Assembly (NCBI RefSeq): GCF_963921235.1
Contig: NC_086097.1
Coordinates: 3,844,001-3,908,000, forward strand
From: Mobula hypostoma
Taxonomy: Eukaryota
Direction of reading: 5' to 3'
Length of the DNA: 64,000 bases
Translations under genes and position numbers: made by a program
Notes under the pieces: model-generated
Databases searched by the model: none
Told to the model about the DNA's origin: nothing
What the model saw: only the letters and a program-made list of their open reading frames with translations
Shown: positions 1-64,000 of the stretch, one piece after another
Layout of the letters: each line of letters opens with the position of its first letter
How positions within the stretch are numbered: position 1 is the stretch's first letter

Positions 1-2563
1 AAATGCGCACTGTGCCAACATGGATAGCTGGTGCGAGCTGGAAACGCGCTAAAGAACGCACAGTGCCATTGACAGCACGTACCAAGAAATACAAATGCTG
101 GAAAAAAAACACTTCAATGATGTCATGAAGAGTTTCATTGCCATAATCTGTCACCTTGTAGAACGAAACCTTGCTTTCCGAGGCCACAATTCCACCCTAC
201 ATGAACCAAATAATGGGAACTTTCTAGGTCTGGTGGAGCTGCTTGCCGAGTTCGACCCAGTGGTGAGCGAACATGTCAGATGAGCAGAGAAAAAAGAGAT
301 TGCTGACCACTACATGGGGAAAACCATACGAAATGAGTTCATCACACTTATTGGAGACAAGACACTGGAAACGATAACAGAGAGAGTAATACAATCACGT
401 TACTACTCGGTGATAATGGACTGCACCACTGACGCTGCACACATAGAGCAGCTCTCTGTGACACTGCGCATTGTCACATGCCAAGTAAATGTCGGAGCCA
501 CTGTTAGTGAGCATTTTGTCGGTTTCCTACCAGTGCTTGACACAACAGGTGCAGGCCTAACCAACATTTTCTTAACGCATATGGAGAAGCTAGGATTAGA
601 TATCTCAAAATGCAGGGGCAGGCATATGATAACAGGAGCAATATGCAGGGGCAAAATAGCCAGGTGCAGAAGGGGGAGCTAGATATTAACAAACAAGCAC
701 TGTTCATGCCATGCACCAGCCACAGCCTAAATCTAGTCATTGTCGACGCTGCAAAATCAGCAGTGGAGTCTATGAGCTTCTTTGGGGTGCTGCAACGTCT
801 ATACACACTGTTCAGCTCATCGACATAGAGATGGGAGCTTTTCAAGGAGAACGTGCCACAGATGACCCTCAAGGCCATATCCAACACGCGATGGGAGTGC
901 CGCGTGGAAAGTGTGAAAGTTCTGCGCTACCAGCTTCCCGATGTTGGCAATGCGCTCCTGTCACTGATTGAACATGCCACACAGAAAGGTGACAGTGAAA
1001 CCACATCTGCAGCCAGAGGCCTAGAACAGGAGATCATGTCATGGAAATTCCTGCTGACTGTTATCATCTGGTACAATGTTTTACATGAGGTGAATCGTGT
1101 CAGCTAGCTACTCCAGAGCCCACAAGTGGGAATCAATGTGCTACAGCGCGAGGTGGAATATGTTCTGAAATTTCTCAAGGAATACAGAGAGAACGGCCTT
1201 TCATCCACCCAAACAGATGCCAGAGACGTAGCTGAAGAGATAGGAATGCTAATGGTCTTTCCTACTGCACGAATCAGAAAACCAAAACGCCAGTTTCACT
1301 ACGAGTCCCAAAGTGCAGATCATTCCCTGACAGTGGTACCCGAGGAATGGTACAAGAAAGAAGTTTTCCTTCCACTAGTGGACTCTGCCATCACAGGCAT
1401 TAATGAGCGCTTCAAGCTGATGGAGTCATTTTACAATCTGTTTGGCTTCATTTATGGAAGAGAGGAGATGAAAAAAGCCACCCAAAGTCGCACACTGAAA
1501 GACAGCTGCGTAAACATGGAGAGGACACTTGGTGATGTGGAAGCTGAGGACCTTTTGCGCGAGGTGTCGGCTGCTGTCAGTGCCGTGCCTGCAAAAGAAA
1601 CCACTGGCCTGCAGATTCTGAGCTACATTTACAGCAACAATCTGGTTGAACTGCATCCTAACTTCACCTTTGCTCTAAGACTCATGCTGACAGTGCTTGT
1701 GACTGTGGCGAGTGGAGAGAGAAGATTTTCGAGGCTAAAGCTCATCAAAACGCATCTGAGGACGACCATGCTCCAGGAGCGTCTGTCAGCTCTTGCTCAG
1801 ATATCAATTGAGTGTGAAATAACAAGATCGCTGGACAAAGATGAGCTCATTAAAGCATTCTCAGCCAGCACTCAAGCACAGGAGGGTGGTGAAGTTCTAG
1901 TGGTAAGTCTTTTAACACATTTTTAGCAGAAATAAAGTTTATAATTAAAATAATAAAATAAACCACGTATTTCACTCAAAATGTGTATAGGCAATTAGGC
2001 GGCGTTTCCACAAATCGTAATTTCTTTCTCCCGCTTGCGTCCCCTCTCTCTCTCACTCTCCTTCTGTTCGCTCCCCAGGCCTTGTGTGAGCTGTCCGTGG
2101 TGCTGAAAGAGTGCCAGACGCAGTTTGTTGTAAACTTCCAGTAGTTAACTTTCAGACACTGTTCATTGAATAAATAAAGTGTGAATTTTCATTAAATATG
2201 ACATTGCTTTTGTTGTTAATTTAATTAGAGGGAAATTGTTTAAGCTGTTCTTATATCAGCTGATACCTAACACATAGTGCCATTCAATGCAGACTATTTG
2301 CTGAAAGGGGCGAGGCTTCTCACTCCAAAGCAAAATATGTCATTGTTTCAGTTTTTAATTAAGAGAATTGTTTGGATTATGTTGAGCTGTCTGTCCATTA
2401 TGCTGAAAGTGTATATAATGCATCAACGTTTAAGTCCAAAATTATACCATTATTGATGCAAACCAACGAATATTCCCCTTTTTTCTTTCTTTTTTTTGGG
2501 AAGCGGGGGTAGGGCCTACATTGACTCTTGAAATGGGCCCCCAGATGCTTAAGGCTGCCTATG
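1..2563 (+). mobile_element. hAT DNA transposon (Tip100/ZMYM1-like transposase), decayed; 5' end outside window
   Basis: Collinear ORF pieces 95-1926 carry LAFRGH..NNGNFLGL, YYSVIMDCTTDAAHIEQLS, GQAYDN..NMQG, PCTSHSLNL, TRW and the C-terminal dimerisation motif VTVASGERRFSRLKLIKTHLRTTM..RLSALA. Broken by stops near 281, 826 and 1105 and a frameshift near 615. The probable right end (..aaggctgcctatg, about 2563) abuts CR1 sequence. Confidence 0.9.
2088..2107 (-). promoter_or_regulatory. RE1/NRSE (REST binding site) consensus match inside the hAT element
   Basis: Reverse complement reads TTCAGCACCACGGACAGCTC against the RE1 consensus TTCAGCACCACGGACAGCGCC. Confidence 0.7.
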
Positions 2564-4567
2564 CTCACCAATGCCTTATAAAGCCTCAGCATCAAATCCC
2601 TGCTCTTGGATTCTAGACCTCTATTAGAATGAATGCTAATATTGCATTTGCCTTTCTCACCACTGACTCAACCTGCAAGTTAACCTTTCGGGTATCCTGC
2701 ACAAGGCCACCCAAGTCCCTTTGCATCTCAGATTTTTGGATTTTCACCCCGTTTAGAAAATAGTCTGCACATTTATTTCTATGACCAAGTGCATGACCAT
2801 GCATTTTCCAACATTATATTTCATATCCCACTCTCTTACTCATTCTCCTAATCTGTCTAAGCCCTTCTGCATCCTACCTGTTTCCTCAACACTACTTGCC
2901 CCTCCACCAATTTTCGCATCATCTGCAAACTTGGCAAAAAAGAGCCATCTATTTCATCATCGAAATCATTTATATACAACATATAAAGAAGTGGTCCCAA
3001 CAACGACACCTGCGGAACACCACTAGTCACTCGCAGCCAACCAGACAAGAATCCTTTTATTCCCACTCGATGCCTTCTTCCAATCAGCCAATGCTCTCAC
3101 CATGTTAGTAACTTTCCTGTAATAACATGGGCACTTAACTTGGTAAACAGCCTCATGTGTGGCACCTTGTCAAAGGCCTTCTGAAAGTTCATATATACAA
3201 CATCCACTGCATCTCCTTTATCTATCCTACTTGTAATCTCCTCGAAGAATTCCAACAGGTTTGTCAGGCAGGACTTTCCCTGAATGAAACCATGTTGACT
3301 TTGTCCTATCTTGTCCTGTGTCACAAAGTACTGCATCACCTCATCCTTAACAATTGACGCTAACACCTTCCCAACCACTACTGGTCTATAATTTCCTTTC
3401 TGCTGCCTTCCTCCTTTCTTAAAGAGTGGAGTGACATTTGCAATTTTCCAGTCCTCTGCCATCATGCCAGAGTCCAATGATTTTTGAAAAATCATTTCTA
3501 ATGCCACCACAATCTCTAATGCTACCTCTTTCAGAACCCTAGGGTGCCGTTCATCTGGTCCGGGTGACATGTACATGTCTTTCAGCTTTTCAAGCAGCAT
3601 CTCCCTAGTAATCGTAACTGCACCCACTTCACTTCCTTCACACACTACAATATCTGGCACACTGCTAGCGTCTTCCACAGTGAAGACTGATGCAAAAGAT
3701 TTAGTTCATCTGCTATCTTCTTGTCCCTCATTATTATTTCTCTGCCTCATTTTCTAGTGGTCCTATATCTACTCTCATCTCTTCGTTTATTTTTTACATA
3801 CTTGAAAAAGTTTTTACTATCCTCTTTGATATTATTTGCTAGCCTGTTTTTATATTTCAACTTTTCTTTTCAAATGATTCTTTTATGCGCTCTCTGTAGT
3901 TTTTTTTTAAACTTCCCAATCCTCTATCTTCCCACTAATCTTTGCTTTGTTGTATGCCCTCTCTTTTGTTTTTACAATAGCTTTGACTTCCTTCGTCAGC
4001 CACAGTTGTACAATTTTGCCATTTGAGTATTTCTTCATTTTTGGAATACATGTGTCCTGCACCGTCCTCATTTTTCCCAGAAATGCATGACATTGCATCT
4101 CTGCTGACATCCCTGCCAGCATCTCCTTCCAATTTACTTTGACCAGCTCCTCTCTCATACCACTGTAATTTCCCTTACTCCACTGAAATACTGCTACGTC
4201 AGACTTTACTTTCTCCCTATCAAATTTCAACCGAACTCAATCATATTGTGATCACTGGTTCCTCGGGGTTCTTTTACATTAAGCTCCCTAATCGCCTCTG
4301 GTTCATTACATAACATCCAATCCAGTATGGCTGATCCCCTAATAGGCTCAACAACAAACTGGTCTAAAAAGCCATCTCTTAGGCATTCAACAAACTCACT
4401 CTCTTGAGATCTATTACCAATCTGATTTTCCCAATCAACCTGCAGTGCATGTTGAAATCTCCCATGACTATCATAACATTGCCCTTTTGACACTCCGTTT
4501 CTGTTTCCTGTTGTAATCTGTGGTCCACATCCCAGCCACTGTTGGGAGGCCTGTATATAACTGCCAT
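2564..4567 (-). mobile_element. CR1 LINE ORF2 fragment (endonuclease end plus RT), decayed
   Basis: ORF pieces VIYRPPNS, MGDFN, SPGPDERHPRVLKE, WKIANVTPLFKKG, KSCLTNLLEFFE, FQKAFDKVPH, TSGVPQ. Confidence 0.92.
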
Positions 4568-6024
4568 AATGATATATGTTATCATTATGTTTCTTGAGTT
4601 TATATTGAAGTTGCAATTGTCCTTGAGCACTTCCAATTAACTCTCTGAGACTTTGCAGGTGTCCAACTAAGTAATCTTGGACTTTTGTCCCCTATTAGAA
4701 CGGTTACTTGTTAGCTTGTAATTAGTCTGGGGTTTTATCGGCTGTGCACAGATTGTTTTGTGCAGAGTGCATTTAAAAGGGCAGTGCTAACTCTATACAT
4801 TTGCTCAATCATCTTGATTTTTGCTGATACAGTTCTGACCAAGTTATCAAAGGCTTCTAAGTTCCACTGTTTTGTTTTTTTTAATAAAATTCTGAGTTCT
4901 GTTTAACTCCTCTGAGTCTCTGTGTGAACCTACACTTGAGTGTGAAGATACAATGTGACTGTACGAGCGAGCTACCAATTCAGCAGAATTCGACTTGCGT
5001 TTAGCTCTGCTGCAGTGCACCAAGGTGCGGCAGTCGGTCGACACGAGATGCTGCAAGAGCCGACTGCGTCGACAAGACTTTCACAATGCCAAGTAGTCAG
5101 GAACATCCCTCACTGGGCCAGATAGTGTCAAGCGTTCACCCAACCTGCCCAATCCTGGGCACTGTGATGGGAACCCTGAGTCTTGCCGTGGGTTCTAACA
5201 CAGTGTTCTCTGGTCTTCAAGCTGCCACCTGTCAAGTTTCCCATTCAATGGAGCAAGATGGCAGATATGATCTCCCTCCTATTGGTTAAGGCTCTGGCGT
5301 GGGCTCTGCCACTGTGGGAGAGAGATGGCACATTAGTGAGTTCCATGTGAAGGGTCTTATTGGGGGCCGCAGACGGCTGGAAGATTTCTCCGCTGCAACA
5401 ATGGTTGCAGAGTATAGCCAGGTACTCCATCAAGTTCTTGACACTGGCACTTGAGAGCAGGTAGAGCAGAGAAGTCTCGTTGCCATGTTCTACAGAGACT
5501 GAATGAACCATCAAGAATGAACTGGCAGCCTGTGAGCCAGTTCAGAACTGCGATGGACTGATTGACTTAGCTATCTGACTTGATAATCGGATGTTGGACG
5601 GCCAGAGGGAGCATGTGGTGATTCCCTAGATTTGGTTCCTTCTGTCCCTGTTCTTCACCCACAGTTCCTACTCATCCAAGTACTTTAACCACAAGCAAGC
5701 AGGCCACACAGATGGGCAGGACCAGTCTCACTGAACCGTCCCACCTCTGCCAAGCTGGACAGGAGGATGCGAGAGAAATAGTACTTTTATTGCGCAGGAC
5801 AGGGGCACTTTTGACCTACTTTTCCAGGGAGGTGGGGAAACTCCAAAGACCGCCCAGTAGACAGAGGTGTGTGATGGTCCTGAAGATACTATCCTATGAT
5901 AAGGATACTATCCTTATCCTATGACATGAGGCCTTTTTATTGGCCAGGGGTGACTAGGAACTGGCCCATTGGGTGTTTATAAATTATGGCCTGCTGGTAA
6001 CCTTTTTAGACAGATTCACCATCA

Positions 6025-6953
6025 CTCAAGATGGCGCAAGAGTACAATGCTCCCTGGTTGACATCTTCCAGATGTCCACAAAACTGCTTATTTCACTTCT
6101 TTTCAGTCTGCTTTTCATCTTAAATGTGTTTCTGGAGCTGTTAAAGTCTGTGATTTACAACTTGGAGATTGTCTGAGTGATCCAATGCTTGGCTCTCTCC
6201 GAGAAGATTCCGGGAAGCGAGCTTGTATGCTCTCAAGACAAGGAACCTCAGAGACTGGGTTTGAGCCAATGTTCACATCCATTTCATTGACTAAAGCATC
6301 CATTAATCACCAATTAAACTAATAAGGAAAATTGAAACATCGAGGCAAATGTAGAAGGCGAGCGAGGGTTCAGCAGTGACTGCCAGCATTTGATTGCTGA
6401 TGGGATCCCTCTGCAGCCAGAGGAGTCTGTGTGGCAGCCTATCACTGTGTGGCTGGGGGATAGGCCTCTGCGTTTGAGTGTGTCTCTCCCTCTCTCCATG
6501 ACGTTAGACGAGGTTACCGAGATTCTGGGTTTATGGATTGGATTACTGCAAAGATGACCTGTGGCATTTTTCTGTCCTATGGCTTTCACGTTCCTTATTC
6601 TCACCCATTCTTTCTCATTCTGTTTTTTTGTGTGAGGGGAGGGGTTTGGGGTCAATACAATGTTCTGTTTAGTTCGTTATATTGTTCAGGGGGAGGGGAG
6701 TTTGGGGGTCAATGTTCTGTTTTGTTATATTGTTCAGGGTGAGGGGAGTTTGGGGGTCGATGTTATTGTTCCGTTTTGTGCAGTGGGAAGAGGGGTTTGC
6801 AGAGTTGGTGATCGTGTTGCCTTTTTTTGTGTGTGTGGGGGTGGGTTTGATGTTTTTCTTCGAATGACTACCATGGGTTTTCATTGTTTCTTGGCTCACT
6901 GGAGAAGATGAATTCCAGAGTTCTATACTGTTTACACACTTTGAACCTTTTGA
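6025..6953 (+). mobile_element. Non-autonomous LINE-tailed retroposon inserted in the Gypsy element
   Basis: Starts with caagatggcg (YY1-like motif typical of LINE 5' ends), contains about 48-bp internal tandem repeats at 6640-6770, and ends with a ttgaac-type tail like other fragments in the window. Confidence 0.5.
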
Positions 6954-9740
6954 AATTTACGATCTGGGGTGGCCCAACAGATGGGGGGTCCCAATCTCTA
7001 AGCTAGACCATCCCTTGATAGCCATCGCTCTTGATGGTAGACCACTTGTACCAGGCAAGATGTTTGATGTTTCAGAGCCTCTTCATTTCCGAATAGGGGA
7101 CATTTCTGAAATATTTCACTTTATCCATTCCCCTGGGATCCCCCTCATCTTCGGGTATCCCTCGTTGTTGCAGCATTCGACTGGTCTAATGGCAGTATCC
7201 TGGGCTGGGTTTCCAGCTGTCATAAGGTCCACTTCTCAGAAACTTCCCGAGGTCACGAGTCTGTCACCTGTGTTTCCCAGTCCGCCTTTGACACTCCTGA
7301 GTTTGCCACCTATGATGATTTAAAAACAAAATGTCACCCCGAGTGTTCCGACCTTCTTGAGGATTTTATTGAACAGATGGTAACCATACTATTACCCCAT
7401 CGGCACCGTGACTGTGCCACAGGATTATTGCCAGGGGCCTGTCCATCAATGAGGACCCAAAAGCCTGGCCATGCACTGGTATATTAAGAGACACTCACCT
7501 CAGGATTAACCAAACCCTCCACTTCTCATTTTCCTAACCAAAAAAGTTGGGAGCCTGAGACCTTCCATAGATTTTAGGTTAAAATAAGTTAGGAATTGCT
7601 ACCCCTTGCCTCTAATTAACACAGTGTTTGAATTGTTGCAAGGGACAACGACTTGCACAGAACTGGACCTGAGGAATGATTATAATTTAATTCATATTCA
7701 TGAAAGGGACGAGTGAAAGGCAGCCTTTAATACCCCGACAGGTCAACATGAATACTTAGTGATGCCCTTTGGACTGGTCAATGCTCCAGTTGGTTTAGAG
7801 ACATTTATTACTGATGCTCTGAGGGAAATGCTTAACATGTTAGTGTCTGTGTACCTCGATGGGCATATTGATTTTTTCAAACTCCCTGTCCTCTGAGGAG
7901 CATGTACCACACGCGAGGCAGTTTCTTGATGCCTGTTAAAAAATCGCCTGTTAGTGAAAGTGGAGAAGACTGAGGTTCACATCCCCAAAGTTTCTTTTTT
8001 GGGATCTATCATCTCCCAAGGAAATCTTCTTCTGGACCTTGAAAATACCCGTGGAGTTCAAGACTGGCCTCCACCTACTTCTGTTGAACAAATTCAACCA
8101 TGTTTTGGGTTCACAAACGTGTATATTAGGTTTATTCGAAACTTTAGCTCAATAGCAGCCCCACTAACCTACCTGACCAAAAAGACATTGGGTTCTGTCT
8201 GTTGGTCCCCGGAGGCTGAGACAACTTTTAACAATCTCAAGAACCATTTTGTTGCTGCCCAAATTGTACGTCCACCTGATCCTGAGCCACCCTTCACTGG
8301 TGAGGTAGATGCTTCTGGTATTGGAGTGAGTACTATTTTATCTCAGAGATCCACTGATCAGAAACTGCATCCCAATGCCTATTTTCCAAGATGTCCGTCA
8401 CCAGCTCAGGTGAATTACCACATCAGGAATAGAGAACTCCTGGCGGTGAAGTTGGCGATCGAGTGGCGGCAGCATTGGCATGAGGAGCTGAGGCACCCAT
8501 TCATCGTCTGGAAGGACCATATGAACTTGGCTTATCTTCGGGACGCGAAAAGACTGATTTCCCATCAAACCCATGGTCATTGTTTTTCAATTGTTTAATT
8601 TTATTATAACATATCGTCCTGAGTCTAAGAATCAGAAACATGATGCATTAGCAAGACAAATTGAGCCCCCCGATACAGTGAAGAGGTTGGAACCAGTCAT
8701 ACCAGGCCCAAGGTTAGTGGCCCCCATCTCGTGCGGTGTTGATTCCCAAGTAAGGCAAGCCCCTGAAGGTGGTGCTCTTGGTTCATTATTTGTCCCATCT
8801 GAGCTATGATCTGAGATTCTAAAACAGGGTCACACTTCTCGATAACATGTCACCCAGTAAGTATCTCGTGGACCTTAGAGTTCATTAAAAAAAGATGCTG
8901 GTGGTTCGGTATATACAGTAGAAGGCTTGTGACATCTGTGCCCGTTACAAAGATCCTAATACCCCTCCTCAAGTCCTTCTCCAACTTCTATTTGTTCCTT
9001 CATGCCCCTGACCTCACCTTTCTCTCTATTTTAATACTCGTCTGCTCCCCCACCTCTATTTTAGTTGTAGTCGATGGGTTTTCCAAGGCTTACTGTTTCA
9101 TTCCTCTAACCAGGCTAGCATCAGTCCGAGAGACTGCAGGTTTCCCCTATACATTGATATTGTTTTGGAAAGACGTCCCCAATTCACCTCCAAATTCAGG
9201 CAAGCATTTTTTAAGTTGATTGAAGCTACCTCTCGTCTTTCCTCGCGGTTCCGTGTTCAGACGGGGCAAAGCACACCTTTTACTGCCTGGCTTCTGGTAA
9301 TCCGTCCTCTTGGAGTGAACATTTAGTCTGGACGGAGATCACCCACAATCCCCCTCATGCATCATGGGTAAGTCCCCTTTCGAATGTCGCTTTGGGTTTC
9401 TGCCTCCCCTCTTCCAGATCAGGAGGCAGAGGTTGGGGTGAGATGCAATCAAAAGTTGCCCATGGCCCAGCAACAAGCCAAGGCCAACAGAAAGAGGCTG
9501 GGTCCCTCGCTCTATATTGGTCAGTGGGCTTTCCTTGTTCTTTGAGAATTCATCCCACTTTTCATGTGTTCAAATGGAAACCGTTACTTTGTAGTCCTTT
9601 GGCCCTGATTCCCAAGCCACCCCACCACCCTACCGTGGATCAGAGACAGTGAAGCTGTCTGCGCAGTCTGCAGACTGCTTAATTCACGGATATTAAGGGG
9701 ACTACAATACTTGGTAGATTGGGAGGGTTATGGTCAGGGA

Positions 9741-10117
9741 GCAGTGTCTCAGAAAGGCGGCGTCAATTATTAAAGACCTCCAGCACCCAGGGCATGTCCT
9801 TTTCTCACTGTTACCATCAGGTAGGAGGTACAGAAGCCTGAAGGCACACACTCAGCGATTCAGGAACAGCTTCTTCCCCTCTGCCATCCGATTCCTAAAT
9901 GGGCATTGAATCTTTGGACACTACCTCACTTTTTTTTAATATACAGTATTTCTGAACATTTTTGCACGTTTTTTAAATCTATTCAATATACATATACTGT
10001 AATTGATTCACTTATTATTTTTTTCTCTCTCTGCTAGATTATGTATTGCATTGAACTGCTGCTGCTAAGTGAACAAATTTCACATCGCATGCCAGTGATA
10101 ATAAACCAGATTCTGAT
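9741..10117 (+). mobile_element. Rex1/Babar-L2-type LINE 3' fragment interrupting the Gypsy chromodomain
   Basis: Encodes LPSGRRYRSLKAHTQRFRNSFFPSAIR and ends aataaaccagattctgat. The chromodomain frame resumes afterwards (DILNAEFISEFHHLHPD). Confidence 0.8.
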
Positions 10118-11254
10118 ATTAGGTTATTTCCGGGGATATTTTGAATGCTGAATTTATTTCAGAATTCCATCATTTACATCCAGATAATCCTGCGCTCTCA
10201 GGTTTCGGCTGCAGGGGATGGAGTTCTATCATGACTTCGGGTCATTGACAGAGTATTCTGAGAGCTTTGAGTTTTTTGCTGTTTTTTGTGTTCTCTGCGT
10301 CTTATTAATTGTAATTATCTGTATGGTTGCGCTTCGGGTTTTTTATCTGTTATCTTCAGGTCTTCTCGAGTTTACATTGAAGTTGCAATTGTCCTTGAGC
10401 ACTTCTCGAGACTTTGCAGGTGTCCAATTAAGAAACCTTAGACTTTTGTCCGCTATCAGAATGGTTACTTGTTAGTTTGTACTTAGTCTGGGGTTTTACC
10501 AGCTGTGCACAGATTGTTTCATGTGGAGTGTATTTTAAAGGCAGTGCTAACCCCTCAGTCATCATCCTTGCCAACAGTAGTTCTGGCCAAGTTATTCCAG
10601 ACCTTGTAAATTCAACTGATTTGTTTTGTTAATAAAATTCCTAGTTTTGTTTAACGTTTCCAAGTCTTTGTATGAACCTGCACTTTGGTCTGAAGATGTC
10701 GTGTGATTCTCGGGCTCGATGCAGCGTCTGCCCCCAGTGATGGCCGTCCAGGCGATGGACGTACTTGCATTCTCAAGAGTCAAGTTCGCTGTGTCATTCA
10801 GGATCATAGAAACACTAGTTCATTTAGACAGTTTATAGCTGCGGATTGTCGTTCAAACGATCTATATCTTGTAGTTTGTAAGCTGCCTGCTAAACATCTC
10901 TGCATATTGCCAACACCATCTGGCAGACATCCTATAATAAGCATCTAACTCTTTGCAAGTACTACTCATTTTTACATGGTTGCCAATTCAACTGTGGCAC
11001 ACAATACTTGTAAAATAATGTATGGAAAGCCTCTTTTTTTCAAATAAACTTTGGATACTCTTTAACTTTTGACCTTCTCCCTTCTGGGTAGTCCCTTTAG
11101 ACTCAGGATGACCTGCTCTCATTCCAGTTCCGTAGGCTTTCAGGCAGCAGATGATGATAATGGTGAGCCCACACACTGCTCTCAGTTTTGTAGGAGATGC
11201 ATGACAGGATGAGCATGTGGATAGTTATGGCAATGGTATGTTTCTGTCACTGCC

Positions 11255-11850
11255 ACACACACAAGATGCTGGGGGAACTCAGCAGGTCAGGCAACATCTG
11301 TGGAAATGAATTATGCAGTCGATGATTTCAACAGGACCCTTCATCAGGACTGGAAAGGAAAGAGGAAGAAACGAGAATGAGAAAGTGGGTCGGAGATGGA
11401 AGACAAGCTCAAAGGTGATAGGTGGACCCAAGTGGATGGGGGTAGGAGGATGAAGTAAGAGTTTGGGAGGTGCTTGGTGGAGAAGGTAAAGGGCTGGAGA
11501 AGAAGAAATCTGATAAGAGAGGGGAGTGGAGGAGGGGAACCAGGGAAAGGCGATAGGCAGGTGGGGAATTGAAGGGGGAGGGGAAGTTATCAGAATTTGG
11601 ATAAATTGATGTTCATGCCATTAAGTGGGAGGCTACTGAGGTGAAATGTGAGGTGTTGCCTCTTGTGGCAGAAGAGGAGGCCATGGACCAACATGTCAGT
11701 ATGGGAATGGGGATAGGAAACAAAATACTTGGCCACTGAGAAATTCTGCTTTTTGTGGAAGGGGCAAAGGTACTCTACAAATTGGTCTCCCAATCTATAT
11801 CTCACCACACCAATGTAGAGGAGGCCGCATCAGGAGGACCAGATACACTT
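11255..11850 (-). mobile_element. Penelope-like element 3' fragment (GIY-YIG endonuclease end plus pLTR with degenerate hammerhead)
   Basis: Minus strand CGLLYIG..YRLGDQFVEY..HSHTDMLVHGLLFC..QHLTFHLSSLPLNGMN. AGTC-CTGATGAAGGG..GAAA..TCGACT at 11317-11352. Confidence 0.85.
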
Positions 11851-12013
11851 TCACTGTTTGTGCTGTGCTCTCAAAGTATGTCTAAGGTTCCTACTGTTAT
11901 CCTGTATGCTCCTTCTCCACTTTAAGTGAACATGAGTCAGGGATTATAGAGAGTTATTGGCGAATTTGCACTTTTTCAGGAAGTCTTGAGAACTTCCTGA
12001 ACTGTTTTCCTCT

Positions 12014-12190
12014 GATCTCCTACCAAGATGGACAGAGTTTGGGACATGACAAACAAAGGGCCTGTCCAGCTCATTGGAACCAGCTGAGTGTAAATAGTGG
12101 GATCTCTTGCCAAGATAGGACAGAGTTTGGGACATGACAGACGGAGGGCCTGTCCAGCTCATTGGACTGAGCTGAATGTACATAGTGGGT
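12014..12190. repeat. About 87-bp direct tandem duplication
   Basis: Two diverged copies of gatctc..ccaagat.ggacagagtttgggacatgaca..agggcctgtccagctcattgga..agctga.tgta.atagtggg. Confidence 0.85.
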
Positions 12191-12194
12191 ACTG

Positions 12195-12840
12195 GTTGTC
12201 CATTGACTTTGATGATAATGATGTGCAGCTCATCTGATGTGCGTTTGGAGGTGACCATGGAGGCCAAATCTTGTACAGCATAGATATTCACAGTGAGGAC
12301 GAGGGAGTTGTCCTGATTCTGTTGGCAAGCCTGTTGCTGCTGCCCTCCTCATCTGCTGGGTGGTCTCCCTCCTTATTCCTCCTACGAGGTCTACTGCGTT
12401 TCTGCTTCCCCGTGATAACTGGCCAGAGAGCAGCTGGAGTCCTCCATGCGTCTATGATGTGCGATCCAACAGATTTGTGAAGTTGTGTGGGGATGATACT
12501 GATGTGGGTTCTTTTACACTGGTTATGGATTTGAAGAATTTTGCTGCAACAATGAAGCTGATGTCTGTCTCCCAAGTACTTGAGGTACCCGCTGTAGATA
12601 AACTCTGCCTCAGAAATTTTGGGTAGGCCAAGTCAGGTAGACCATGAGCTCGGTGCTGGGTTTGGGTCTTTCAATACTCTTTATCTCACCCGGCCCAAGG
12701 CAGTGGGCTGCACTGAATGTGAGGATAAATTCCATCATCATGTCGGCTATCAAAAGAGGGGTAGCTCGCTTTCCATTGTCGCCTCATGCATCTTTGTTGT
12801 CATTGGGCCATGTTGTATGGCTTGGGTCAATTGATAGAGA
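12195..12840 (-). mobile_element. RTE-clade LINE 3' fragment, old
   Basis: Minus strand LPWAG.., LPK.., DAWR and terminal PHCEYLCCTRFGLHGHLQTHIR* match the RTE C-terminal C..C....IGL.SH..TH pattern. Confidence 0.7.
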
Positions 12841-13014
12841 CGTTCATAAAGACAAGAGATTCTGCAGAAGCTGGAAATCCAGAGCAACGTACACAAAATG
12901 CTGGAGGAACTCTGCAGGTCAGGCGGATCTATGGAAATGAATAAACATTAATGGTTCAAAGGACGAAGAAGCTTTGTTTATTACATTAAATGTAAAGTCC
13001 ATTCAAGTTCAAGT

Positions 13015-15505
13015 CTGGCCGGGGAGAGTGAGGAGGTGATTGCGAGGAGCTATAAGCAAGTAGTCACAGCAGGGCCTCGAGAGACAGTTAAGTGGGTAAC
13101 AGATAGGAGAGAGAAGGGCAAGAGTAAGGTACTAGAGAGTACCCCTGTGGCTGTCCCCCTTAACAATAAGTACTCCTGTTTGAATACTGTTGGGAGTGGA
13201 TGGCCTACCTGGGGGAAGCAACAGTAGCCGCGCCTCTGGCACAGAGTCTGGCCCTGTGGCTCAGAAGGGTAGGGAAAGGAAGAAAGCAGCAGTGATAGGG
13301 GACTCGATAGTTAGGGGGTCAGACAGGCGATTCTGTGGACGCAGGAAAGAAACATGGATGGTAGTTTACCTCCCAGGTGCCAGGGTCCGGGATGTGACTG
13401 ATCACATCCATGTTATCCTGAAGTGGGAAGGTGAACAGCCAGAGGTTGTGGATCATATTGATACCAATGACATAGGTAGGAAAAGGGAGGAGGTCCTGAA
13501 AACAGACTACAGGGAGTTAGGAAGGAAGTTGAGAAGCAGGCCCTCAAAGGTAGCAATCTCAGGATTACTGCCTGTGCCACGTGAATGGAATGAGGTGGAG
13601 GATAAATGCGTGGCTGAGGGACTGGAGCAGGGAGCAGGGATTCAAATTTCTGGATCACTGGGGTAGGCGTGACCTGTACAAAAAGGACAGACTGCACTTG
13701 AATCCGAGGGAGTCCAATCCTGGCAGGAAGGTTTGCTCAGGCTTTGGACAGTGGAAAAGTGTGTTTGGAACCCGAGGAGATAGCAGAGATACTTAACGAA
13801 TACTTCGCTTTAGTATTCAGTATGGAAAAGGATCTTGGCGTTGGTAGGGATGACCTACAGTGGATTGAAAATCTTGAGCATGTAGATATTAAGGAAGAGG
13901 ATGTGCTGGAGCTTTTGGAAATCATCAAGTTGGATAAATCTCCGGGACCGGACGAGATGTACCCCAGGCTACTGTGGGAGGCGAAGAAGGAGCTTGCTGA
14001 TCCTCTGGCGATGATCTTTGCATCATCAATGGGGACGGGAGAGGTTCTGGAGGATTGGAGGGTTGCAAATGTTGTTCCCTTATTCAAGAAAGGGAGTAGA
14101 GATAGCCCAGGAAATTATAGACCAGTGAGTCTTACTTCAGTGGTTGGTAAGTTGATGCAGAAGATCCTGAGAGGCAGGATTTATGAACATTTGGAGAGAT
14201 ATAATATGATTAGGAATAGTCAGTATGGCTTTGTCAAAGGCAGGTCGTGCCTTACGAACCTAACTGAATTTTTTGAGGATGTGATTAAACACAATGCTGA
14301 AGGTACAGCGTAGATGTAGTGTATATAGATTTCAGCAAGGCATTTGATAAGGTAGCCCATGCAAGGCTTATTGAGAAAGTAAGGAGGCATGGGATCCGAG
14401 GGGATCTTGCTTTGTGGATCCAGAACTGGCTTGCCCACAGAAGGCAAAGAGTGGTTGTAGACGGGTCATATTCTGCATGGAGGTCAGTGAGCAGTAGTGT
14501 GCCTCAGGGATCTGTTGTGGGACCCTTACTCTTCATGATTTTTATAAATGTCCTGGATGAGGAAGTGTAGGGATGGTTAGTAAATTTGCTGATGACACAG
14601 AGGTTGGGGGTGTTGTGGTTAGTGTGGAGGGCTGCCAGAGGTTACAGTGGGACATTGATAGGATGCAAAACTGGGCTGAAAAGTGGCAGATGGGGTTCAA
14701 CCCAGATAAGTGTGAGGTGGTTCATTTTGGTAGGTGAAATATGTTAATAGAATGGTATTATTGTAATGGTATCAACGGTTAAAGAATCTTGGCAGTGTGG
14801 AGGGTCAGAGGGATCTTGGGGTCCATGTCCATAGGACACTCAAAGCTGCTGTGCAGTTTGACTGTGTGGTTAAGAAGGCGTATGGTGTGTTGACCTTCAT
14901 CAACTGTGGGATTGAGTTTAAGAACCGAGAGGTAATGTTGCAGCTATATAGGACCCTGGTCAGACCCCACTTGGAGTACTGTGCTCAGTTCTGGTCACCT
15001 CACCACAGGAAGGATGTGGAAACTATAGAAAGGGTGCAGAGGAGATTTACAAGGATGTTGCCTGGATTGAGGAGCATATCTTATGAAAAAAGGTTGAGCG
15101 AACTCGGCCTTTTCTCCTTGGAGCGGCGGAGGATGAGAGGTGACCTGATAGAGGTGTATAAGAGGATGAGGGGCATTGATCGTGTGAATAGTCAGAGGCT
15201 TTTTCCCAGGGCTGAAATTGTTAACATGAGAGGGCATAGTTTTAAGGTGCTTGGAAGTAGGTACAGAGAAGATGTCAGGGGTAAGTTTTTACGCAGAGAG
15301 TGATGAGTGCGTGGAATGGGCTGCCAGCAATGGTGGTGGAGGCAGATACGATAGGATCTTTTAAGAGACTCCTGGATAGGTACATGGAGCTTAGAATAAT
15401 AGAGGGCTGTGGGTAACCCTAGGTAATTTCTAAAGTAAGTATGAATTTGGCACAGCATTGTGAGCTGAAGTGCCTGTATTGTGCTGTAGGTTTTCTGTGT
15501 TGCTA
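13015..15505 (+). mobile_element. CR1 LINE with internal deletion (ORF1 esterase joined to mid-ORF2; endonuclease lost)
   Basis: VIGDSIVRGSDRRFCG..LPGARVRD..HIDTNDIG, then a jump near 13742 to EILNEYFALVF..SPGPDEMYPRLL..KAFDKV..LVRPHLEYCAQFWSP and the 3' UTR. Confidence 0.92.
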
Positions 15506-15655
15506 TATTTATTGTTATCTGACTGTACATATATACAGATGAAACAATGATCCTCTGGACCTTGGTGCACCCACACACAGCACATAAACCAAAATATTAC
15601 CATAAGTAAGGGAATAAATTATAATTCAAAATGCATGTGTGGTACACAATACAAG

Positions 15656-16315
15656 TGTAATGTCCTGGTTCATATTTTTACTGTTCTGCTGTATGTATTT
15701 CATTTTGGCAGTTCTGTAAGAGCAGTCTGTTCTGTTTTCATGCTTGTTTGGGTTATATTGTTGAAGATAAGGGATGATGAGGAATGTGTGCCATCAATTA
15801 GGATGATCAGATTAAGGGTCGGTTTCTCTGGTGAGGGACTCTAAGGTTGGGCTTGGGGTTTTTTGTTCGAGAGTGATGAAGAGAGAATACACTGGGGAGA
15901 ACCGGTTGTAGCATACGATCCGGTGGGAGCCCTGTTTGTTCGAGATGGATTGCGAGCGACGTTCGGAAGGTGATGTGGGCGTTCACGCTGACCGAGGACG
16001 CAGTGTGTGAGTGACAGGGAAGCTCAAGTTGAGCTCCAACTTGTTCACATTTGACTGTTTAATTAGAATGGGCCCTTTTCTTTTTGTTATTCTTTACTAA
16101 CCCTTTAGTTAACATTCATAAATATAATTCCTTTAATCGTCTGCAGTGCAGTGTCTGGTATTTTGTGGCATTAATTTGTAACAGGGTAGTAAATGTCACA
16201 GCATCCACACACCGGGGTTTGGCGTGGGGTCGAGCGCACCTCAATCTCACGAGTTTGGCGGGGCCAGAGGTTGTTTTCCCTGGACCTATGCAGCCATGGA
16301 AACCAGGGTGTTTCA
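15656..16315. mobile_element. Solo LTR (about 660 bp) with 4-bp TSD
   Basis: TG..CA termini (tgtaatg..gtgtttca) flanked by CAAG on both sides. The interrupted repeat has an uninterrupted sibling near 58730-58930. Confidence 0.75.
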
Positions 16316-16384
16316 CAAGTAAACAGTGTAGTGAACAATAAACAGCTTTCTGTCCTAGTGACAAGACCGCAGTGGTGTCAGAGT

Positions 16385-18260
16385 CATCATTAGACTCATA
16401 GCCTAATCTTCCTCCTCTTTCAATTCTAAATGAGGCTGTACCCTCTGATCTTAGACTTCCTCACCATAGTAAACATCCTCTCCACATCCACTCTATTGAA
16501 GCCTTTCAACATACCCTGATTCTTCTGAATTCCAGTGAGCATAGGCCCAGAACCATCAAACACCCTCCATTTGATGAGCCTTTCATTTTCATGAACCTCC
16601 TTTGTACCCTCTCCATTTTCAGCACATCCTTTCTAAGACAAGGGGCCCAAACCTCCAAGTGAGGCCTCACTAGTGCTTTATAGAGCATGCCTGCTTTTAT
16701 ATTCTAGTCCTCTTGAAATAAATACTAACGTCACATGTGCATTCTTCACCACCAATTAAACCTGAAAATTAACTTTTAGGGAATCCTGCACGAGACTCCC
16801 ATGTCTCTTTGCATCTCAGATGTTTGAATTTTCTCTGTATTTAGCAAAGTGTCAATGCCCTTAATCTTTCTACCAAAGTGCATGACCATACACTTTCCAA
16901 CATTGCCACTACTTTGCCCTTTCTCCTAATCTATCTAAGTCCTTCTGTAGCCTCTGTGTTTCCTCAAAACTATCTGCTCCTCCACCTATCTTCATATTGT
17001 ATTGTCCACAGTCTTGGCCACAAAACCTGCAATTCCATCATCCAAAAAGAAATGGTTCCACTCAGACCCCTGTGGAACACCACTAGTCACTAGCAGCAAA
17101 CCAGAGAAGGTTCCCTTTATTCACATTCTTTGCCTCCTGCCAATCAGTCACTGCTTTAACCATGTCAGCAGCCTCATGTGTGGCATCTTGCCAAAGGCCT
17201 TCTGAAAATCCAAGTACACAATATCAACTGATTCTCCTTTGCCTATCCTGCTTGTCGTTTTTTCAAAGATTTCCAACGGATTTTTCAGGAAAATTTTTTC
17301 CTTAAAAAAACCACATTGCAGTCGGCCTATTTTATCATGTGCCTCCAAATACCTTGAAACCACATGCTTAGCAGTTGACTCCCATATCTTCGCAGCCACT
17401 GAGGTCGGATTAACTGGCCTATAATTTTCTTTCTTTTGCGTCTCTCCTGTCTTGAAATATGGAATGGCATTTACAAATTTATAGTCTTCCAGAACCATTC
17501 CAGAATCTAGTGATTATTGAAAGGTCATTTCTAATGCCTCCAAATCTCCTCAGCCACCTCTTTCTGAACCTTGGGTCTGGTGACTTATCTACTTTCAGAC
17601 TTTTCAGTTTCCCAAGCACTTTCTCTAGTAATAGTAGCCGCACTCAGTTCTGCCTCCTGATACCCTCGAACTGCTGATGTCTTCCACAGTGAAGACTGAT
17701 GCAAAATTATTATTCAGTCCTTCCACCATCTTTTTGTCCCGGTTACTACCTCTGCAGCGTCATTTTCCAGCTGTCCGATATCCACTCTCGTCTGATTTAC
17801 ACTTTATATATCTGAAGGAAATTTTGTTATTTTCTTTAATATTATTGGTCAGCTTACCTTTGTATTCCCAACTTTTCCTTCTTTATGACATTTTTGGTTG
17901 ACTTCTGTTGGTTTTTAATAGCTTCCCACTAGTATTTGATCTATTATATGCCATCTCTTTGGCTTGTATGTTGGCTTTGACTTCCCTTGTCAGCCATGTT
18001 TCAGTTGTGTTATCCTGCCTTCAGAGTGCTTCTTCTTTAGAAACTATCTCAACAGCACCTTTCACATTGTCATTGCTATTCTGCCGTCATCCCTGCTAGT
18101 GTTCCCTTCCAATCAACTTTGGCAAACTCCTCTCTCATGCCTCTGTAATTCCCTTTACTTCACTCTAGTACTGATACATCTGATTTCAGCTTCTCCCTCT
18201 CAAACTGCAGGGAGAATTCTATCCCATTATGATCACTGTCTCCGAAGGGTTGCTTGAACT
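16385..18260 (-). mobile_element. CR1 LINE ORF2 fragment, old
   Basis: LYKALVRPHLE, VDIVYLDFQKAFGKMPH, ENYRPVNPTSV; heavily frameshifted. Confidence 0.88.
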
Positions 18261-18994
18261 GAAGCCCCCTATTTTTATTGATTCTATTGTGTTTATTTGT
18301 ATTTACCATGAATGCCTACAAGAAAATGCACCTCAGGGAAGTATATGGTCACAGATCTGTACAGTACATTGATAATAAATTTACTTTGAACTTTCAACTT
18401 TGAACCTGGAGGTTGTGCAGCTGTGGTCAAAGGGAGTTTGGGCCCTTGGTTTTTGGGACATGAGACGTGCTGGTGGTATTTTGGTAATTCAATCTGGCGT
18501 TTGGCCTGGTTGAAGTCTCCAGCAATAATGAAGAGAGCCGTATAGCATCATGGAAAAGCATGTGGTACCCTGGGTGCTGTCTGATACTGGGATCCTCACC
18601 AACTGGATCATGTCCTCTTCTCTTCACTGCCATCAGGGAGGAGGTACAAGGCCTGATGACACACCTCAACATCAGCTTCATCCCACTACCACTGGGTTCC
18701 CAAAGACCCTTAACACTACCTTAGACTATATTTTATTCCGCTCTCAAACCTGACCTTGCCAAATGTTATCGATGCACCATTGAAAATATTCTGTTTGGAT
18801 GCAAAACCACTTGACCGCCAGAAACTGCAGAGTTATGGATACAGCTCAACACATTACAGAAAACAAATTTCCCTTCCAAGGACTCCTGTTGAGAGTGAAG
18901 CAGGCAACATAATCAAAGACCCACTCACCCTGAATATTCTCTTTTCTCTCTTCTCAAATCGGGAAAATTTACAAAAGCACATATCACCAATCTC

Positions 18995-20060
18995 ATAGAC
19001 AGCTTCTCCCCCATTGATATCAGACTCTTAAACCAGTCTCCTAGACAGCTTCTCCCTCACTGATATCAGACCCTTAAACTAGTCTCAAAGACCCCAGCTT
19101 CTACCCCCCCCCCCCGATATCCGCTGGAGTGAGTCAAGAGTCGCTGTCTGTAGTTCCAGGGCAAGTCAAGAGCTCGCTACTACTTGGAGCCCCTTCGTGC
19201 TGAGATAAAGAACTGTCTACCATTGTGTGGTTTTGTCTCTTTGTGTCCTCACCTCCACTAGGTAGGTCTGGCCGTTTGCCGCTACCCTGAGTTGGGAACT
19301 GTCTCTTCGTGTCCTTGCTTCTGCTGTGTAGGTCCGGCTGTTTGCTGCTACCTTGATTTGGGAACTGTCTCTTTGTGTCCTTTCCTCTGCTGGGTAGGTC
19401 TGGCCGTTTGCCGCTACCTTGAGTTGGGAACTGTCTCTTTGTGTCCTTTCCTCTGCTGGGTAGGTCCAGCCGATTGCCACTACCCTGAGTGGGGAACTGT
19501 CTCTTCGTGCTCCATGTCCTGTATCCAAGGAAGAATCCCGGCTCTGTGTCCTGTATCCAAGGAAGAGTCCCGGCTCTGTGTCCTGAGTCTAAGAAGCGTC
19601 CCGGCTTCGTGTCCTGTATCCAAGGAAGAGTCCCGACTCTGTGTTTTGATGTTCCAAGTTCCAAGTCCAGGCACCGATGTTCCAAGTTCCAGGTCCGGGT
19701 CCCAAGTGCCAAGTCCCAAGTCTAAGCCCAGGTCCCAGGCCAAGCCCAGACCCTGAGTCCCAGTCTAAGTCCAGGATCCGAGCCCAACTCCAGCCACGCA
19801 TATTCCCGCTTCCACTTCATTCACTCCTTGATGTCTCTCTGTACAATCCCGCTTCCCTGCTTTCCTAGTAACTATAAATGAACTCTATTTTTGTTAATGC
19901 TACAAAACGTGTTTGTGTCCTGCATTTGGGTCCACCCGTGTTCGGCATTTGTGACAATCAGACTCTTAAACCAGTCTCCTAGACGGCTTCTCCCCCTCTG
20001 ATATCAGACCTTTAAACCAGTCTCATAGACAGCTTCTATCCCATTGATATAAGACCTTTC
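18995..20060. repeat. About 42-bp tandem repeat interrupted by an LTR-like insert
   Basis: Unit agacagcttctcccccattgatatcagactcttaaaccagtctc at 18995-19120, resuming at 19958-20060. Confidence 0.85.
19121..19957 (+). mobile_element. Partial Gypsy-type LTR with internal 66-bp and about 31-bp tandem arrays
   Basis: 66-bp units start at about 19292, 19358, 19424 and 19490; about 31-bp units lie at 19516-19645. Ends ..tgtcctgcatttgggtcc..tgtgaca like fish Gypsy LTRs. Confidence 0.6.
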
Positions 20061-20086
20061 CTGCAATCAAATGGACTCTTGGTCTC

Positions 20087-20645
20087 ATAACACATAAAAG
20101 TTGCTGGTGAATGCAGCAGGCCAGGCAGCATCTCTAGGAAGAGGTACAGTCGACATTTCGGGCCGAAACCCTGCGTCAGGACTAACTGAAAGAAGAGCTA
20201 GTAAGAGATTTGAAAGTGAGAGGGGAGGGGGAGATCCAAAATGATAGGAGAAGACAGGAGGGGGAGGGATGGAGCCAAGAGCTGGAAAGTTGATTGGCAA
20301 AAGGGATACGAGAGGATCATGGGACAGGAGGCCTAGGGAGAAGGAAAAGGGGGAGGGGGGAAGCCCAGAGGATGGGCAAGGGGTATAGTGAGAGGGACAG
20401 AGGGAGAAAAAGGAGAGAGAGAGAAAAAGAATGTGTGTATATAAATAAATAAATAACAGATGGGGTACGAGGGGGAGGTGGGGCATTAGCGGAAGTTAGG
20501 GAAGTCAATGTTCATGCTATCAGGTTGGAGGCTACCTAGACGGAATATAAGGTGTTGTTCCTCCAACCTGAGTGTGGTTTCATCTTTACAGTAGAGGAGG
20601 CCGTGGATAGACATATCAGAATGGGAATGGGACGTGGAATTAAAA
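20087..20645 (-). mobile_element. Penelope-like element 3' fragment with hammerhead-bearing pLTR
   Basis: Minus strand NSTSHSHSDMSIHGLLYCKDETTLRLEEQHLIFRLGSLQPDSMNIDF (GIY-YIG C-terminus). Hammerhead-like AGTC-CTGACGCAGGG..CCCGAAATGTC-GACT at 20148-20183. Confidence 0.9.
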
Positions 20646-22289
20646 TCAACATAAAAACATTTTTAGAGGAGGAGGGATGGACTCTCGGACCCCAGAATGG
20701 ATGGGATGGAAATGGTCCTGAGGTGAGAGAGGTGCTTTCACACCGTCTCCATGACCCAGCTGATCCATGGAGGGGAACGGTAGTGGCTGTCGAGTTAGTA
20801 CTGAGAGGTGGATGGGACACAGAGTGACTGACCTGAGGATCTGTTCTCAGACTGTCCACTCACCCAGATTGCACAGTTTTGATGGTCTTGTTCCTCTGGA
20901 AGAAGAAAGAACGGGTTAAACTCACCAGCTTACAATAGACAATGACAGGACCCTTTACATTTGAAGTCACAGATTTACACAGCATGAGAACCCGTCCATA
21001 CTTCTTCACTGTCCTGTCTACCTATGTCACCACTTACAGGGAGTTCTGTACTTGTATGTCTCATCCCTCTGTTCTACAACTCTCCCTGGGCCCTGTCATT
21101 TACTCTTGGTTCTGCACTGATTTAACTTCCCAAAATCTATCACATCGCACTCGTCCCAGTTAAGTTTGTCCTACCATTCCTTGGCCCACTTCTCGAGCTG
21201 GTCTTCATCTCATTATAAACTTAGGAAACCCTCACTTCCACCACACACCAGTTTTGGTGTCATCCACAAACCCACAAACTCACTAATTATTTGACCTACA
21301 TTCTCCTGCAACTTGTTAAAAACACAGGACAAACAACAAGACATTTACACTTCTAGATTCTGAATAGGATGAAACACTGCCTCAGTATTAAAGGCGATAG
21401 GCTTCCCAGTCTGTAGTTAGGTATTGTGTACCATCTTCAGACAGGCATGAGGGGTATGTCTGACATTACTGAGGGCCTTTGTTGATACTATCCTGGGAGC
21501 AGCTCCTTAGCAACCAGGATCAATAAACACAGTGGGCCCCAAGCAGTAATTACCCATATTTTCCCAGAGCTGACCACCCCAAAATCCCAACAACTAATCT
21601 ATCATCCGTCCCCAAAGATAATCCTTCTGAACATTGCTCCAGAAGGAATGAAAGGAATCGGTACTTTGTCTCACTGTTGCTGAGCTCTTTCTGTCAGGGA
21701 TTCTGTCCATCTGGTGCAGGATTCTTCCTTCCCCTTCAGATGTCTCCAGCTATTGTTCACATCAGGCTTTCTTCTCTTCAGAGTTTCGGTGTGGTAGATT
21801 AAGTTCAGGAAAGTCAGTCGAGTCAGGGATCTATTCCCACCAAGGAGCAGAATGGTGAATCTAAGGAAGAGGCCCTTCATCCCATCATGGTGCTGTTGCA
21901 AAGAAAGCTCCACAGATCCTTCCTGTCTTTCTCTGTCCTCTTCCTCCCCATCTCCAGCTTGTCCTCTCTCAGGGGCTTCACACCCTCAACAGAACATGTT
22001 CTCTTCCACATCCATTCCACTGTTAGACTTCCCAACAGAAGATGCAGTTCAGGAAAAGTATTCGAGAGCATGATGAAATTCCACTGAGGCAAAAATTCCA
22101 GAGTCCAAGATTTTTATGATGCTGCTAGGTTGTAAGTTTAAATCCACCAGGTCGCAACTCGATCAGTGTCATTCTATTGGGAGCGCCAGTGAGTGGGGAG
22201 ATCCAAGGATTGAGATTGTGCAAATATCAATGCCCCCCTGAGGATCGGCCAAATCTGGAGCCCATAATGAGGCATTTTAATACACCATG

Positions 22290-22598
22290 TCTACACCATA
22301 TCAACGAGGATGTCATGAACAGAGCAAACACAAAAAGAGAAATAATGTATGAGATCATGAAAAGGCAACGTAACTTCATTGGACATGTGATTAGGAAAGA
22401 GGAGATGGAATGCACAGTAAATATGGGAAAGATTGAAGGAAAGAAAGCAAGAGGAAGACAAAGACAAATGTGATGGAGACAGCAGCCAGAGAACTGGAGA
22501 TGAATACCAATGAATTGATCTATTTGACCCGAAACAGGAGTGTGTGGGCCATGGCAGTCAAAGCTCAAACTGGGCATGGCACCTGATGATGATGATGT
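22290..22598 (+). mobile_element. RTE/BovB-like LINE 3' fragment
   Basis: NEDVMNRA..KRQRNFIGHVIRKE..GKIEGKKARGRQR followed by a (GAT)n tail. Confidence 0.85.
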
Positions 22599-22666
22599 CT
22601 ATACCAGCCTCCAGATCAGCAAACCATCCTTCACCCATGCTGAAGGTGGTGGTTCTGCCTCTGGTC

Positions 22667-25600
22667 TACTTCTTCTGCTTCTTGTTTTACGGCGGTTGGC
22701 ACCCAGTTTAATGGTGCATTACCACCACCTTCTGCTCCGGAGTGTGCAATAGACTTACATTCCAAATTCCTTCACCCTATCATACCCACATATATACCCT
22801 AACCTACATTTTATTCTCCCATCTTTGGCCATCCTAGTACCCGATTCCTGCTTATTCATCATATCCTATAAAAAACCCCTGTACTCCTTAAGAAAGCTAA
22901 AAATACCCTGACCTGTGCTCTCTCACCCATGCCCAGCAACCCTTTTAACGTGAATTCCTGCACCCCCAATTCCTTTAGGTTGAGTATCATCATCTCTCTT
23001 TGTATCCCATACTTCCCGCAACTCAGAACTACATTTGCCTGGGCCTTTCTTATTTCAGTCTCTAACCTTATCACTGAGTCCATAGAATTCCTTCCCTTCC
23101 TAAAACCACTCTGATAACTTGCCAGCGTTCCCCTTTTCTCAAGCTCATTCGATAACCTTTCTGTTATCATCCTTTATCTTACATATATTTGTTGTTAATG
23201 CAATTGGTCTGTAGCTAGTGGGTCTTGATGGATCCTTGCCAGGTTTCCTTATTGGAATTACTACGGCTTCTTTCCATGCACTCGGTAATCTTCCCTCCTC
23301 CCACACTCTGTTATAAAAATGCAGCAACTTCAAGAGCGCTCCTTCTCCTAGATTTTTTAGCATCACAGAGCATATCAGATCTTTCCCTGGGGAGGTTGGT
23401 CTCGACCTTTTTATTGCTCTTACTATTTCTGCTAATGTAAATGGATCATCAATTATATCATCTGTTTCTTCCCTCCTGTTTAGCACACCTGGGTATTGAC
23501 TCATTGTTCTTTCCCTTCTCCTTCTCCCTTCTTCAGACAAGTTTTCTGAACTGTGTATCAGTACAAATGGCCTGGCCATGATTTCAGCCTTATCCCTACT
23601 GGAGACTGCTGTTTCCTCCTCAGATATTATTACTGGATATTCCCATTCCCTTCTATCTCCCCCCATCCTCTTAATCATTCCCCATACCTCTCCCACAGGT
23701 GGTGTTCTTCCTATTTTGTTGCAAAAACTCCTCCAACTTGCCCTTTTAGCTTGACGTATAGTTCTTTTCACCACTACCTGTGCCTTCTTATATTGAATCA
23801 AATGCTGCATATTATGGGTTCTTTTAGCTAGCCTGAATTCTCTATTTCTGTTTTTTTATAGCCTGACAACATTCCTCTGTCCACCATGGTACCAGTTTTC
23901 TATTCATCCTATTTTTACTCCTGGGTATAGATCCTTCTGCTGCCATAATGATTGCTGAAGTCACCTGACTGTTTAATTCATCTATATTTCCAGAAATGTC
24001 AATCTTTGTCAATGCCTCTTCACTCGACTTCTGGAACTTACCCCAATCTGCGTTTCCAAACACCCACTTTGGGATTCCACCACCTGATCTTATTTCAATT
24101 ATTTCACTCACTGAACATAAAACTGGGTGGTGATCACTGCCTATGCTGAAGCAGTCCAAACTCCCCAGTTACTAACACCAGCCAACGTATTAGACACTAA
24201 CGTAATATCTAATGCTGACTCAGTTCCTGTTAAGTTTACCCTTGTTCCTCTACCATTATTCATACACACCAAATTCCTTTCTTCCATCAAATCTTCAATT
24301 ACCTTTCCATTTGAATCTGTAATCGTATCCCCCCCCCCCATATTGTGCTATGAGCATTGAAATCTGCACACCACACTACTTTGTCTGTTTTGTCCTTGTA
24401 TCCTTAATAGGCTGTCCAAATCCAACTTTTTACATGGATTGTAGTAGTTAATTATAACCACTCCCTCCCCTCTCTCCCACACTTCCACCACTATGTATTC
24501 CTGGTCATCTCCTTTTTCCAGTACCCTATATGGTATACCTTGTTTGATTAACATTGCACAATCCCCTCCTCCCCCTAGAATTCTGTCTTTCCTTATCATT
24601 GTATACCCATACACCACAAAGTTTAAAGTTGGTTTCAACCAAGTTTCCTGAATACATACTATATCCAGTTTTACAACCATTTCTTTAATAAAGTGCTTGA
24701 ATTCCTGGCTATTGGCCAGTAATCTCCTTGCATTCCATTGCAAAAGAATCACCATAATTAGTATTAACCAACTCGTGACACTTCCTGGCTTGACTGATTA
24801 GTGAGGTTCTCCTTCACTTCCTCCCATGTCAGTCCTACTAACCCTAAATGGTTCACTGCTGCTTTGACCACCAGCTGAATTCTATCACTTTTTGACTTTA
24901 CCTCAGCCATACTATTAATGACTCCTGCAATGAATGTTACTAGAGCCTTTTTGTCTAAAAATAGTAATAAATAAAAAATAATATAAATAGTAATAAAAGC
25001 ATAAATAGTTAAATAGTTATTATTTCCTGGCATAATTTACATATTACTATTTAACTATTTATGGTTTTATTACTATTTATTATTTATGGTGTAACTGTAA
25101 CGAAAACCAATTTCCCCCAGAATCAATAAAGTATGACTATGACTATGACTGCGTAAATCCTGTCATTTGTTCTTTGTTGCATCTCTCGCATCCCTATTGC
25201 ACCCTGTTCTTTAGGAACATTATTCTGTTCTCTTGACATTTTTACAGCTTCTGCATAAGTGATCTTTCCTTTCACTCTTATTTCTTGAATTTTATCCTCC
25301 CATCTCATAACCTCACACCCACTATATGCCACATTATGAGCTCGTCCACAATTGCAGCATTTTGGTTGCACTCCTGTTCCGCACTTTCCATGTTCATGAT
25401 CACCCCAACATCTAGCACATCTCCTCTGCCTTTTACAGTTTTTAGCTAGGTGTCTAAATCTTTGACAATTATAGCACCTCAATGGCTTTGGCACATACAC
25501 CCTTACTGGGCAACTCATGAAACCCAGGAACACCTTCCTCGGCACTCTTTCTTCTTCAAATTCAATCAATACTGTTTCATTTTCCTTTTTCATTCCCTCC

Positions 25601-26421
25601 TTCGCTGATTTCAGTCCTTGAACATTCATTAATTTTCCTCCTTTGATATTCCTCTTTAACTCCTCCATATTTGTACTTATTGGTACCCCCATGATCATTC
25701 CTTTACATCCACCGCCATTTCATGCCCCCACCCTCCTTGAGTATTCCACCTTGCATTTTCCTATCTCTTTTAGCTTGAGTGCTTTCTCAAGTTGTTCCTC
25801 GTTCGCACATTTTACCAATAGGTTACCATCATTAAGGACTTTTGCAAATACTATTCCCCCTATCTTATTTACCAGAGTTGTTGTTAGCACAAACGGGTTA
25901 ATTTTCTTCATGTTTCCTTGAGCCTTCTCATTAAACCTAATTATGACAACACCTTCTCTCTGAACTTGTTCATCTTCCTCACTTTCAGAGCTCTCTCCAC
26001 TGTCATTTCTTATTCTTTTATTCTCTTTGTCTCGGTTTTCAATCATCCAACCCCTCACCATCTCCTCATTCCCTTTATTTCTCCCTTCACAATAATCCAT
26101 TTCTCCCCAGCTGCCAACCTCTGATCCCAAATTCCTATCCCGCTCCTTCTCCACTGTCTTTCCCTCAACCCCCCCTCGCCTTTTCCACCATTATCTGACC
26201 CGCACGACCCCCTACTAGCAATTCCTGCTCCTTTCCCATTCTCTTTTCCTCTTTGGTTCCCAACACAGCAGACTTTCAAACCCCCCATTCAAGCAATTCA
26301 AACAGTACTGTCAACACAAAGTAAGAAGAAACTCCCCTCTTCGACAGAGAGGAACACAGATCTTGGACTGTGTCAGTTGACAACTCCTGTCCAGCAGTTA
26401 TCAAAATATTTAACAGTCCCC
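22667..26421 (-). mobile_element. Nimb/I-group LINE with 5' and 3' ends but a large internal deletion in ORF2
   Basis: ORF1 (26154 to about 24764) has three CCHC knuckles (CYNCQRFRH..C, CARC..DH..C, CCNC..AH..C). ORF2 from 24755 has APE motifs QWNA, CIQETWL and SDHHP and the RT start (SYRPIALT, QSGFRKGR), then jumps near 23035 to the C-terminus (..FLRSTGVFYRI*). AAG-rich tail; 12-bp TSD ctgcctctggtc. Confidence 0.88.
24957..25150 (+). mobile_element. Rex1/Babar 3' UTR fragment with (TATGAC)n tail and inverted 5' segment, inside Nimb ORF1
   Basis: Matches the 3' UTR of the Rex1 copy at 42272-42420 in the opposite orientation and splits Nimb ORF1 at NDRIY/DKKALV. Confidence 0.8.
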
Positions 26422-26699
26422 CTGCCTCTGGTCGTCTTCTTCTTGTTGTTCTTGTTTTACGGCAGTTGGCACCCAGCTTAATGGTGCATTACCGCCACAA
26501 AACTCTGCCCTCTGCCTCTGGTCTCCAGGTGACCAGAGTTTAAATCCTGCCCTGATGTTACATCTCATTATGGTGTCACAGTGGCTTTATGATGTCAGAG
26601 TTTGACCTCTCTTTGAGTGACACTCCTCAACGTTACATTTAGAAAAGCCTTGGTCATTGACTGGGTTATAATGACAACATGAGGATGAAAGGAATAACT

Positions 26700-28320
26700 T
26701 AAGGAGGATAAGTCACCTGGACCAGGTGGAAACATCCCAGAGTCCTGAGAGAGGTTGCTGAAGAGATAATGGATGCATTGGTCATGATCTTTCAAAAAAC
26801 ACTTGATTTTGGCATGGTCCCAGAGGTCTGGAAGATTGCAAATGTCACTCCACTCTGTAAGAAGGAAGGAAGGCAAAAGAAAGGAAATTATAGGCCAGTT
26901 AGCCTAACCTCATTGGTTGGGAAATTGTTGGAGTCTATTATCACTTTATACTTTACTTTATAGTCGCCAAACAATTGATAATAGAGTGTACAATCATCAC
27001 AGCGATATTTGCTTCACGCTCCCTGGAGTACAAATCTATAGTAAATACTAAAAATTTAAATTATAAATCATAAATAGAAAAGGGAAAGTAAGGTAGTGCA
27101 AAAAAAACTACTTACGATGTCAGAGTTTGACCTCTCCCTGAGAGACACTTGAATCTTCAGAAGCCATTTGATAAGGTACTGCACGTGAAGCTGCTTAACA
27201 AGATAAAGTCCTGTGGCGTTACAGGAAAGATACTGGCATGGATAGAGGAATGGCTGACAGGCAGGAGGCAACGAGTGGGAATAAAGGGGACCTTTTCTGT
27301 TGGCTTCCAGTGACTAGTAGTGTTCCTCAGGGGTCAGTAATGGAACCAGACTTTTCACATTGTTTGTCAATGACTTAGATAATGGGATTGATGGCTTTGT
27401 GGCAAAGTTTGCAGTTGATATGAAGATAGGTGGAGGGGTAGGTAGTGCTGAGGAAGCAATGTGATTGCAGCAGGACTTAGACAAGTTGGAAGAATGGGCA
27501 AAGAAATGTCAAATAAAATACAGTTAGGAAATGTACAATAATGAATTTTGGTAAAAGGAACAATAGTGCGGACTATTATATAAATGCGGAGAAGGTTCAA
27601 ACATCAGAGGTGCAGAGGGACTTAGGAGTCCTCGTGCAAGACTCCCAGAAGGTTAACTTACAGATTGAGTCAGTGGTAAAGAAGGCAAATGCAATGTTGG
27701 CATTTATTTCAAGGGGAATAGAATATAAGAATAAGGAGATAATGCTGAGCCTTTATAAGACACTAGTCAGGCCGCACATGGAGTACTGTCAACAGTTTTG
27801 TGCCCCATATCTCAGAAAGGATGTGTTGTCATTGTAAAGAGTCTAGAGGAGGTTCATGAGGACGATTCCAGGAATGAAGGGGTTAACATATGAGGATCGT
27901 TTGGCAGCTTTGGGCCTGTACTCACTGGAATGTAGAAGAATGCGAGGGCTGGGGGGGGGAACCTACCGAATATTGAAAGGACTAGATAGGGTGGATGTGG
28001 AGAGGATGTTTCCTATGGTAGAGGTATCCAGCATTAGAGGGCAAAGCCTCAAAACTGAGGGGAGACCCTTTTGAACAGAGATAAGGAGGATTTTTTTAAG
28101 CTAGAGAGTAGTGAATCTCTGCCACAGATTGCAATGGAGGCAAGTCCATGAGTATATTTAAGGCGGAAGTTGCTCATTTCCTGATCGGTCTGGGCATCAG
28201 AGGATATGGTGAGAAGGCAGGTGTATGAGATTGAGTGGGATCCGGGATCAGCCATGATGGAATGGCAGAGCAGACTCGATGGGATGAGTGGCCTAATTCT
28301 GCTTCTATGTCTTATGGTTT
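26700..28320 (+). mobile_element. CR1 LINE RT and 3' fragments with a short insert near 26941-27110
   Basis: WKIANVTPL..GNYRPVSLTS, QRDLGVLV, LVRPHMEYC; tail atgtcttatgg. Confidence 0.88.
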
Positions 28321-28405
28321 ATAATTAACACTTTTTAGTTAACATTCAACAACAATTTTTTTTCTATCTGAACAAAATGTTAGTCACTTTTCTTACCATC
28401 CACAG

Positions 28406-28488
28406 GCAACAGAAACTGCAGAAAAAGGTGTCAAACTACAAGATGTATGAAGACTACCTCCTAAATGTTATTGACAAATTACCAGAAA
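28406..28488 (+). CDS. CCDC197: CCDC197-like coiled-coil protein, internal exon A (QQKLQKKVSNYKMYEDYLLNVIDKLPE)
   Basis: Pyrimidine tract plus cacag acceptor, gtgagt donor, 83 nt, phase 2 to 1. YEDYL..V..K.P resembles CCDC197 as I recall it; orthology not verified. Confidence 0.8.
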
Positions 28489-29704
28489 GTGAGTACAGGA
28501 TTTTTAGTTTAAAAATCAGACTTAAGAAGTTTAACTGAAATAAAGTTTCTATGGTTCAAATCAGTGGGAATGTAATGAGCACCCCTAGCTTGTGCAGGGA
28601 GCCAGAGAACATGTAGCTCTGAGGTTTCTAGTCATTGTTTATTGGTTAAATGTTGTTTAACAAGTATCTTTAAATGTTTAACCCATATCTTTAAATGTTT
28701 AACCCTGTTAAGTTTATTTTGATAGGTCTGGTGATTCCACATCGCCTATACTATTTAGAGGAAGTTCCTTAGCGCTTAGATCGGGGTCCTAGTTTTGGGA
28801 ACGTTTCGTCTCGCAGTGTCACTCAGTTAGGTCACGGAGTTCTGTAGAAATTCTTTTCTACAGACTCGTCATGGGAGTCTGCCTTTCCTCTGCACCTGGG
28901 TTCCATCACTGCCAGTGCAAACTATGACAGGGAAAGATTCCGATTCACTTTGTATTGTGTACCATTCTTTAAAAAAAATAAAATAACATTTCTGTACCCA
29001 GAACTGAAATACTCTTGCCACTGAACCACACTTTATTTTACTTGTGCACAAGGGGATCGCCATGGCCCCTGTCACCCACACTGTTCTAAATTCTGAAGAG
29101 AAACGTCACTTTTATATATTAAAAAAATGGATAACAATTACTGAAATGCCATTTTATATAGAACTGACTCAGAGTTACGGGTATTGACCATTGGTAAACT
29201 AAGTATGGTTGAATTCCTTACTTGCAAGAACAATCGCCATTCACAATAAAGATGTTAAAAGTCAATAGAAACTATAAGCTGACAACTGATGATACTTTGA
29301 AGTTAGTAAAGCAATTCTCCCTTAGTTGTTGTGTGTGCATTGGATCACTTATCTCATCTCCAGACCCCTGGTGTGCAAAGGGAAATTATGATTTTCAAAG
29401 ACCTTTCTTGCCTGGGCTGTCTGCACTCTATCTGTAGACTAAACTTACCTGGATGGTGTCTGTTAACCCTTGCCTTACTGCAACTTCCACGCATACCTTT
29501 TTCATATTCTTGTAGATCACAATACAATAAAATCCAGTACACTGAAGTTCTTTGGGAGTTCTGATAGTCCATGGAGCATTGATAGATCAATGATTGGAAC
29601 AATATGTTTTTAAAGTAAAAATTTTAGGCATTACTTATCATAAAAACACAAGAACCAGAGAATGATTGTCACCTTTAACAAAGAGAAATCTGGTTTTAAG
29701 GCAT

Positions 29705-30060
29705 ATTATAAGATATAAGACATGGGAGCAGAGTTAGGTCATTCAAACAATCAAGTCTGCTCTGCTATCCCTTCATGCCTGAAATATTACCCTTGTCAAC
29801 CCCATTCTCCTCCTCCTCACTGAAACCTTTGACACCCTGTCTAATAAAGAACCTATCAACCTCTGCTTTAAATATACTCACTTACCTGGTCTTCACAGCT
29901 TCTGTGGCAATGAATTCCACAGATTCACAATCCTCTGGCTAAAGAAATTCCTGCTCATCTCTGTTTTAAATGGATGTCCCTCTATTCTGAGGCTCTGTCT
30001 TCTGGTCTGAGACTCCCCCACCATTGGAAATGTCCTCTCCACATGCATTCTGTCAAAGTC
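29705..30060 (-). mobile_element. CR1 3' end fragment
   Basis: Tail ataagatataagacat and typical CR1 3' UTR (ccacagattcac..ctctggctaaagaaattcc). Confidence 0.8.
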
Positions 30061-30089
30061 TGTCTATGTATTCTGTTTCCTTCATTTCC

Positions 30090-30106
30090 ACACATGCACA
30101 GATGCG

Positions 30107-30148
<42 letters not shown>

Positions 30149-30240
30149 CAGCCACACACAGATAGACACGCACACACAGAGACACAACGTACACACACGC
30201 ACAAGCATACAGACACACACACACTCTCACACACATATAC
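30090..30240. repeat. (CA)n microsatellite
   Basis: Pure and degenerate CA run. Confidence 0.95.
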
Positions 30241-30242
30241 AG

Positions 30243-30582
30243 ACCAGCATTGAGGGCATATTCAAACGGTGATGCCTCAAAAAGGCAGCATCCATCATTA
30301 AGGACCCCCGTCACCCAGAACATGCCCTCTTTTCATTGCTACCATTTAGGAGAAGATACAGGAGACTGAAGGCACACACTCAACAATTCAGGAACAGCTT
30401 CTTCCCCTTCTGAATGGACAATCAAGCCATGTACACTACCTCACTCAATTTTGCTCTTAATACACTACTTATTTAATTTAAGAAACATACATTCTTACTG
30501 TAATTTCTGGTTTTTGTTTTGTACTGGAATGTAACGCTGCTGCAAAACAACAAATTTCACGACATATTGCACCAATATTAAA
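30243..30582 (+). mobile_element. Rex1/Babar-L2-type LINE 3' fragment
   Basis: Homologous to 9741-10117 (RRYRRLKAHTQQFRNSFFP). Confidence 0.75.
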
Positions 30583-30612
30583 CACACAGAGGGAATTATT
30601 CTAACTGCTAAC

Positions 30613-30806
30613 AACAGGAATTCTGCAGATGCTGGAAATTCAAGCAACACACATCAAAGTTGCTGGTGAATGCAGCAGGCCAAGCAGCATCTATAGGAAG
30701 AGGCTCAGTCGACGTTTCAGGCCGAGGCCCTTCGTCAGGACTGCGCCTCTTCCTATAGATGCTGCTTGGCCTGCTGCGTTCACCAGCAACTTTGATGTGT
30801 GTTGCT
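30613..30806. mobile_element. Penelope pLTR fold-back insertion with about 17-bp TSD
   Basis: Inverted arms at about 30642-30703 and 30744-30806, flanked by ttattctaactgctaac on both sides. Confidence 0.85.
30707..30742 (-). ncRNA. Minimal type I hammerhead ribozyme (Penelope-associated)
   Basis: AGTC-CTGACGA-AGGgcctcggCCT-GAAA-CGTC-GACT: intact core boxes, stem I AGTC/GACT, stem II AGG/CCT, palindromic ACGT stem III, GUC cleavage triplet. Confidence 0.75.
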
Positions 30807-30883
30807 TATTCTAACTGCTAACGTGTTTTTCACATTATAATGTATGATTGCAGTATATATTTTAATCTTGCTTTATGTTGCAG

Positions 30884-31056
30884 ATTACCTGGAGAATAGT
30901 TCAGAATCTCTGGTGATGTGTGTCATTCAGAAATATGAAACACTGCGATCCACCAGTGAGGTGTTGGTAAATAATCTGAGCAGGTTGTCTGATCAGCTGG
31001 AACAGCAACAGCACAACTTGGAAACGCTGCATCAAGAATGCGATACCTCAAAACTG
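30884..31056 (+). CDS. CCDC197: CCDC197-like exon B (NYLENSSESLVMCVIQKYETL..ECDTSKL)
   Basis: ttgcag acceptor, gtatga donor, 173 nt, phase 1 to 0, in frame with exon A; coiled-coil composition. Confidence 0.82.
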
Positions 31057-31074
31057 GTATGACAACATTTATTG

Positions 31075-31320
31075 ATTTAACTATTCAGAGATACAGCACA
31101 GAGCAGGCCCTTCTGACCCAACGAACAATGCCACCCAGCAAACCATCTATTTAACCCCAACCTAATCACAGGGCAATTTACAATTAACCTACCAACTGGA
31201 ACACCTTTGGAATGTCAGACGAAACCCACACAGTTACAGGGAGAACGTAGAAATTCCTTAAGGAGGACACTGGAAATGAACTCCTAATCCCAGCGTCCCG
31301 ATCTGTAACACAGTCATGCA
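31075..31320 (-). mobile_element. HE1/V-SINE-like SINE
   Basis: acccacacagttacagggagaacgt..aaattcc V-domain-like core with a CR1-like tail; siblings at 59190-59460 and 59820-60110. Confidence 0.6.
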
Positions 31321-31470
31321 GTGATTAAGTGTTCTTTCTGCTGTGAGAAGATACTTTATGTCTGTTCACAATCATGTGAGGATCAAGGGAGACCAAGAAT
31401 TTGTCCATATTTTGTATACATCAATGATGCCATAATATTAGCTATATTTAATAATAATAATAGCTTATTT

Positions 31471-34400
31471 GTGATAGGGGACTCGATAGTAAGGGGGTCA
31501 GATAGGCGATTCTGTGGACGCAGTCCAGAGACCCGGATGGTAGTTTGCCTCCCTGGTGCCAGGGTCCGGGATATTTCTGATCGTGTCCAAGATATCCTGA
31601 AGTGGGAGGGTGAGGAGCCAGAGGTCGTGGTACATATAGGTACCAATGACATAGGTAGGAAAAGGGATGAGGTCCTGAAAGGAGAATATAGGGAGCTAGG
31701 AAGGGAGTTGAGAAAAAGGACCGCAAAGGTAGTAATCTCGGGATTACTGCCTGTGCCACGCGACAGTGAGAGTAGGAATGCGATGAGGTGGAGGATAAAT
31801 GCGTGACTGAGGGATTGGAGCAGGGGGCAGGGATTGAAGTTTTTGGATCATTGGGACCTCTTTTGGCGCAGGCGTGACCTGTACAAAAAGGACGGGTTAC
31901 ACTTGAATCCTAGGGGGACCAATATCCTGGCAGGGAGATTAGCGGGGGGTACTGAGGTGACTTTAAACTAGAATGGTTGGGGGGTGGGAATCAAATTAAA
32001 GAAGCTAGGCGTGAGGAGGTTAGTTCACAACAGAGAGATGGGAACCAGTGCAGAGAGACAGAGGGGTGTAAAGTGAGGGTAGAAGCAAAAAGTACAAAGG
32101 AGAAAAGTAAAAGTTGCAGGCCGACAAATCCAGGGCAAGCATTAAAAAGGGCCACTTTTCAACATAATTGTATAAGGGCTAAGAGAGTTGTAAAAGAGCG
32201 CCTGAAGGCTTTATGTGTCAATGCAAGGAGCATTCGTAATGAGGTGGATGAATTGAAAGTGCAGATTGTTATTAATGATTATGATATAGTTGGGATCACA
32301 GAGACATGGCTCCAGGGTGACCAGAGATGGGAGCTCAACGTTCAGGGATATTCAATATTCAGGAGGGATAGACATGAAGGAAGGGGAGGTGGGGTGGCGT
32401 TGCTGGTTAAAGAAGAGATTAACGCAATAGAAAGGAAGGACATAAGCCGGGAAGATGTGGAATCGATATGGGTAGAGCTGCGTAACACTAAGGGGCAGAA
32501 GACGCTGGTGGGAGTTGTGTACAGGCCACCTAACAGTAGTAGTGAGGTCGGGGATGGTATTAAACAGGAAATTAGAAATGTGTGCAATAAAGGAACAGCA
32601 GTTATAATGGGTGACTTCAATCTACATGTAGACTGGGTGAACCAATTTGGTAAAGGTGCTGAGGAAGAGGATTTCTTGGAATGTATGCGGGATGGTTTTT
32701 TGAACCAACATGTCGAGGAACCAACTAGAGAGCAGGCTATTCTGGACTGGGTTTTGAGCAATGAGGAAGGGTTAATTAGCGATCTTGTCGTGAGAGGCCC
32801 CTTGGGTAAGAGTGACCATAATATGGTGGAATTCTTCATTAATATGGAGAGTGACATAGTTAATTCAGAAACAAAGGTTCTGAACTTAAAGAGGGGTAAC
32901 TTTGAAGGTATGAGACGTGAATTAGCTAAGATAGACTGGCAAATGACACTTAAAGGATTGACGGTGGATATGCAATGGCAAGCATTTAAAGGTTGCATGG
33001 ATGAACTACGACAATTGTTCATCCCAGTTTGGCAAAAGAATAAATCAAGGAAGGTAGTGCACCCGTGGCTGACAAGAGAAATTAGGGATAGTATCAATTC
33101 CAAAGAAGTAGCATACAAATTAGCCAGAGAAAATGGCTCACCTGAGGACTGGGAGAAATTCAGAGTTCAGCAGAGGAGGACAAAGGGCTTAATTAGGAAG
33201 GGGAAAAAAGATTATGAGAGAAAACTGGCGGGGAACATAAAAACGGACTGTAAAAGCTTTTATAGATATGTAAAAAGGAAAAGACTGGTAAAGACAAATG
33301 TAGGTCCCCTGCAGACAGAAACAGGTGAATTGATTATGGGGAGCAAGGACATGGCAGACCAATTGAATAATTACTTTGCTTCTGTCTTCACTAAGGAGGA
33401 CATAAATAATCTTCCAGAAATAGTAAGGGACAGAGGGTCCAGTGAGATGGAGGAACTGAGTGAAATACATGTTAGTAGGGAAGTGGTGTTAGGTAAATTG
33501 AAGGGATTGAAGGCAGATAAATCCCCAGGGCCAGATGGTCTGCATCCTAGAGTGCTTAAGGAAGTAGCCCAAGAAATAGTGGATGCATTAGTGATAATTT
33601 TTCAAAACTCGTTAGATTCTGGACTAGTTCCTGAGGATTGGAGGGTGGCTAATGTAACCCCACTTTTTAAAAAAGGAGGGAGAGAGAAACCGGGGAACTA
33701 TAGACCGGTTAGCCTAACGTCGGTGGTGGGGAAACTGCTGGAGTCAGTTATCAAGGATGTGATAACAGCACATTTGGAAAGCGGTGAAATGATCGGACAA
33801 AGTCAGCATGGATTTGTGAAAGGAAAGTCATGTCTGACGAATCTCATAGAATTTTTTGAGGGTGTAACTAGTAGAGTGGATGGGGAGAACCAGTGGATGT
33901 GGTATATTTGGATTTTCAAAAGGCTTTTGACAAGGTCCCACACAGGAGATTAGTGTGCAAACTTAAAGCACACGGTATTGGGGGTAAGGTATTGGTGTGG
34001 CTGGAGAATTGGTTAGCAGACAGGAAGCAAAGAGTGGGAATAAACGGGACCTTTTCAGAATGGCAGGCAGTGACTAGTGGGGTACCGCAAGGCTCAGTGC
34101 TGGGACCCCAGTTGTTTACAATATATATTAATGACTTGGATGAGGGAATTAAATGCAGCATCTCCAAGTTTGCGGATAACACGAAGCTGGGTGGCAGTGT
34201 TAGCAGTGAGGAGGATGCTAAGAGGATGCAGGGTGACTTGGATAGGTTGGGTGAGTGGGCAAACTCATGGCAGATGCAATTTAATGTGGATAAATGTGAA
34301 GTTATCCACTTTGGTGGCAAAAATAGGAAAACAGATTATTATCTGAATGGTGGCCGATTAGGAAAAGGGGAGGTGCAACGAGACCTGGGTGTCATTATAC

Positions 34401-35105
34401 ACCAGTCATTGAAAGTGGACATGCAGGTACAGCAGGCGGTGAAAAAGGCGAATGGTATGCTGGCATTTATAGCGAGAGGATTCGAGTACAGGAGCAGGGA
34501 GGTACTACTGCAGTTGTACAAGGCCTTGGTGAGACCACACCTGGAGTATTGTGTGCAGTTTTGGTCCCCTAATCTGAGGAAAGACATCTTTGCCATAGAG
34601 GGAGTACAAAGAAGGTTCACCAGATTGATTCCTGGGATGGCAGGACTTTCATATGAAGAAAGACTGGATGAACTGGGCTTGTACTCGTTGGAATTTAGAA
34701 GATTGAGGGGGGATCTGATTGAAACGTATAAGATCCTAAAGGGATTGGACAGGCTAGATGCAGGAAGATTGTTCCCGATGTTGGGGAAGTCCAGAACGAG
34801 GGGTCACAGTTTGAGGATAGAGGGGAAGCCTTTTAGGACCGAGATTAGGAAAAACCTCTTCACACAGAGAGTGGTGAATCTGTGGAATTCTCTGCCACAG
34901 GAAACTGTTGAGGCCAGTTCATTGGCTATATTTAAGAGGGAGTTAGATATGGCCCTTGTGGCTACGGGGGTCAGGGGGTATGGAGGGAAGGCTGGGGCGG
35001 GGTTCTGAGTTGGATGATCAGCCATGATCATAATAAATGGCGGTGCAGGCTTGAAGGGCCGAATGGCCTACTCCTGCACCTATTTTCTATGTTTCTATGT
35101 TTCTA
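31471..35105 (+). mobile_element. Young CR1 LINE, 5'-truncated in ORF1; ORF2 (APE-RT) intact apart from one frameshift
   Basis: ORF1 esterase VIGDS..GTNDIG with a premature TGA near 31804. ORF2 31977-33953 plus 33893-35008 (1-nt deletion near 33881), FADNTK, (TTCTATGT)n tail. Inserted in an L2-like 3' end. Confidence 0.97.
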
Positions 35106-35879
35106 TTTATAGAGCACTTTCCACACAGACAATGTAGTTCAAATATCTTTATAATGGGATAAAGTGCAAACATGAAAATAAAAGACAAAAAGATGTTGGA
35201 TAAAAGCAAGGTGAAATAATTGGGTTTTGAGCTGGTGTTTAAAAGTGTCAAGCGAGTCTGCATCCCTTATAGTTTTAAGTACTGAATTCTACAGTTTAGG
35301 AGTGTAGTTCAAAAAAGTTGACCTGCTAATTATCTTTTGAACTGGGAATGCTTATTGGGCCATTTAATATCAGAAAACAAAGTCAGCTAATGTTCCTTTA
35401 GGGTCAGACTAAGAATGCGTAGGTGTTCTTTTGCCCTTTGGTGTTTATGGCCTGCTTTGATTTTTCAGATATTATTTTAAATTTCCACCATTTACAGTTT
35501 TTACAATCTCATTCTCCAACTCTTATAATTTATAAAGTGATGAGTCAGGAGAAACAAAATCACAATAAGACCTGCTTCTGCAGTACCACAATTGCTCATA
35601 TCTCAGTTTTCTTTATGGTACAGGAACTACAAAACCCACTTTGCAAAGGACCCTGAGTCTGCCAGAGTGAGCCTGAGTTTCCAGTTGTCTTTCCTTGTTC
35701 TGACAGGGAATCTCAGAACAAAAATGATTCTCTTTCCGCAGATGCTGTCTGAGCTAATGAGTATTTCCAGCACTTCTGGTTTGTTCTGCTTCAATCTTCT
35801 CTTTTCTGCAGGAAGTGAATGAAACCTTGTCTATCTTTTCCAGTAGTTTCAATCTCCAAGTACTATTAAATATCTCAAA

Positions 35880-36102
35880 CATGAGAAAACCTGCCGATGC
35901 TGCAAATCCAAAGCAACACACAGAAAAATGGTGGAGAAACTCTGTAGACCAGGGTGCATCTCTGGAAAAGCGTACAGTCGACGTTTCAGACTGAGACCCT
36001 CCTTCAGTTCTGATGAAGGGTCTTGGCCTGAAACATCGACTGTTTGCTCTTTTCCATAGATGCTGCCTAGCCCACTGATTTCCTGCACCATTTTGTGTGT
36101 AC
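35880..36102. mobile_element. Penelope pLTR inverted pair with two back-to-back hammerhead motifs
   Basis: Plus strand AGTT-CTGATGA-AGGG..CCT-GAAA-CATC-GACT at 36006-36041; degenerate minus-strand copy at 35976-36010; inverted flanking arms. Confidence 0.78.
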
Positions 36103-36689
36103 CTATTGAATATCTGTTTCTTGCTCCCTCGAGTGTTTTGCTGGTATCCCCCGAATGCACCTCAGCTTTTTATCTCAATTCTTCCTGGTCAGGGAGGAAG
36201 GGATAAGTTATCCAGTGAAAATTAATTTCGCTGGAACTGCCTACTAGACTGACTCACTTTATTGGAACCGACTTTGGATCTCCTCTGTATGTGATAGCTT
36301 TTCCCAATCTACCTACACACTTTTGATCATTTTAGCTTCTGTATGAAAGAGCTGCAGCTCTTTCATACAGAAGCTATGGAGAGTGAGCTGTTGCCCAGGC
36401 AGCAGGCTCTCCTCTCCATGCAGCTGATGAATCCAAAGGAACGGCAGAGACTGATACAATATGGCAGCAATGGCATCACGGGAGCTGTCAATCAGCGTTA
36501 AGCTCAACGTAGGGCGGCTTAATGGACCCCAGCTCCGGATTTCTCCTCGGTGTTTATTTCTAAAGCCTTCCCCATGTGTGGGAATGAGTGGAGGTTTGAG
36601 ATCAGAGTTCTCCTTCTCCAGGAACAGTGTTGTCGATCAGCATCAGGAGCAGCAGATGACAAGGAGGCTTCTCACAGGATAGTGGTGTT

Positions 36690-39600
36690 CATTTAAAAAG
36701 AGAGCTTCGCAGGAATTCGGTGTCATCCTGGTGGCCCAGTCAGCAGCAGGAGCAACGCACAGTGAAGAGGTTTCCCACAGGTTGGGAAACCATTTTAAAA
36801 GGAGAGCTTTGCAGGCATTCGGTGTCATTCCAGCAGCCCGATCAGTGGCAGGAGTAGTGCACAGCGAGAAGGCACTTGTTTTAAAGGAGATTTTTGCAGG
36901 CGTTCATCTTCATTCAGGTGGCCCAGTCAGCGGTGGGAGCAGTGCAGAGAGGAGTAAGTAAGTACAGAGGGGACAAGCGGAGTGGCGATTGTTGGACTGG
37001 GCCAGTGGTGGGAGTGGGAGTGTCAGGCTTTGGCTCAAAGGAGGCTTCGGTTCAGAAGAGGTGTTGGCTCTGGGTAAGTTGCCAGGTAAGTTTCTGTTAA
37101 GTTTCCTTTTTTTCTTACTCTGTCAGAGGTACTTAGTGTAGTTTAAATGGCCATTGTGTGTTCTTCGTGCCAGATGTTGCAGTCCCAGGAGACCCAGAGT
37201 CTCCCGGGGAACTACATCTGCGTGAAGTGCATCCAGCTGCAGCTCCTTGAAGACCGTGTTAGGGATCTGGAGCAGCAGCTGGATGATCTTTGGCTTGTAC
37301 GGGAGAGTATGGAGATAATCGATCAGAGTTTCAAAAGTTTCAAAGGTACATTTAATGTCAGAGAAATGTATACAATATACATCGTGAAATACTTTTTCTT
37401 CACAACCATCCGTCAAAACAGAGGAGTACCCCAAAGAATGAATGACAGTTAAATGTTAGAACCCCAAAGTCCCCCCCCCAGCTCCCCTCCGTCCCGCGTG
37501 TAAGCGGCAGCAAGCAACGATCCCCCCTCCCTCCACCGGCAAAAGAAATGTTTCAGGGAAGTAGTCACCACTAAGTTGCAGGGGGCAAGTAGCTGGTGAC
37601 TGTCGGGTGAAGGAATGGGATGATAAGTAGGCTGTTAGCACAGAGCACCGCTGTGGCCATTCCCCTCAATAATCGGTATTCCGTTTTGGATGCTGTTGTG
37701 GGGGGATGACCTCCCAGTGGAATGCCATGGAGACCGGGTCACTGGCACTGAGCGTGGGTCCGTGGTATGGAAGGGAAAGGGAAAGGGAGTGGTGGTGATA
37801 GGGGACTCAATAGTCATGGGAGCAGACAGGAGATCCTGTGGACGTGAACAGGACACACAAATGGTATGTTGCCTCCCAGGCTCCAGGGTCAGAGACATCT
37901 CAGGTCACGTTCACAACATTTTGGAGAGGGAGGGGAAGCAGCCAAATGTCTTGGTACATATTGGTACCAATGACATAGGAAGGAAAAGCAAAGAGGTCCT
38001 GTAAAGAGAATTTAGAGAGCTAGGTAGAAAGCTGAGAAGCACGACCTTCCGGTAGTAATTTCTGGATTGTTGCCTGTGCCACGCACCAGTGAGGGTAGAA
38101 ACAGGATGATTTGGCAGATAAATATGTAGCTGAGAAGCTGGTGCAGGGGGCAGGGCTTCAGGTTCTTAGATCATTGGGATCTCATCTGGGGGAGGTTGAC
38201 CTGTACAAAACTGACAGGTTGCTCCTGAACCCGAGGGGAACCAACATTCTTGTGGGCAGTTTTGTTAGAGCTGTTGGGGAGAACTTAAACTAATTTGGCT
38301 GGTGGGGAGGGGTTGGGAACCGGAGTGAAGAGACTCAGGAAAGGACAGATGCTAAAAAAGCAAAGATAGTGTGCTGTCAACTGTCAGGAAGGACAGGCAG
38401 GTGATGGGACAAAATGGCAGCCAGCAGGGTGAGAATCAGTGTATTAGGGATGCAGAATCGAAAAGGGTAGCAAATACAGTAATCCATGTGTTATTTCTCA
38501 ATGCAAGGAGTATAAGAAATAAGGTGGATAATCTTGTTGCACCATTACAGATTTTCAGGTATGATGTTGTGGCCATCACTGAATCATGGCTGAAGGATGG
38601 TTGTAGTTGGGAGCTGAATGTCCAAGGTTACATGTTATATCAGAGGGATAGGAAGGTAGGCAGAGGGGGTGGTGTGGCTCTGCTGGTAATGAATGGCATC
38701 GAATCAGTAGAAAGATGTGACATAGGATTGAAAGATGTTGAAGAAACTTTGAAGAAGATGTTGTTAAGAAACTGCGAGGGTAAAGGGACTCTGATGGCAG
38801 TTATATACAGGCCTCCAGAGAGTAACTAGGATGTGGACTACAGATTACAATGGGAAATAGAAAAGCTGTGTCAAAGAGGCAATGTTATGATAGCCATGTG
38901 AGATTTTAAATTGCAGGTACATTGGGAAAATTATGTTGGAACTGGATCTCAAGAGAATGAGTTTATTGAATGCCTAGAAGATGACTTTTTGGAGCAGTTT
39001 ACCATTAAGCCTACTAGGGGATCAGCTATATTGGATTGGGTGTTATGTAATGAACCAGAGGTGATTAGGGAGCTTAAGGTAAAGGAACCGTTCGGAGATA
39101 GAGTTCACAATATGATTGAATTCAACTTGAAATTTGATAGGGTTAAGATTCAAAGTAATAGAACAACAACTTAAAGATTCAAGATTCAATATTGTTTAAC
39201 ATCATTTCCCATACACAAGTATAAAGGGAAGAAGTCATAGATGTGTACAGCACTGAATCAGACCATTTGGCCCATCTAGTCCATGCCGAACCATTTGATC
39301 TGTTTACTGCCATTGACATGCACCTGAGCCACAGCCCTCCAAACCCCGGCCATCCATGTACCTATCCAAACTTCTCTTATGTGCTGAATTCGTGCTCACA
39401 TGCACCATTTACACTGGCAGCTCGTTCCACACTCTCAGCACCAGCTGACTGAAGAAGTTTCCCATTATGTTCCCTATAGCCTTTTCACCTCTCGCCCTTA
39501 ACCTATGACCTCTACTTGTTGTCCCAAACAACCTCAGTGGAAAAAGCCTACTTGCATTTACCCTATCTATATCCCTCTTAATTTTGTATACCTCGAACAA

Positions 39601-41630
39601 ATTCTCTCAATCTTCTACATTCCAAGGATTAAAGTCCTAACCTATTCAATCTTTCCTTGTAAATCAGGTCCTCCAGACCTGGCAACATCCTTGTAAACTT
39701 TCTCTGTACTCTTTCAACCTTGTTTACATCTTTCCTGTAGATAGGTGACCAGAACTGTAAACAATTCTCCAAATTAAGCCTCACCAACATCTTCTGATCA
39801 CAATACAATTGAGTTCAACTTGAAATTTGATAGAGAGAAAATAAAATCTGATGTAGCAGTATTTCAGTGGAGTAAAGGAAATTACAGTGGTATGAGAGAG
39901 GAGTTGGCCGAAGTAAATTGGAAGAAGATGCTGGCAGGGATGTCACCAAAGCAGTGATGAGTTGAGTTTCTGGGGAAAATGAGGAAGGTACAGGATAGAT
40001 GTATTCCAAAAACAATGAAATACTCAAATTACAAAGCAGTAATTGCCTGATGCGAGCAGTCAAAGCTAATGTAAAAGCAAAAGAGAGGGCATACAACAAA
40101 GCAAGAATTAATGGTAAGACAGAGGATTGGGAAGTTTATAAAAACAAAAAGCAGCTAGAAGAATCATTGGGGGTAACAGGTGAAATATGAAAGTAAGCTA
40201 GTAAACAATATCAAGGTGGATACTAAAAGCATTTCAAGTATATAAAAAATAAAAGAGAGATGAGAGTGGATAAAGGACAACTTGAAAATGAGGTCAGAGA
40301 ATAATAACAGTGGATGCAGATGAACTAAATGAGTATTGTGCATCAGTCTTCACTGTGGAAGACACGAACACTGTGCTAGGTGATGAAGGGTGTTAGGAAA
40401 GAGAAGGGAGTGCAGTTACTATACAAAGGAGAAGGTGCTCAAAAAGCCAAAAGACCTAAAGGTACATAAGTCACTCTGATTAGATGAACTGCACCCTAGG
40501 GTTCTGAAGGAGGTAGCGGTAGAGATTGGAGAGGCATTGGTAATGATCTTTCAAAAATCATTGGACTCTGGCATGGTGACCAGAGAATTGGAAAATTACA
40601 AATGTCACACTACTCTTTAAGAAAGGGGAAAGGCAGCAGAAAGTTATAGACCAATTAGCATGACCTCAGGATGAGGTAATGGAGTACTTGGTGACACATG
40701 ACAAGACATACAAAGTCAGCATGATTTCCTTAAGGGAAAATCTTGCCTGACAAACCTGGAAATCTTTGAGGAGATTACAAATAGAATAGATAAAGGAGAT
40801 GCAGTAGATGTTGTATATTTGGATTTTCAGAGGCCTTTGATGAGGTACCACACATGAGGCTGCTTACCAAGTTAAGAGCATTGGCTGATTGGTAGGAGGC
40901 AGTGAGTGGGAATAAAGGGATCCTTTTCTGATTGGCTGCCAGTGACTAGTGGTGTTCCACAGGGGTTGGTGTTGGGACTACTTCTTTTTATGCTGTGTAT
41001 CAATGATTTAGATGATGAATTGATGGCTTTGTTGCCAAATTTGCAGATGATACAAAGATTGTTGGACGGGAAAGTAGTGTTGAGAAAATAGGTAGGCTGC
41101 AAAAGGACTTAGATAGATTAGGAGAATGGGCAATAGAGAAGCAAATGAAATGCAATGTTGGAAATTGCTTTCAGAGGGGATTAACAAGGATAATTCCGGG
41201 AATGAAAGGGTTTTCATATGAAGAACATTCGACGGCTCTTGGCCCATTCTTGCTGGAATTTAGAAGTATGAGGAGGGATCTTATGGAATCCTTTTGAATG
41301 TTGAAAGGCCTAGACAGAGCAGATGTGGAAAGGATGTTTCCCATGGTGGGGGATTTAGGACAAGAGGGCACAGCCTCAGGATAGAGGGGCTTCCATTTAA
41401 AACAGAGATAGAGTAAAACTTCTTTAGCCAGAGGGTGGTGAATTTGTGGAATTTGCTGTGCAGGTAAGGTCATTGTCTGTATTTAAGGCAGAGCTTGATT
41501 GGACATGACATCACAGGTTAGGGGAGAAGGACAGGGAGTGGGGCTGAGGAGGGGAAAAAGGATCAGCATGATTGAATCAATGGACCAAATAGCCTAATTC
41601 TGCTTCTGTGTCTTATGGTCTTATGGTTTT
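36690..41630 (+). mobile_element. Near full-length older CR1 LINE (5' UTR, ORF1 zinc finger/leucine zipper plus esterase, ORF2), decayed, with nested inserts
   Basis: ORF1 MAIVCSSCQM..YICVKCIQLQLLEDRVRDLEQQLDDL and VIGDSIV..GTNDIG. ORF2 LNARSIRNK..ITESWL. Inserts at about 37327-37560 and 39147-39795; deletion near 41170; tail gtcttatggtcttatgg. Confidence 0.92.
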
Positions 41631-42271
41631 GGCAGGTATAATTGCTAGCCCACATGTGAAAGCCAGGTGTTGGACCTGCTTTTCAGTGGCTATTTGAGAC
41701 GCATGTCATTATGAGCATTTAATAGGTAGTGGGAGCTTAATCCCACTACCACTTCTGGCTATGGTAACCTTAAGGAACCCTAGTTCTAATAACGATTATT
41801 TTACTAAATTTTCTATACCTTCCCCAATATTACTATACTCCTTCTGTAGTAGGGACAGCAGGACAGTTGAGTATGCTACAGTTCGGAAGAATGGCTGTCC
41901 TGAATCAAGAAGGAGACTAGGACAAGTACAATGGCGGAGTTGGAAACTCCACTGAAAGGCCTGGATAAAGTGGGAAAGTGGGAGGAGGACGACATGGACA
42001 CCACCACACAGTTAAGGCAAAGTCTCGTTGAGTAACATGGCCTGCTTCTGAACTGCAAATACAGCTCAGCCGTGTCAATATTTGCGTGCATTTCTGCGAA
42101 AGTCATGTTATGAACGTTGTGTCATTCATGATTGAATGAATGAACTAGCACAGAGAGCAGGAATGCTATATTTTTCTGGTTTGAAAGCTGGCTGTGTCCC
42201 TTGGTTCGACAGATATTACAACCTCAGTTTCTGGTACATTGCTGAGGACTATCAACCATCTGTCTTATACT

Positions 42272-43080
42272 ATAGTCATAGTCATAGTCATAGTCATACT
42301 TTATTGATCCCAGGGGGAAATTGGCTTTCGTTACAGTTGCACCATAAATAACAAATAGTAATAGAACCTTAAATAGTTAAATAGTAATATGTAAATTACG
42401 CCAGTAAATTATGCAATAAGTCCAGGACCAGCCTATTGGCTCAGGGTGTCTGACCCTCCAAGGAAGGAGTTGTAAAGTTTGATGGCCACAGGCAGGAATG
42501 ACTTCCTATGACACTCTGTGTTGCATCTCGATGGAATGAATCTCTGGCTGAATGTACTCCTGTGCCCAACCAGTACATTATGTAGTGGATGAGAGACATT
42601 GTCCAAGATGGCATGCAACTTAGACAGCATCCTCTTTTCAGACACCACCGTGAAAGAGTCCAGTTCCATCCCCACAACATCACTGGCCTTACGAATGATT
42701 TTGTTGATTCTGTTGGTGTCTGCTACCCTCAGCCTGCTGCCCCAGCACACAACAGCAAATATGATAGCACTGGCCACTACAGACTCGTAGAACATCCTCA
42801 GTATCGTCCGACAGATGTTAAAGGACTTCAGTCTCCTCAGGAAATAGAGACGGCTCTGACCCTTCTTGTAGACAGCCTCAGTGTTCTTTGACCAGTCCAG
42901 TTTATTGTCAATTCGTATCCCCAGATATTTGTAATCCTCCACCATGTCCACACTGACCCCCTGGATGGAAACAGGGGTCACCGGTACCTTAGCTCTCCTC
43001 AGGTCTACCACCAGCTCCTTAGTCTTTTTCACATTAAGCTGCAGATAATTCTGCTCACACCATGTGACAAAGTTTCCTAT
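42272..43080 (-). mobile_element. Rex1/Babar LINE 3' fragment
   Basis: WCEQNYLQLNVKKTKELVVDLRR..YKYLG..KKGQSRLYFLRRL..SFLPVAIKLYN; (TATGAC)n tail. Confidence 0.92.
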
Positions 43081-43089
43081 CGTATGTAG

Positions 43090-43755
43090 AGTAACACACA
43101 CAAAATGCTGGAGGAACTCAGCAGCTCAGGAAGTATCAATGGAAAGTAGTAAACTTGAGTTTTCAGGCCCAGACCCTTCTTCAGGACTGGAGCAGGTGTA
43201 CAAAAAGTGGAATATCCCAGTGGCCAACTATTTCAATTCCAATCCCCACTCCTCTTCTGACATGTCAGTCCATGGTCTCTGCTTCTGCCTTGATGAGGCC
43301 ACTGTCAGGTTGGAGGGACAATGTCTCATATTCTGTCCAGGTAGCCTCCAACATCGATTTTTCCAACTTCCAGTCATTTCTTTCCCCACACCCCTCCCTC
43401 TTCCTCATTTCCCCTCTCTGGCCTCTTACCTCTTCTCTTGCCCGTTACACTCTGGGTCCCTTTCTCCTTTCCTTTTTCCCATGGTCCACTCTCCTCTCCT
43501 ATCAGATTCCTTCTGCTCTAGCTCTTTAACTTTCTCACTCTCCAGGTTTCACCTATCACCTTCTAGCTTGTCCTCCTCCCCCACACCCTGCCTTTTTATT
43601 CTGGCTCCTTCCCCCTTCCTTTCCAGTCCTGATGAAGAGTCTCAGCTGGAAACGTTGACTGTTTATTCATTTCCACAGATGCTGCCTGACCTGCTGGGTT
43701 CTTCCAGCATTTTGTCGGTGTTGCTCTGGATTTCCAGCATTTGCAGAAATGCTTG
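43090..43755 (+). mobile_element. Penelope-like fragment with inverted 5' pLTR and sense hammerhead
   Basis: PVANYFNSNPHSSSDMSVHGL..RLEGQCLIF. AGTC-CTGATGA-AG..GAAA-CGTT-GACT at 43625-43660; inverted pLTR copy at 43090-43190. Confidence 0.85.
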
Positions 43756-43832
43756 TCCCTATATGTTTCAGGGACAATTCACTTCTTTTCCTTCAGAATT
43801 GATTCCTTTTTTGGGTCTTTGTTTCCAAACAG

Positions 43833-43943
43833 ATGATGACTAGCCAGCTTTCACAACTCCAAATGGAATATGATGCCAAAAAGGAGAAGAACAAACGGAT
43901 GGAGCAGATATTAAATCTGCACAGAGGCAACTTCATCCACCAG
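43833..43943 (+). CDS. CCDC197: CCDC197-like exon C (MMTSQLSQLQMEYDAKKEKNKRMEQILNLHRGNFIHQ)
   Basis: tttgtttccaaacag acceptor, CAG/gtaact donor, 111 nt, phase 0-0. Confidence 0.82.
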
Positions 43944-44086
43944 GTAACTTGTAAAATGATTAAGGAGGATTTTTTTTAAAATGATCAAGATGGATTTACT
44001 TTTCAGTAATGCCATAAACTCAGTTGGTAATTATAACATATTAGTGTCATTTATAAAAGATATAGTTACATCTTATTATATAATTT

Positions 44087-44867
44087 CACTAGACAACAAA
44101 GATTTTTCTTCCTGAATACTTTTCTGTATATCTTATAAACTTTGGACTGCTGATCATGAAAATTGCCATGAAATTTCCCTATCATGCACCGTTTTTAGAA
44201 ATCACCTGATGGTTATATCAATTCATAATCCAAGTCAGAGTAATTGATGCCAAGATTAAGGAAGGCATTTTTGTTGGTCCACAAATCAAACAGTTCATCA
44301 CTGACAAGCAATTTGAAGAAGTCTTAGAGGGACTAGAGAAAATCACATGGAAGGGATTCAAGGATGTTGTTGAAAAATTTCTTGGCAAGTACAGAGCACC
44401 AAACTATATGTCGCTGGTTGACAAGCTGCTTCAAGCAAACAAAACCATGAAGTGCAACATATCACTAATGATTAATTTTCTGCATTCCCATTTAGACTTT
44501 TTCTTGCAAATCTTGGTTCTGTCAGTGACGAGCATGGTGAAAGGTCATGGAGAAACGGTATCAGGGCAACTGGAATTCATCAATACTGGCTCATTATTGT
44601 TGGACACTTAAGCAAGAAACCTCAGACACTGAGTACAAATGAAAATCATCAACAGAACATTTTTAGCTTTGTTGAACTATTGCAAAGCATCAGCACCATT
44701 ATGCAATTAAACACATTATATTCAATAAAAGTAAATTTCTTGTTTCTCCAAATTCCTATGTCATACAAGTAGTCTGAAATTATATTTGTGTTCAGCTTCA
44801 AGCAGTCTACCATAAACAGAAAAAATTCTGAAGAAGCAATACTTTTGAAAGCATTTGTTGTCTGGTG
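44087..44867 (+). mobile_element. Chapaev3-like (CMC) DNA transposon, internally deleted
   Basis: TIRs CACTAGACAACAAA / TTTGTTGTCTGGTG. Transposase C-terminus AKIKEGIFVGPQI..NFLHSHLDFF..NLGSVSDEHGER. Confidence 0.75.
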
Positions 44868-44909
44868 TTTTCAAATCTAATTTATGCACAGAGTATTTAC
44901 ATCAGCTAG

Positions 44910-45470
44910 GTCATAGACTAGTACAGGCCCTTAAGATCACAATGTTGTGCCAGACCAAATAAATTAGTCATCAAATTGCCAACTAAACTACACAAAGGCC
45001 ATATCCTTCCATTTCCCTCACATTCATGTGTCTACTGAATCTAAACATTTCTTAAAACTCCCTAATGTATCTGCCACCACCCCAGGCAGCTCATTCCAGA
45101 CACCCAACACCCTCTGTGTAAAAAATCTTGCTCCTCACATCTCCTTTGAACTTACCCCTCTCACCTTAAATACATGCCTTCTGGTATTAGACATTTCCAC
45201 CCTGGGGAAAAAGATACTGTCTGTCTACTCTAATTTTATAAGCCTCTATCGAATCTCCCCTCAGTCTGCACCATCCCAAGGAAAACAACCCAAGTTTGTC
45301 CAGCCTCTCATTATAGCACATGCCCTGTAATCCAGGCAACATCCTTCTGCATCTTCTGCACCCTCTCCAAAGCCTCAACATCCTTCCTATAATGGGGCGA
45401 CCAGAACTATATGTAGTATTCCAGATGGGGCCTAACTAGATTTTATAAAACTACAATTAACTTCCTGACT
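44910..45470 (-). mobile_element. Old CR1 3' fragment with about 25-bp flanking duplication
   Basis: RMLPGLQG..ERLDKLGLFSL; flanked by aatttatgca.agagtat..acatcag at about 44879 and 45492. Confidence 0.8.
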
Positions 45471-45667
45471 TTTTGTTTAATTTGTAAACCCAATTTATGC
45501 ATAGAGTATACATCAGTTTATGCGAAGATTACTGTGAAAGGGAATGCACACTGTGTTAACCTCCACAGCATTACTGACAGTCAATAGAATTGCCTAGAGT
45601 CACAGAGAAGTATAGCACAGAAGCACGCACTTCTCTTAAATATTAGAACTGACCACATGGACCGCTT

Positions 45668-48143
45668 ATAGAAACATAGAAACATAGAAAATAGGTGCAG
45701 GAGTAGGCCATTCGGCCCTTCGAGCCTGCACCGCCATTTATTATGATCATGGCTGATCATCCAACTCAGAACCCCGCCCCAGCCCTCCCTCCATACCCCC
45801 TGATCCCCGTAGCCACAAGGGCCATATCTAACTCCCTCTTAAATATAGCCAATGAACTGGCCTCAACAGTTTGCTGTGGCAGAGAATTCCACAGATTCAC
45901 CACTCTCTGTGTGAAGAAGTTTTTCCTAATCTCGGTCCTAAAAGGCTTCCCCTCTATCCCCAAACTGTGACCCCTCGTTCTGGACTTCCCCAACATCGGG
46001 AACAATCTTCCTGCATCTAGCCTGTCCAATCCCTTTAGGATCTTATACGTTTATAGGTATTGGGGGTAAGGTATTGGTGTGGGTGGAGAATTGGTTAGCA
46101 GACAGGAAGCAAAGAGTGGGAATAAACGGGACCTTTTCAGAATGGCAGGCGGTGACTAGTGGGGTACCGCAAGGCTCAGTGCTGGGACCCCAGTTGTTTA
46201 CAATATATATTAATGACTTGGATGAGGGAATTAAATGCAGCATCTCCAAGTTTGCGGATGACACGAAGCTGGGTGGCAGTGTTAGCAGTGAGGAGGATGC
46301 TAAGAGGATGCAGGGTGACTTGGATAGGTTGGGTGAGTGGGCAAACTCATGGCAGATGCAATTTAATGTGGATAAATGTGAAGTTATCCACTTTGGTGGC
46401 AAAAATAGGAAAACAGATTATTATCTGAATGGTGGCCGATTAGGAAAAGGGGAGGTGCAACGAGACCTGGGTGTCATTATACACCAGTCATTGAAAGTGG
46501 GCATGCAGGTACAGCAGGCGGTGAAAAAGGCGAACGGTATGCTGGCATTTATAGCGAGAGGATTCGAGTACAGGAGCAGGGAGGTACTACTGCAGTTGTA
46601 CAAGGCCTTGGTGAGACCACACCTGGAGTATTGTGTGCAGTTTTGGTCCCCTAATCTGAGGAAAGACATCTTTGCCATAGAGGGAGTACAAAGAAGGTTC
46701 ACCAGATTGATTCCTGGGATGGCAGGTCTTTCATATGAAGAAAGACTGGATGAACTGGGCTTGTACTCGTTGGAATTTAGAAGATTGAGGGGGGATCTGA
46801 TTGAAACGTATAAGATCCTAAAGGGATTGGACAGGCTAGATGCAGGAAGATTGTTCCCGATGTTGGGGAGGTCTAGAACGAGGGGTCACAGTTTGAGGAT
46901 AGAGGGGAAGCCTTTTAGGACCGAGGTTAGGAAAAACTTCTTCACACAGAGAGTGGTGAATCTGTGGAATTCTCTGCCACAGCAAACTGTTGAGGCCAGT
47001 TCATTAGCTATGTTTAAAAGGAAGTTAGATATGGCCCTTGTGGCTACAGGGGTCAGGGGGTATGGAGGGAAGGCTGGGTTCTGAGTTGGATGATCAGCCA
47101 TGATCATAATAAATGGCGGTGCAGGCTCGAAGGGCCGAATGGCCTACTCCTGCACCTATTTTCTATGTTTCTATGTTTCTATGTTTCAATCAGATCCCCC
47201 CTCAATCTTCTAAATTCCAACGAGTACAAGCCCAGTTCATCCAGTCTTTCTTCATATGAAAGTCCTGCCATCCCAGGAATCAATCTGGTGAACCTTCTTT
47301 GTACTCCCTCTATGGCAAAGATGTCTTTCCTCAGATTAGGGGACCAAAACTGCACACAATACTCCAGGTGTGGTCTCACCAAGGCCTTGTACAACTGCAG
47401 TAGTACCTCCCTGCTCCTGTACTCGAATCCTCTCGCTATAAATGCCAGCATACCATTCGCCTTTTTCACCGCCTGCTGTACCTGCATGCCCACTTTCAAT
47501 GACTGGTGTATAATGACACCCAGGTCTCGTTGCACCTCCCCTTTTCCTAATCGGCCACCATTCAGATAATAATCTGTTTTCCTATTTTTGCCACCAAAGT
47601 GGATAACCTCACATTTATCCACATTAAATTGCATCTGCCATGAGTTTGCCCACTCACCCAACCTATCCAAGTCACCCTGCATCCTCTTAGCATCCTCCTC
47701 ACTGCTAACACTGCCACCCAGCTTCGTGTTATCCGCAAACTTGGAGATGCTGCATTTAATTCCCTCATCCAAGGCATTAATATATATTGTAAACAACTGG
47801 GGTCCCAGCACTGAGCCTTGCGGTACCCCACTAGTCACCGCCTGCCATTCTGAAAAGGTCCCGTTTATTCCCACTCTTTGCTTCCTGTCTGCTAACCAAT
47901 TCTCCAGCCACACCAATACCTTACCCCCAATACCGTGTGCTTTAAGTTTGCACACTAATCTCCTGTGTGGGACCTTGTCAAAAGCCTTTTGAAAATCCAA
48001 ATATACCACATCCACTGGTTCTCCCCTATCCACTCTACTAGTTACATCCTCAAAAAATTCTATGAGATTTGTCACACATGATTTTCCTTTCACAAATCCA
48101 TGCTGACTTTGTCCGATCATTTCTCCGCTTTCCAAATGTGCTG
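45668..48143 (-). mobile_element. Young CR1 (minus strand) split by an antiparallel copy of the same family
   Basis: 3' part 45668-46052 ends ..tatacgttt and resumes caatcagatcc at 47187; RT ORF 47179-48135. Confidence 0.95.
46056..47187 (+). mobile_element. Young 5'-truncated CR1 nested in a CR1
   Basis: Open ORF2 C-terminus (FADDTK..GGKAGF*) and (TTCTATGT)n tail. Confidence 0.96.
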
Positions 48144-48144
48144 G

Positions 48145-48580
48145 CTTTTATTCCACCCTCTCACTACCTTCTGAGTGAAGAGGTTCCCCCTCATGTCCCC
48201 CTTAAGCTTCACACTTTTCACCCTTAACCCATAACCCCTAGTTGTAGTCCCACCCAACCTCAATGGAAAAAAAACTTGCTTGCATTTACTCTGTCTATAC
48301 CCCTCATAATTTTGTATACTTCTATCAAATCTCTCCTCAGTTTTCTACGTTCCAAGGAATAAAGTCCTAATCTATTCAATCTTTCCTTATAACTCATGTC
48401 CCCTAGTACTGACAAAATCCTTGTAAATTTTCTCAGTACTCTTTCAACCTTATTTACATCTTTCCTGTAGGTAGGTGACCAAAACTGCACAGAATACTCT
48501 AAATTAGGCCTCAATAATATCTTGTATAACTTCAACATAACATCCCACCTCCTCTACTCAATATACTGATTTATGAAGGC
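48145..48580 (-). mobile_element. CR1 RT fragment (different subfamily)
   Basis: LLRPNLEYSVQFWSP..ERLNRLGLYSLE. Confidence 0.85.
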
Positions 48581-49009
48581 CTCTTTAATTTCCTTCCCTA
48601 ATTCTGCCTGTTACCCATCTCTCCATCCTCTCTTCTTACATTGTTTTTTTTAAACTGCTTTCCTGTTTCCTTCTGTCTGAATGGGTTTTATTATTTGAGT
48701 TTGTACTCTGTAATCTCTTTGGGCATGCTAGTGATTGTGAATGTGTACTATAGTATGACAGCCATAGAAGTGGATTCGACAAAATCAGGGCAGAGATTGT
48801 TTAAAAAAAAGTAGAAAATGCTGGAAATAGCCAGTAGCTCAGACAATCCCTGTAGAGAGAGATATTCATCCAGAGCACATCAGATATTACAGGAGGATTT
48901 TGCTTACAATTTCCACCTGTTAAAATGTATTGGCAACATTTATGCAAATGATCTGTGATTGATTGATGTACAGGATGCTGGTATGTGAAATATCAACACT
49001 GAATTGGAG

Positions 49010-49468
49010 AATACACAGTCGATGTTTTGGGCTGAAACTCTTCATCAGGACTGGAAATGAAGGGGGGAGGGAAGAATCTAGAATAACAAGATGGGGGGGG
49101 AGGAGGGAAAGCTTGAATGTGATAGGTGAAACCAGTCGGATGGGGGAGGGAAGGTGAAGTCAGAAACAGAGAGGAGATAGGTGGAGAAGGTTAAGGGCTG
49201 GAGAAGGCAGGACCATGGGAGAAAGGGAAGGAGGAGGGACACTTGGAGAAGAGGAGGCGGGGAATGATAGGCAGGTGAGGAGAAGAGGTAAGAAGGAGGG
49301 GGCCAGAGTGGGGAACTGAAGAAGAGGGAAGGGGGGAGGAGAAAGAAAACACTGGAAGTTGGAGAAATTGGTGTTCGTGCCATCAGGTTGGAGGCTACCT
49401 AGACAGAATGAGGTGTTGCTCCTCCAAATTGAGAGTGGCCTCATCGTGGCAGAAGAGGAGGCCAACAT
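49010..49468 (-). mobile_element. Penelope-like 3' fragment with degenerate hammerhead
   Basis: Homologous to 20087-20645 (LGSLQPDG); AGTC-CTGATGAAG..CCCAAAACATC-GACT at 49017-49052. Confidence 0.8.
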
Positions 49469-50883
49469 ACCAGCCCTGAGCCTGGATTTTCAGACTGGAC
49501 CTGATGAACGTAGAATGTAAGGAAACAACAGTCGATCTAGTAGCTAATGGGCATACCTGCATTTCTACCCTTCATAGCTGCTGTAACTATTGGCCATTAA
49601 CCATTAGACATAGGACCATAATTAGGCCATTTGGCCCATTGAGTCTGCTCCACCATATCATCACAGCTAACTTATTATCCCTCTCAACCCCATTCTCCTA
49701 CCCTCTCCCTATAACTTTACATGCTCTGACTAATCAAGAACCTATCAAATTCCGCTTTAAATATACCCAGTGACTTGGCGTCCGCAGCCATCTGTGACAT
49801 TGAATTCCACAGGTTATCCTCCCTCTGGCTAAAGAAACTCTTCCTTATCTCTATTCTAAATGAGTGTCCCTCTATTCTGAGGCTTTGCCCTTTTGTCCTA
49901 GACTCACCCATATTGGAAAAATCCTCTTCATATCCACTCTATCAAGGGTGCTCAATATTCGATAGGTTTCAATGACATCCCTTTTCATTCTTCTAAACTC
50001 CAGTGAGTACAGGCTGAAAACTATCCATTGTTCCTCATATGCTAAACCTTTCTTGCCCGGAATCATTCTTGAGAATCTCCTCTGGACCTCTCCAATGCCA
50101 GCAAATCTTTCTCAGATAAGGGACCCAATACTCTTAAGTGCGGTCTGAGCAATGCCTTATAAAGCCTCAGCATCACATCTTGCTCTTATATTCCAATCCT
50201 CTCAAAATGAATGCTAACATTGCTTTTGCCTTCCTTACCACAGACTCAACCTGCAAGTTAAGCTTTAGAGTGATTTGCACAAGGACTTTCAAAACCCTTT
50301 GCACCTCTGATATTTGAATTTTCTCCCCATTTCAAAAATGGTCTAAATCTTTATTCCTTCTACAAAAGTGCATGACCATACACTTCCCGACACTGTACTC
50401 CATCTGCCATTGTCTAGACTCCTGCTTCCCCAAAACTACCTGCCCCTTCACCTATTTTCATATTGTCTGTAAGTCTGGCCACCATCAATTCTGTCATCCA
50501 AATCATTGACATATAATGTGAAAAGAAGCAGTCCTAATATCAAACCCTGTGGGACGCTACCTGTCACCAGCAGCCAACCAGAATGGGCCCTGTTTATTCC
50601 CACTCTTTGCCTCCTGCCAATTAGCCAATCTTCTATCCCTGCTGGGATCTTTCCTGTAAAACCATGGGCCCTTATCTTGGTAAACAGCCTAATCTGTAGC
50701 ACTTCGTCAGAGGCCTTCTGGAAATCCAAGTACACAACATCCATTGATTCTCATTTGTCTATCCTGTTATTTCCTCAAAGAATTTCAATAGAGGGATGTG
50801 ATGTTGAGGCTCTATAAGGTGCTGGTGAGACCTCACTTGGAGTACTGTGGGCAGCTTTGGTCTCCTTATTTAAGAAAGCATGA

Positions 50884-51153
50884 AAACATAGAAAACATAG
50901 AAAATAGGTGCAGGAGTAGGCCATTCGGCCCTTCGAGCCTGCACCACCATTTATTATGATCATGGCTAATCATCCAACTCAAAACCCTGCACCAGCCTTC
51001 CCTCCATACCCTCTGATCCCCCTAGCCACAAGGGCCATATCTAACTCGCTCTTAAATATAGCCAATGAACTGGCCTCAACTGTTTCCTGTGGCAGAGAAT
51101 TCCACAGATTCACCACTCTCTGTGTGAAGAAGTTTTTCCTAATCTCAGTCCTA
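50884..51153 (-). mobile_element. Short young CR1 3' end (about 270 bp)
   Basis: Tail aaacatagaaaacatag; RTEIRKNFF..GGKAGAGF*. Confidence 0.93.
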
Positions 51154-54100
51154 AAACATAGAAACATAGAAAATAGGTGCAGGAGTAGGCCATTCGGCCC
51201 TTCGAGCCTGCACCGCCATTTATTATGATCATGGCTGATCATCCAACTCAGAACCCAGCCTTCCCTCCATACCCCGTGACCCCTGTAGCCACAAGGGCCA
51301 TATCTAACTTCCTTTTAAACATAGCTAATGAACTGGCCTCAACAGTTTGCTGTGGCAGAGAATTCCACAGATTCACCACTCTCTGTGTGAAGAAGTTTTT
51401 CCTAACCTCGGTCCTAAAAGGCTTCCCCTCTATCCTCAAACTGTGACCCCTCGTTCTAGACCTCCCCAACATCGGGAACAATCTTCCCGCATCTAGCCTG
51501 TCCAATCCCTTTAGGATCTTATACGTTTCAATCAGATCCCCCCTCAATCTTCTAAATTCCAACGAGTACAAGCCCAGTTCATCCAGTCTTTCTTCATATG
51601 AAAGACCTGCCATCCCAGGAATCAATCTGGTGAACCTTCTTTGTACTCCCTCTATGGAAAGGATGTCTTTCCTCAGATTAGGGGACCAAAACTGCACACA
51701 ATACTCCAGGTGTGGTCTCACCAAGGCCTTGTACAACTGCAGTAGTACCTCCCTGCTCCTGTACTCGAATCCTCTTGCTATAAATGCCAGCATACCATTC
51801 GCCTTTTTCACCGCCTGCTGTACCTGCATGCCCACTTTCAATGACTGGTGTATAATGACACCCAGGTCTCGTTGCACCTCCCCTTTTCCTAATCGGTCAC
51901 CATTCAGATAATAATCTGTTTTCCTATTTTTGCCACCAAAGTGGATAACTTCACATTTATCCACATTAAATTGCATCTGCCATGAATTTGCCCACTCACC
52001 CAACCTATCCAAGTCACCCTGCATCCTCTGAGCATCCACCTCACAGCTAACACTGCCGCCCAGCTTCGTGTCATCCGCAAACTTGGAGATGCTGCATTTA
52101 ATTCCCTCATCCAAGTCATTAATATATATTGTAAACAACTGGGGTCCCAGCACTGAGCCTTGCGGTACCCCACTAGTCACCGCCTGCCATTCTGAAAAGG
52201 TCCCGTTTATTCCCACTCTTTGCTTCCTGTCTGCTAACCAATTCTCCACCCACACCAATACCTTACCCCCAATACCGTTTGCTTTAAGTTTGCACACTAA
52301 TCTCCTGTGTGGGACCTTGTCAAAAGCCTTTTGAAAATCCAAATATACCACATCCACTGGTTCTCCCCTATCCACTCTACTAGTTACATCCTCAAAAAAT
52401 TCTGAGATTCGTCAGACATGATTTTCCTTTCACAAATCCATGCTGACTTTGTCCGATGATTTCACCGCTTTCCAAATGTGCTGTTATCACATCTTTGATA
52501 ACTGACTCCAGCAGTTTCCCCACCACCGACGTTAGGCTAACCAGTCTATAATTCCCCGGTTTCTCTCTCACTCCTTTTTTAAAAAGTGGGGTTACATTAG
52601 CCACCCTCCAATCCTCAGGAACTAGTCCAGAATCTAACGAGTTTTGAAAAATTATCACTAATGCATCCACTGTTTCTTGGGCTACTTCCTTAAGCACTCT
52701 GGGATGCAGACCATCTGGCCCTGGGGATTTATCTGCCTTTAATCCCTTCAATTTACCTAACACCACTTCCCTACTAACATGTATTTCGCTCAATTCCTCC
52801 ATCTCACTGGACCCTCTGTCCCCTACTATTTCTGGAAGATTATTTATGTCCTCCTTAGTGAAGACAGAAGCAAAGTAATTATTCAATTGGTCTGCCATGT
52901 CCTTGCTCCCCATAATCAATTCACCTGTTTCTGTCTGTAGGGGAACCTACATTTGTCTTTACCAGTCTTTTCCTTTTAACATATCTATAAAAGCTTTTAC
53001 AGTCAGTTTTTATGTTCCCTGCCAGTTTTCTCTCATAATCTTTTTTCCCTTTCCTAATTAAGCCCTTTGTCCTCCTCTGCTGAACTCTGAATTTCTCCCA
53101 GTCCTCAGGTGAGCCACTTTTTCTGGCTAATTTGTATGCTTCTTCTTTGGAAGTGATACTATCCCTAATTTCTCTTGTCAGCCACGGGTGCACTACCTTC
53201 CTTGATTTATTCTTTTGCCAAACTGGGATGAACAATTGTTGTAGTTCATCCATGCCATCTTTAAATGCTTGCCATTGCATATCCACCGTCAATCCTTTAA
53301 GTGTCATTTGCCAGTCTATCTTAGCTAATTCACGTCTCATACCTTCAAAGTTACCCCTCTTTAAGTTCAGAACCTTTGTTTCTGAATTAACTATGTCACT
53401 CTCCATCTTAATGAAGAATTCCACCATATTATGGTCACTCTTACCCAAGGGGCCTCTCACGACAAGATTGCTAATTAACCCTTCCTCATTGCTCAAAACC
53501 CAGTCTAGAATAGCCTGCTCTCTAGTTGGTTCCTCGACATGTTGGTTCAAAAAACCATCCTGCATACATTCCAAGAAATCCTCTTCCTCAGCACCTTTAC
53601 CAATTTGGTTCACCCAATCTACATGTAGATTGAAGTCACCCATTATAACTGCTGTTCCTTTATTGCACACATTTCTAATTACCTGTTTAATACCATCCCC
53701 GACCTCACTACTACTGTTAGGTGGCCTGTACACAACTCCCACCAGCGTTTTCTGCCCCTTAGTGTTATGCAGCTCTACCCATATCGATTCCACATCTTCC
53801 CGGCTTATGTCCTTCCTTTCTATTGCGTTAATCTCCTCTTTAACCAGCAACGCCACCCCACCTCCTTTTCTTTCATGTCTATCCCTCTTGAATATTGAAT
53901 ATCCCTGAACATTGAGCTCCCATCCTTGGTCACCCTGGAGCCATGTCTCTGTGATCCCAACTACATCATAATCATTAATAACAATCTGCACTTTCAATTC
54001 ATCCACCTTGTTACGAATGCTCCTGGCATTGACACACAAAGCCTTCAGGCTCTCTTTTACAACTCTCTTAGCCCTTATACAATTATGTTGAAAAGTGGCC

Positions 54101-54834
54101 CTTTTTAATGCTTGCCCTGGATTTGTCGGCCTGCCACTTTTACTTTTCTCCTTTGTACTTTTTGCTTCTACCCTCACTTTACACCCCTCTGTCTCTCTGC
54201 ACTGGTTCCCATCCCCCTGTTGTGAACTAACCTCCTCTCACCTAGCCTCTTTAATTTGATTCCCACCCCCCAACCATTCTAGTTTAAAGTCACCTCAGTA
54301 GCCCTCGCTAATCTCCCTGCCAGGATATTGGTCCCCCTAGGATTCAAGTGTAACCCGTCCTTTTTGTACAGGTCACGCCTGTGCCAAAAGAGGTCCCAAT
54401 GATCCAAAAACTTGAATCCCTACCTTCTGCTCAAATCCCTCAGCCACGCATTTATCCTCCACCTCATCGCATTCCTACTCTCGCTGTCGCGTGGCACAGG
54501 CAGTAATCCCGAGATTACTACCTTTGCGGTCCTTTTTCTCAACTCCCTTCCTAGCTCCCTATATTCTCCTTTCAGGACCTCTTCCCTTTTCCTACCTATG
54601 TCATTGGTACCTATATGTACCACGACCTCTGGCTCCTCACCCTCCCACTTCAGGATATCTTGGACACGATCAGAAATATCCCGGACCCTGGCATCAGGGA
54701 GGCAAACTACCATCCGGGTCTCTGGACTGCGTCCACAGAATCGCCTATCTGACCCCCTTACTATCGAGTCCCCTATCACAACTGCCCTCCTCTTCCTTTC
54801 CCTACCCTTCTGAGCTACAGGGCCGGACTCTGTG
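51154..54834 (-). mobile_element. Young CR1 LINE, 5'-truncated in ORF1, ORF2 with two frameshifts
   Basis: ORF1 esterase; ORF2 pieces 54177-52921, 52919-52392 and 52375-51248; near-identical to 31471-35105 in the opposite orientation. Confidence 0.97.
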
Positions 54835-56084
54835 CTGACGTTGGAGAGGGTGCAGAGAAGATTCACTAGAATGATTCTGGGAATGAGAGGGTTAACATAT
54901 GAGGAACGTTTGTCTGCTCTTGGACTGTATTCCTTGGAGTTTAGAAGAATGAGGGGAGACCTCATAGAAACATTTCGAATGTTGAAAGGCATGGACAGAG
55001 TGGATGTGGCAAAGTTGTTTCCCATGATGGGGGAGTCTAGTACGGGAGGGCATGACTTAAGGATTGAAGGGCGCCCATTCAGAACAGAAATGCGAAGAAA
55101 TTATTTTCGTCAGAGGGTGGTGAATCTATGGAATTTGTTGCACGGGCAGCAGTGGAGGCCAAGTCATTGGGTGTATTTAAGGCAGAGATTGATAGGTATC
55201 TGAGTAGCCAGGGCATCAAAGGTTATGGTGAGAAGGCAGGGGGAGTGGGACTAAATGGGAGAATGGATCAGCTCATGATAAAATGACGGCGCAGACTCGA
55301 TGGGCCGAATGGCGACTTCTGCTCCTTTGTGTTATGGTCTTATGGATTTGTCAGGTAAGATTTCCCCTTAAGGAAACCATGCTGCCCTTGGCCTATTTTA
55401 TCATGTGTCTCCAAGTACTCCGGAACCTCCTCCTTAATAATGGATTCCAACATTTTTCCAAGTACTGAAGACAGGCTAACTGGCCTATAAATTCCTTTCT
55501 TCTGCCATCCTCCCTTCTTAAAGAGTGGAGTGACATATGCAATTTTCTAGTCGCAGAATCAGAATCAGGTTTATTATCACTGGCTTGTGACGTGAAATTT
55601 GTTAGCTTAGCAGCAACAGTTCAATGCAATACATAATATAGAAGAGAAAAAAAAAGATAAAATTAAAATAATAATAGTAGATAAATCAGTTGCGGTATAG
55701 GTATATTGAATAGGTTTTAAAAACATGCAAAAAAACAGAAATGCTGTATATTAAAGAAAAAAGTGAGGTTCTGTCTTCTGGAACCATGCTAGAATCTCGT
55801 GATTCTTGAAAGATCATTACTCATGCCTCCACAATCTCTTCAGCTACCTCTTTCAGAACCCAGGGGTGTCGTCCATCTAGTCCAAGTGACTTATCTGTTT
55901 TCAGTCTTTTCAGCTGCCCAAATGCGAAATCCTTAGTAATGGCGACCACATGCACTTCTACCCCCTGACACCCTTGAATTTCTGGCAAATGGCTAGTGTC
56001 TTCCACAGTGAAAAATGACGCAAAATACTTTTCATGTTCATCTGCCATTAATGGTTGTTTTCAAAATGTGCTTTTGTTTCTTAG

Positions 56085-56201
56085 AGTGAAGAGGTTGGCG
56101 CTCTCCTATTGGCTATTAACAATCTGGCAGATCAGTGCTATTTCAGGCATTATGGGATATTGGAGGAAATGATTATTCTGACAAAACTGAACATGGTAAA
56201 G
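56085..56201 (+). CDS. CCDC197: CCDC197-like exon D (SEEVGALLLAINNLADQCYFRHYGILEEMIILTKLNMVK)
   Basis: ttttgtttcttag acceptor, AAG/gtcaga donor, 117 nt, phase 0-0. I.N.A.QC..KL..IK pattern of the CCDC197/CCDC42 C-terminal region. Confidence 0.85.
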
Positions 56202-56379
56202 GTCAGAACATTTAACTTTTTATTCTATATAAACGTTGTTTCTTCTCCCTGTGCATTGTCAGCCATCACCATTTGGAATTCAACTCATCTAGTTTTGATG
56301 TTCCTGTCTCTCTTATTTCTAGCCTTGTCATTTCCAATGAGTAACTAGTCTTCCTTTCGGGAAATTGCTCCATAGTTTG

Positions 56380-56800
56380 AATGCTCACCTCTCTGCTGGC
56401 GTCAGGAAGAAGATACAGGAACCTCAGGAATCACACCCCCAGGTTCAGGAACAATTATTACCCCTCAACCATCAGGCTCTTGAACAGAGGGGATAACTTC
56501 ACTCATCTTCACTCACCCCACTTCACTGAATTGACTTCACAACCTATGGACTCACTTTTAAGGACTCTACAACTCGTCTTCTTGATATTTATTGCTTATT
56601 TATGTATTATTATCATTATTTTCTTCTCTTTTGTCATTTGCAGTTTGTTGTCTTTTGCACACTGGCTGTTTGTTCATCTCTATTTTGTGTGGATTTTCAT
56701 TGATTCTATTCTGTTTCTTTCTACTTACTGTAAATGCCCATGAGAAAATGAATCTCAGGGTAGTATATGGTGATATATATGTTTTTTGATAATAAATTTA
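56380..56800 (+). mobile_element. Rex1/Babar-L2-type LINE 3' fragment
   Basis: LLASGRRYRNLR..RFRNNYYPSTIRLLN; 3' end aatctcagggtagtatatgg..aataaattt. Confidence 0.8.
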
Positions 56801-57298
56801 ACCATATAACCATATAACAATTACCACACGGAAACAGGCCATCTCGGCCCTTCTAGTCCATGCCGAACTCTTACCCTATCCTATTCCCACTGACCTGCAC
56901 TCAACCCATAACCCTCCATACCTTTCCTGTCCATATATCAATCCAATTTAACTTTAAATGACAACATCGAACCTGCCTCAACCACTTCTGCTGGAAGCTC
57001 GTTCCACACAGCTACCACTCTCTGAGTAATGAAGTTCCCCCTCATGTTACCCCTAAATTTTTGTCCTCTAATTCTCAACCCATGCCCTCTTGTTTGAATC
57101 TTCCCCACTCTCAATGGAAAAAATCTAACCACGTCAACTCTATCAATCCCCCTCATAATTTTAAACACCTCTATCAAGTCTCCCCTCAACCTTCTACGCT
57201 CCAAAGACCTAACTTGTTCAACCTTTCTCTGTAACTTAGGAGATGAAACCCAGGCAACATTTTAGTAAACCTCCTGTACTCTCTCAATTTTATTGACT
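56800..57298 (-). mobile_element. CR1 3' fragment
   Basis: ERRRLRGDLIEVFKIM..TRGHGL..WNELP; tail aaccatataaccatat. Confidence 0.88.
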
Positions 57299-57394
57299 TT
57301 GAACCTTGAACTTTTCAGCTTGCAACTTGCTTATCCAAGGCCCTTCTGTCCGTACTCTAATTCACCCCACTATGACAGTCATCTTAGTTCAGTG

Positions 57395-58090
57395 TTGGGG
57401 TGAGTGAAATTGACTGAAGCTATCCCCTTTATTCAAGAGTCTGTTGGTTGAGGGGTAATAACTGTTCCTGAACCTGATGGTGTGAGTCCTGAGACTCCTG
57501 TACCTTCTTCCTGATGGCAGCAGTGAGAAGGTGGTGGGGGTCCCAGATGATGGATGCTGCTTTCCTGTGATATTACTCCATGTAGATATGCACGATGTTA
57601 GGAAGGACTTTGCCCATGATGGACTGGCCTGAATCCACTAATTTTGTGTAGGATTCTCCATTCAAGGGCATTGGTGTTTCCATACCAGGCTGTGATGCAG
57701 CCAGTCAATATACTCTCCACATCTATAGAAGTTTATTAACATTTTAGATGCCATGCCAAATCCATACAAACTTCTAAGAAAGTAGATACAGGCACTGCCA
57801 TGCCTTCTTTGTAATGACACTTATGAGCTCATCCCAGGAAAGGTCTTCTGAAGTGATAACACTGAGGAACTTAAAGTTGCTGACTCTCTCCACCTCTGAT
57901 CCCTTAATAAGGACCAGGTCAAGGACCTTCAGTTTCCCCCTCCTGTAGTCAATAATCAGCTCTTTGGCTTTGCTGATTGTGAGTGAGGGCTTGTTATGGC
58001 TCCACTCAACCAGATTTTCAATCTCCCTCCGATATGCTGATTGCTCATCACTTCTGATTCAGCCAACAGTAATGGTGTTGTCAAAAAACT
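57395..58090 (-). mobile_element. Rex1/L2-type LINE fragment
   Basis: Reverse complement of the PSGRRYRSL..FRNSYYP region plus upstream RT sequence. Confidence 0.7.
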
Positions 58091-58256
58091 TTACCACATA
58101 TTCTTAAAAACCATCCCTTTAAGTCTTTTGTTAACTTTTCCTAATGTGCTACCACTTTTTGTGGAACAGAGCTCATTAAAGGTCATAGACATGTGCTGTT
58201 AAATATTAACTAGTAAAGGAATACGTATGTTTAGGAAGATAGTTAACTTTAACAGT

Positions 58257-58566
58257 GGGCTCGTGGCCAAGTGGTTAAGGCATTGGACTAGCTACCTGAA
58301 GGTCATGAGTTTGAGCCCCAGCCGAGGGAACGTGTTGTGTCCTTGAGCAAGGCACTTAATCACACATTGCTCTGCGATGACACTGGTGCCAAGCTGTATG
58401 GGTCCTAATGCCCTTCCCTTGGACAACACTGGTGTCATGGAGAGGGGAGACTTGCAGCATGGGCAACTGCCGGTCTTCCATACAACCTTGGCCAGGCCTG
58501 CGCCCTGGAGAGTGAAGACTTTCCAGGCACAGATCCATGGCCTCGCAAGACTAACGGATGCCTTTC
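58257..58566 (+). mobile_element. tRNA-derived SINE with CORE-like domain
   Basis: A box TGGCCAAGTGG, B box GTTTGAGCC, then gtgtccttgagcaaggcacttaa. Confidence 0.85.
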
Positions 58567-59189
58567 TAACTTTAAATCAGTTACCATCTGTCGTGGTTTT
58601 CCTACCGGGCAGCTCGAACCTATTTGGTAAGTGTAATGTATATCAAATTTATCACTAAATCCTACTGAGTAAGAGATATGAATATTCACAGAAATACTCA
58701 TTCTAAATAACAAAGCACATTCAAATTCAAGTTCAAGTTTATTGTCATCTGACTGTACATATATACAACCAATCAAAATAACGTTCCTCCGGACCACAGT
58801 GCACCTACAATACATACGTCATACACAGCACATAAGACAAAGTATTACCATAAATAAGTTAATAAAATATAATTCAACATGTATGTAGTGGGCAGCAGAG
58901 GTAAACAGTAAACTGTACAATAAACAGCTCTCTGACCTCAGTGGTGGCAGAGGATGCACTAGTCTCACAGCCTGAGGGAAGACAGTCCTCGGTCCTGATG
59001 TTCTTTTACTTCCTTCCTGATGCTAGCGGGTCAAAGAGATTGTGGGAGGGGTGGTAGGGATACGCAACTTCGGGCACCTCATACTCAAAGTAAAGCATTG
59101 GAGCTCAGGGCCTGTAAGTTCCTTATAAAAACTCCCAGAAAATATTTGGGAATGTAATATTGAGTTTTACAAAAGTGGGTTGTGCATTT

Positions 59190-59462
59190 TTTTTAAATTT
59201 AGAGCTACAGCATGAAACAGGCACTTACGGTCCTCTGAGCCACACCGCCAGCAATCCTGATTTAAGACTAGCCTAATCACGGGACAATTTACAGTGGCCA
59301 ATTACCCTACTAACTGGTACGTTTTTGGACTGTGGGAGGAAGCTGGAGCAGCCAGTGGAAATCCATGCATTCAATGGCGAGGACGTACAAACTCCTTAGA
59401 GATGGTAGGAGTTGACGTTCTGAGCTGTAGTAGCATTGTGCTAGTCACTACACAATCCAGGT
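59190..59462 (-). mobile_element. HE1/V-SINE-like SINE
   Basis: Homologous to 31075-31320. Confidence 0.6.
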
Positions 59463-59559
59463 GCTCCGTGATCTGAAATAATCAATCCCACAGAAATGTT
59501 ACCAGGTATCCTTATAATAATATCTTAGAGCTGATTTGTGTCCTCTGCTTGTATTACAG

Positions 59560-59748
59560 GAATTCATCGTGGAAAAGAAAACGATTACCCAAATGGCATT
59601 ACACATGGATTCAACAACAATCAGTAGTACCTCAGACCAAATTCAGAATAAACCAGGAGTAACTAATAATGCAAAACAACAGACCAATACGTCTCTCGCA
59701 AATTCTACTAAAATGGTAGCCCAACATAAGAATTTAAAAAGTCATTAA
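59560..59748 (+). CDS. CCDC197: CCDC197-like terminal exon E (EFIVEKK..KNLKSH*)
   Basis: ttgtattacag acceptor, phase 0, 189 nt to TAA; ATTAAA overlaps the stop codon. Confidence 0.8.
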   Translation, partial: EFIVEKKTITQMALHMDSTTISSTSDQIQNKPGVTNNAKQQTNTSLANSTKMVAQHKNLKSH

Positions 59749-59819
59749 ATTCCAATGCTTAATGTTTGTTTCAAAAGAAAATCTGATATTTACCACTGAT
59801 CTACAGAGACTATTAATCT

Positions 59820-60112
59820 ATAGTAGTGTAGCGGGTAGCATGATGCTATTACGGTTTGGGGCATTCCAGAGTTAATCCGGACTGTCTGTAAGGAGTTTGT
59901 ACGTCCTCCCTTTGGAGTGTGTGGTTTTCCCCAGGTGCACTGGTCTCCTCCCACAGTACAAGGACATACCAGGTTAGTCCTGACGAAGGGTCTCAGCCCG
60001 AAACGTTGACTGTACCTCTTCCTAGAGGTGCTGCCTGGCCTGCTGCGTTCACCAGCAACTTTGATGTGTGTTACATACCAGGTAGGTTCACTGGTCATTG
60101 TAGATTGTCCTG
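59820..60112 (+). mobile_element. V-SINE-like element interrupted by an about 100-bp Penelope pLTR insert
   Basis: tRNA-like head and V-like core ggagtttgtacgtcctcc; the insert is flanked by the duplication acataccaggt. Confidence 0.72.
59976..60011 (+). ncRNA. Minimal type I hammerhead ribozyme, sense to the host gene
   Basis: AGTC-CTGACGA-A-GGGtctcagCCC-GAAA-CGTT-GACT; core boxes and stems I and II intact, GUU triplet. Confidence 0.72.
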
Positions 60113-60484
60113 TGAACTGAACTGGACTGAACTATGACCTTTGTGTTTTATCTTCTGTGTTTTTACTCTTTTTTTATGCTGCTGTTTGCATAATGTTTTT
60201 GCACGGGGAGGGGAGGGGGGGGGGCAGGTTTGATGTTTTTCTTTGACCAGATTGGTTCCATGGTTCTTCCTTGTTTGTGAGTGTCTGCGGGGAAGATGAA
60301 TTTCTGGGCCATAAACTACATACATACTTCGATGATAATAAATGTAGTTTGAGTCTTTGATTAGGTTAGGGTTAACCAGAGTTGTGGGGGCGGGATTGAT
60401 AAATAAATAAATAAATACCTGTTAATGTTAGGGGAGAAGTAATTGGCAAAGGGAAGGGATGCAGTGCAGATTCTTTATGTGATT

Positions 60485-61250
60485 GTATTCAGGCAAGGTA
60501 AATGGTAGGGCACTGAGGAGTGCAGTGGAACAGAGGGATCTGGGAATACAGATACAAAATTCCCTAAAAGTGGCCTCACAGGTAGATAGGGTTGTAAAGA
60601 GAGCTTTTGGTACATTGGCCTTTATTAATCAAAGTATTGAGTATAAGAGTTGGAATGTTATGGTGAGGTTGTATAAGGCATTAGTGAGGCCTATTGTATA
60701 CTTGCCTCGAGTATTGTGTTCAGTTTTGGTCACCAAATTACACGAGGGATATAAATAAGGTTGAAAGAGTGCAGAGAAGGTTTACAAGGATGTTGCCAGG
60801 ACTTGAGAAACGCAGTTACAGAGAAAGGTTGAATAGGTTAGGACTTTATTCCCTGGAGTGTAGAAGAATGAGGGGAGATTTGATAGCAGTATATAAAATT
60901 ATGATGGGTATAGATAGAGTGAATGCAAGCAGGCTTTTTCCACTGAGGCAAGGGGAGAAAAAAACCAGAGGACATGGGTTAAGGGTGAGGGGGAAAAGTT
61001 TAAAGGGAACATTAGGGGGGGCTTCTTCACTCAGAGAGTGGTGGGAGTGTGGAATGAGCTGCCAGACAAGATGGTAAATGTGGGCTCACTTTTAACATTT
61101 AAGGAAAACTTGGACAGGTACATGGATGAGAGGTGTATGGAGGGATATGGTCCAGGTGCAGGTCAGTGGGACTAGGCAGAAAAATGATTTGGCACAGCCA
61201 AGAAGGGCCAAAAGGCCTGTTTCTGTGCTGTAATGTTCCATGGTTCTATG
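60485..61250 (+). mobile_element. CR1 3' fragment
   Basis: EQRDLG..LYKALVRP..LEYCVQFWSP..TRGHGL. Confidence 0.9.
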
Positions 61251-61689
61251 ACAAAAGCTGACGAGTACAAAAAACAACTTTCTTGTTCACAAAAGGCAAA
61301 TCAAAAACTTGCAGCAAAACTACAGCTTCAAGATTTTCAATAATAGTTCTTTTAAAACCACAGAGCTTATAGTTGACATGTTTATGAGTGGAAAATAATG
61401 GTCATGTAATATTTAATTTTGTGTATGTGTTACCTTATTTTTATCAAAGTTATGTACATTTGAAAAACACACAACTGAATAGCAAACGATAAATGATGGA
61501 TCATGAAAATGAATGACAGCATGAACATCAATTTCTCCCGGTAATTTTCCTCCTCCCCCTTCCCTCCTTTTCTATTCCTCACTCTGGCCTCTTATTGTTG
61601 GCATTTAATATTTCAGTAATATTTGAGTAATCTTGTATACATAATGGTTGATTAAGCATTCGTTTGTTTAAATAATTCATTATGAGTTA

Positions 61690-61800
61690 CAGTGCCTATG
61701 AAAAGTATTTACCCCCTTTGGAAGTTTTCATGTTCTATTGTTTTCCAACATTGAACCACAGTGGATTTACTTTATTTTTTGACACTGATCAACAGAAGAA
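61690..61800 (+). mobile_element. Tc1-like transposon terminus, following a partial LTR at 61596-61689
   Basis: TA followed by CAGTGCCTATGAAAAGTATT, a typical Tc1 TIR start. Confidence 0.6.
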
Positions 61801-61991
61801 TGCCCAGAGTTGTAATAGTGTGACACTAACCGCTAGACTACTATGGCGCCCTATGCCCTCTAGGTTGTAAGATGCTCTTCACTTTAGCACCTCTATCAAA
61901 TCTGAATGGTGTCCCCACATGGACTGACACCAAACATGAGGTAACATAACCACACTTTACCATGGTCATTTTCTGTTATGTGGAGATACAC

Positions 61992-63864
61992 TGTTGTGTA
62001 ATTAATATTTCAGTTATATTTGAGTATTCTTATGTATATATATTGGTTGATTTAGTATTCTTGTCCTTTAAATAATTAATAACAGACTCTATGTAAAAAT
62101 ATGTTAGTTGCATATGTCATCATGCTATTATGTGATACATGTGTGTTTCACTTAAAGTAAACACAAAGTTCCTGGACTCCTGTATATTCCTTGAATTAAT
62201 TTAATGTTTTAAAGTTACAAACCATAACATTGGTGATGAGGTATTTTCAAAATGAACCTGAGAGGGCTTCCAAGCCACTGAAGCAGAGCAAGATGTTCAA
62301 AATTAAGAAAGAGCTGCGAGAGCACCAGCAAGTAAAAAAGACACCCCAGCATGTGCAAAGGTGGTCTTCAGAAGAGAGGACATGATTGACTTTTTTTTAA
62401 GTCAATAAAAAAACAGAAGAATTCGTGGGTTCATAAATAGTGAGTTCTGGGTGATAATAATCATTTTTTTTAATCCAAAATAGCTGAATGCATTGGAAAG
62501 ATTGATGAGTTTGATTACACAATGTGTAATTGGCTCATGTATACTGAATTATTGGAACCGTATTTTGAAGCAAATGAAATAGTCAGGGAGAAGCAAGTTC
62601 CAATTTTGCTGAGTGCATTAAGTTTAAAGGCATACAGCTTACCTCGAAGTTTGACTTCTCCAGCCAAACCAACAGAAACTAGCTTTGCGACTATTGTGAA
62701 AGTGATGCAGAAACACTTAGAACCAAAGCCATTGTTAATTGAAGAATGCTTTAGGTTTCATTAGCGTAATCAAAAAGAAAGGGAGTTCATTTCAGCATAC
62801 ATTGGCTGAACTGAAGCGATTGTATAAATATTGTTGGTTCAGTAATTGTCTTAATGATACACTAAGAGATTGTTTAGTTTGTGGAATCTTAAAAGAATGC
62901 ATTCAAAAATAGCTCCTAACTGAAGCACAACTTACATGCAAAAGAGCAGTGGAAATCACTGTTTCAATGGAAACTGCAGACAGAGATGCAATTGAGTTGC
63001 GTTCAGAAATTAAAGTGAGTGTGAATAAAATTGTAGAGTCTAAACAGAAATCGGCCTGGTCTAACAAATTGTGTTACAGTAGTGGCAGGAGTTCACATTC
63101 TCCAAACAAATGCAGCTCTAAAGGAGAAGCTTACAGAAAGTAAGCAACAAAGTAGATCATATGCAAAGAGCATGTTGGGCAGACAAACATAAGTTGTCTA
63201 TGCAGGGAAGAAGAAAAAGGAAGGAAGAGATGAGAGAAAGGATGTGATGAGAAAGAGAGAAGGAATGTGAGAAAGAAAAAGAAAAGGAGAAGAGTAAACC
63301 CAGTGAGAGAAAGGGAGAAGAAAGGTGTCCAGAGCTGTCAGAAACACTTCCTGCAACCTCAGAGTCAACTCCTACAACCACCATGGACTTGAGATTATTT
63401 CACAGCCGCAAGTCACACTGGCCAAGCAGAGTGATCTCGCTTGTCAGGAAATACATTATCGCACAAAAGAAAGAAATCCTTAACAACAATTAAGTCTTTC
63501 TGCCTGAATAGGACAATTCAAAATTTACTGTGCTGTGCATGTCTGTGTATAGTAGTTGTATTATATAGAATCCTGTGTTCTCTATTGTGTTGGAGTTTAT
63601 CGCTAAGCAGGGAGGATTGTTGTGTATTTAATATTTCAATAATTGTTAAGTAAGTATATATATATATAGTTTGATTAAGCATTCTTGTTCTTTAAATAAT
63701 TAATTACTGATTATATGTATCAACACATTAATTGCATACATCATCACACTACCATGTGATGTACATGTGCCTTGTTTAAAGCTAGCTGGAAGTTGCACCT
63801 GTATTCCCAGACCCCTGTGCTTTTTTTGAACTAATTTAATGTTTTGTAATTTCAAAGCATAACA
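61992..63864 (+). mobile_element. Non-autonomous gag-only Gypsy (Mag-like) LTR element
   Basis: TG..CA LTRs at 61992-62229 and 63618-63864, PBS-like TGGTGATGAGG, PPT aagcagggagga. Gag remnant W..Y.E.LE.YFEANEI..LLS..AYSL..HLEPKPLLI.E.FRFH; no pol motifs. Confidence 0.85.
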
Positions 63865-64000
63865 AGGCCATAAGATATACGATCAGAATTTAGTCAGAGG
63901 GTGGTGAATCTATGGAATTTGTTGCCACGGGCAGCAGTGGAGACCAAGTCATTGGGTGTAGTTAAGGCAGAGATTGATAGGTATCTGAGTAGCCAGGGCA

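What the first reader, a model, noticed from the sequence alone, without database searches (positions are those of the whole stretch)
11317..60011. At least nine hammerhead ribozyme motifs dispersed by Penelope terminal repeats
Seen: the pattern AGTC-CTGANGA-stem II-GAAA-CGTC-GACT or decayed versions at 11317(-), 20148(-), 30707(-), 35976(-), 36006(+), about 43150(-), 43625(+), 49017(-) and 59976(+), several next to GIY-YIG remnants. Established: Penelope-like elements carry minimal type I hammerheads whose palindromic stem III needs dimerisation to cleave. Inference: this density implies a large genome-wide reservoir of latent self-cleaving RNAs in host transcripts, invisible to ORF-based annotation.
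Basis: partly seen in the sequence, partly recalled or inferred. Interest (0 to 1): 0.75.

Follow-up and report, generated by a model that had tools for sequence, protein, structure and literature searches.

The report
Penelope retrotransposon hammerhead motifs, mostly decayed
The nine sites are real copies of a small hammerhead-ribozyme motif carried near the 3' end of Penelope-like retrotransposons, a known association, present here in tens of thousands of copies of which most in this window look catalytically dead.

Summary
All nine sites exist at the stated coordinates. A covariance model scores them 35.7-63.6 bits; the next hit scores 11.4, though the nine were among its seeds. Each is a 36-nt minimal type I hammerhead: stem I AGUC/GACU, CUGAYGA, a 4-bp stem II, GAAA, and a loopless palindromic ACGU in place of stem III, with the cut expected after GUC.

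The carrier is a Penelope-like element (PLE). [quoted passage not shown] The hammerhead lies about 300 nt after the stop codon and about 66 nt (or about 100 nt with the optional tail) from the insertion's 3' end. Four of the nine window copies keep a GIY-YIG remnant upstream. The other five are short arms that end at the motif's 5' edge.

A strict motif occurs 76,711 times in the 3.48-Gb genome, against 0 for the reversed control. In the window, 2 of 9 copies pass the strict motif, 6 of 9 keep both core boxes, and 3 carry core-inactivating changes.

The PLE association and the need for dimers are already published (Cervera and de la Pena 2014). Cleavage in host transcripts is untested. Side observation: about 6-10% of the main subfamily's copies begin exactly at hammerhead nucleotide 1.

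The parts
30707..30742 (-). Hammerhead copy with every canonical feature: AGUC/GACU stem I, CUGACGA, stem II GGGC-CUCG-GCCU, GAAA, ACGU, GUC cut site.
   Evidence: 59.5 bits; passes strict pattern
59976..60011 (+). Hammerhead copy with intact core and a G10.1-C11.1 pair; cleavage triplet is GUU instead of GUC.
   Evidence: 63.6 bits; passes strict pattern
36006..36041 (+). Hammerhead copy with intact core boxes. Stem I is AGUU/GACU (one wobble) and the stem III tetramer is ACAU, no longer palindromic.
   Evidence: 58.9 bits
43625..43660 (+). Hammerhead copy of a second subfamily: core boxes intact, weakened stem II, GUU triplet.
   Evidence: 54.7 bits
20148..20183 (-). Hammerhead copy with CUGACGC (A9 to C), so the core is mutated.
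   Evidence: (58.1 bits)
35976..36011 (-). Hammerhead copy with CUGAAGG (A9 to G) and the 5' strand of stem I lost. It lies head to head with the 36006 copy.
   Evidence: 50.1 bits
49017..49052 (-). Hammerhead copy with AAAA in place of GAAA (G12 to A), so the core is mutated.
   Evidence: (53.5 bits)
43153..43188 (-). Hammerhead copy with both core boxes kept, but the cleavage triplet and the 3' strand of stem I have decayed.
   Evidence: 46.4 bits
11317..11351 (-). Hammerhead copy with both core boxes kept, decayed stem II, and one base too few in the stem II region plus one too many in the stem III region (35 nt in all).
   Evidence: 35.7 bits
11252..11864 (-). 5'-truncated PLE insertion: GIY-YIG remnant at 11593-11847, 3' UTR, hammerhead, 3' terminal segment.
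12859..12947 (-). PLE fragment made only of the 3' terminal segment plus the tail extension. It starts 4 nt after the expected cleavage site and has no hammerhead.
20089..20646 (-). 5'-truncated PLE insertion (GIY-YIG remnant 20489-20644), about 90% identical to the reference copy.
30610..30807 (.). A single insertion of about 198 bp flanked by a 15-17-bp target-site duplication (30596.. and 30806..). It reads: inverted 3' segment, then the hammerhead core, then the 3' segment plus 34-nt tail. The two arms meet inside AGTC and form the palindrome 30672-30777.
35878..36096 (.). Head-to-head pair of short PLE arms, both ending within a few nt of the hammerhead's 5' edge. One arm has the tail extension and the other lacks it.
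43088..43748 (.). Head-to-head pair: a short (-) arm at 43088-43191 ending at the hammerhead edge, and a (+) arm at 43176-43748 with a GIY-YIG remnant, hammerhead and tail.
49009..49514 (-). 5'-truncated PLE insertion with a GIY-YIG remnant at 49352-49514; its 3' segment is cut short.
59975..60072 (+). A solo 98-bp insertion (hammerhead plus 3' segment) flanked by an 11-bp target-site duplication (59964-59974 and 60073-60083). It begins 1 nt before the hammerhead.

Best explanation
The nine motifs are copies of one 36-nt minimal type I hammerhead that belongs to a very abundant family of Penelope-like retrotransposons (PLEs).

Shown:
- The element unit is about 3.5 kb.
- The hammerhead lies about 300 nt after the stop codon of the RT/GIY-YIG ORF.
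- In tandem units the same motif lies about 90 nt before the next long open frame.
- Insertions end about 66 nt after the expected cut site, or 34 nt further (the 'tail').
- Insertions are heavily 5'-truncated, so the 3'-proximal hammerhead is the part copied most often.
- Many insertions are head-to-head pairs of arms inside one target-site duplication, so one event can deposit two motifs.

Inferred from the published family, not tested here: the motif has no stem III, only the palindrome ACGU. It can reach a catalytic fold only by pairing with a second copy (a double hammerhead), cutting after GUC. Its proposed role is processing of multimeric element transcripts.

I put about 0.9 on identity and carrier. 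I put about 0.4 on self-cleavage being the motif's selected function.

The dispersed copies decay neutrally. In this window, one keeps all features, three more keep a plausible core, and five are broken.
For: Motif:
- All nine sites align to one 36-mer.
- Stems I and II pair in 90.7% of cells, against 13.7-43.0% when the partner columns are slid.
- The core boxes match CUGANGA and GAAA, with an unpaired A between position 9 and stem II, as described for PLE min-hammerheads (PMC4209133).

Carrier:
- Upstream of the motif in genome loci lies an ORF ending in a GIY-YIG domain.
- Locus L039 has a 949-aa open frame with a DKG motif, an RVT_1 match at 453-603 and a GIY-YIG match at 852-926.
- Three tandem pairs have periods of 3,497-3,516 nt.
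- In four of the six longer copies checked (L053, L054, L058, L059), the motif lies 89 nt before the long frame; upstream partial units vary in length.
- The 3' ends fall in two classes 34 nt apart: 8 without and 18 with the tail, of 30 nuclease-anchored loci, with 4 others. This matches the two reverse-transcription start sites and the tail of Frangieh et al. 2024 (PMC11167929, passages).
- Inverted 5'-truncated arms with the tail at one end only match Craig et al. 2021 (PMC8557442, passages).
- Target-site duplications flank whole units.

Abundance and truncation:
- 76,711 strict motifs against 0 for the control.
- 228,173 first-look candidates for the nuclease part against 3,112 for the N-terminal part.

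Constraint: subfamilies whose 3' UTRs no longer align still share the hammerhead and the segment after it.
Against: - Neither Pfam match reaches its curated cut-off: RVT_1 20.6 against 29.6 bits, GIY-YIG 18.5-19.1 against 22.6 bits.
- No GIY-YIG Pfam match was found among the 99 window ORFs of 100 aa or more. The window remnants are seen only by tblastn with genome copies.
- No Rfam hammerhead family matches, even at E<=10.
- There is no significant covariation: score 0.182 against a shuffled mean of 0.169, with 33 of 500 shuffles as high. The copies are too alike to test the structure independently.
- The commonest 10.1-11.1 pair is G-U (27 of 48 distinct rows) and not the G-C (15 of 48) called highly conserved in the literature.
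- Nearest-neighbour energies do not favour catalysis. For the best copy, the monomer's lowest-energy fold is a rod that pairs GACG of the core with CGUC at the cut site (-17.7 kcal/mol, against -13.7 for the stem I plus II fold). The double-hammerhead dimer (-24.9) is weaker than two rods (-35.4) or the best duplex (-41.5).
- Frangieh et al. report that catalytic hammerhead mutants did not change in vitro insertion, and that no reads began or ended at the cut site.
- Only 3 of about 30 arms in my 174-kb sample start within 8 nt of the cut site, and none unambiguously at it. I therefore see no genomic footprint of cleavage.
Confidence: 0.85

Rival explanations
1. The hammerhead-like sequence is kept by the element for something other than self-cleavage. 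It would be a structured module at the extreme 5' end of the element's RNA, or a hairpin in the RNA or the nascent cDNA. Such a module would mark where reverse transcription ends or turns back. The catalytic-core resemblance would then be inherited but no longer the selected property.
For: - The favoured fold is a closed rod, not the catalytic junction.
- Of about 30 arms in 174 kb of unselected sequence, 10 end within -3..+7 of hammerhead nucleotide 1.
- Genome-wide, copies whose base before AGTC is a purine number 3,239 (2 of 4 bases allowed). The equivalent classes at -2 and -5 number 1,756 and 1,582 (3 of 4 bases allowed).
- Head-to-head junctions are densest when the two cores are 0-12 nt apart: 1,461 sites, against 2,068 for 13-42 nt and 1,077 for 43-72 nt.
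- The window holds a TSD-flanked 98-bp insertion that starts 1 nt before the motif, and a fold-back insertion joined inside AGTC.
- In vitro insertion did not need hammerhead catalysis (PMC11167929).
Against: - The full catalytic core is kept between subfamilies, and more generally across PLE clades according to the literature. A mere hairpin would not require that.
- Fungal and plant PLE hammerheads cleave well in vitro.
- The 5'-end peak is about 3-fold per allowed base, not absolute.
- Upstream partial units of four longer copies start at varied places, not at the motif.
Confidence: 0.3
2. The short hammerhead-plus-3'-segment units are non-autonomous retrozymes: tandem repeats that make circular RNAs after self-cleavage and are mobilised by PLE proteins. 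They would not be simple truncated PLE copies.
For: - Retrozymes of animals carry type I hammerheads and are related to PLE terminal regions (10.64898/2026.07.22.740005, abstract and Results part 1; PMC7229834, search listing only).
- A few loci elsewhere in this genome hold direct short-period arrays of the motif, for example 36-nt and 61-62-nt periods.
Against: - None of the nine window copies is in a direct tandem array.
- Direct pairs spaced 83-113 nt give only 131 matches genome-wide, clustered in a few loci, against 76,711 motifs.
- Short units share sequence and both 3' end classes with the autonomous element. They sit inside target-site duplications as single or inverted units.
Confidence: 0.05
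3. The motifs are chance matches, or belong to another repeat class in the window such as the CR1-like LINEs or a SINE tail.
For: - The window is rich in LINE fragments.
- The 35976/36006 pair lies about 1 kb after a LINE RT frame.
Against: - The reversed-pattern control gives 0 against 76,711.
- The nine share about 100 nt of homology beyond the core.
- In genome loci the sequence upstream of the motif is the PLE nuclease ORF, not a LINE.
Confidence: 0.01

Closest known systems
Minimal hammerheads (min-HHR) of metazoan Penelope-like elements (Cervera and de la Pena 2014, PMC4209133; parts 1 and 2 of 4 of the text read)
   Same: - Type I layout.
- No helix III, only a palindromic 15.2-16.2 pair of positions (ACGU).
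- Short helix I (4-5 bp).
- An unpaired nucleotide between position 9 and helix II.
- Located in the element's terminal region.
- Mostly found as single dispersed motifs from truncated elements, with some pairs 100-700 bp apart on opposite strands.
   Different: - Helix II here is 4 bp with a tetraloop, not the 7-8 bp described for Schistosoma.
- The commonest 10.1-11.1 pair is G-U rather than G-C.
- The copies are nearly uniform instead of 'extremely variable' (mean column identity 90%).
- The load of 76,711 strict copies is about ten times the cases called remarkable in that paper (about 4,000 in coelacanth and 9,000 in Xenopus), though those used a different descriptor.
Poseidon element PAc of Anolis carolinensis (Frangieh et al. 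2024, PMC11167929; passages read)
   Same: - The hammerhead sits at the junction of the terminal repeat and the ORF.
- Reverse transcription starts at two adjacent internal sites, which explains the optional 30-40-bp tail.
- Both target strands are used.
   Different: - Here the motif lies about 90 nt before the long open frame and does not overlap the start codon.
- The RT-nuclease linker carries a CX4CX2C motif. Craig et al. 2021 assign that motif to the Neptune/Nematis type, not Poseidon (sequence reading; no phylogeny done).
Non-LTR retrozymes of animals (Cervera and de la Pena 2020, PMC7229834, search listing only; Li et al. 2026 preprint, abstract and Results part 1)
   Same: Type I hammerheads related to PLE terminal regions; non-coding short units.
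   Different: Retrozymes are head-to-tail arrays that give circular RNAs. The window units are single or inverted, flanked by target-site duplications. Direct arrays are rare in this genome.
Rfam hammerhead families (type I/III and variants)
   Same: Same catalytic core boxes.
   Different: No Rfam hammerhead model matches, even at E<=10. The motif lacks the helix III that I assume those models expect (recalled, not checked).

Membership tests
Hammerhead ribozyme, minimal type I (PLE variant) | Core boxes CUGANGA and GAAA in the right order and spacing | tested here: met
   6 of 9 window copies keep both boxes. The three failures are 20148 (CUGACGC), 35976 (CUGAAGG) and 49017 (AAAA). In the 174-kb unselected sample, 11 of 19 keep both.
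Hammerhead ribozyme, minimal type I (PLE variant) | Helices I and II formed by the flanking and internal segments | tested here: met
   90.7% of 431 cells pair, against 13.7-43.0% for slid controls. Covariation is not significant (33 of 500 shuffles as high), so this is compatibility, not independent proof.
Hammerhead ribozyme, minimal type I (PLE variant) | NUH cleavage triplet directly before the 3' strand of helix I, with a palindromic 15.1-16.1 tetramer in place of helix III | tested here: met
   Read from the sequences:
- GUC in 30707, 35976 and 20148.
- AUC in 36006, 49017 and 11317.
- GUU in 43625 and 59976.
- Lost in 43153.
- The tetramer is ACGU in 30707, 35976, 43625 and 59976.
Hammerhead ribozyme, minimal type I (PLE variant) | Self-cleavage (as a dimer) | not testable with these tools
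   Energy models do not favour the double hammerhead. No RNA run was on record.
Rfam hammerhead families | Score at or above the family's gathering threshold | tested here: not met
   0 matches at gathering score. No hammerhead family at E<=10 on 64 kb or on 71 nt.
Penelope-like elements (nuclease-bearing) | Single ORF with a reverse transcriptase followed by a C-terminal GIY-YIG nuclease | tested here: met
   L039 has a 949-aa open frame with RVT_1 at 453-603 (20.6 bits, cut-off 29.6) and GIY-YIG at 852-926 (18.5 bits, cut-off 22.6). Both are below the Pfam cut-offs. The order of domains and the VIYC...YIGET...EH motif are read directly.
Penelope-like elements (nuclease-bearing) | N-terminal DKG motif | tested here: met
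   ...KPADKGGAVVVW... in the L039 frame. The motif is named as diagnostic in PMC8557442.
Penelope-like elements (nuclease-bearing) | Partial tandems forming pseudo-LTRs, an inverted 5'-truncated arm, and a 30-40-bp tail at one end | tested here: met
   - Tandem periods of 3,497-3,516 nt.
- Upstream partial units of 248, 784 and 1,000 nt or more.
- Inverted arms in L039, L001 and window units.
- A 34-nt tail in 18 of 30 loci.
Penelope-like elements (nuclease-bearing) | RT groups with telomerase RTs in a phylogeny; clade assignment | not tested
   Only the CX4CX2C linker was read, which suggests the Neptune type. No tree was made.
Non-LTR retrozymes | Head-to-tail arrays of short hammerhead units | tested here: not met
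   There is no direct array among the window copies. Genome-wide there are 131 matches for direct pairs at 83-113 nt spacing, in a few loci.

The most novel reading that the evidence does not exclude
Hammerhead nucleotide 1 (the A of AGUC) may be a defined 5' end of the element's RNA. The surrounding TTAGTCC/CCAGTCC fits the initiator consensus YYANWYY (recalled, not tested).

The signal for internal start of reverse transcription lies about 66-100 nt downstream, and it is present at both ends of a unit-plus transcript. Starting at the 5'-proximal signal would give run-off mini-cDNAs of about 100-135 nt (hammerhead plus 3' segment).

These 'strong-stop-like' mini-insertions, single or folded back, would then account for a sizeable share of the tens of thousands of intact hammerheads. 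On this reading the motif's position at the very 5' end, rather than cleavage, would shape how it spreads.
Probability: 0.25. Interest if true: 0.5.

Novelty: new member of a known kind. Interest (0 to 1): 0.3.

Why it matters
This confirms that ORF-blind reading of raw sequence can pick out ribozyme motifs, and that Rfam models miss this class entirely. The genome carries one of the largest loads of hammerhead motifs I know of from the papers read: 76,711 strict copies, about one per 45 kb.

The biology is already described. Penelope-like elements carry minimal, dimer-dependent hammerheads of unclear function, and most dispersed copies are decaying passengers.

What could matter beyond that is the precise anatomy seen here:
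- two 3' end classes;
- target-site duplications around inverted pairs;
- a peak of 5' ends at hammerhead nucleotide 1.

This anatomy gives a genome-scale data set bearing on the open question of what the hammerhead does for the element.

Tried and rejected
- Rfam at gathering score and at E<=10 found no hammerhead family. It found only microRNA-precursor models hitting the fold-back palindrome, below their thresholds.
- Pfam on 99 window ORFs of 100 aa or more gave no GIY-YIG match. The remnants needed tblastn with genome copies.
- A fuzzy-regex scan timed out. It was replaced by local alignment.
- Expression: the look-up of sequencing runs listed no RNA holder. Only contig-level runs of uncertain kind were listed, so I did not lay reads, since contigs cannot show RNA ends.
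- Footprint of cleavage: I looked for insertions starting exactly at GUC|GACU. In 174 kb, three arms start at 0 (ambiguous by a 4-nt overlap), +4 and +8. Two further candidates proved on inspection to be decayed or internally deleted hammerheads. There is no clear spike, so the idea is not supported.
- Splice-acceptor idea for the 5'-end peak: the pyrimidine tract plus CAG/TAG before the motif looks like a 3' splice site. In D. virilis an intron ends at helix I. Here, however, the peak is at the A of AGTC, which is not preceded by AG, and short arms share no common upstream 'exon'. Rejected.
- Fixed 5' end of long copies at the motif: 4 longer copies start 115 nt, about 650 nt or 1,000 nt or more upstream, or inside the 3' segment. 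This gives no support from long copies.
- Survival-curve counts with longer upstream anchors are confounded by a C/T polymorphism at -8.
- One search used a wrong gap length and should be ignored.
- Two look-ups of earlier findings returned nothing.
Full report
OBSERVATION

Each aligns to one 36-nt unit. The unit reads AGTC, CTGAYGA, A, a 4-bp hairpin with a tetraloop (GGGT-CTCG-GCCT or GCCC), GAAA, CGTC, GACT.

In hammerhead numbering this is:
- helix I, 5' strand (AGUC);
- core C3-A9;
- an unpaired A;
- helix II;
- G12-A14;
- A15.1-C15.2-G16.2-U16.1 with no loop;
- C17, the expected cut site;
- helix I, 3' strand (GACU).

A covariance model built from 62 copies found exactly these nine in the window with filters off. 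The 62 were the 9 window copies, 10 from unselected genome sequence and 43 from loci chosen by the nuclease gene; one further row was dropped because its 5' half was not hammerhead. The nine scored 35.7-63.6 bits and the next hit 11.4 bits. The window copies were seeds, so the informative result is the gap, which shows that there is no tenth copy.

Chance is excluded. The strict pattern occurs 38,147 + 38,564 = 76,711 times in the 3.48-Gb assembly, against 0 for the same pattern read backwards. The loose two-box pattern gives 15 window matches against 7.6 expected, and 0 of 100 shuffles reach 15.

Rfam sees none of the nine.

STATE OF THE NINE COPIES

Two of the nine pass the strict pattern (30707, 59976) and six keep both core boxes. 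Reading the sequences:

| Copy | State |
|---|---|
| 30707 | Keeps everything |
| 59976 | Intact core, GUU triplet in place of GUC |
| 43625 | Intact core, GUU triplet, weakened helix II |
| 36006 | Intact core, but ACAU in place of the palindrome ACGU |
| 20148 | A9 changed to C |
| 35976 | A9 changed to G, and the 5' strand of helix I lost |
| 49017 | G12 changed to A |
| 43153 | Cut-site triplet and the 3' strand of helix I lost |
| 11317 | Decayed helix II and an indel |

Most differences are CpG transitions, as expected for neutral decay.

THE CARRIER

Homology between window copies covers only about 100 nt: the motif plus about 66 nt after it. Genome loci show what lies upstream. It is an ORF ending ...VIYC.RCSRCGLLYIGETRRRLGDRFAEH...FSNFR-stop, a GIY-YIG nuclease. 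About 300 nt of 3' UTR follow, then the motif (296 nt in L039).

Locus L039 holds a 949-aa open frame with a DKG motif. It has a reverse-transcriptase match at 453-603 and a GIY-YIG match at 852-926. Both Pfam scores are below their curated cut-offs. I regard this as usual for this element class (recalled). The domain order plus the DKG motif are the class signature named in Craig et al. 2021.

The linker reads CX4CX2C, which that paper assigns to Neptune/Nematis-type elements. I made no tree.

Units occur in tandem with periods of 3,497-3,516 nt (three pairs). In four of the six longer copies checked, the motif lies 89 nt before the long open frame. That frame runs through the 34-nt tail. The same motif therefore sits in the 3' UTR of one unit and in the leader of the next, which is the pseudo-LTR arrangement of Penelope-like elements.

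In the window, four of the nine motifs have a nuclease remnant upstream. Pfam alone did not detect these.

HOW THE COPIES ARE SPREAD

Truncation is extreme. The nuclease part has 228,173 first-look candidates and the N-terminal part has 3,112. These are tool candidates, not copy numbers.

The 3' ends fall in two classes 34 nt apart. Of 30 nuclease-anchored loci, 8 end at ...GTTGC, 18 end 34 nt later and 4 are otherwise. This matches the two adjacent internal reverse-transcription start sites, and the optional tail, shown in vitro for an Anolis element by Frangieh et al. 2024.

Many insertions are head-to-head pairs of arms inside one target-site duplication:
- L039: arms of 1,854 and about 3,270 nt, 98.8% identical, with an 11-bp duplication read by eye from the printed flanks.
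- Window 30610-30807: a duplication of 15-17 bp.
- Further window pairs at 35878-36096 and 43088-43748.

In the pairs I could read (window 30610-30807 and 35878-36096, C5 68931-69155, L039), one arm has the tail and the other lacks it, as in the literature.

Window 59975-60072 is a solo 98-bp insertion with an 11-bp duplication.

LIKELY MECHANISM OF THE MOTIF

Because helix III is only the palindrome ACGU, a single copy cannot close the three-way junction. Two copies can form a domain-swapped double hammerhead. This is the published reading (Cervera and de la Pena 2014). The same paper reports no cleavage by a single motif, low cleavage for dimer and trimer constructs, and a proposed role in processing multimeric element RNA.

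My energy calculations argue for low intrinsic activity. For the best copy:
- The monomer's lowest-energy fold is a rod that pairs GACG of the core with CGUC at the cut site, at -17.7 kcal/mol. The stem I plus II fold is at -13.7 kcal/mol.
- The double hammerhead is at -24.9 kcal/mol. Two rods total -35.4, and the best duplex is -41.5.

These models ignore tertiary contacts.

Structure support from the alignment is compatibility only: 90.7% of cells pair, against 13.7-43.0% for slid controls, and covariation is not significant.

Some evidence of constraint exists at the level of element lineages. Subfamilies whose 3' UTRs no longer align still share the motif and the following segment. In the copies read, the only recurrent difference between two subfamilies inside the 36 nt lies in loop II (CUCG against UCCG).

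The following segment is also the leader and the reverse-transcription start region, so it is constrained for its own reasons.

Frangieh et al. found that catalytic mutants did not change in vitro insertion, and saw no reads ending at the cut site. I therefore give about 0.4 to self-cleavage as the selected function.

GENOME-WIDE RESERVOIR

The strict motif occurs once per 45 kb. In 174 kb of unselected sequence (the window, 80 kb of contig 5 and 30 kb of contig 12), I found 19 recognisable copies. Four pass the strict pattern and 11 keep both boxes. That is roughly one recognisable copy per 9 kb.

The 'remarkable' cases in the 2014 paper were about 4,000 and 9,000 motifs, found with a different descriptor.

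That these act as latent self-cleaving RNAs in host transcripts was not tested:
- I recognised no host exon in the window.
- No RNA run was on record.
- An inverted pair supplies only one sense copy per transcript strand.
- Direct short-period arrays, where dimers would form easily, are rare: 131 matches in a few loci.

SIDE OBSERVATION: WHERE ARMS END

Of about 30 arms in the 174-kb sample, 10 have their 5' end within -3..+7 of hammerhead nucleotide 1.

Genome-wide, I counted the main subfamily as the 5' half of the motif plus an anchor in the following segment, which gives 67,668 copies. Among these:

| Class | Copies | Bases allowed | Copies per allowed base |
|---|---|---|---|
| Purine directly before AGTC | 3,239 | 2 of 4 | 1,620 |
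| Non-T at -2 | 1,756 | 3 of 4 | 585 |
| Non-C at -5 | 1,582 | 3 of 4 | 527 |

The two lower classes also contain point-mutated long copies. The -2 class also contains nucleotide-1 copies whose flank happens to start with T. I estimate that 6-10% of this subfamily starts exactly at nucleotide 1.

Head-to-head junctions are densest when the two cores nearly touch:

| Spacing between cores | Sites | Sites per nt of spacing |
|---|---|---|
| 0-12 nt | 1,461 | 112 |
| 13-42 nt | 2,068 | 69 |
| 43-72 nt | 1,077 | 36 |

By my reading of the listed rows, many junctions are perfect or near-perfect palindromes, which suggests fold-back synthesis.

I do not know the cause. I see two candidates:
- A defined RNA 5' end at that A. 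The context fits the initiator consensus as I recall it.
- Release of the reverse transcriptase once the nascent cDNA can fold into the hairpin.

Two findings weigh against a fixed 5' end:
- Four longer copies start at varied positions.
- In D. virilis the transcription start lies 46 bp before a 75-bp intron whose end abuts helix I, and not at the motif.

I searched the paper library only for the hammerhead-Penelope association and for Penelope promoter work. I cannot say whether this 5'-end peak is in print.

VERDICT

It is unproven about activity in host transcripts.

This is a new, very large instance of a known association, not a new kind of system. Supplementary figures of the 2014 paper, which hold its motif alignments, were not consulted. 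They could show whether this exact motif was already listed.

Noticed in passing
window 30596-30822: A TSD-flanked insertion of about 198 bp. Its two arms meet inside the AGTC of helix I, giving a 106-nt near-perfect hairpin at 30672-30777. The hairpin matches microRNA-precursor models below their thresholds (mir-3926 at 46.4 bits against a gathering score of 82; mir-4776 at 27.1 against 97). Such fold-back PLE insertions could be a source of hairpin RNAs.
   Followed up: partly
window 59964-60083: A solo 98-bp insertion (hammerhead plus 3' segment) with an 11-bp target-site duplication, starting 1 nt before the hammerhead. This shows that units of about 100 nt are complete insertion products.
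   Followed up: partly
genome-wide and the 174-kb sample: A peak of insertion 5' ends exactly at hammerhead nucleotide 1. Copies with a purine before AGTC number 3,239, against 1,756 and 1,582 for the neighbouring classes, which allow more bases. In the sample, 10 of about 30 arms end within -3..+7.
   Followed up: partly
genome-wide: Head-to-head hammerhead pairs are densest at the smallest spacing: 1,461 sites at 0-12 nt, 2,068 at 13-42 nt and 1,077 at 43-72 nt. By my reading of the lists, many junctions are perfect palindromes. The commonest listed form has a 2-nt centre (11 of the 50 sites listed).
   Followed up: partly
G000:C40:14479128-14479500; C50:67866254-67866700; C5:27282264-27282581; C63:13592830-13593147; C64:2291275-2294365: Rare direct arrays derived from the motif. 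There are units of 36 nt (hammerhead only) and of 61-62 nt (hammerhead plus part of the next segment), and a satellite of about 14 nt made of the CTGATGAAGGGTCT box. These are retrozyme-like contexts in which dimers could form.
   Followed up: no
window 12859-12947 (-): A PLE fragment made only of the 3' segment and the tail. It starts 4 nt after the expected cleavage site and has no hammerhead.
   Followed up: partly
L053, L054, L058, L059 (positions 1130-1262 of each oriented locus): The 34-nt tail and the end of the 3' segment are read in frame with the long ORF (...CMLLEFPASAEFLLF...). The insertion's 3' end thus lies inside the leader or start of the next unit's frame, as in the Anolis element.
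   Followed up: partly
window 59976-60072 and other copies, segment after the motif: By eye, a 5-bp hairpin TGCTG-N7/8-CAGCA is kept between subfamilies while its loop differs. It lies just before the first class of 3' ends and could belong to the reverse-transcription start signal. It was not folded or tested.
   Followed up: no
window 31309-35005 (+), 51251-55100 (-), 45942-47081 (+), 47182-48147 (-): LINE copies with a GDSL-esterase frame, an AP-endonuclease and a reverse transcriptase (I read these as CR1-like, by recall), plus further RT fragments.
   Followed up: no
window 284-1923 (+) and 7930-8595 (+): Remnants of a hAT transposase (DUF4371 and the hAT dimerisation domain) and of an RNase H of the RT_RNaseH type (I read this as LTR-retrotransposon-derived, by recall).
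   Followed up: no
all copies: The monomer's lowest-energy fold pairs GACG (G5-G8 of the core) with CGUC (15.2-17, including the cut site). This closes the whole motif into a rod. It is an alternative, inactive conformer built into the sequence.
   Followed up: partly
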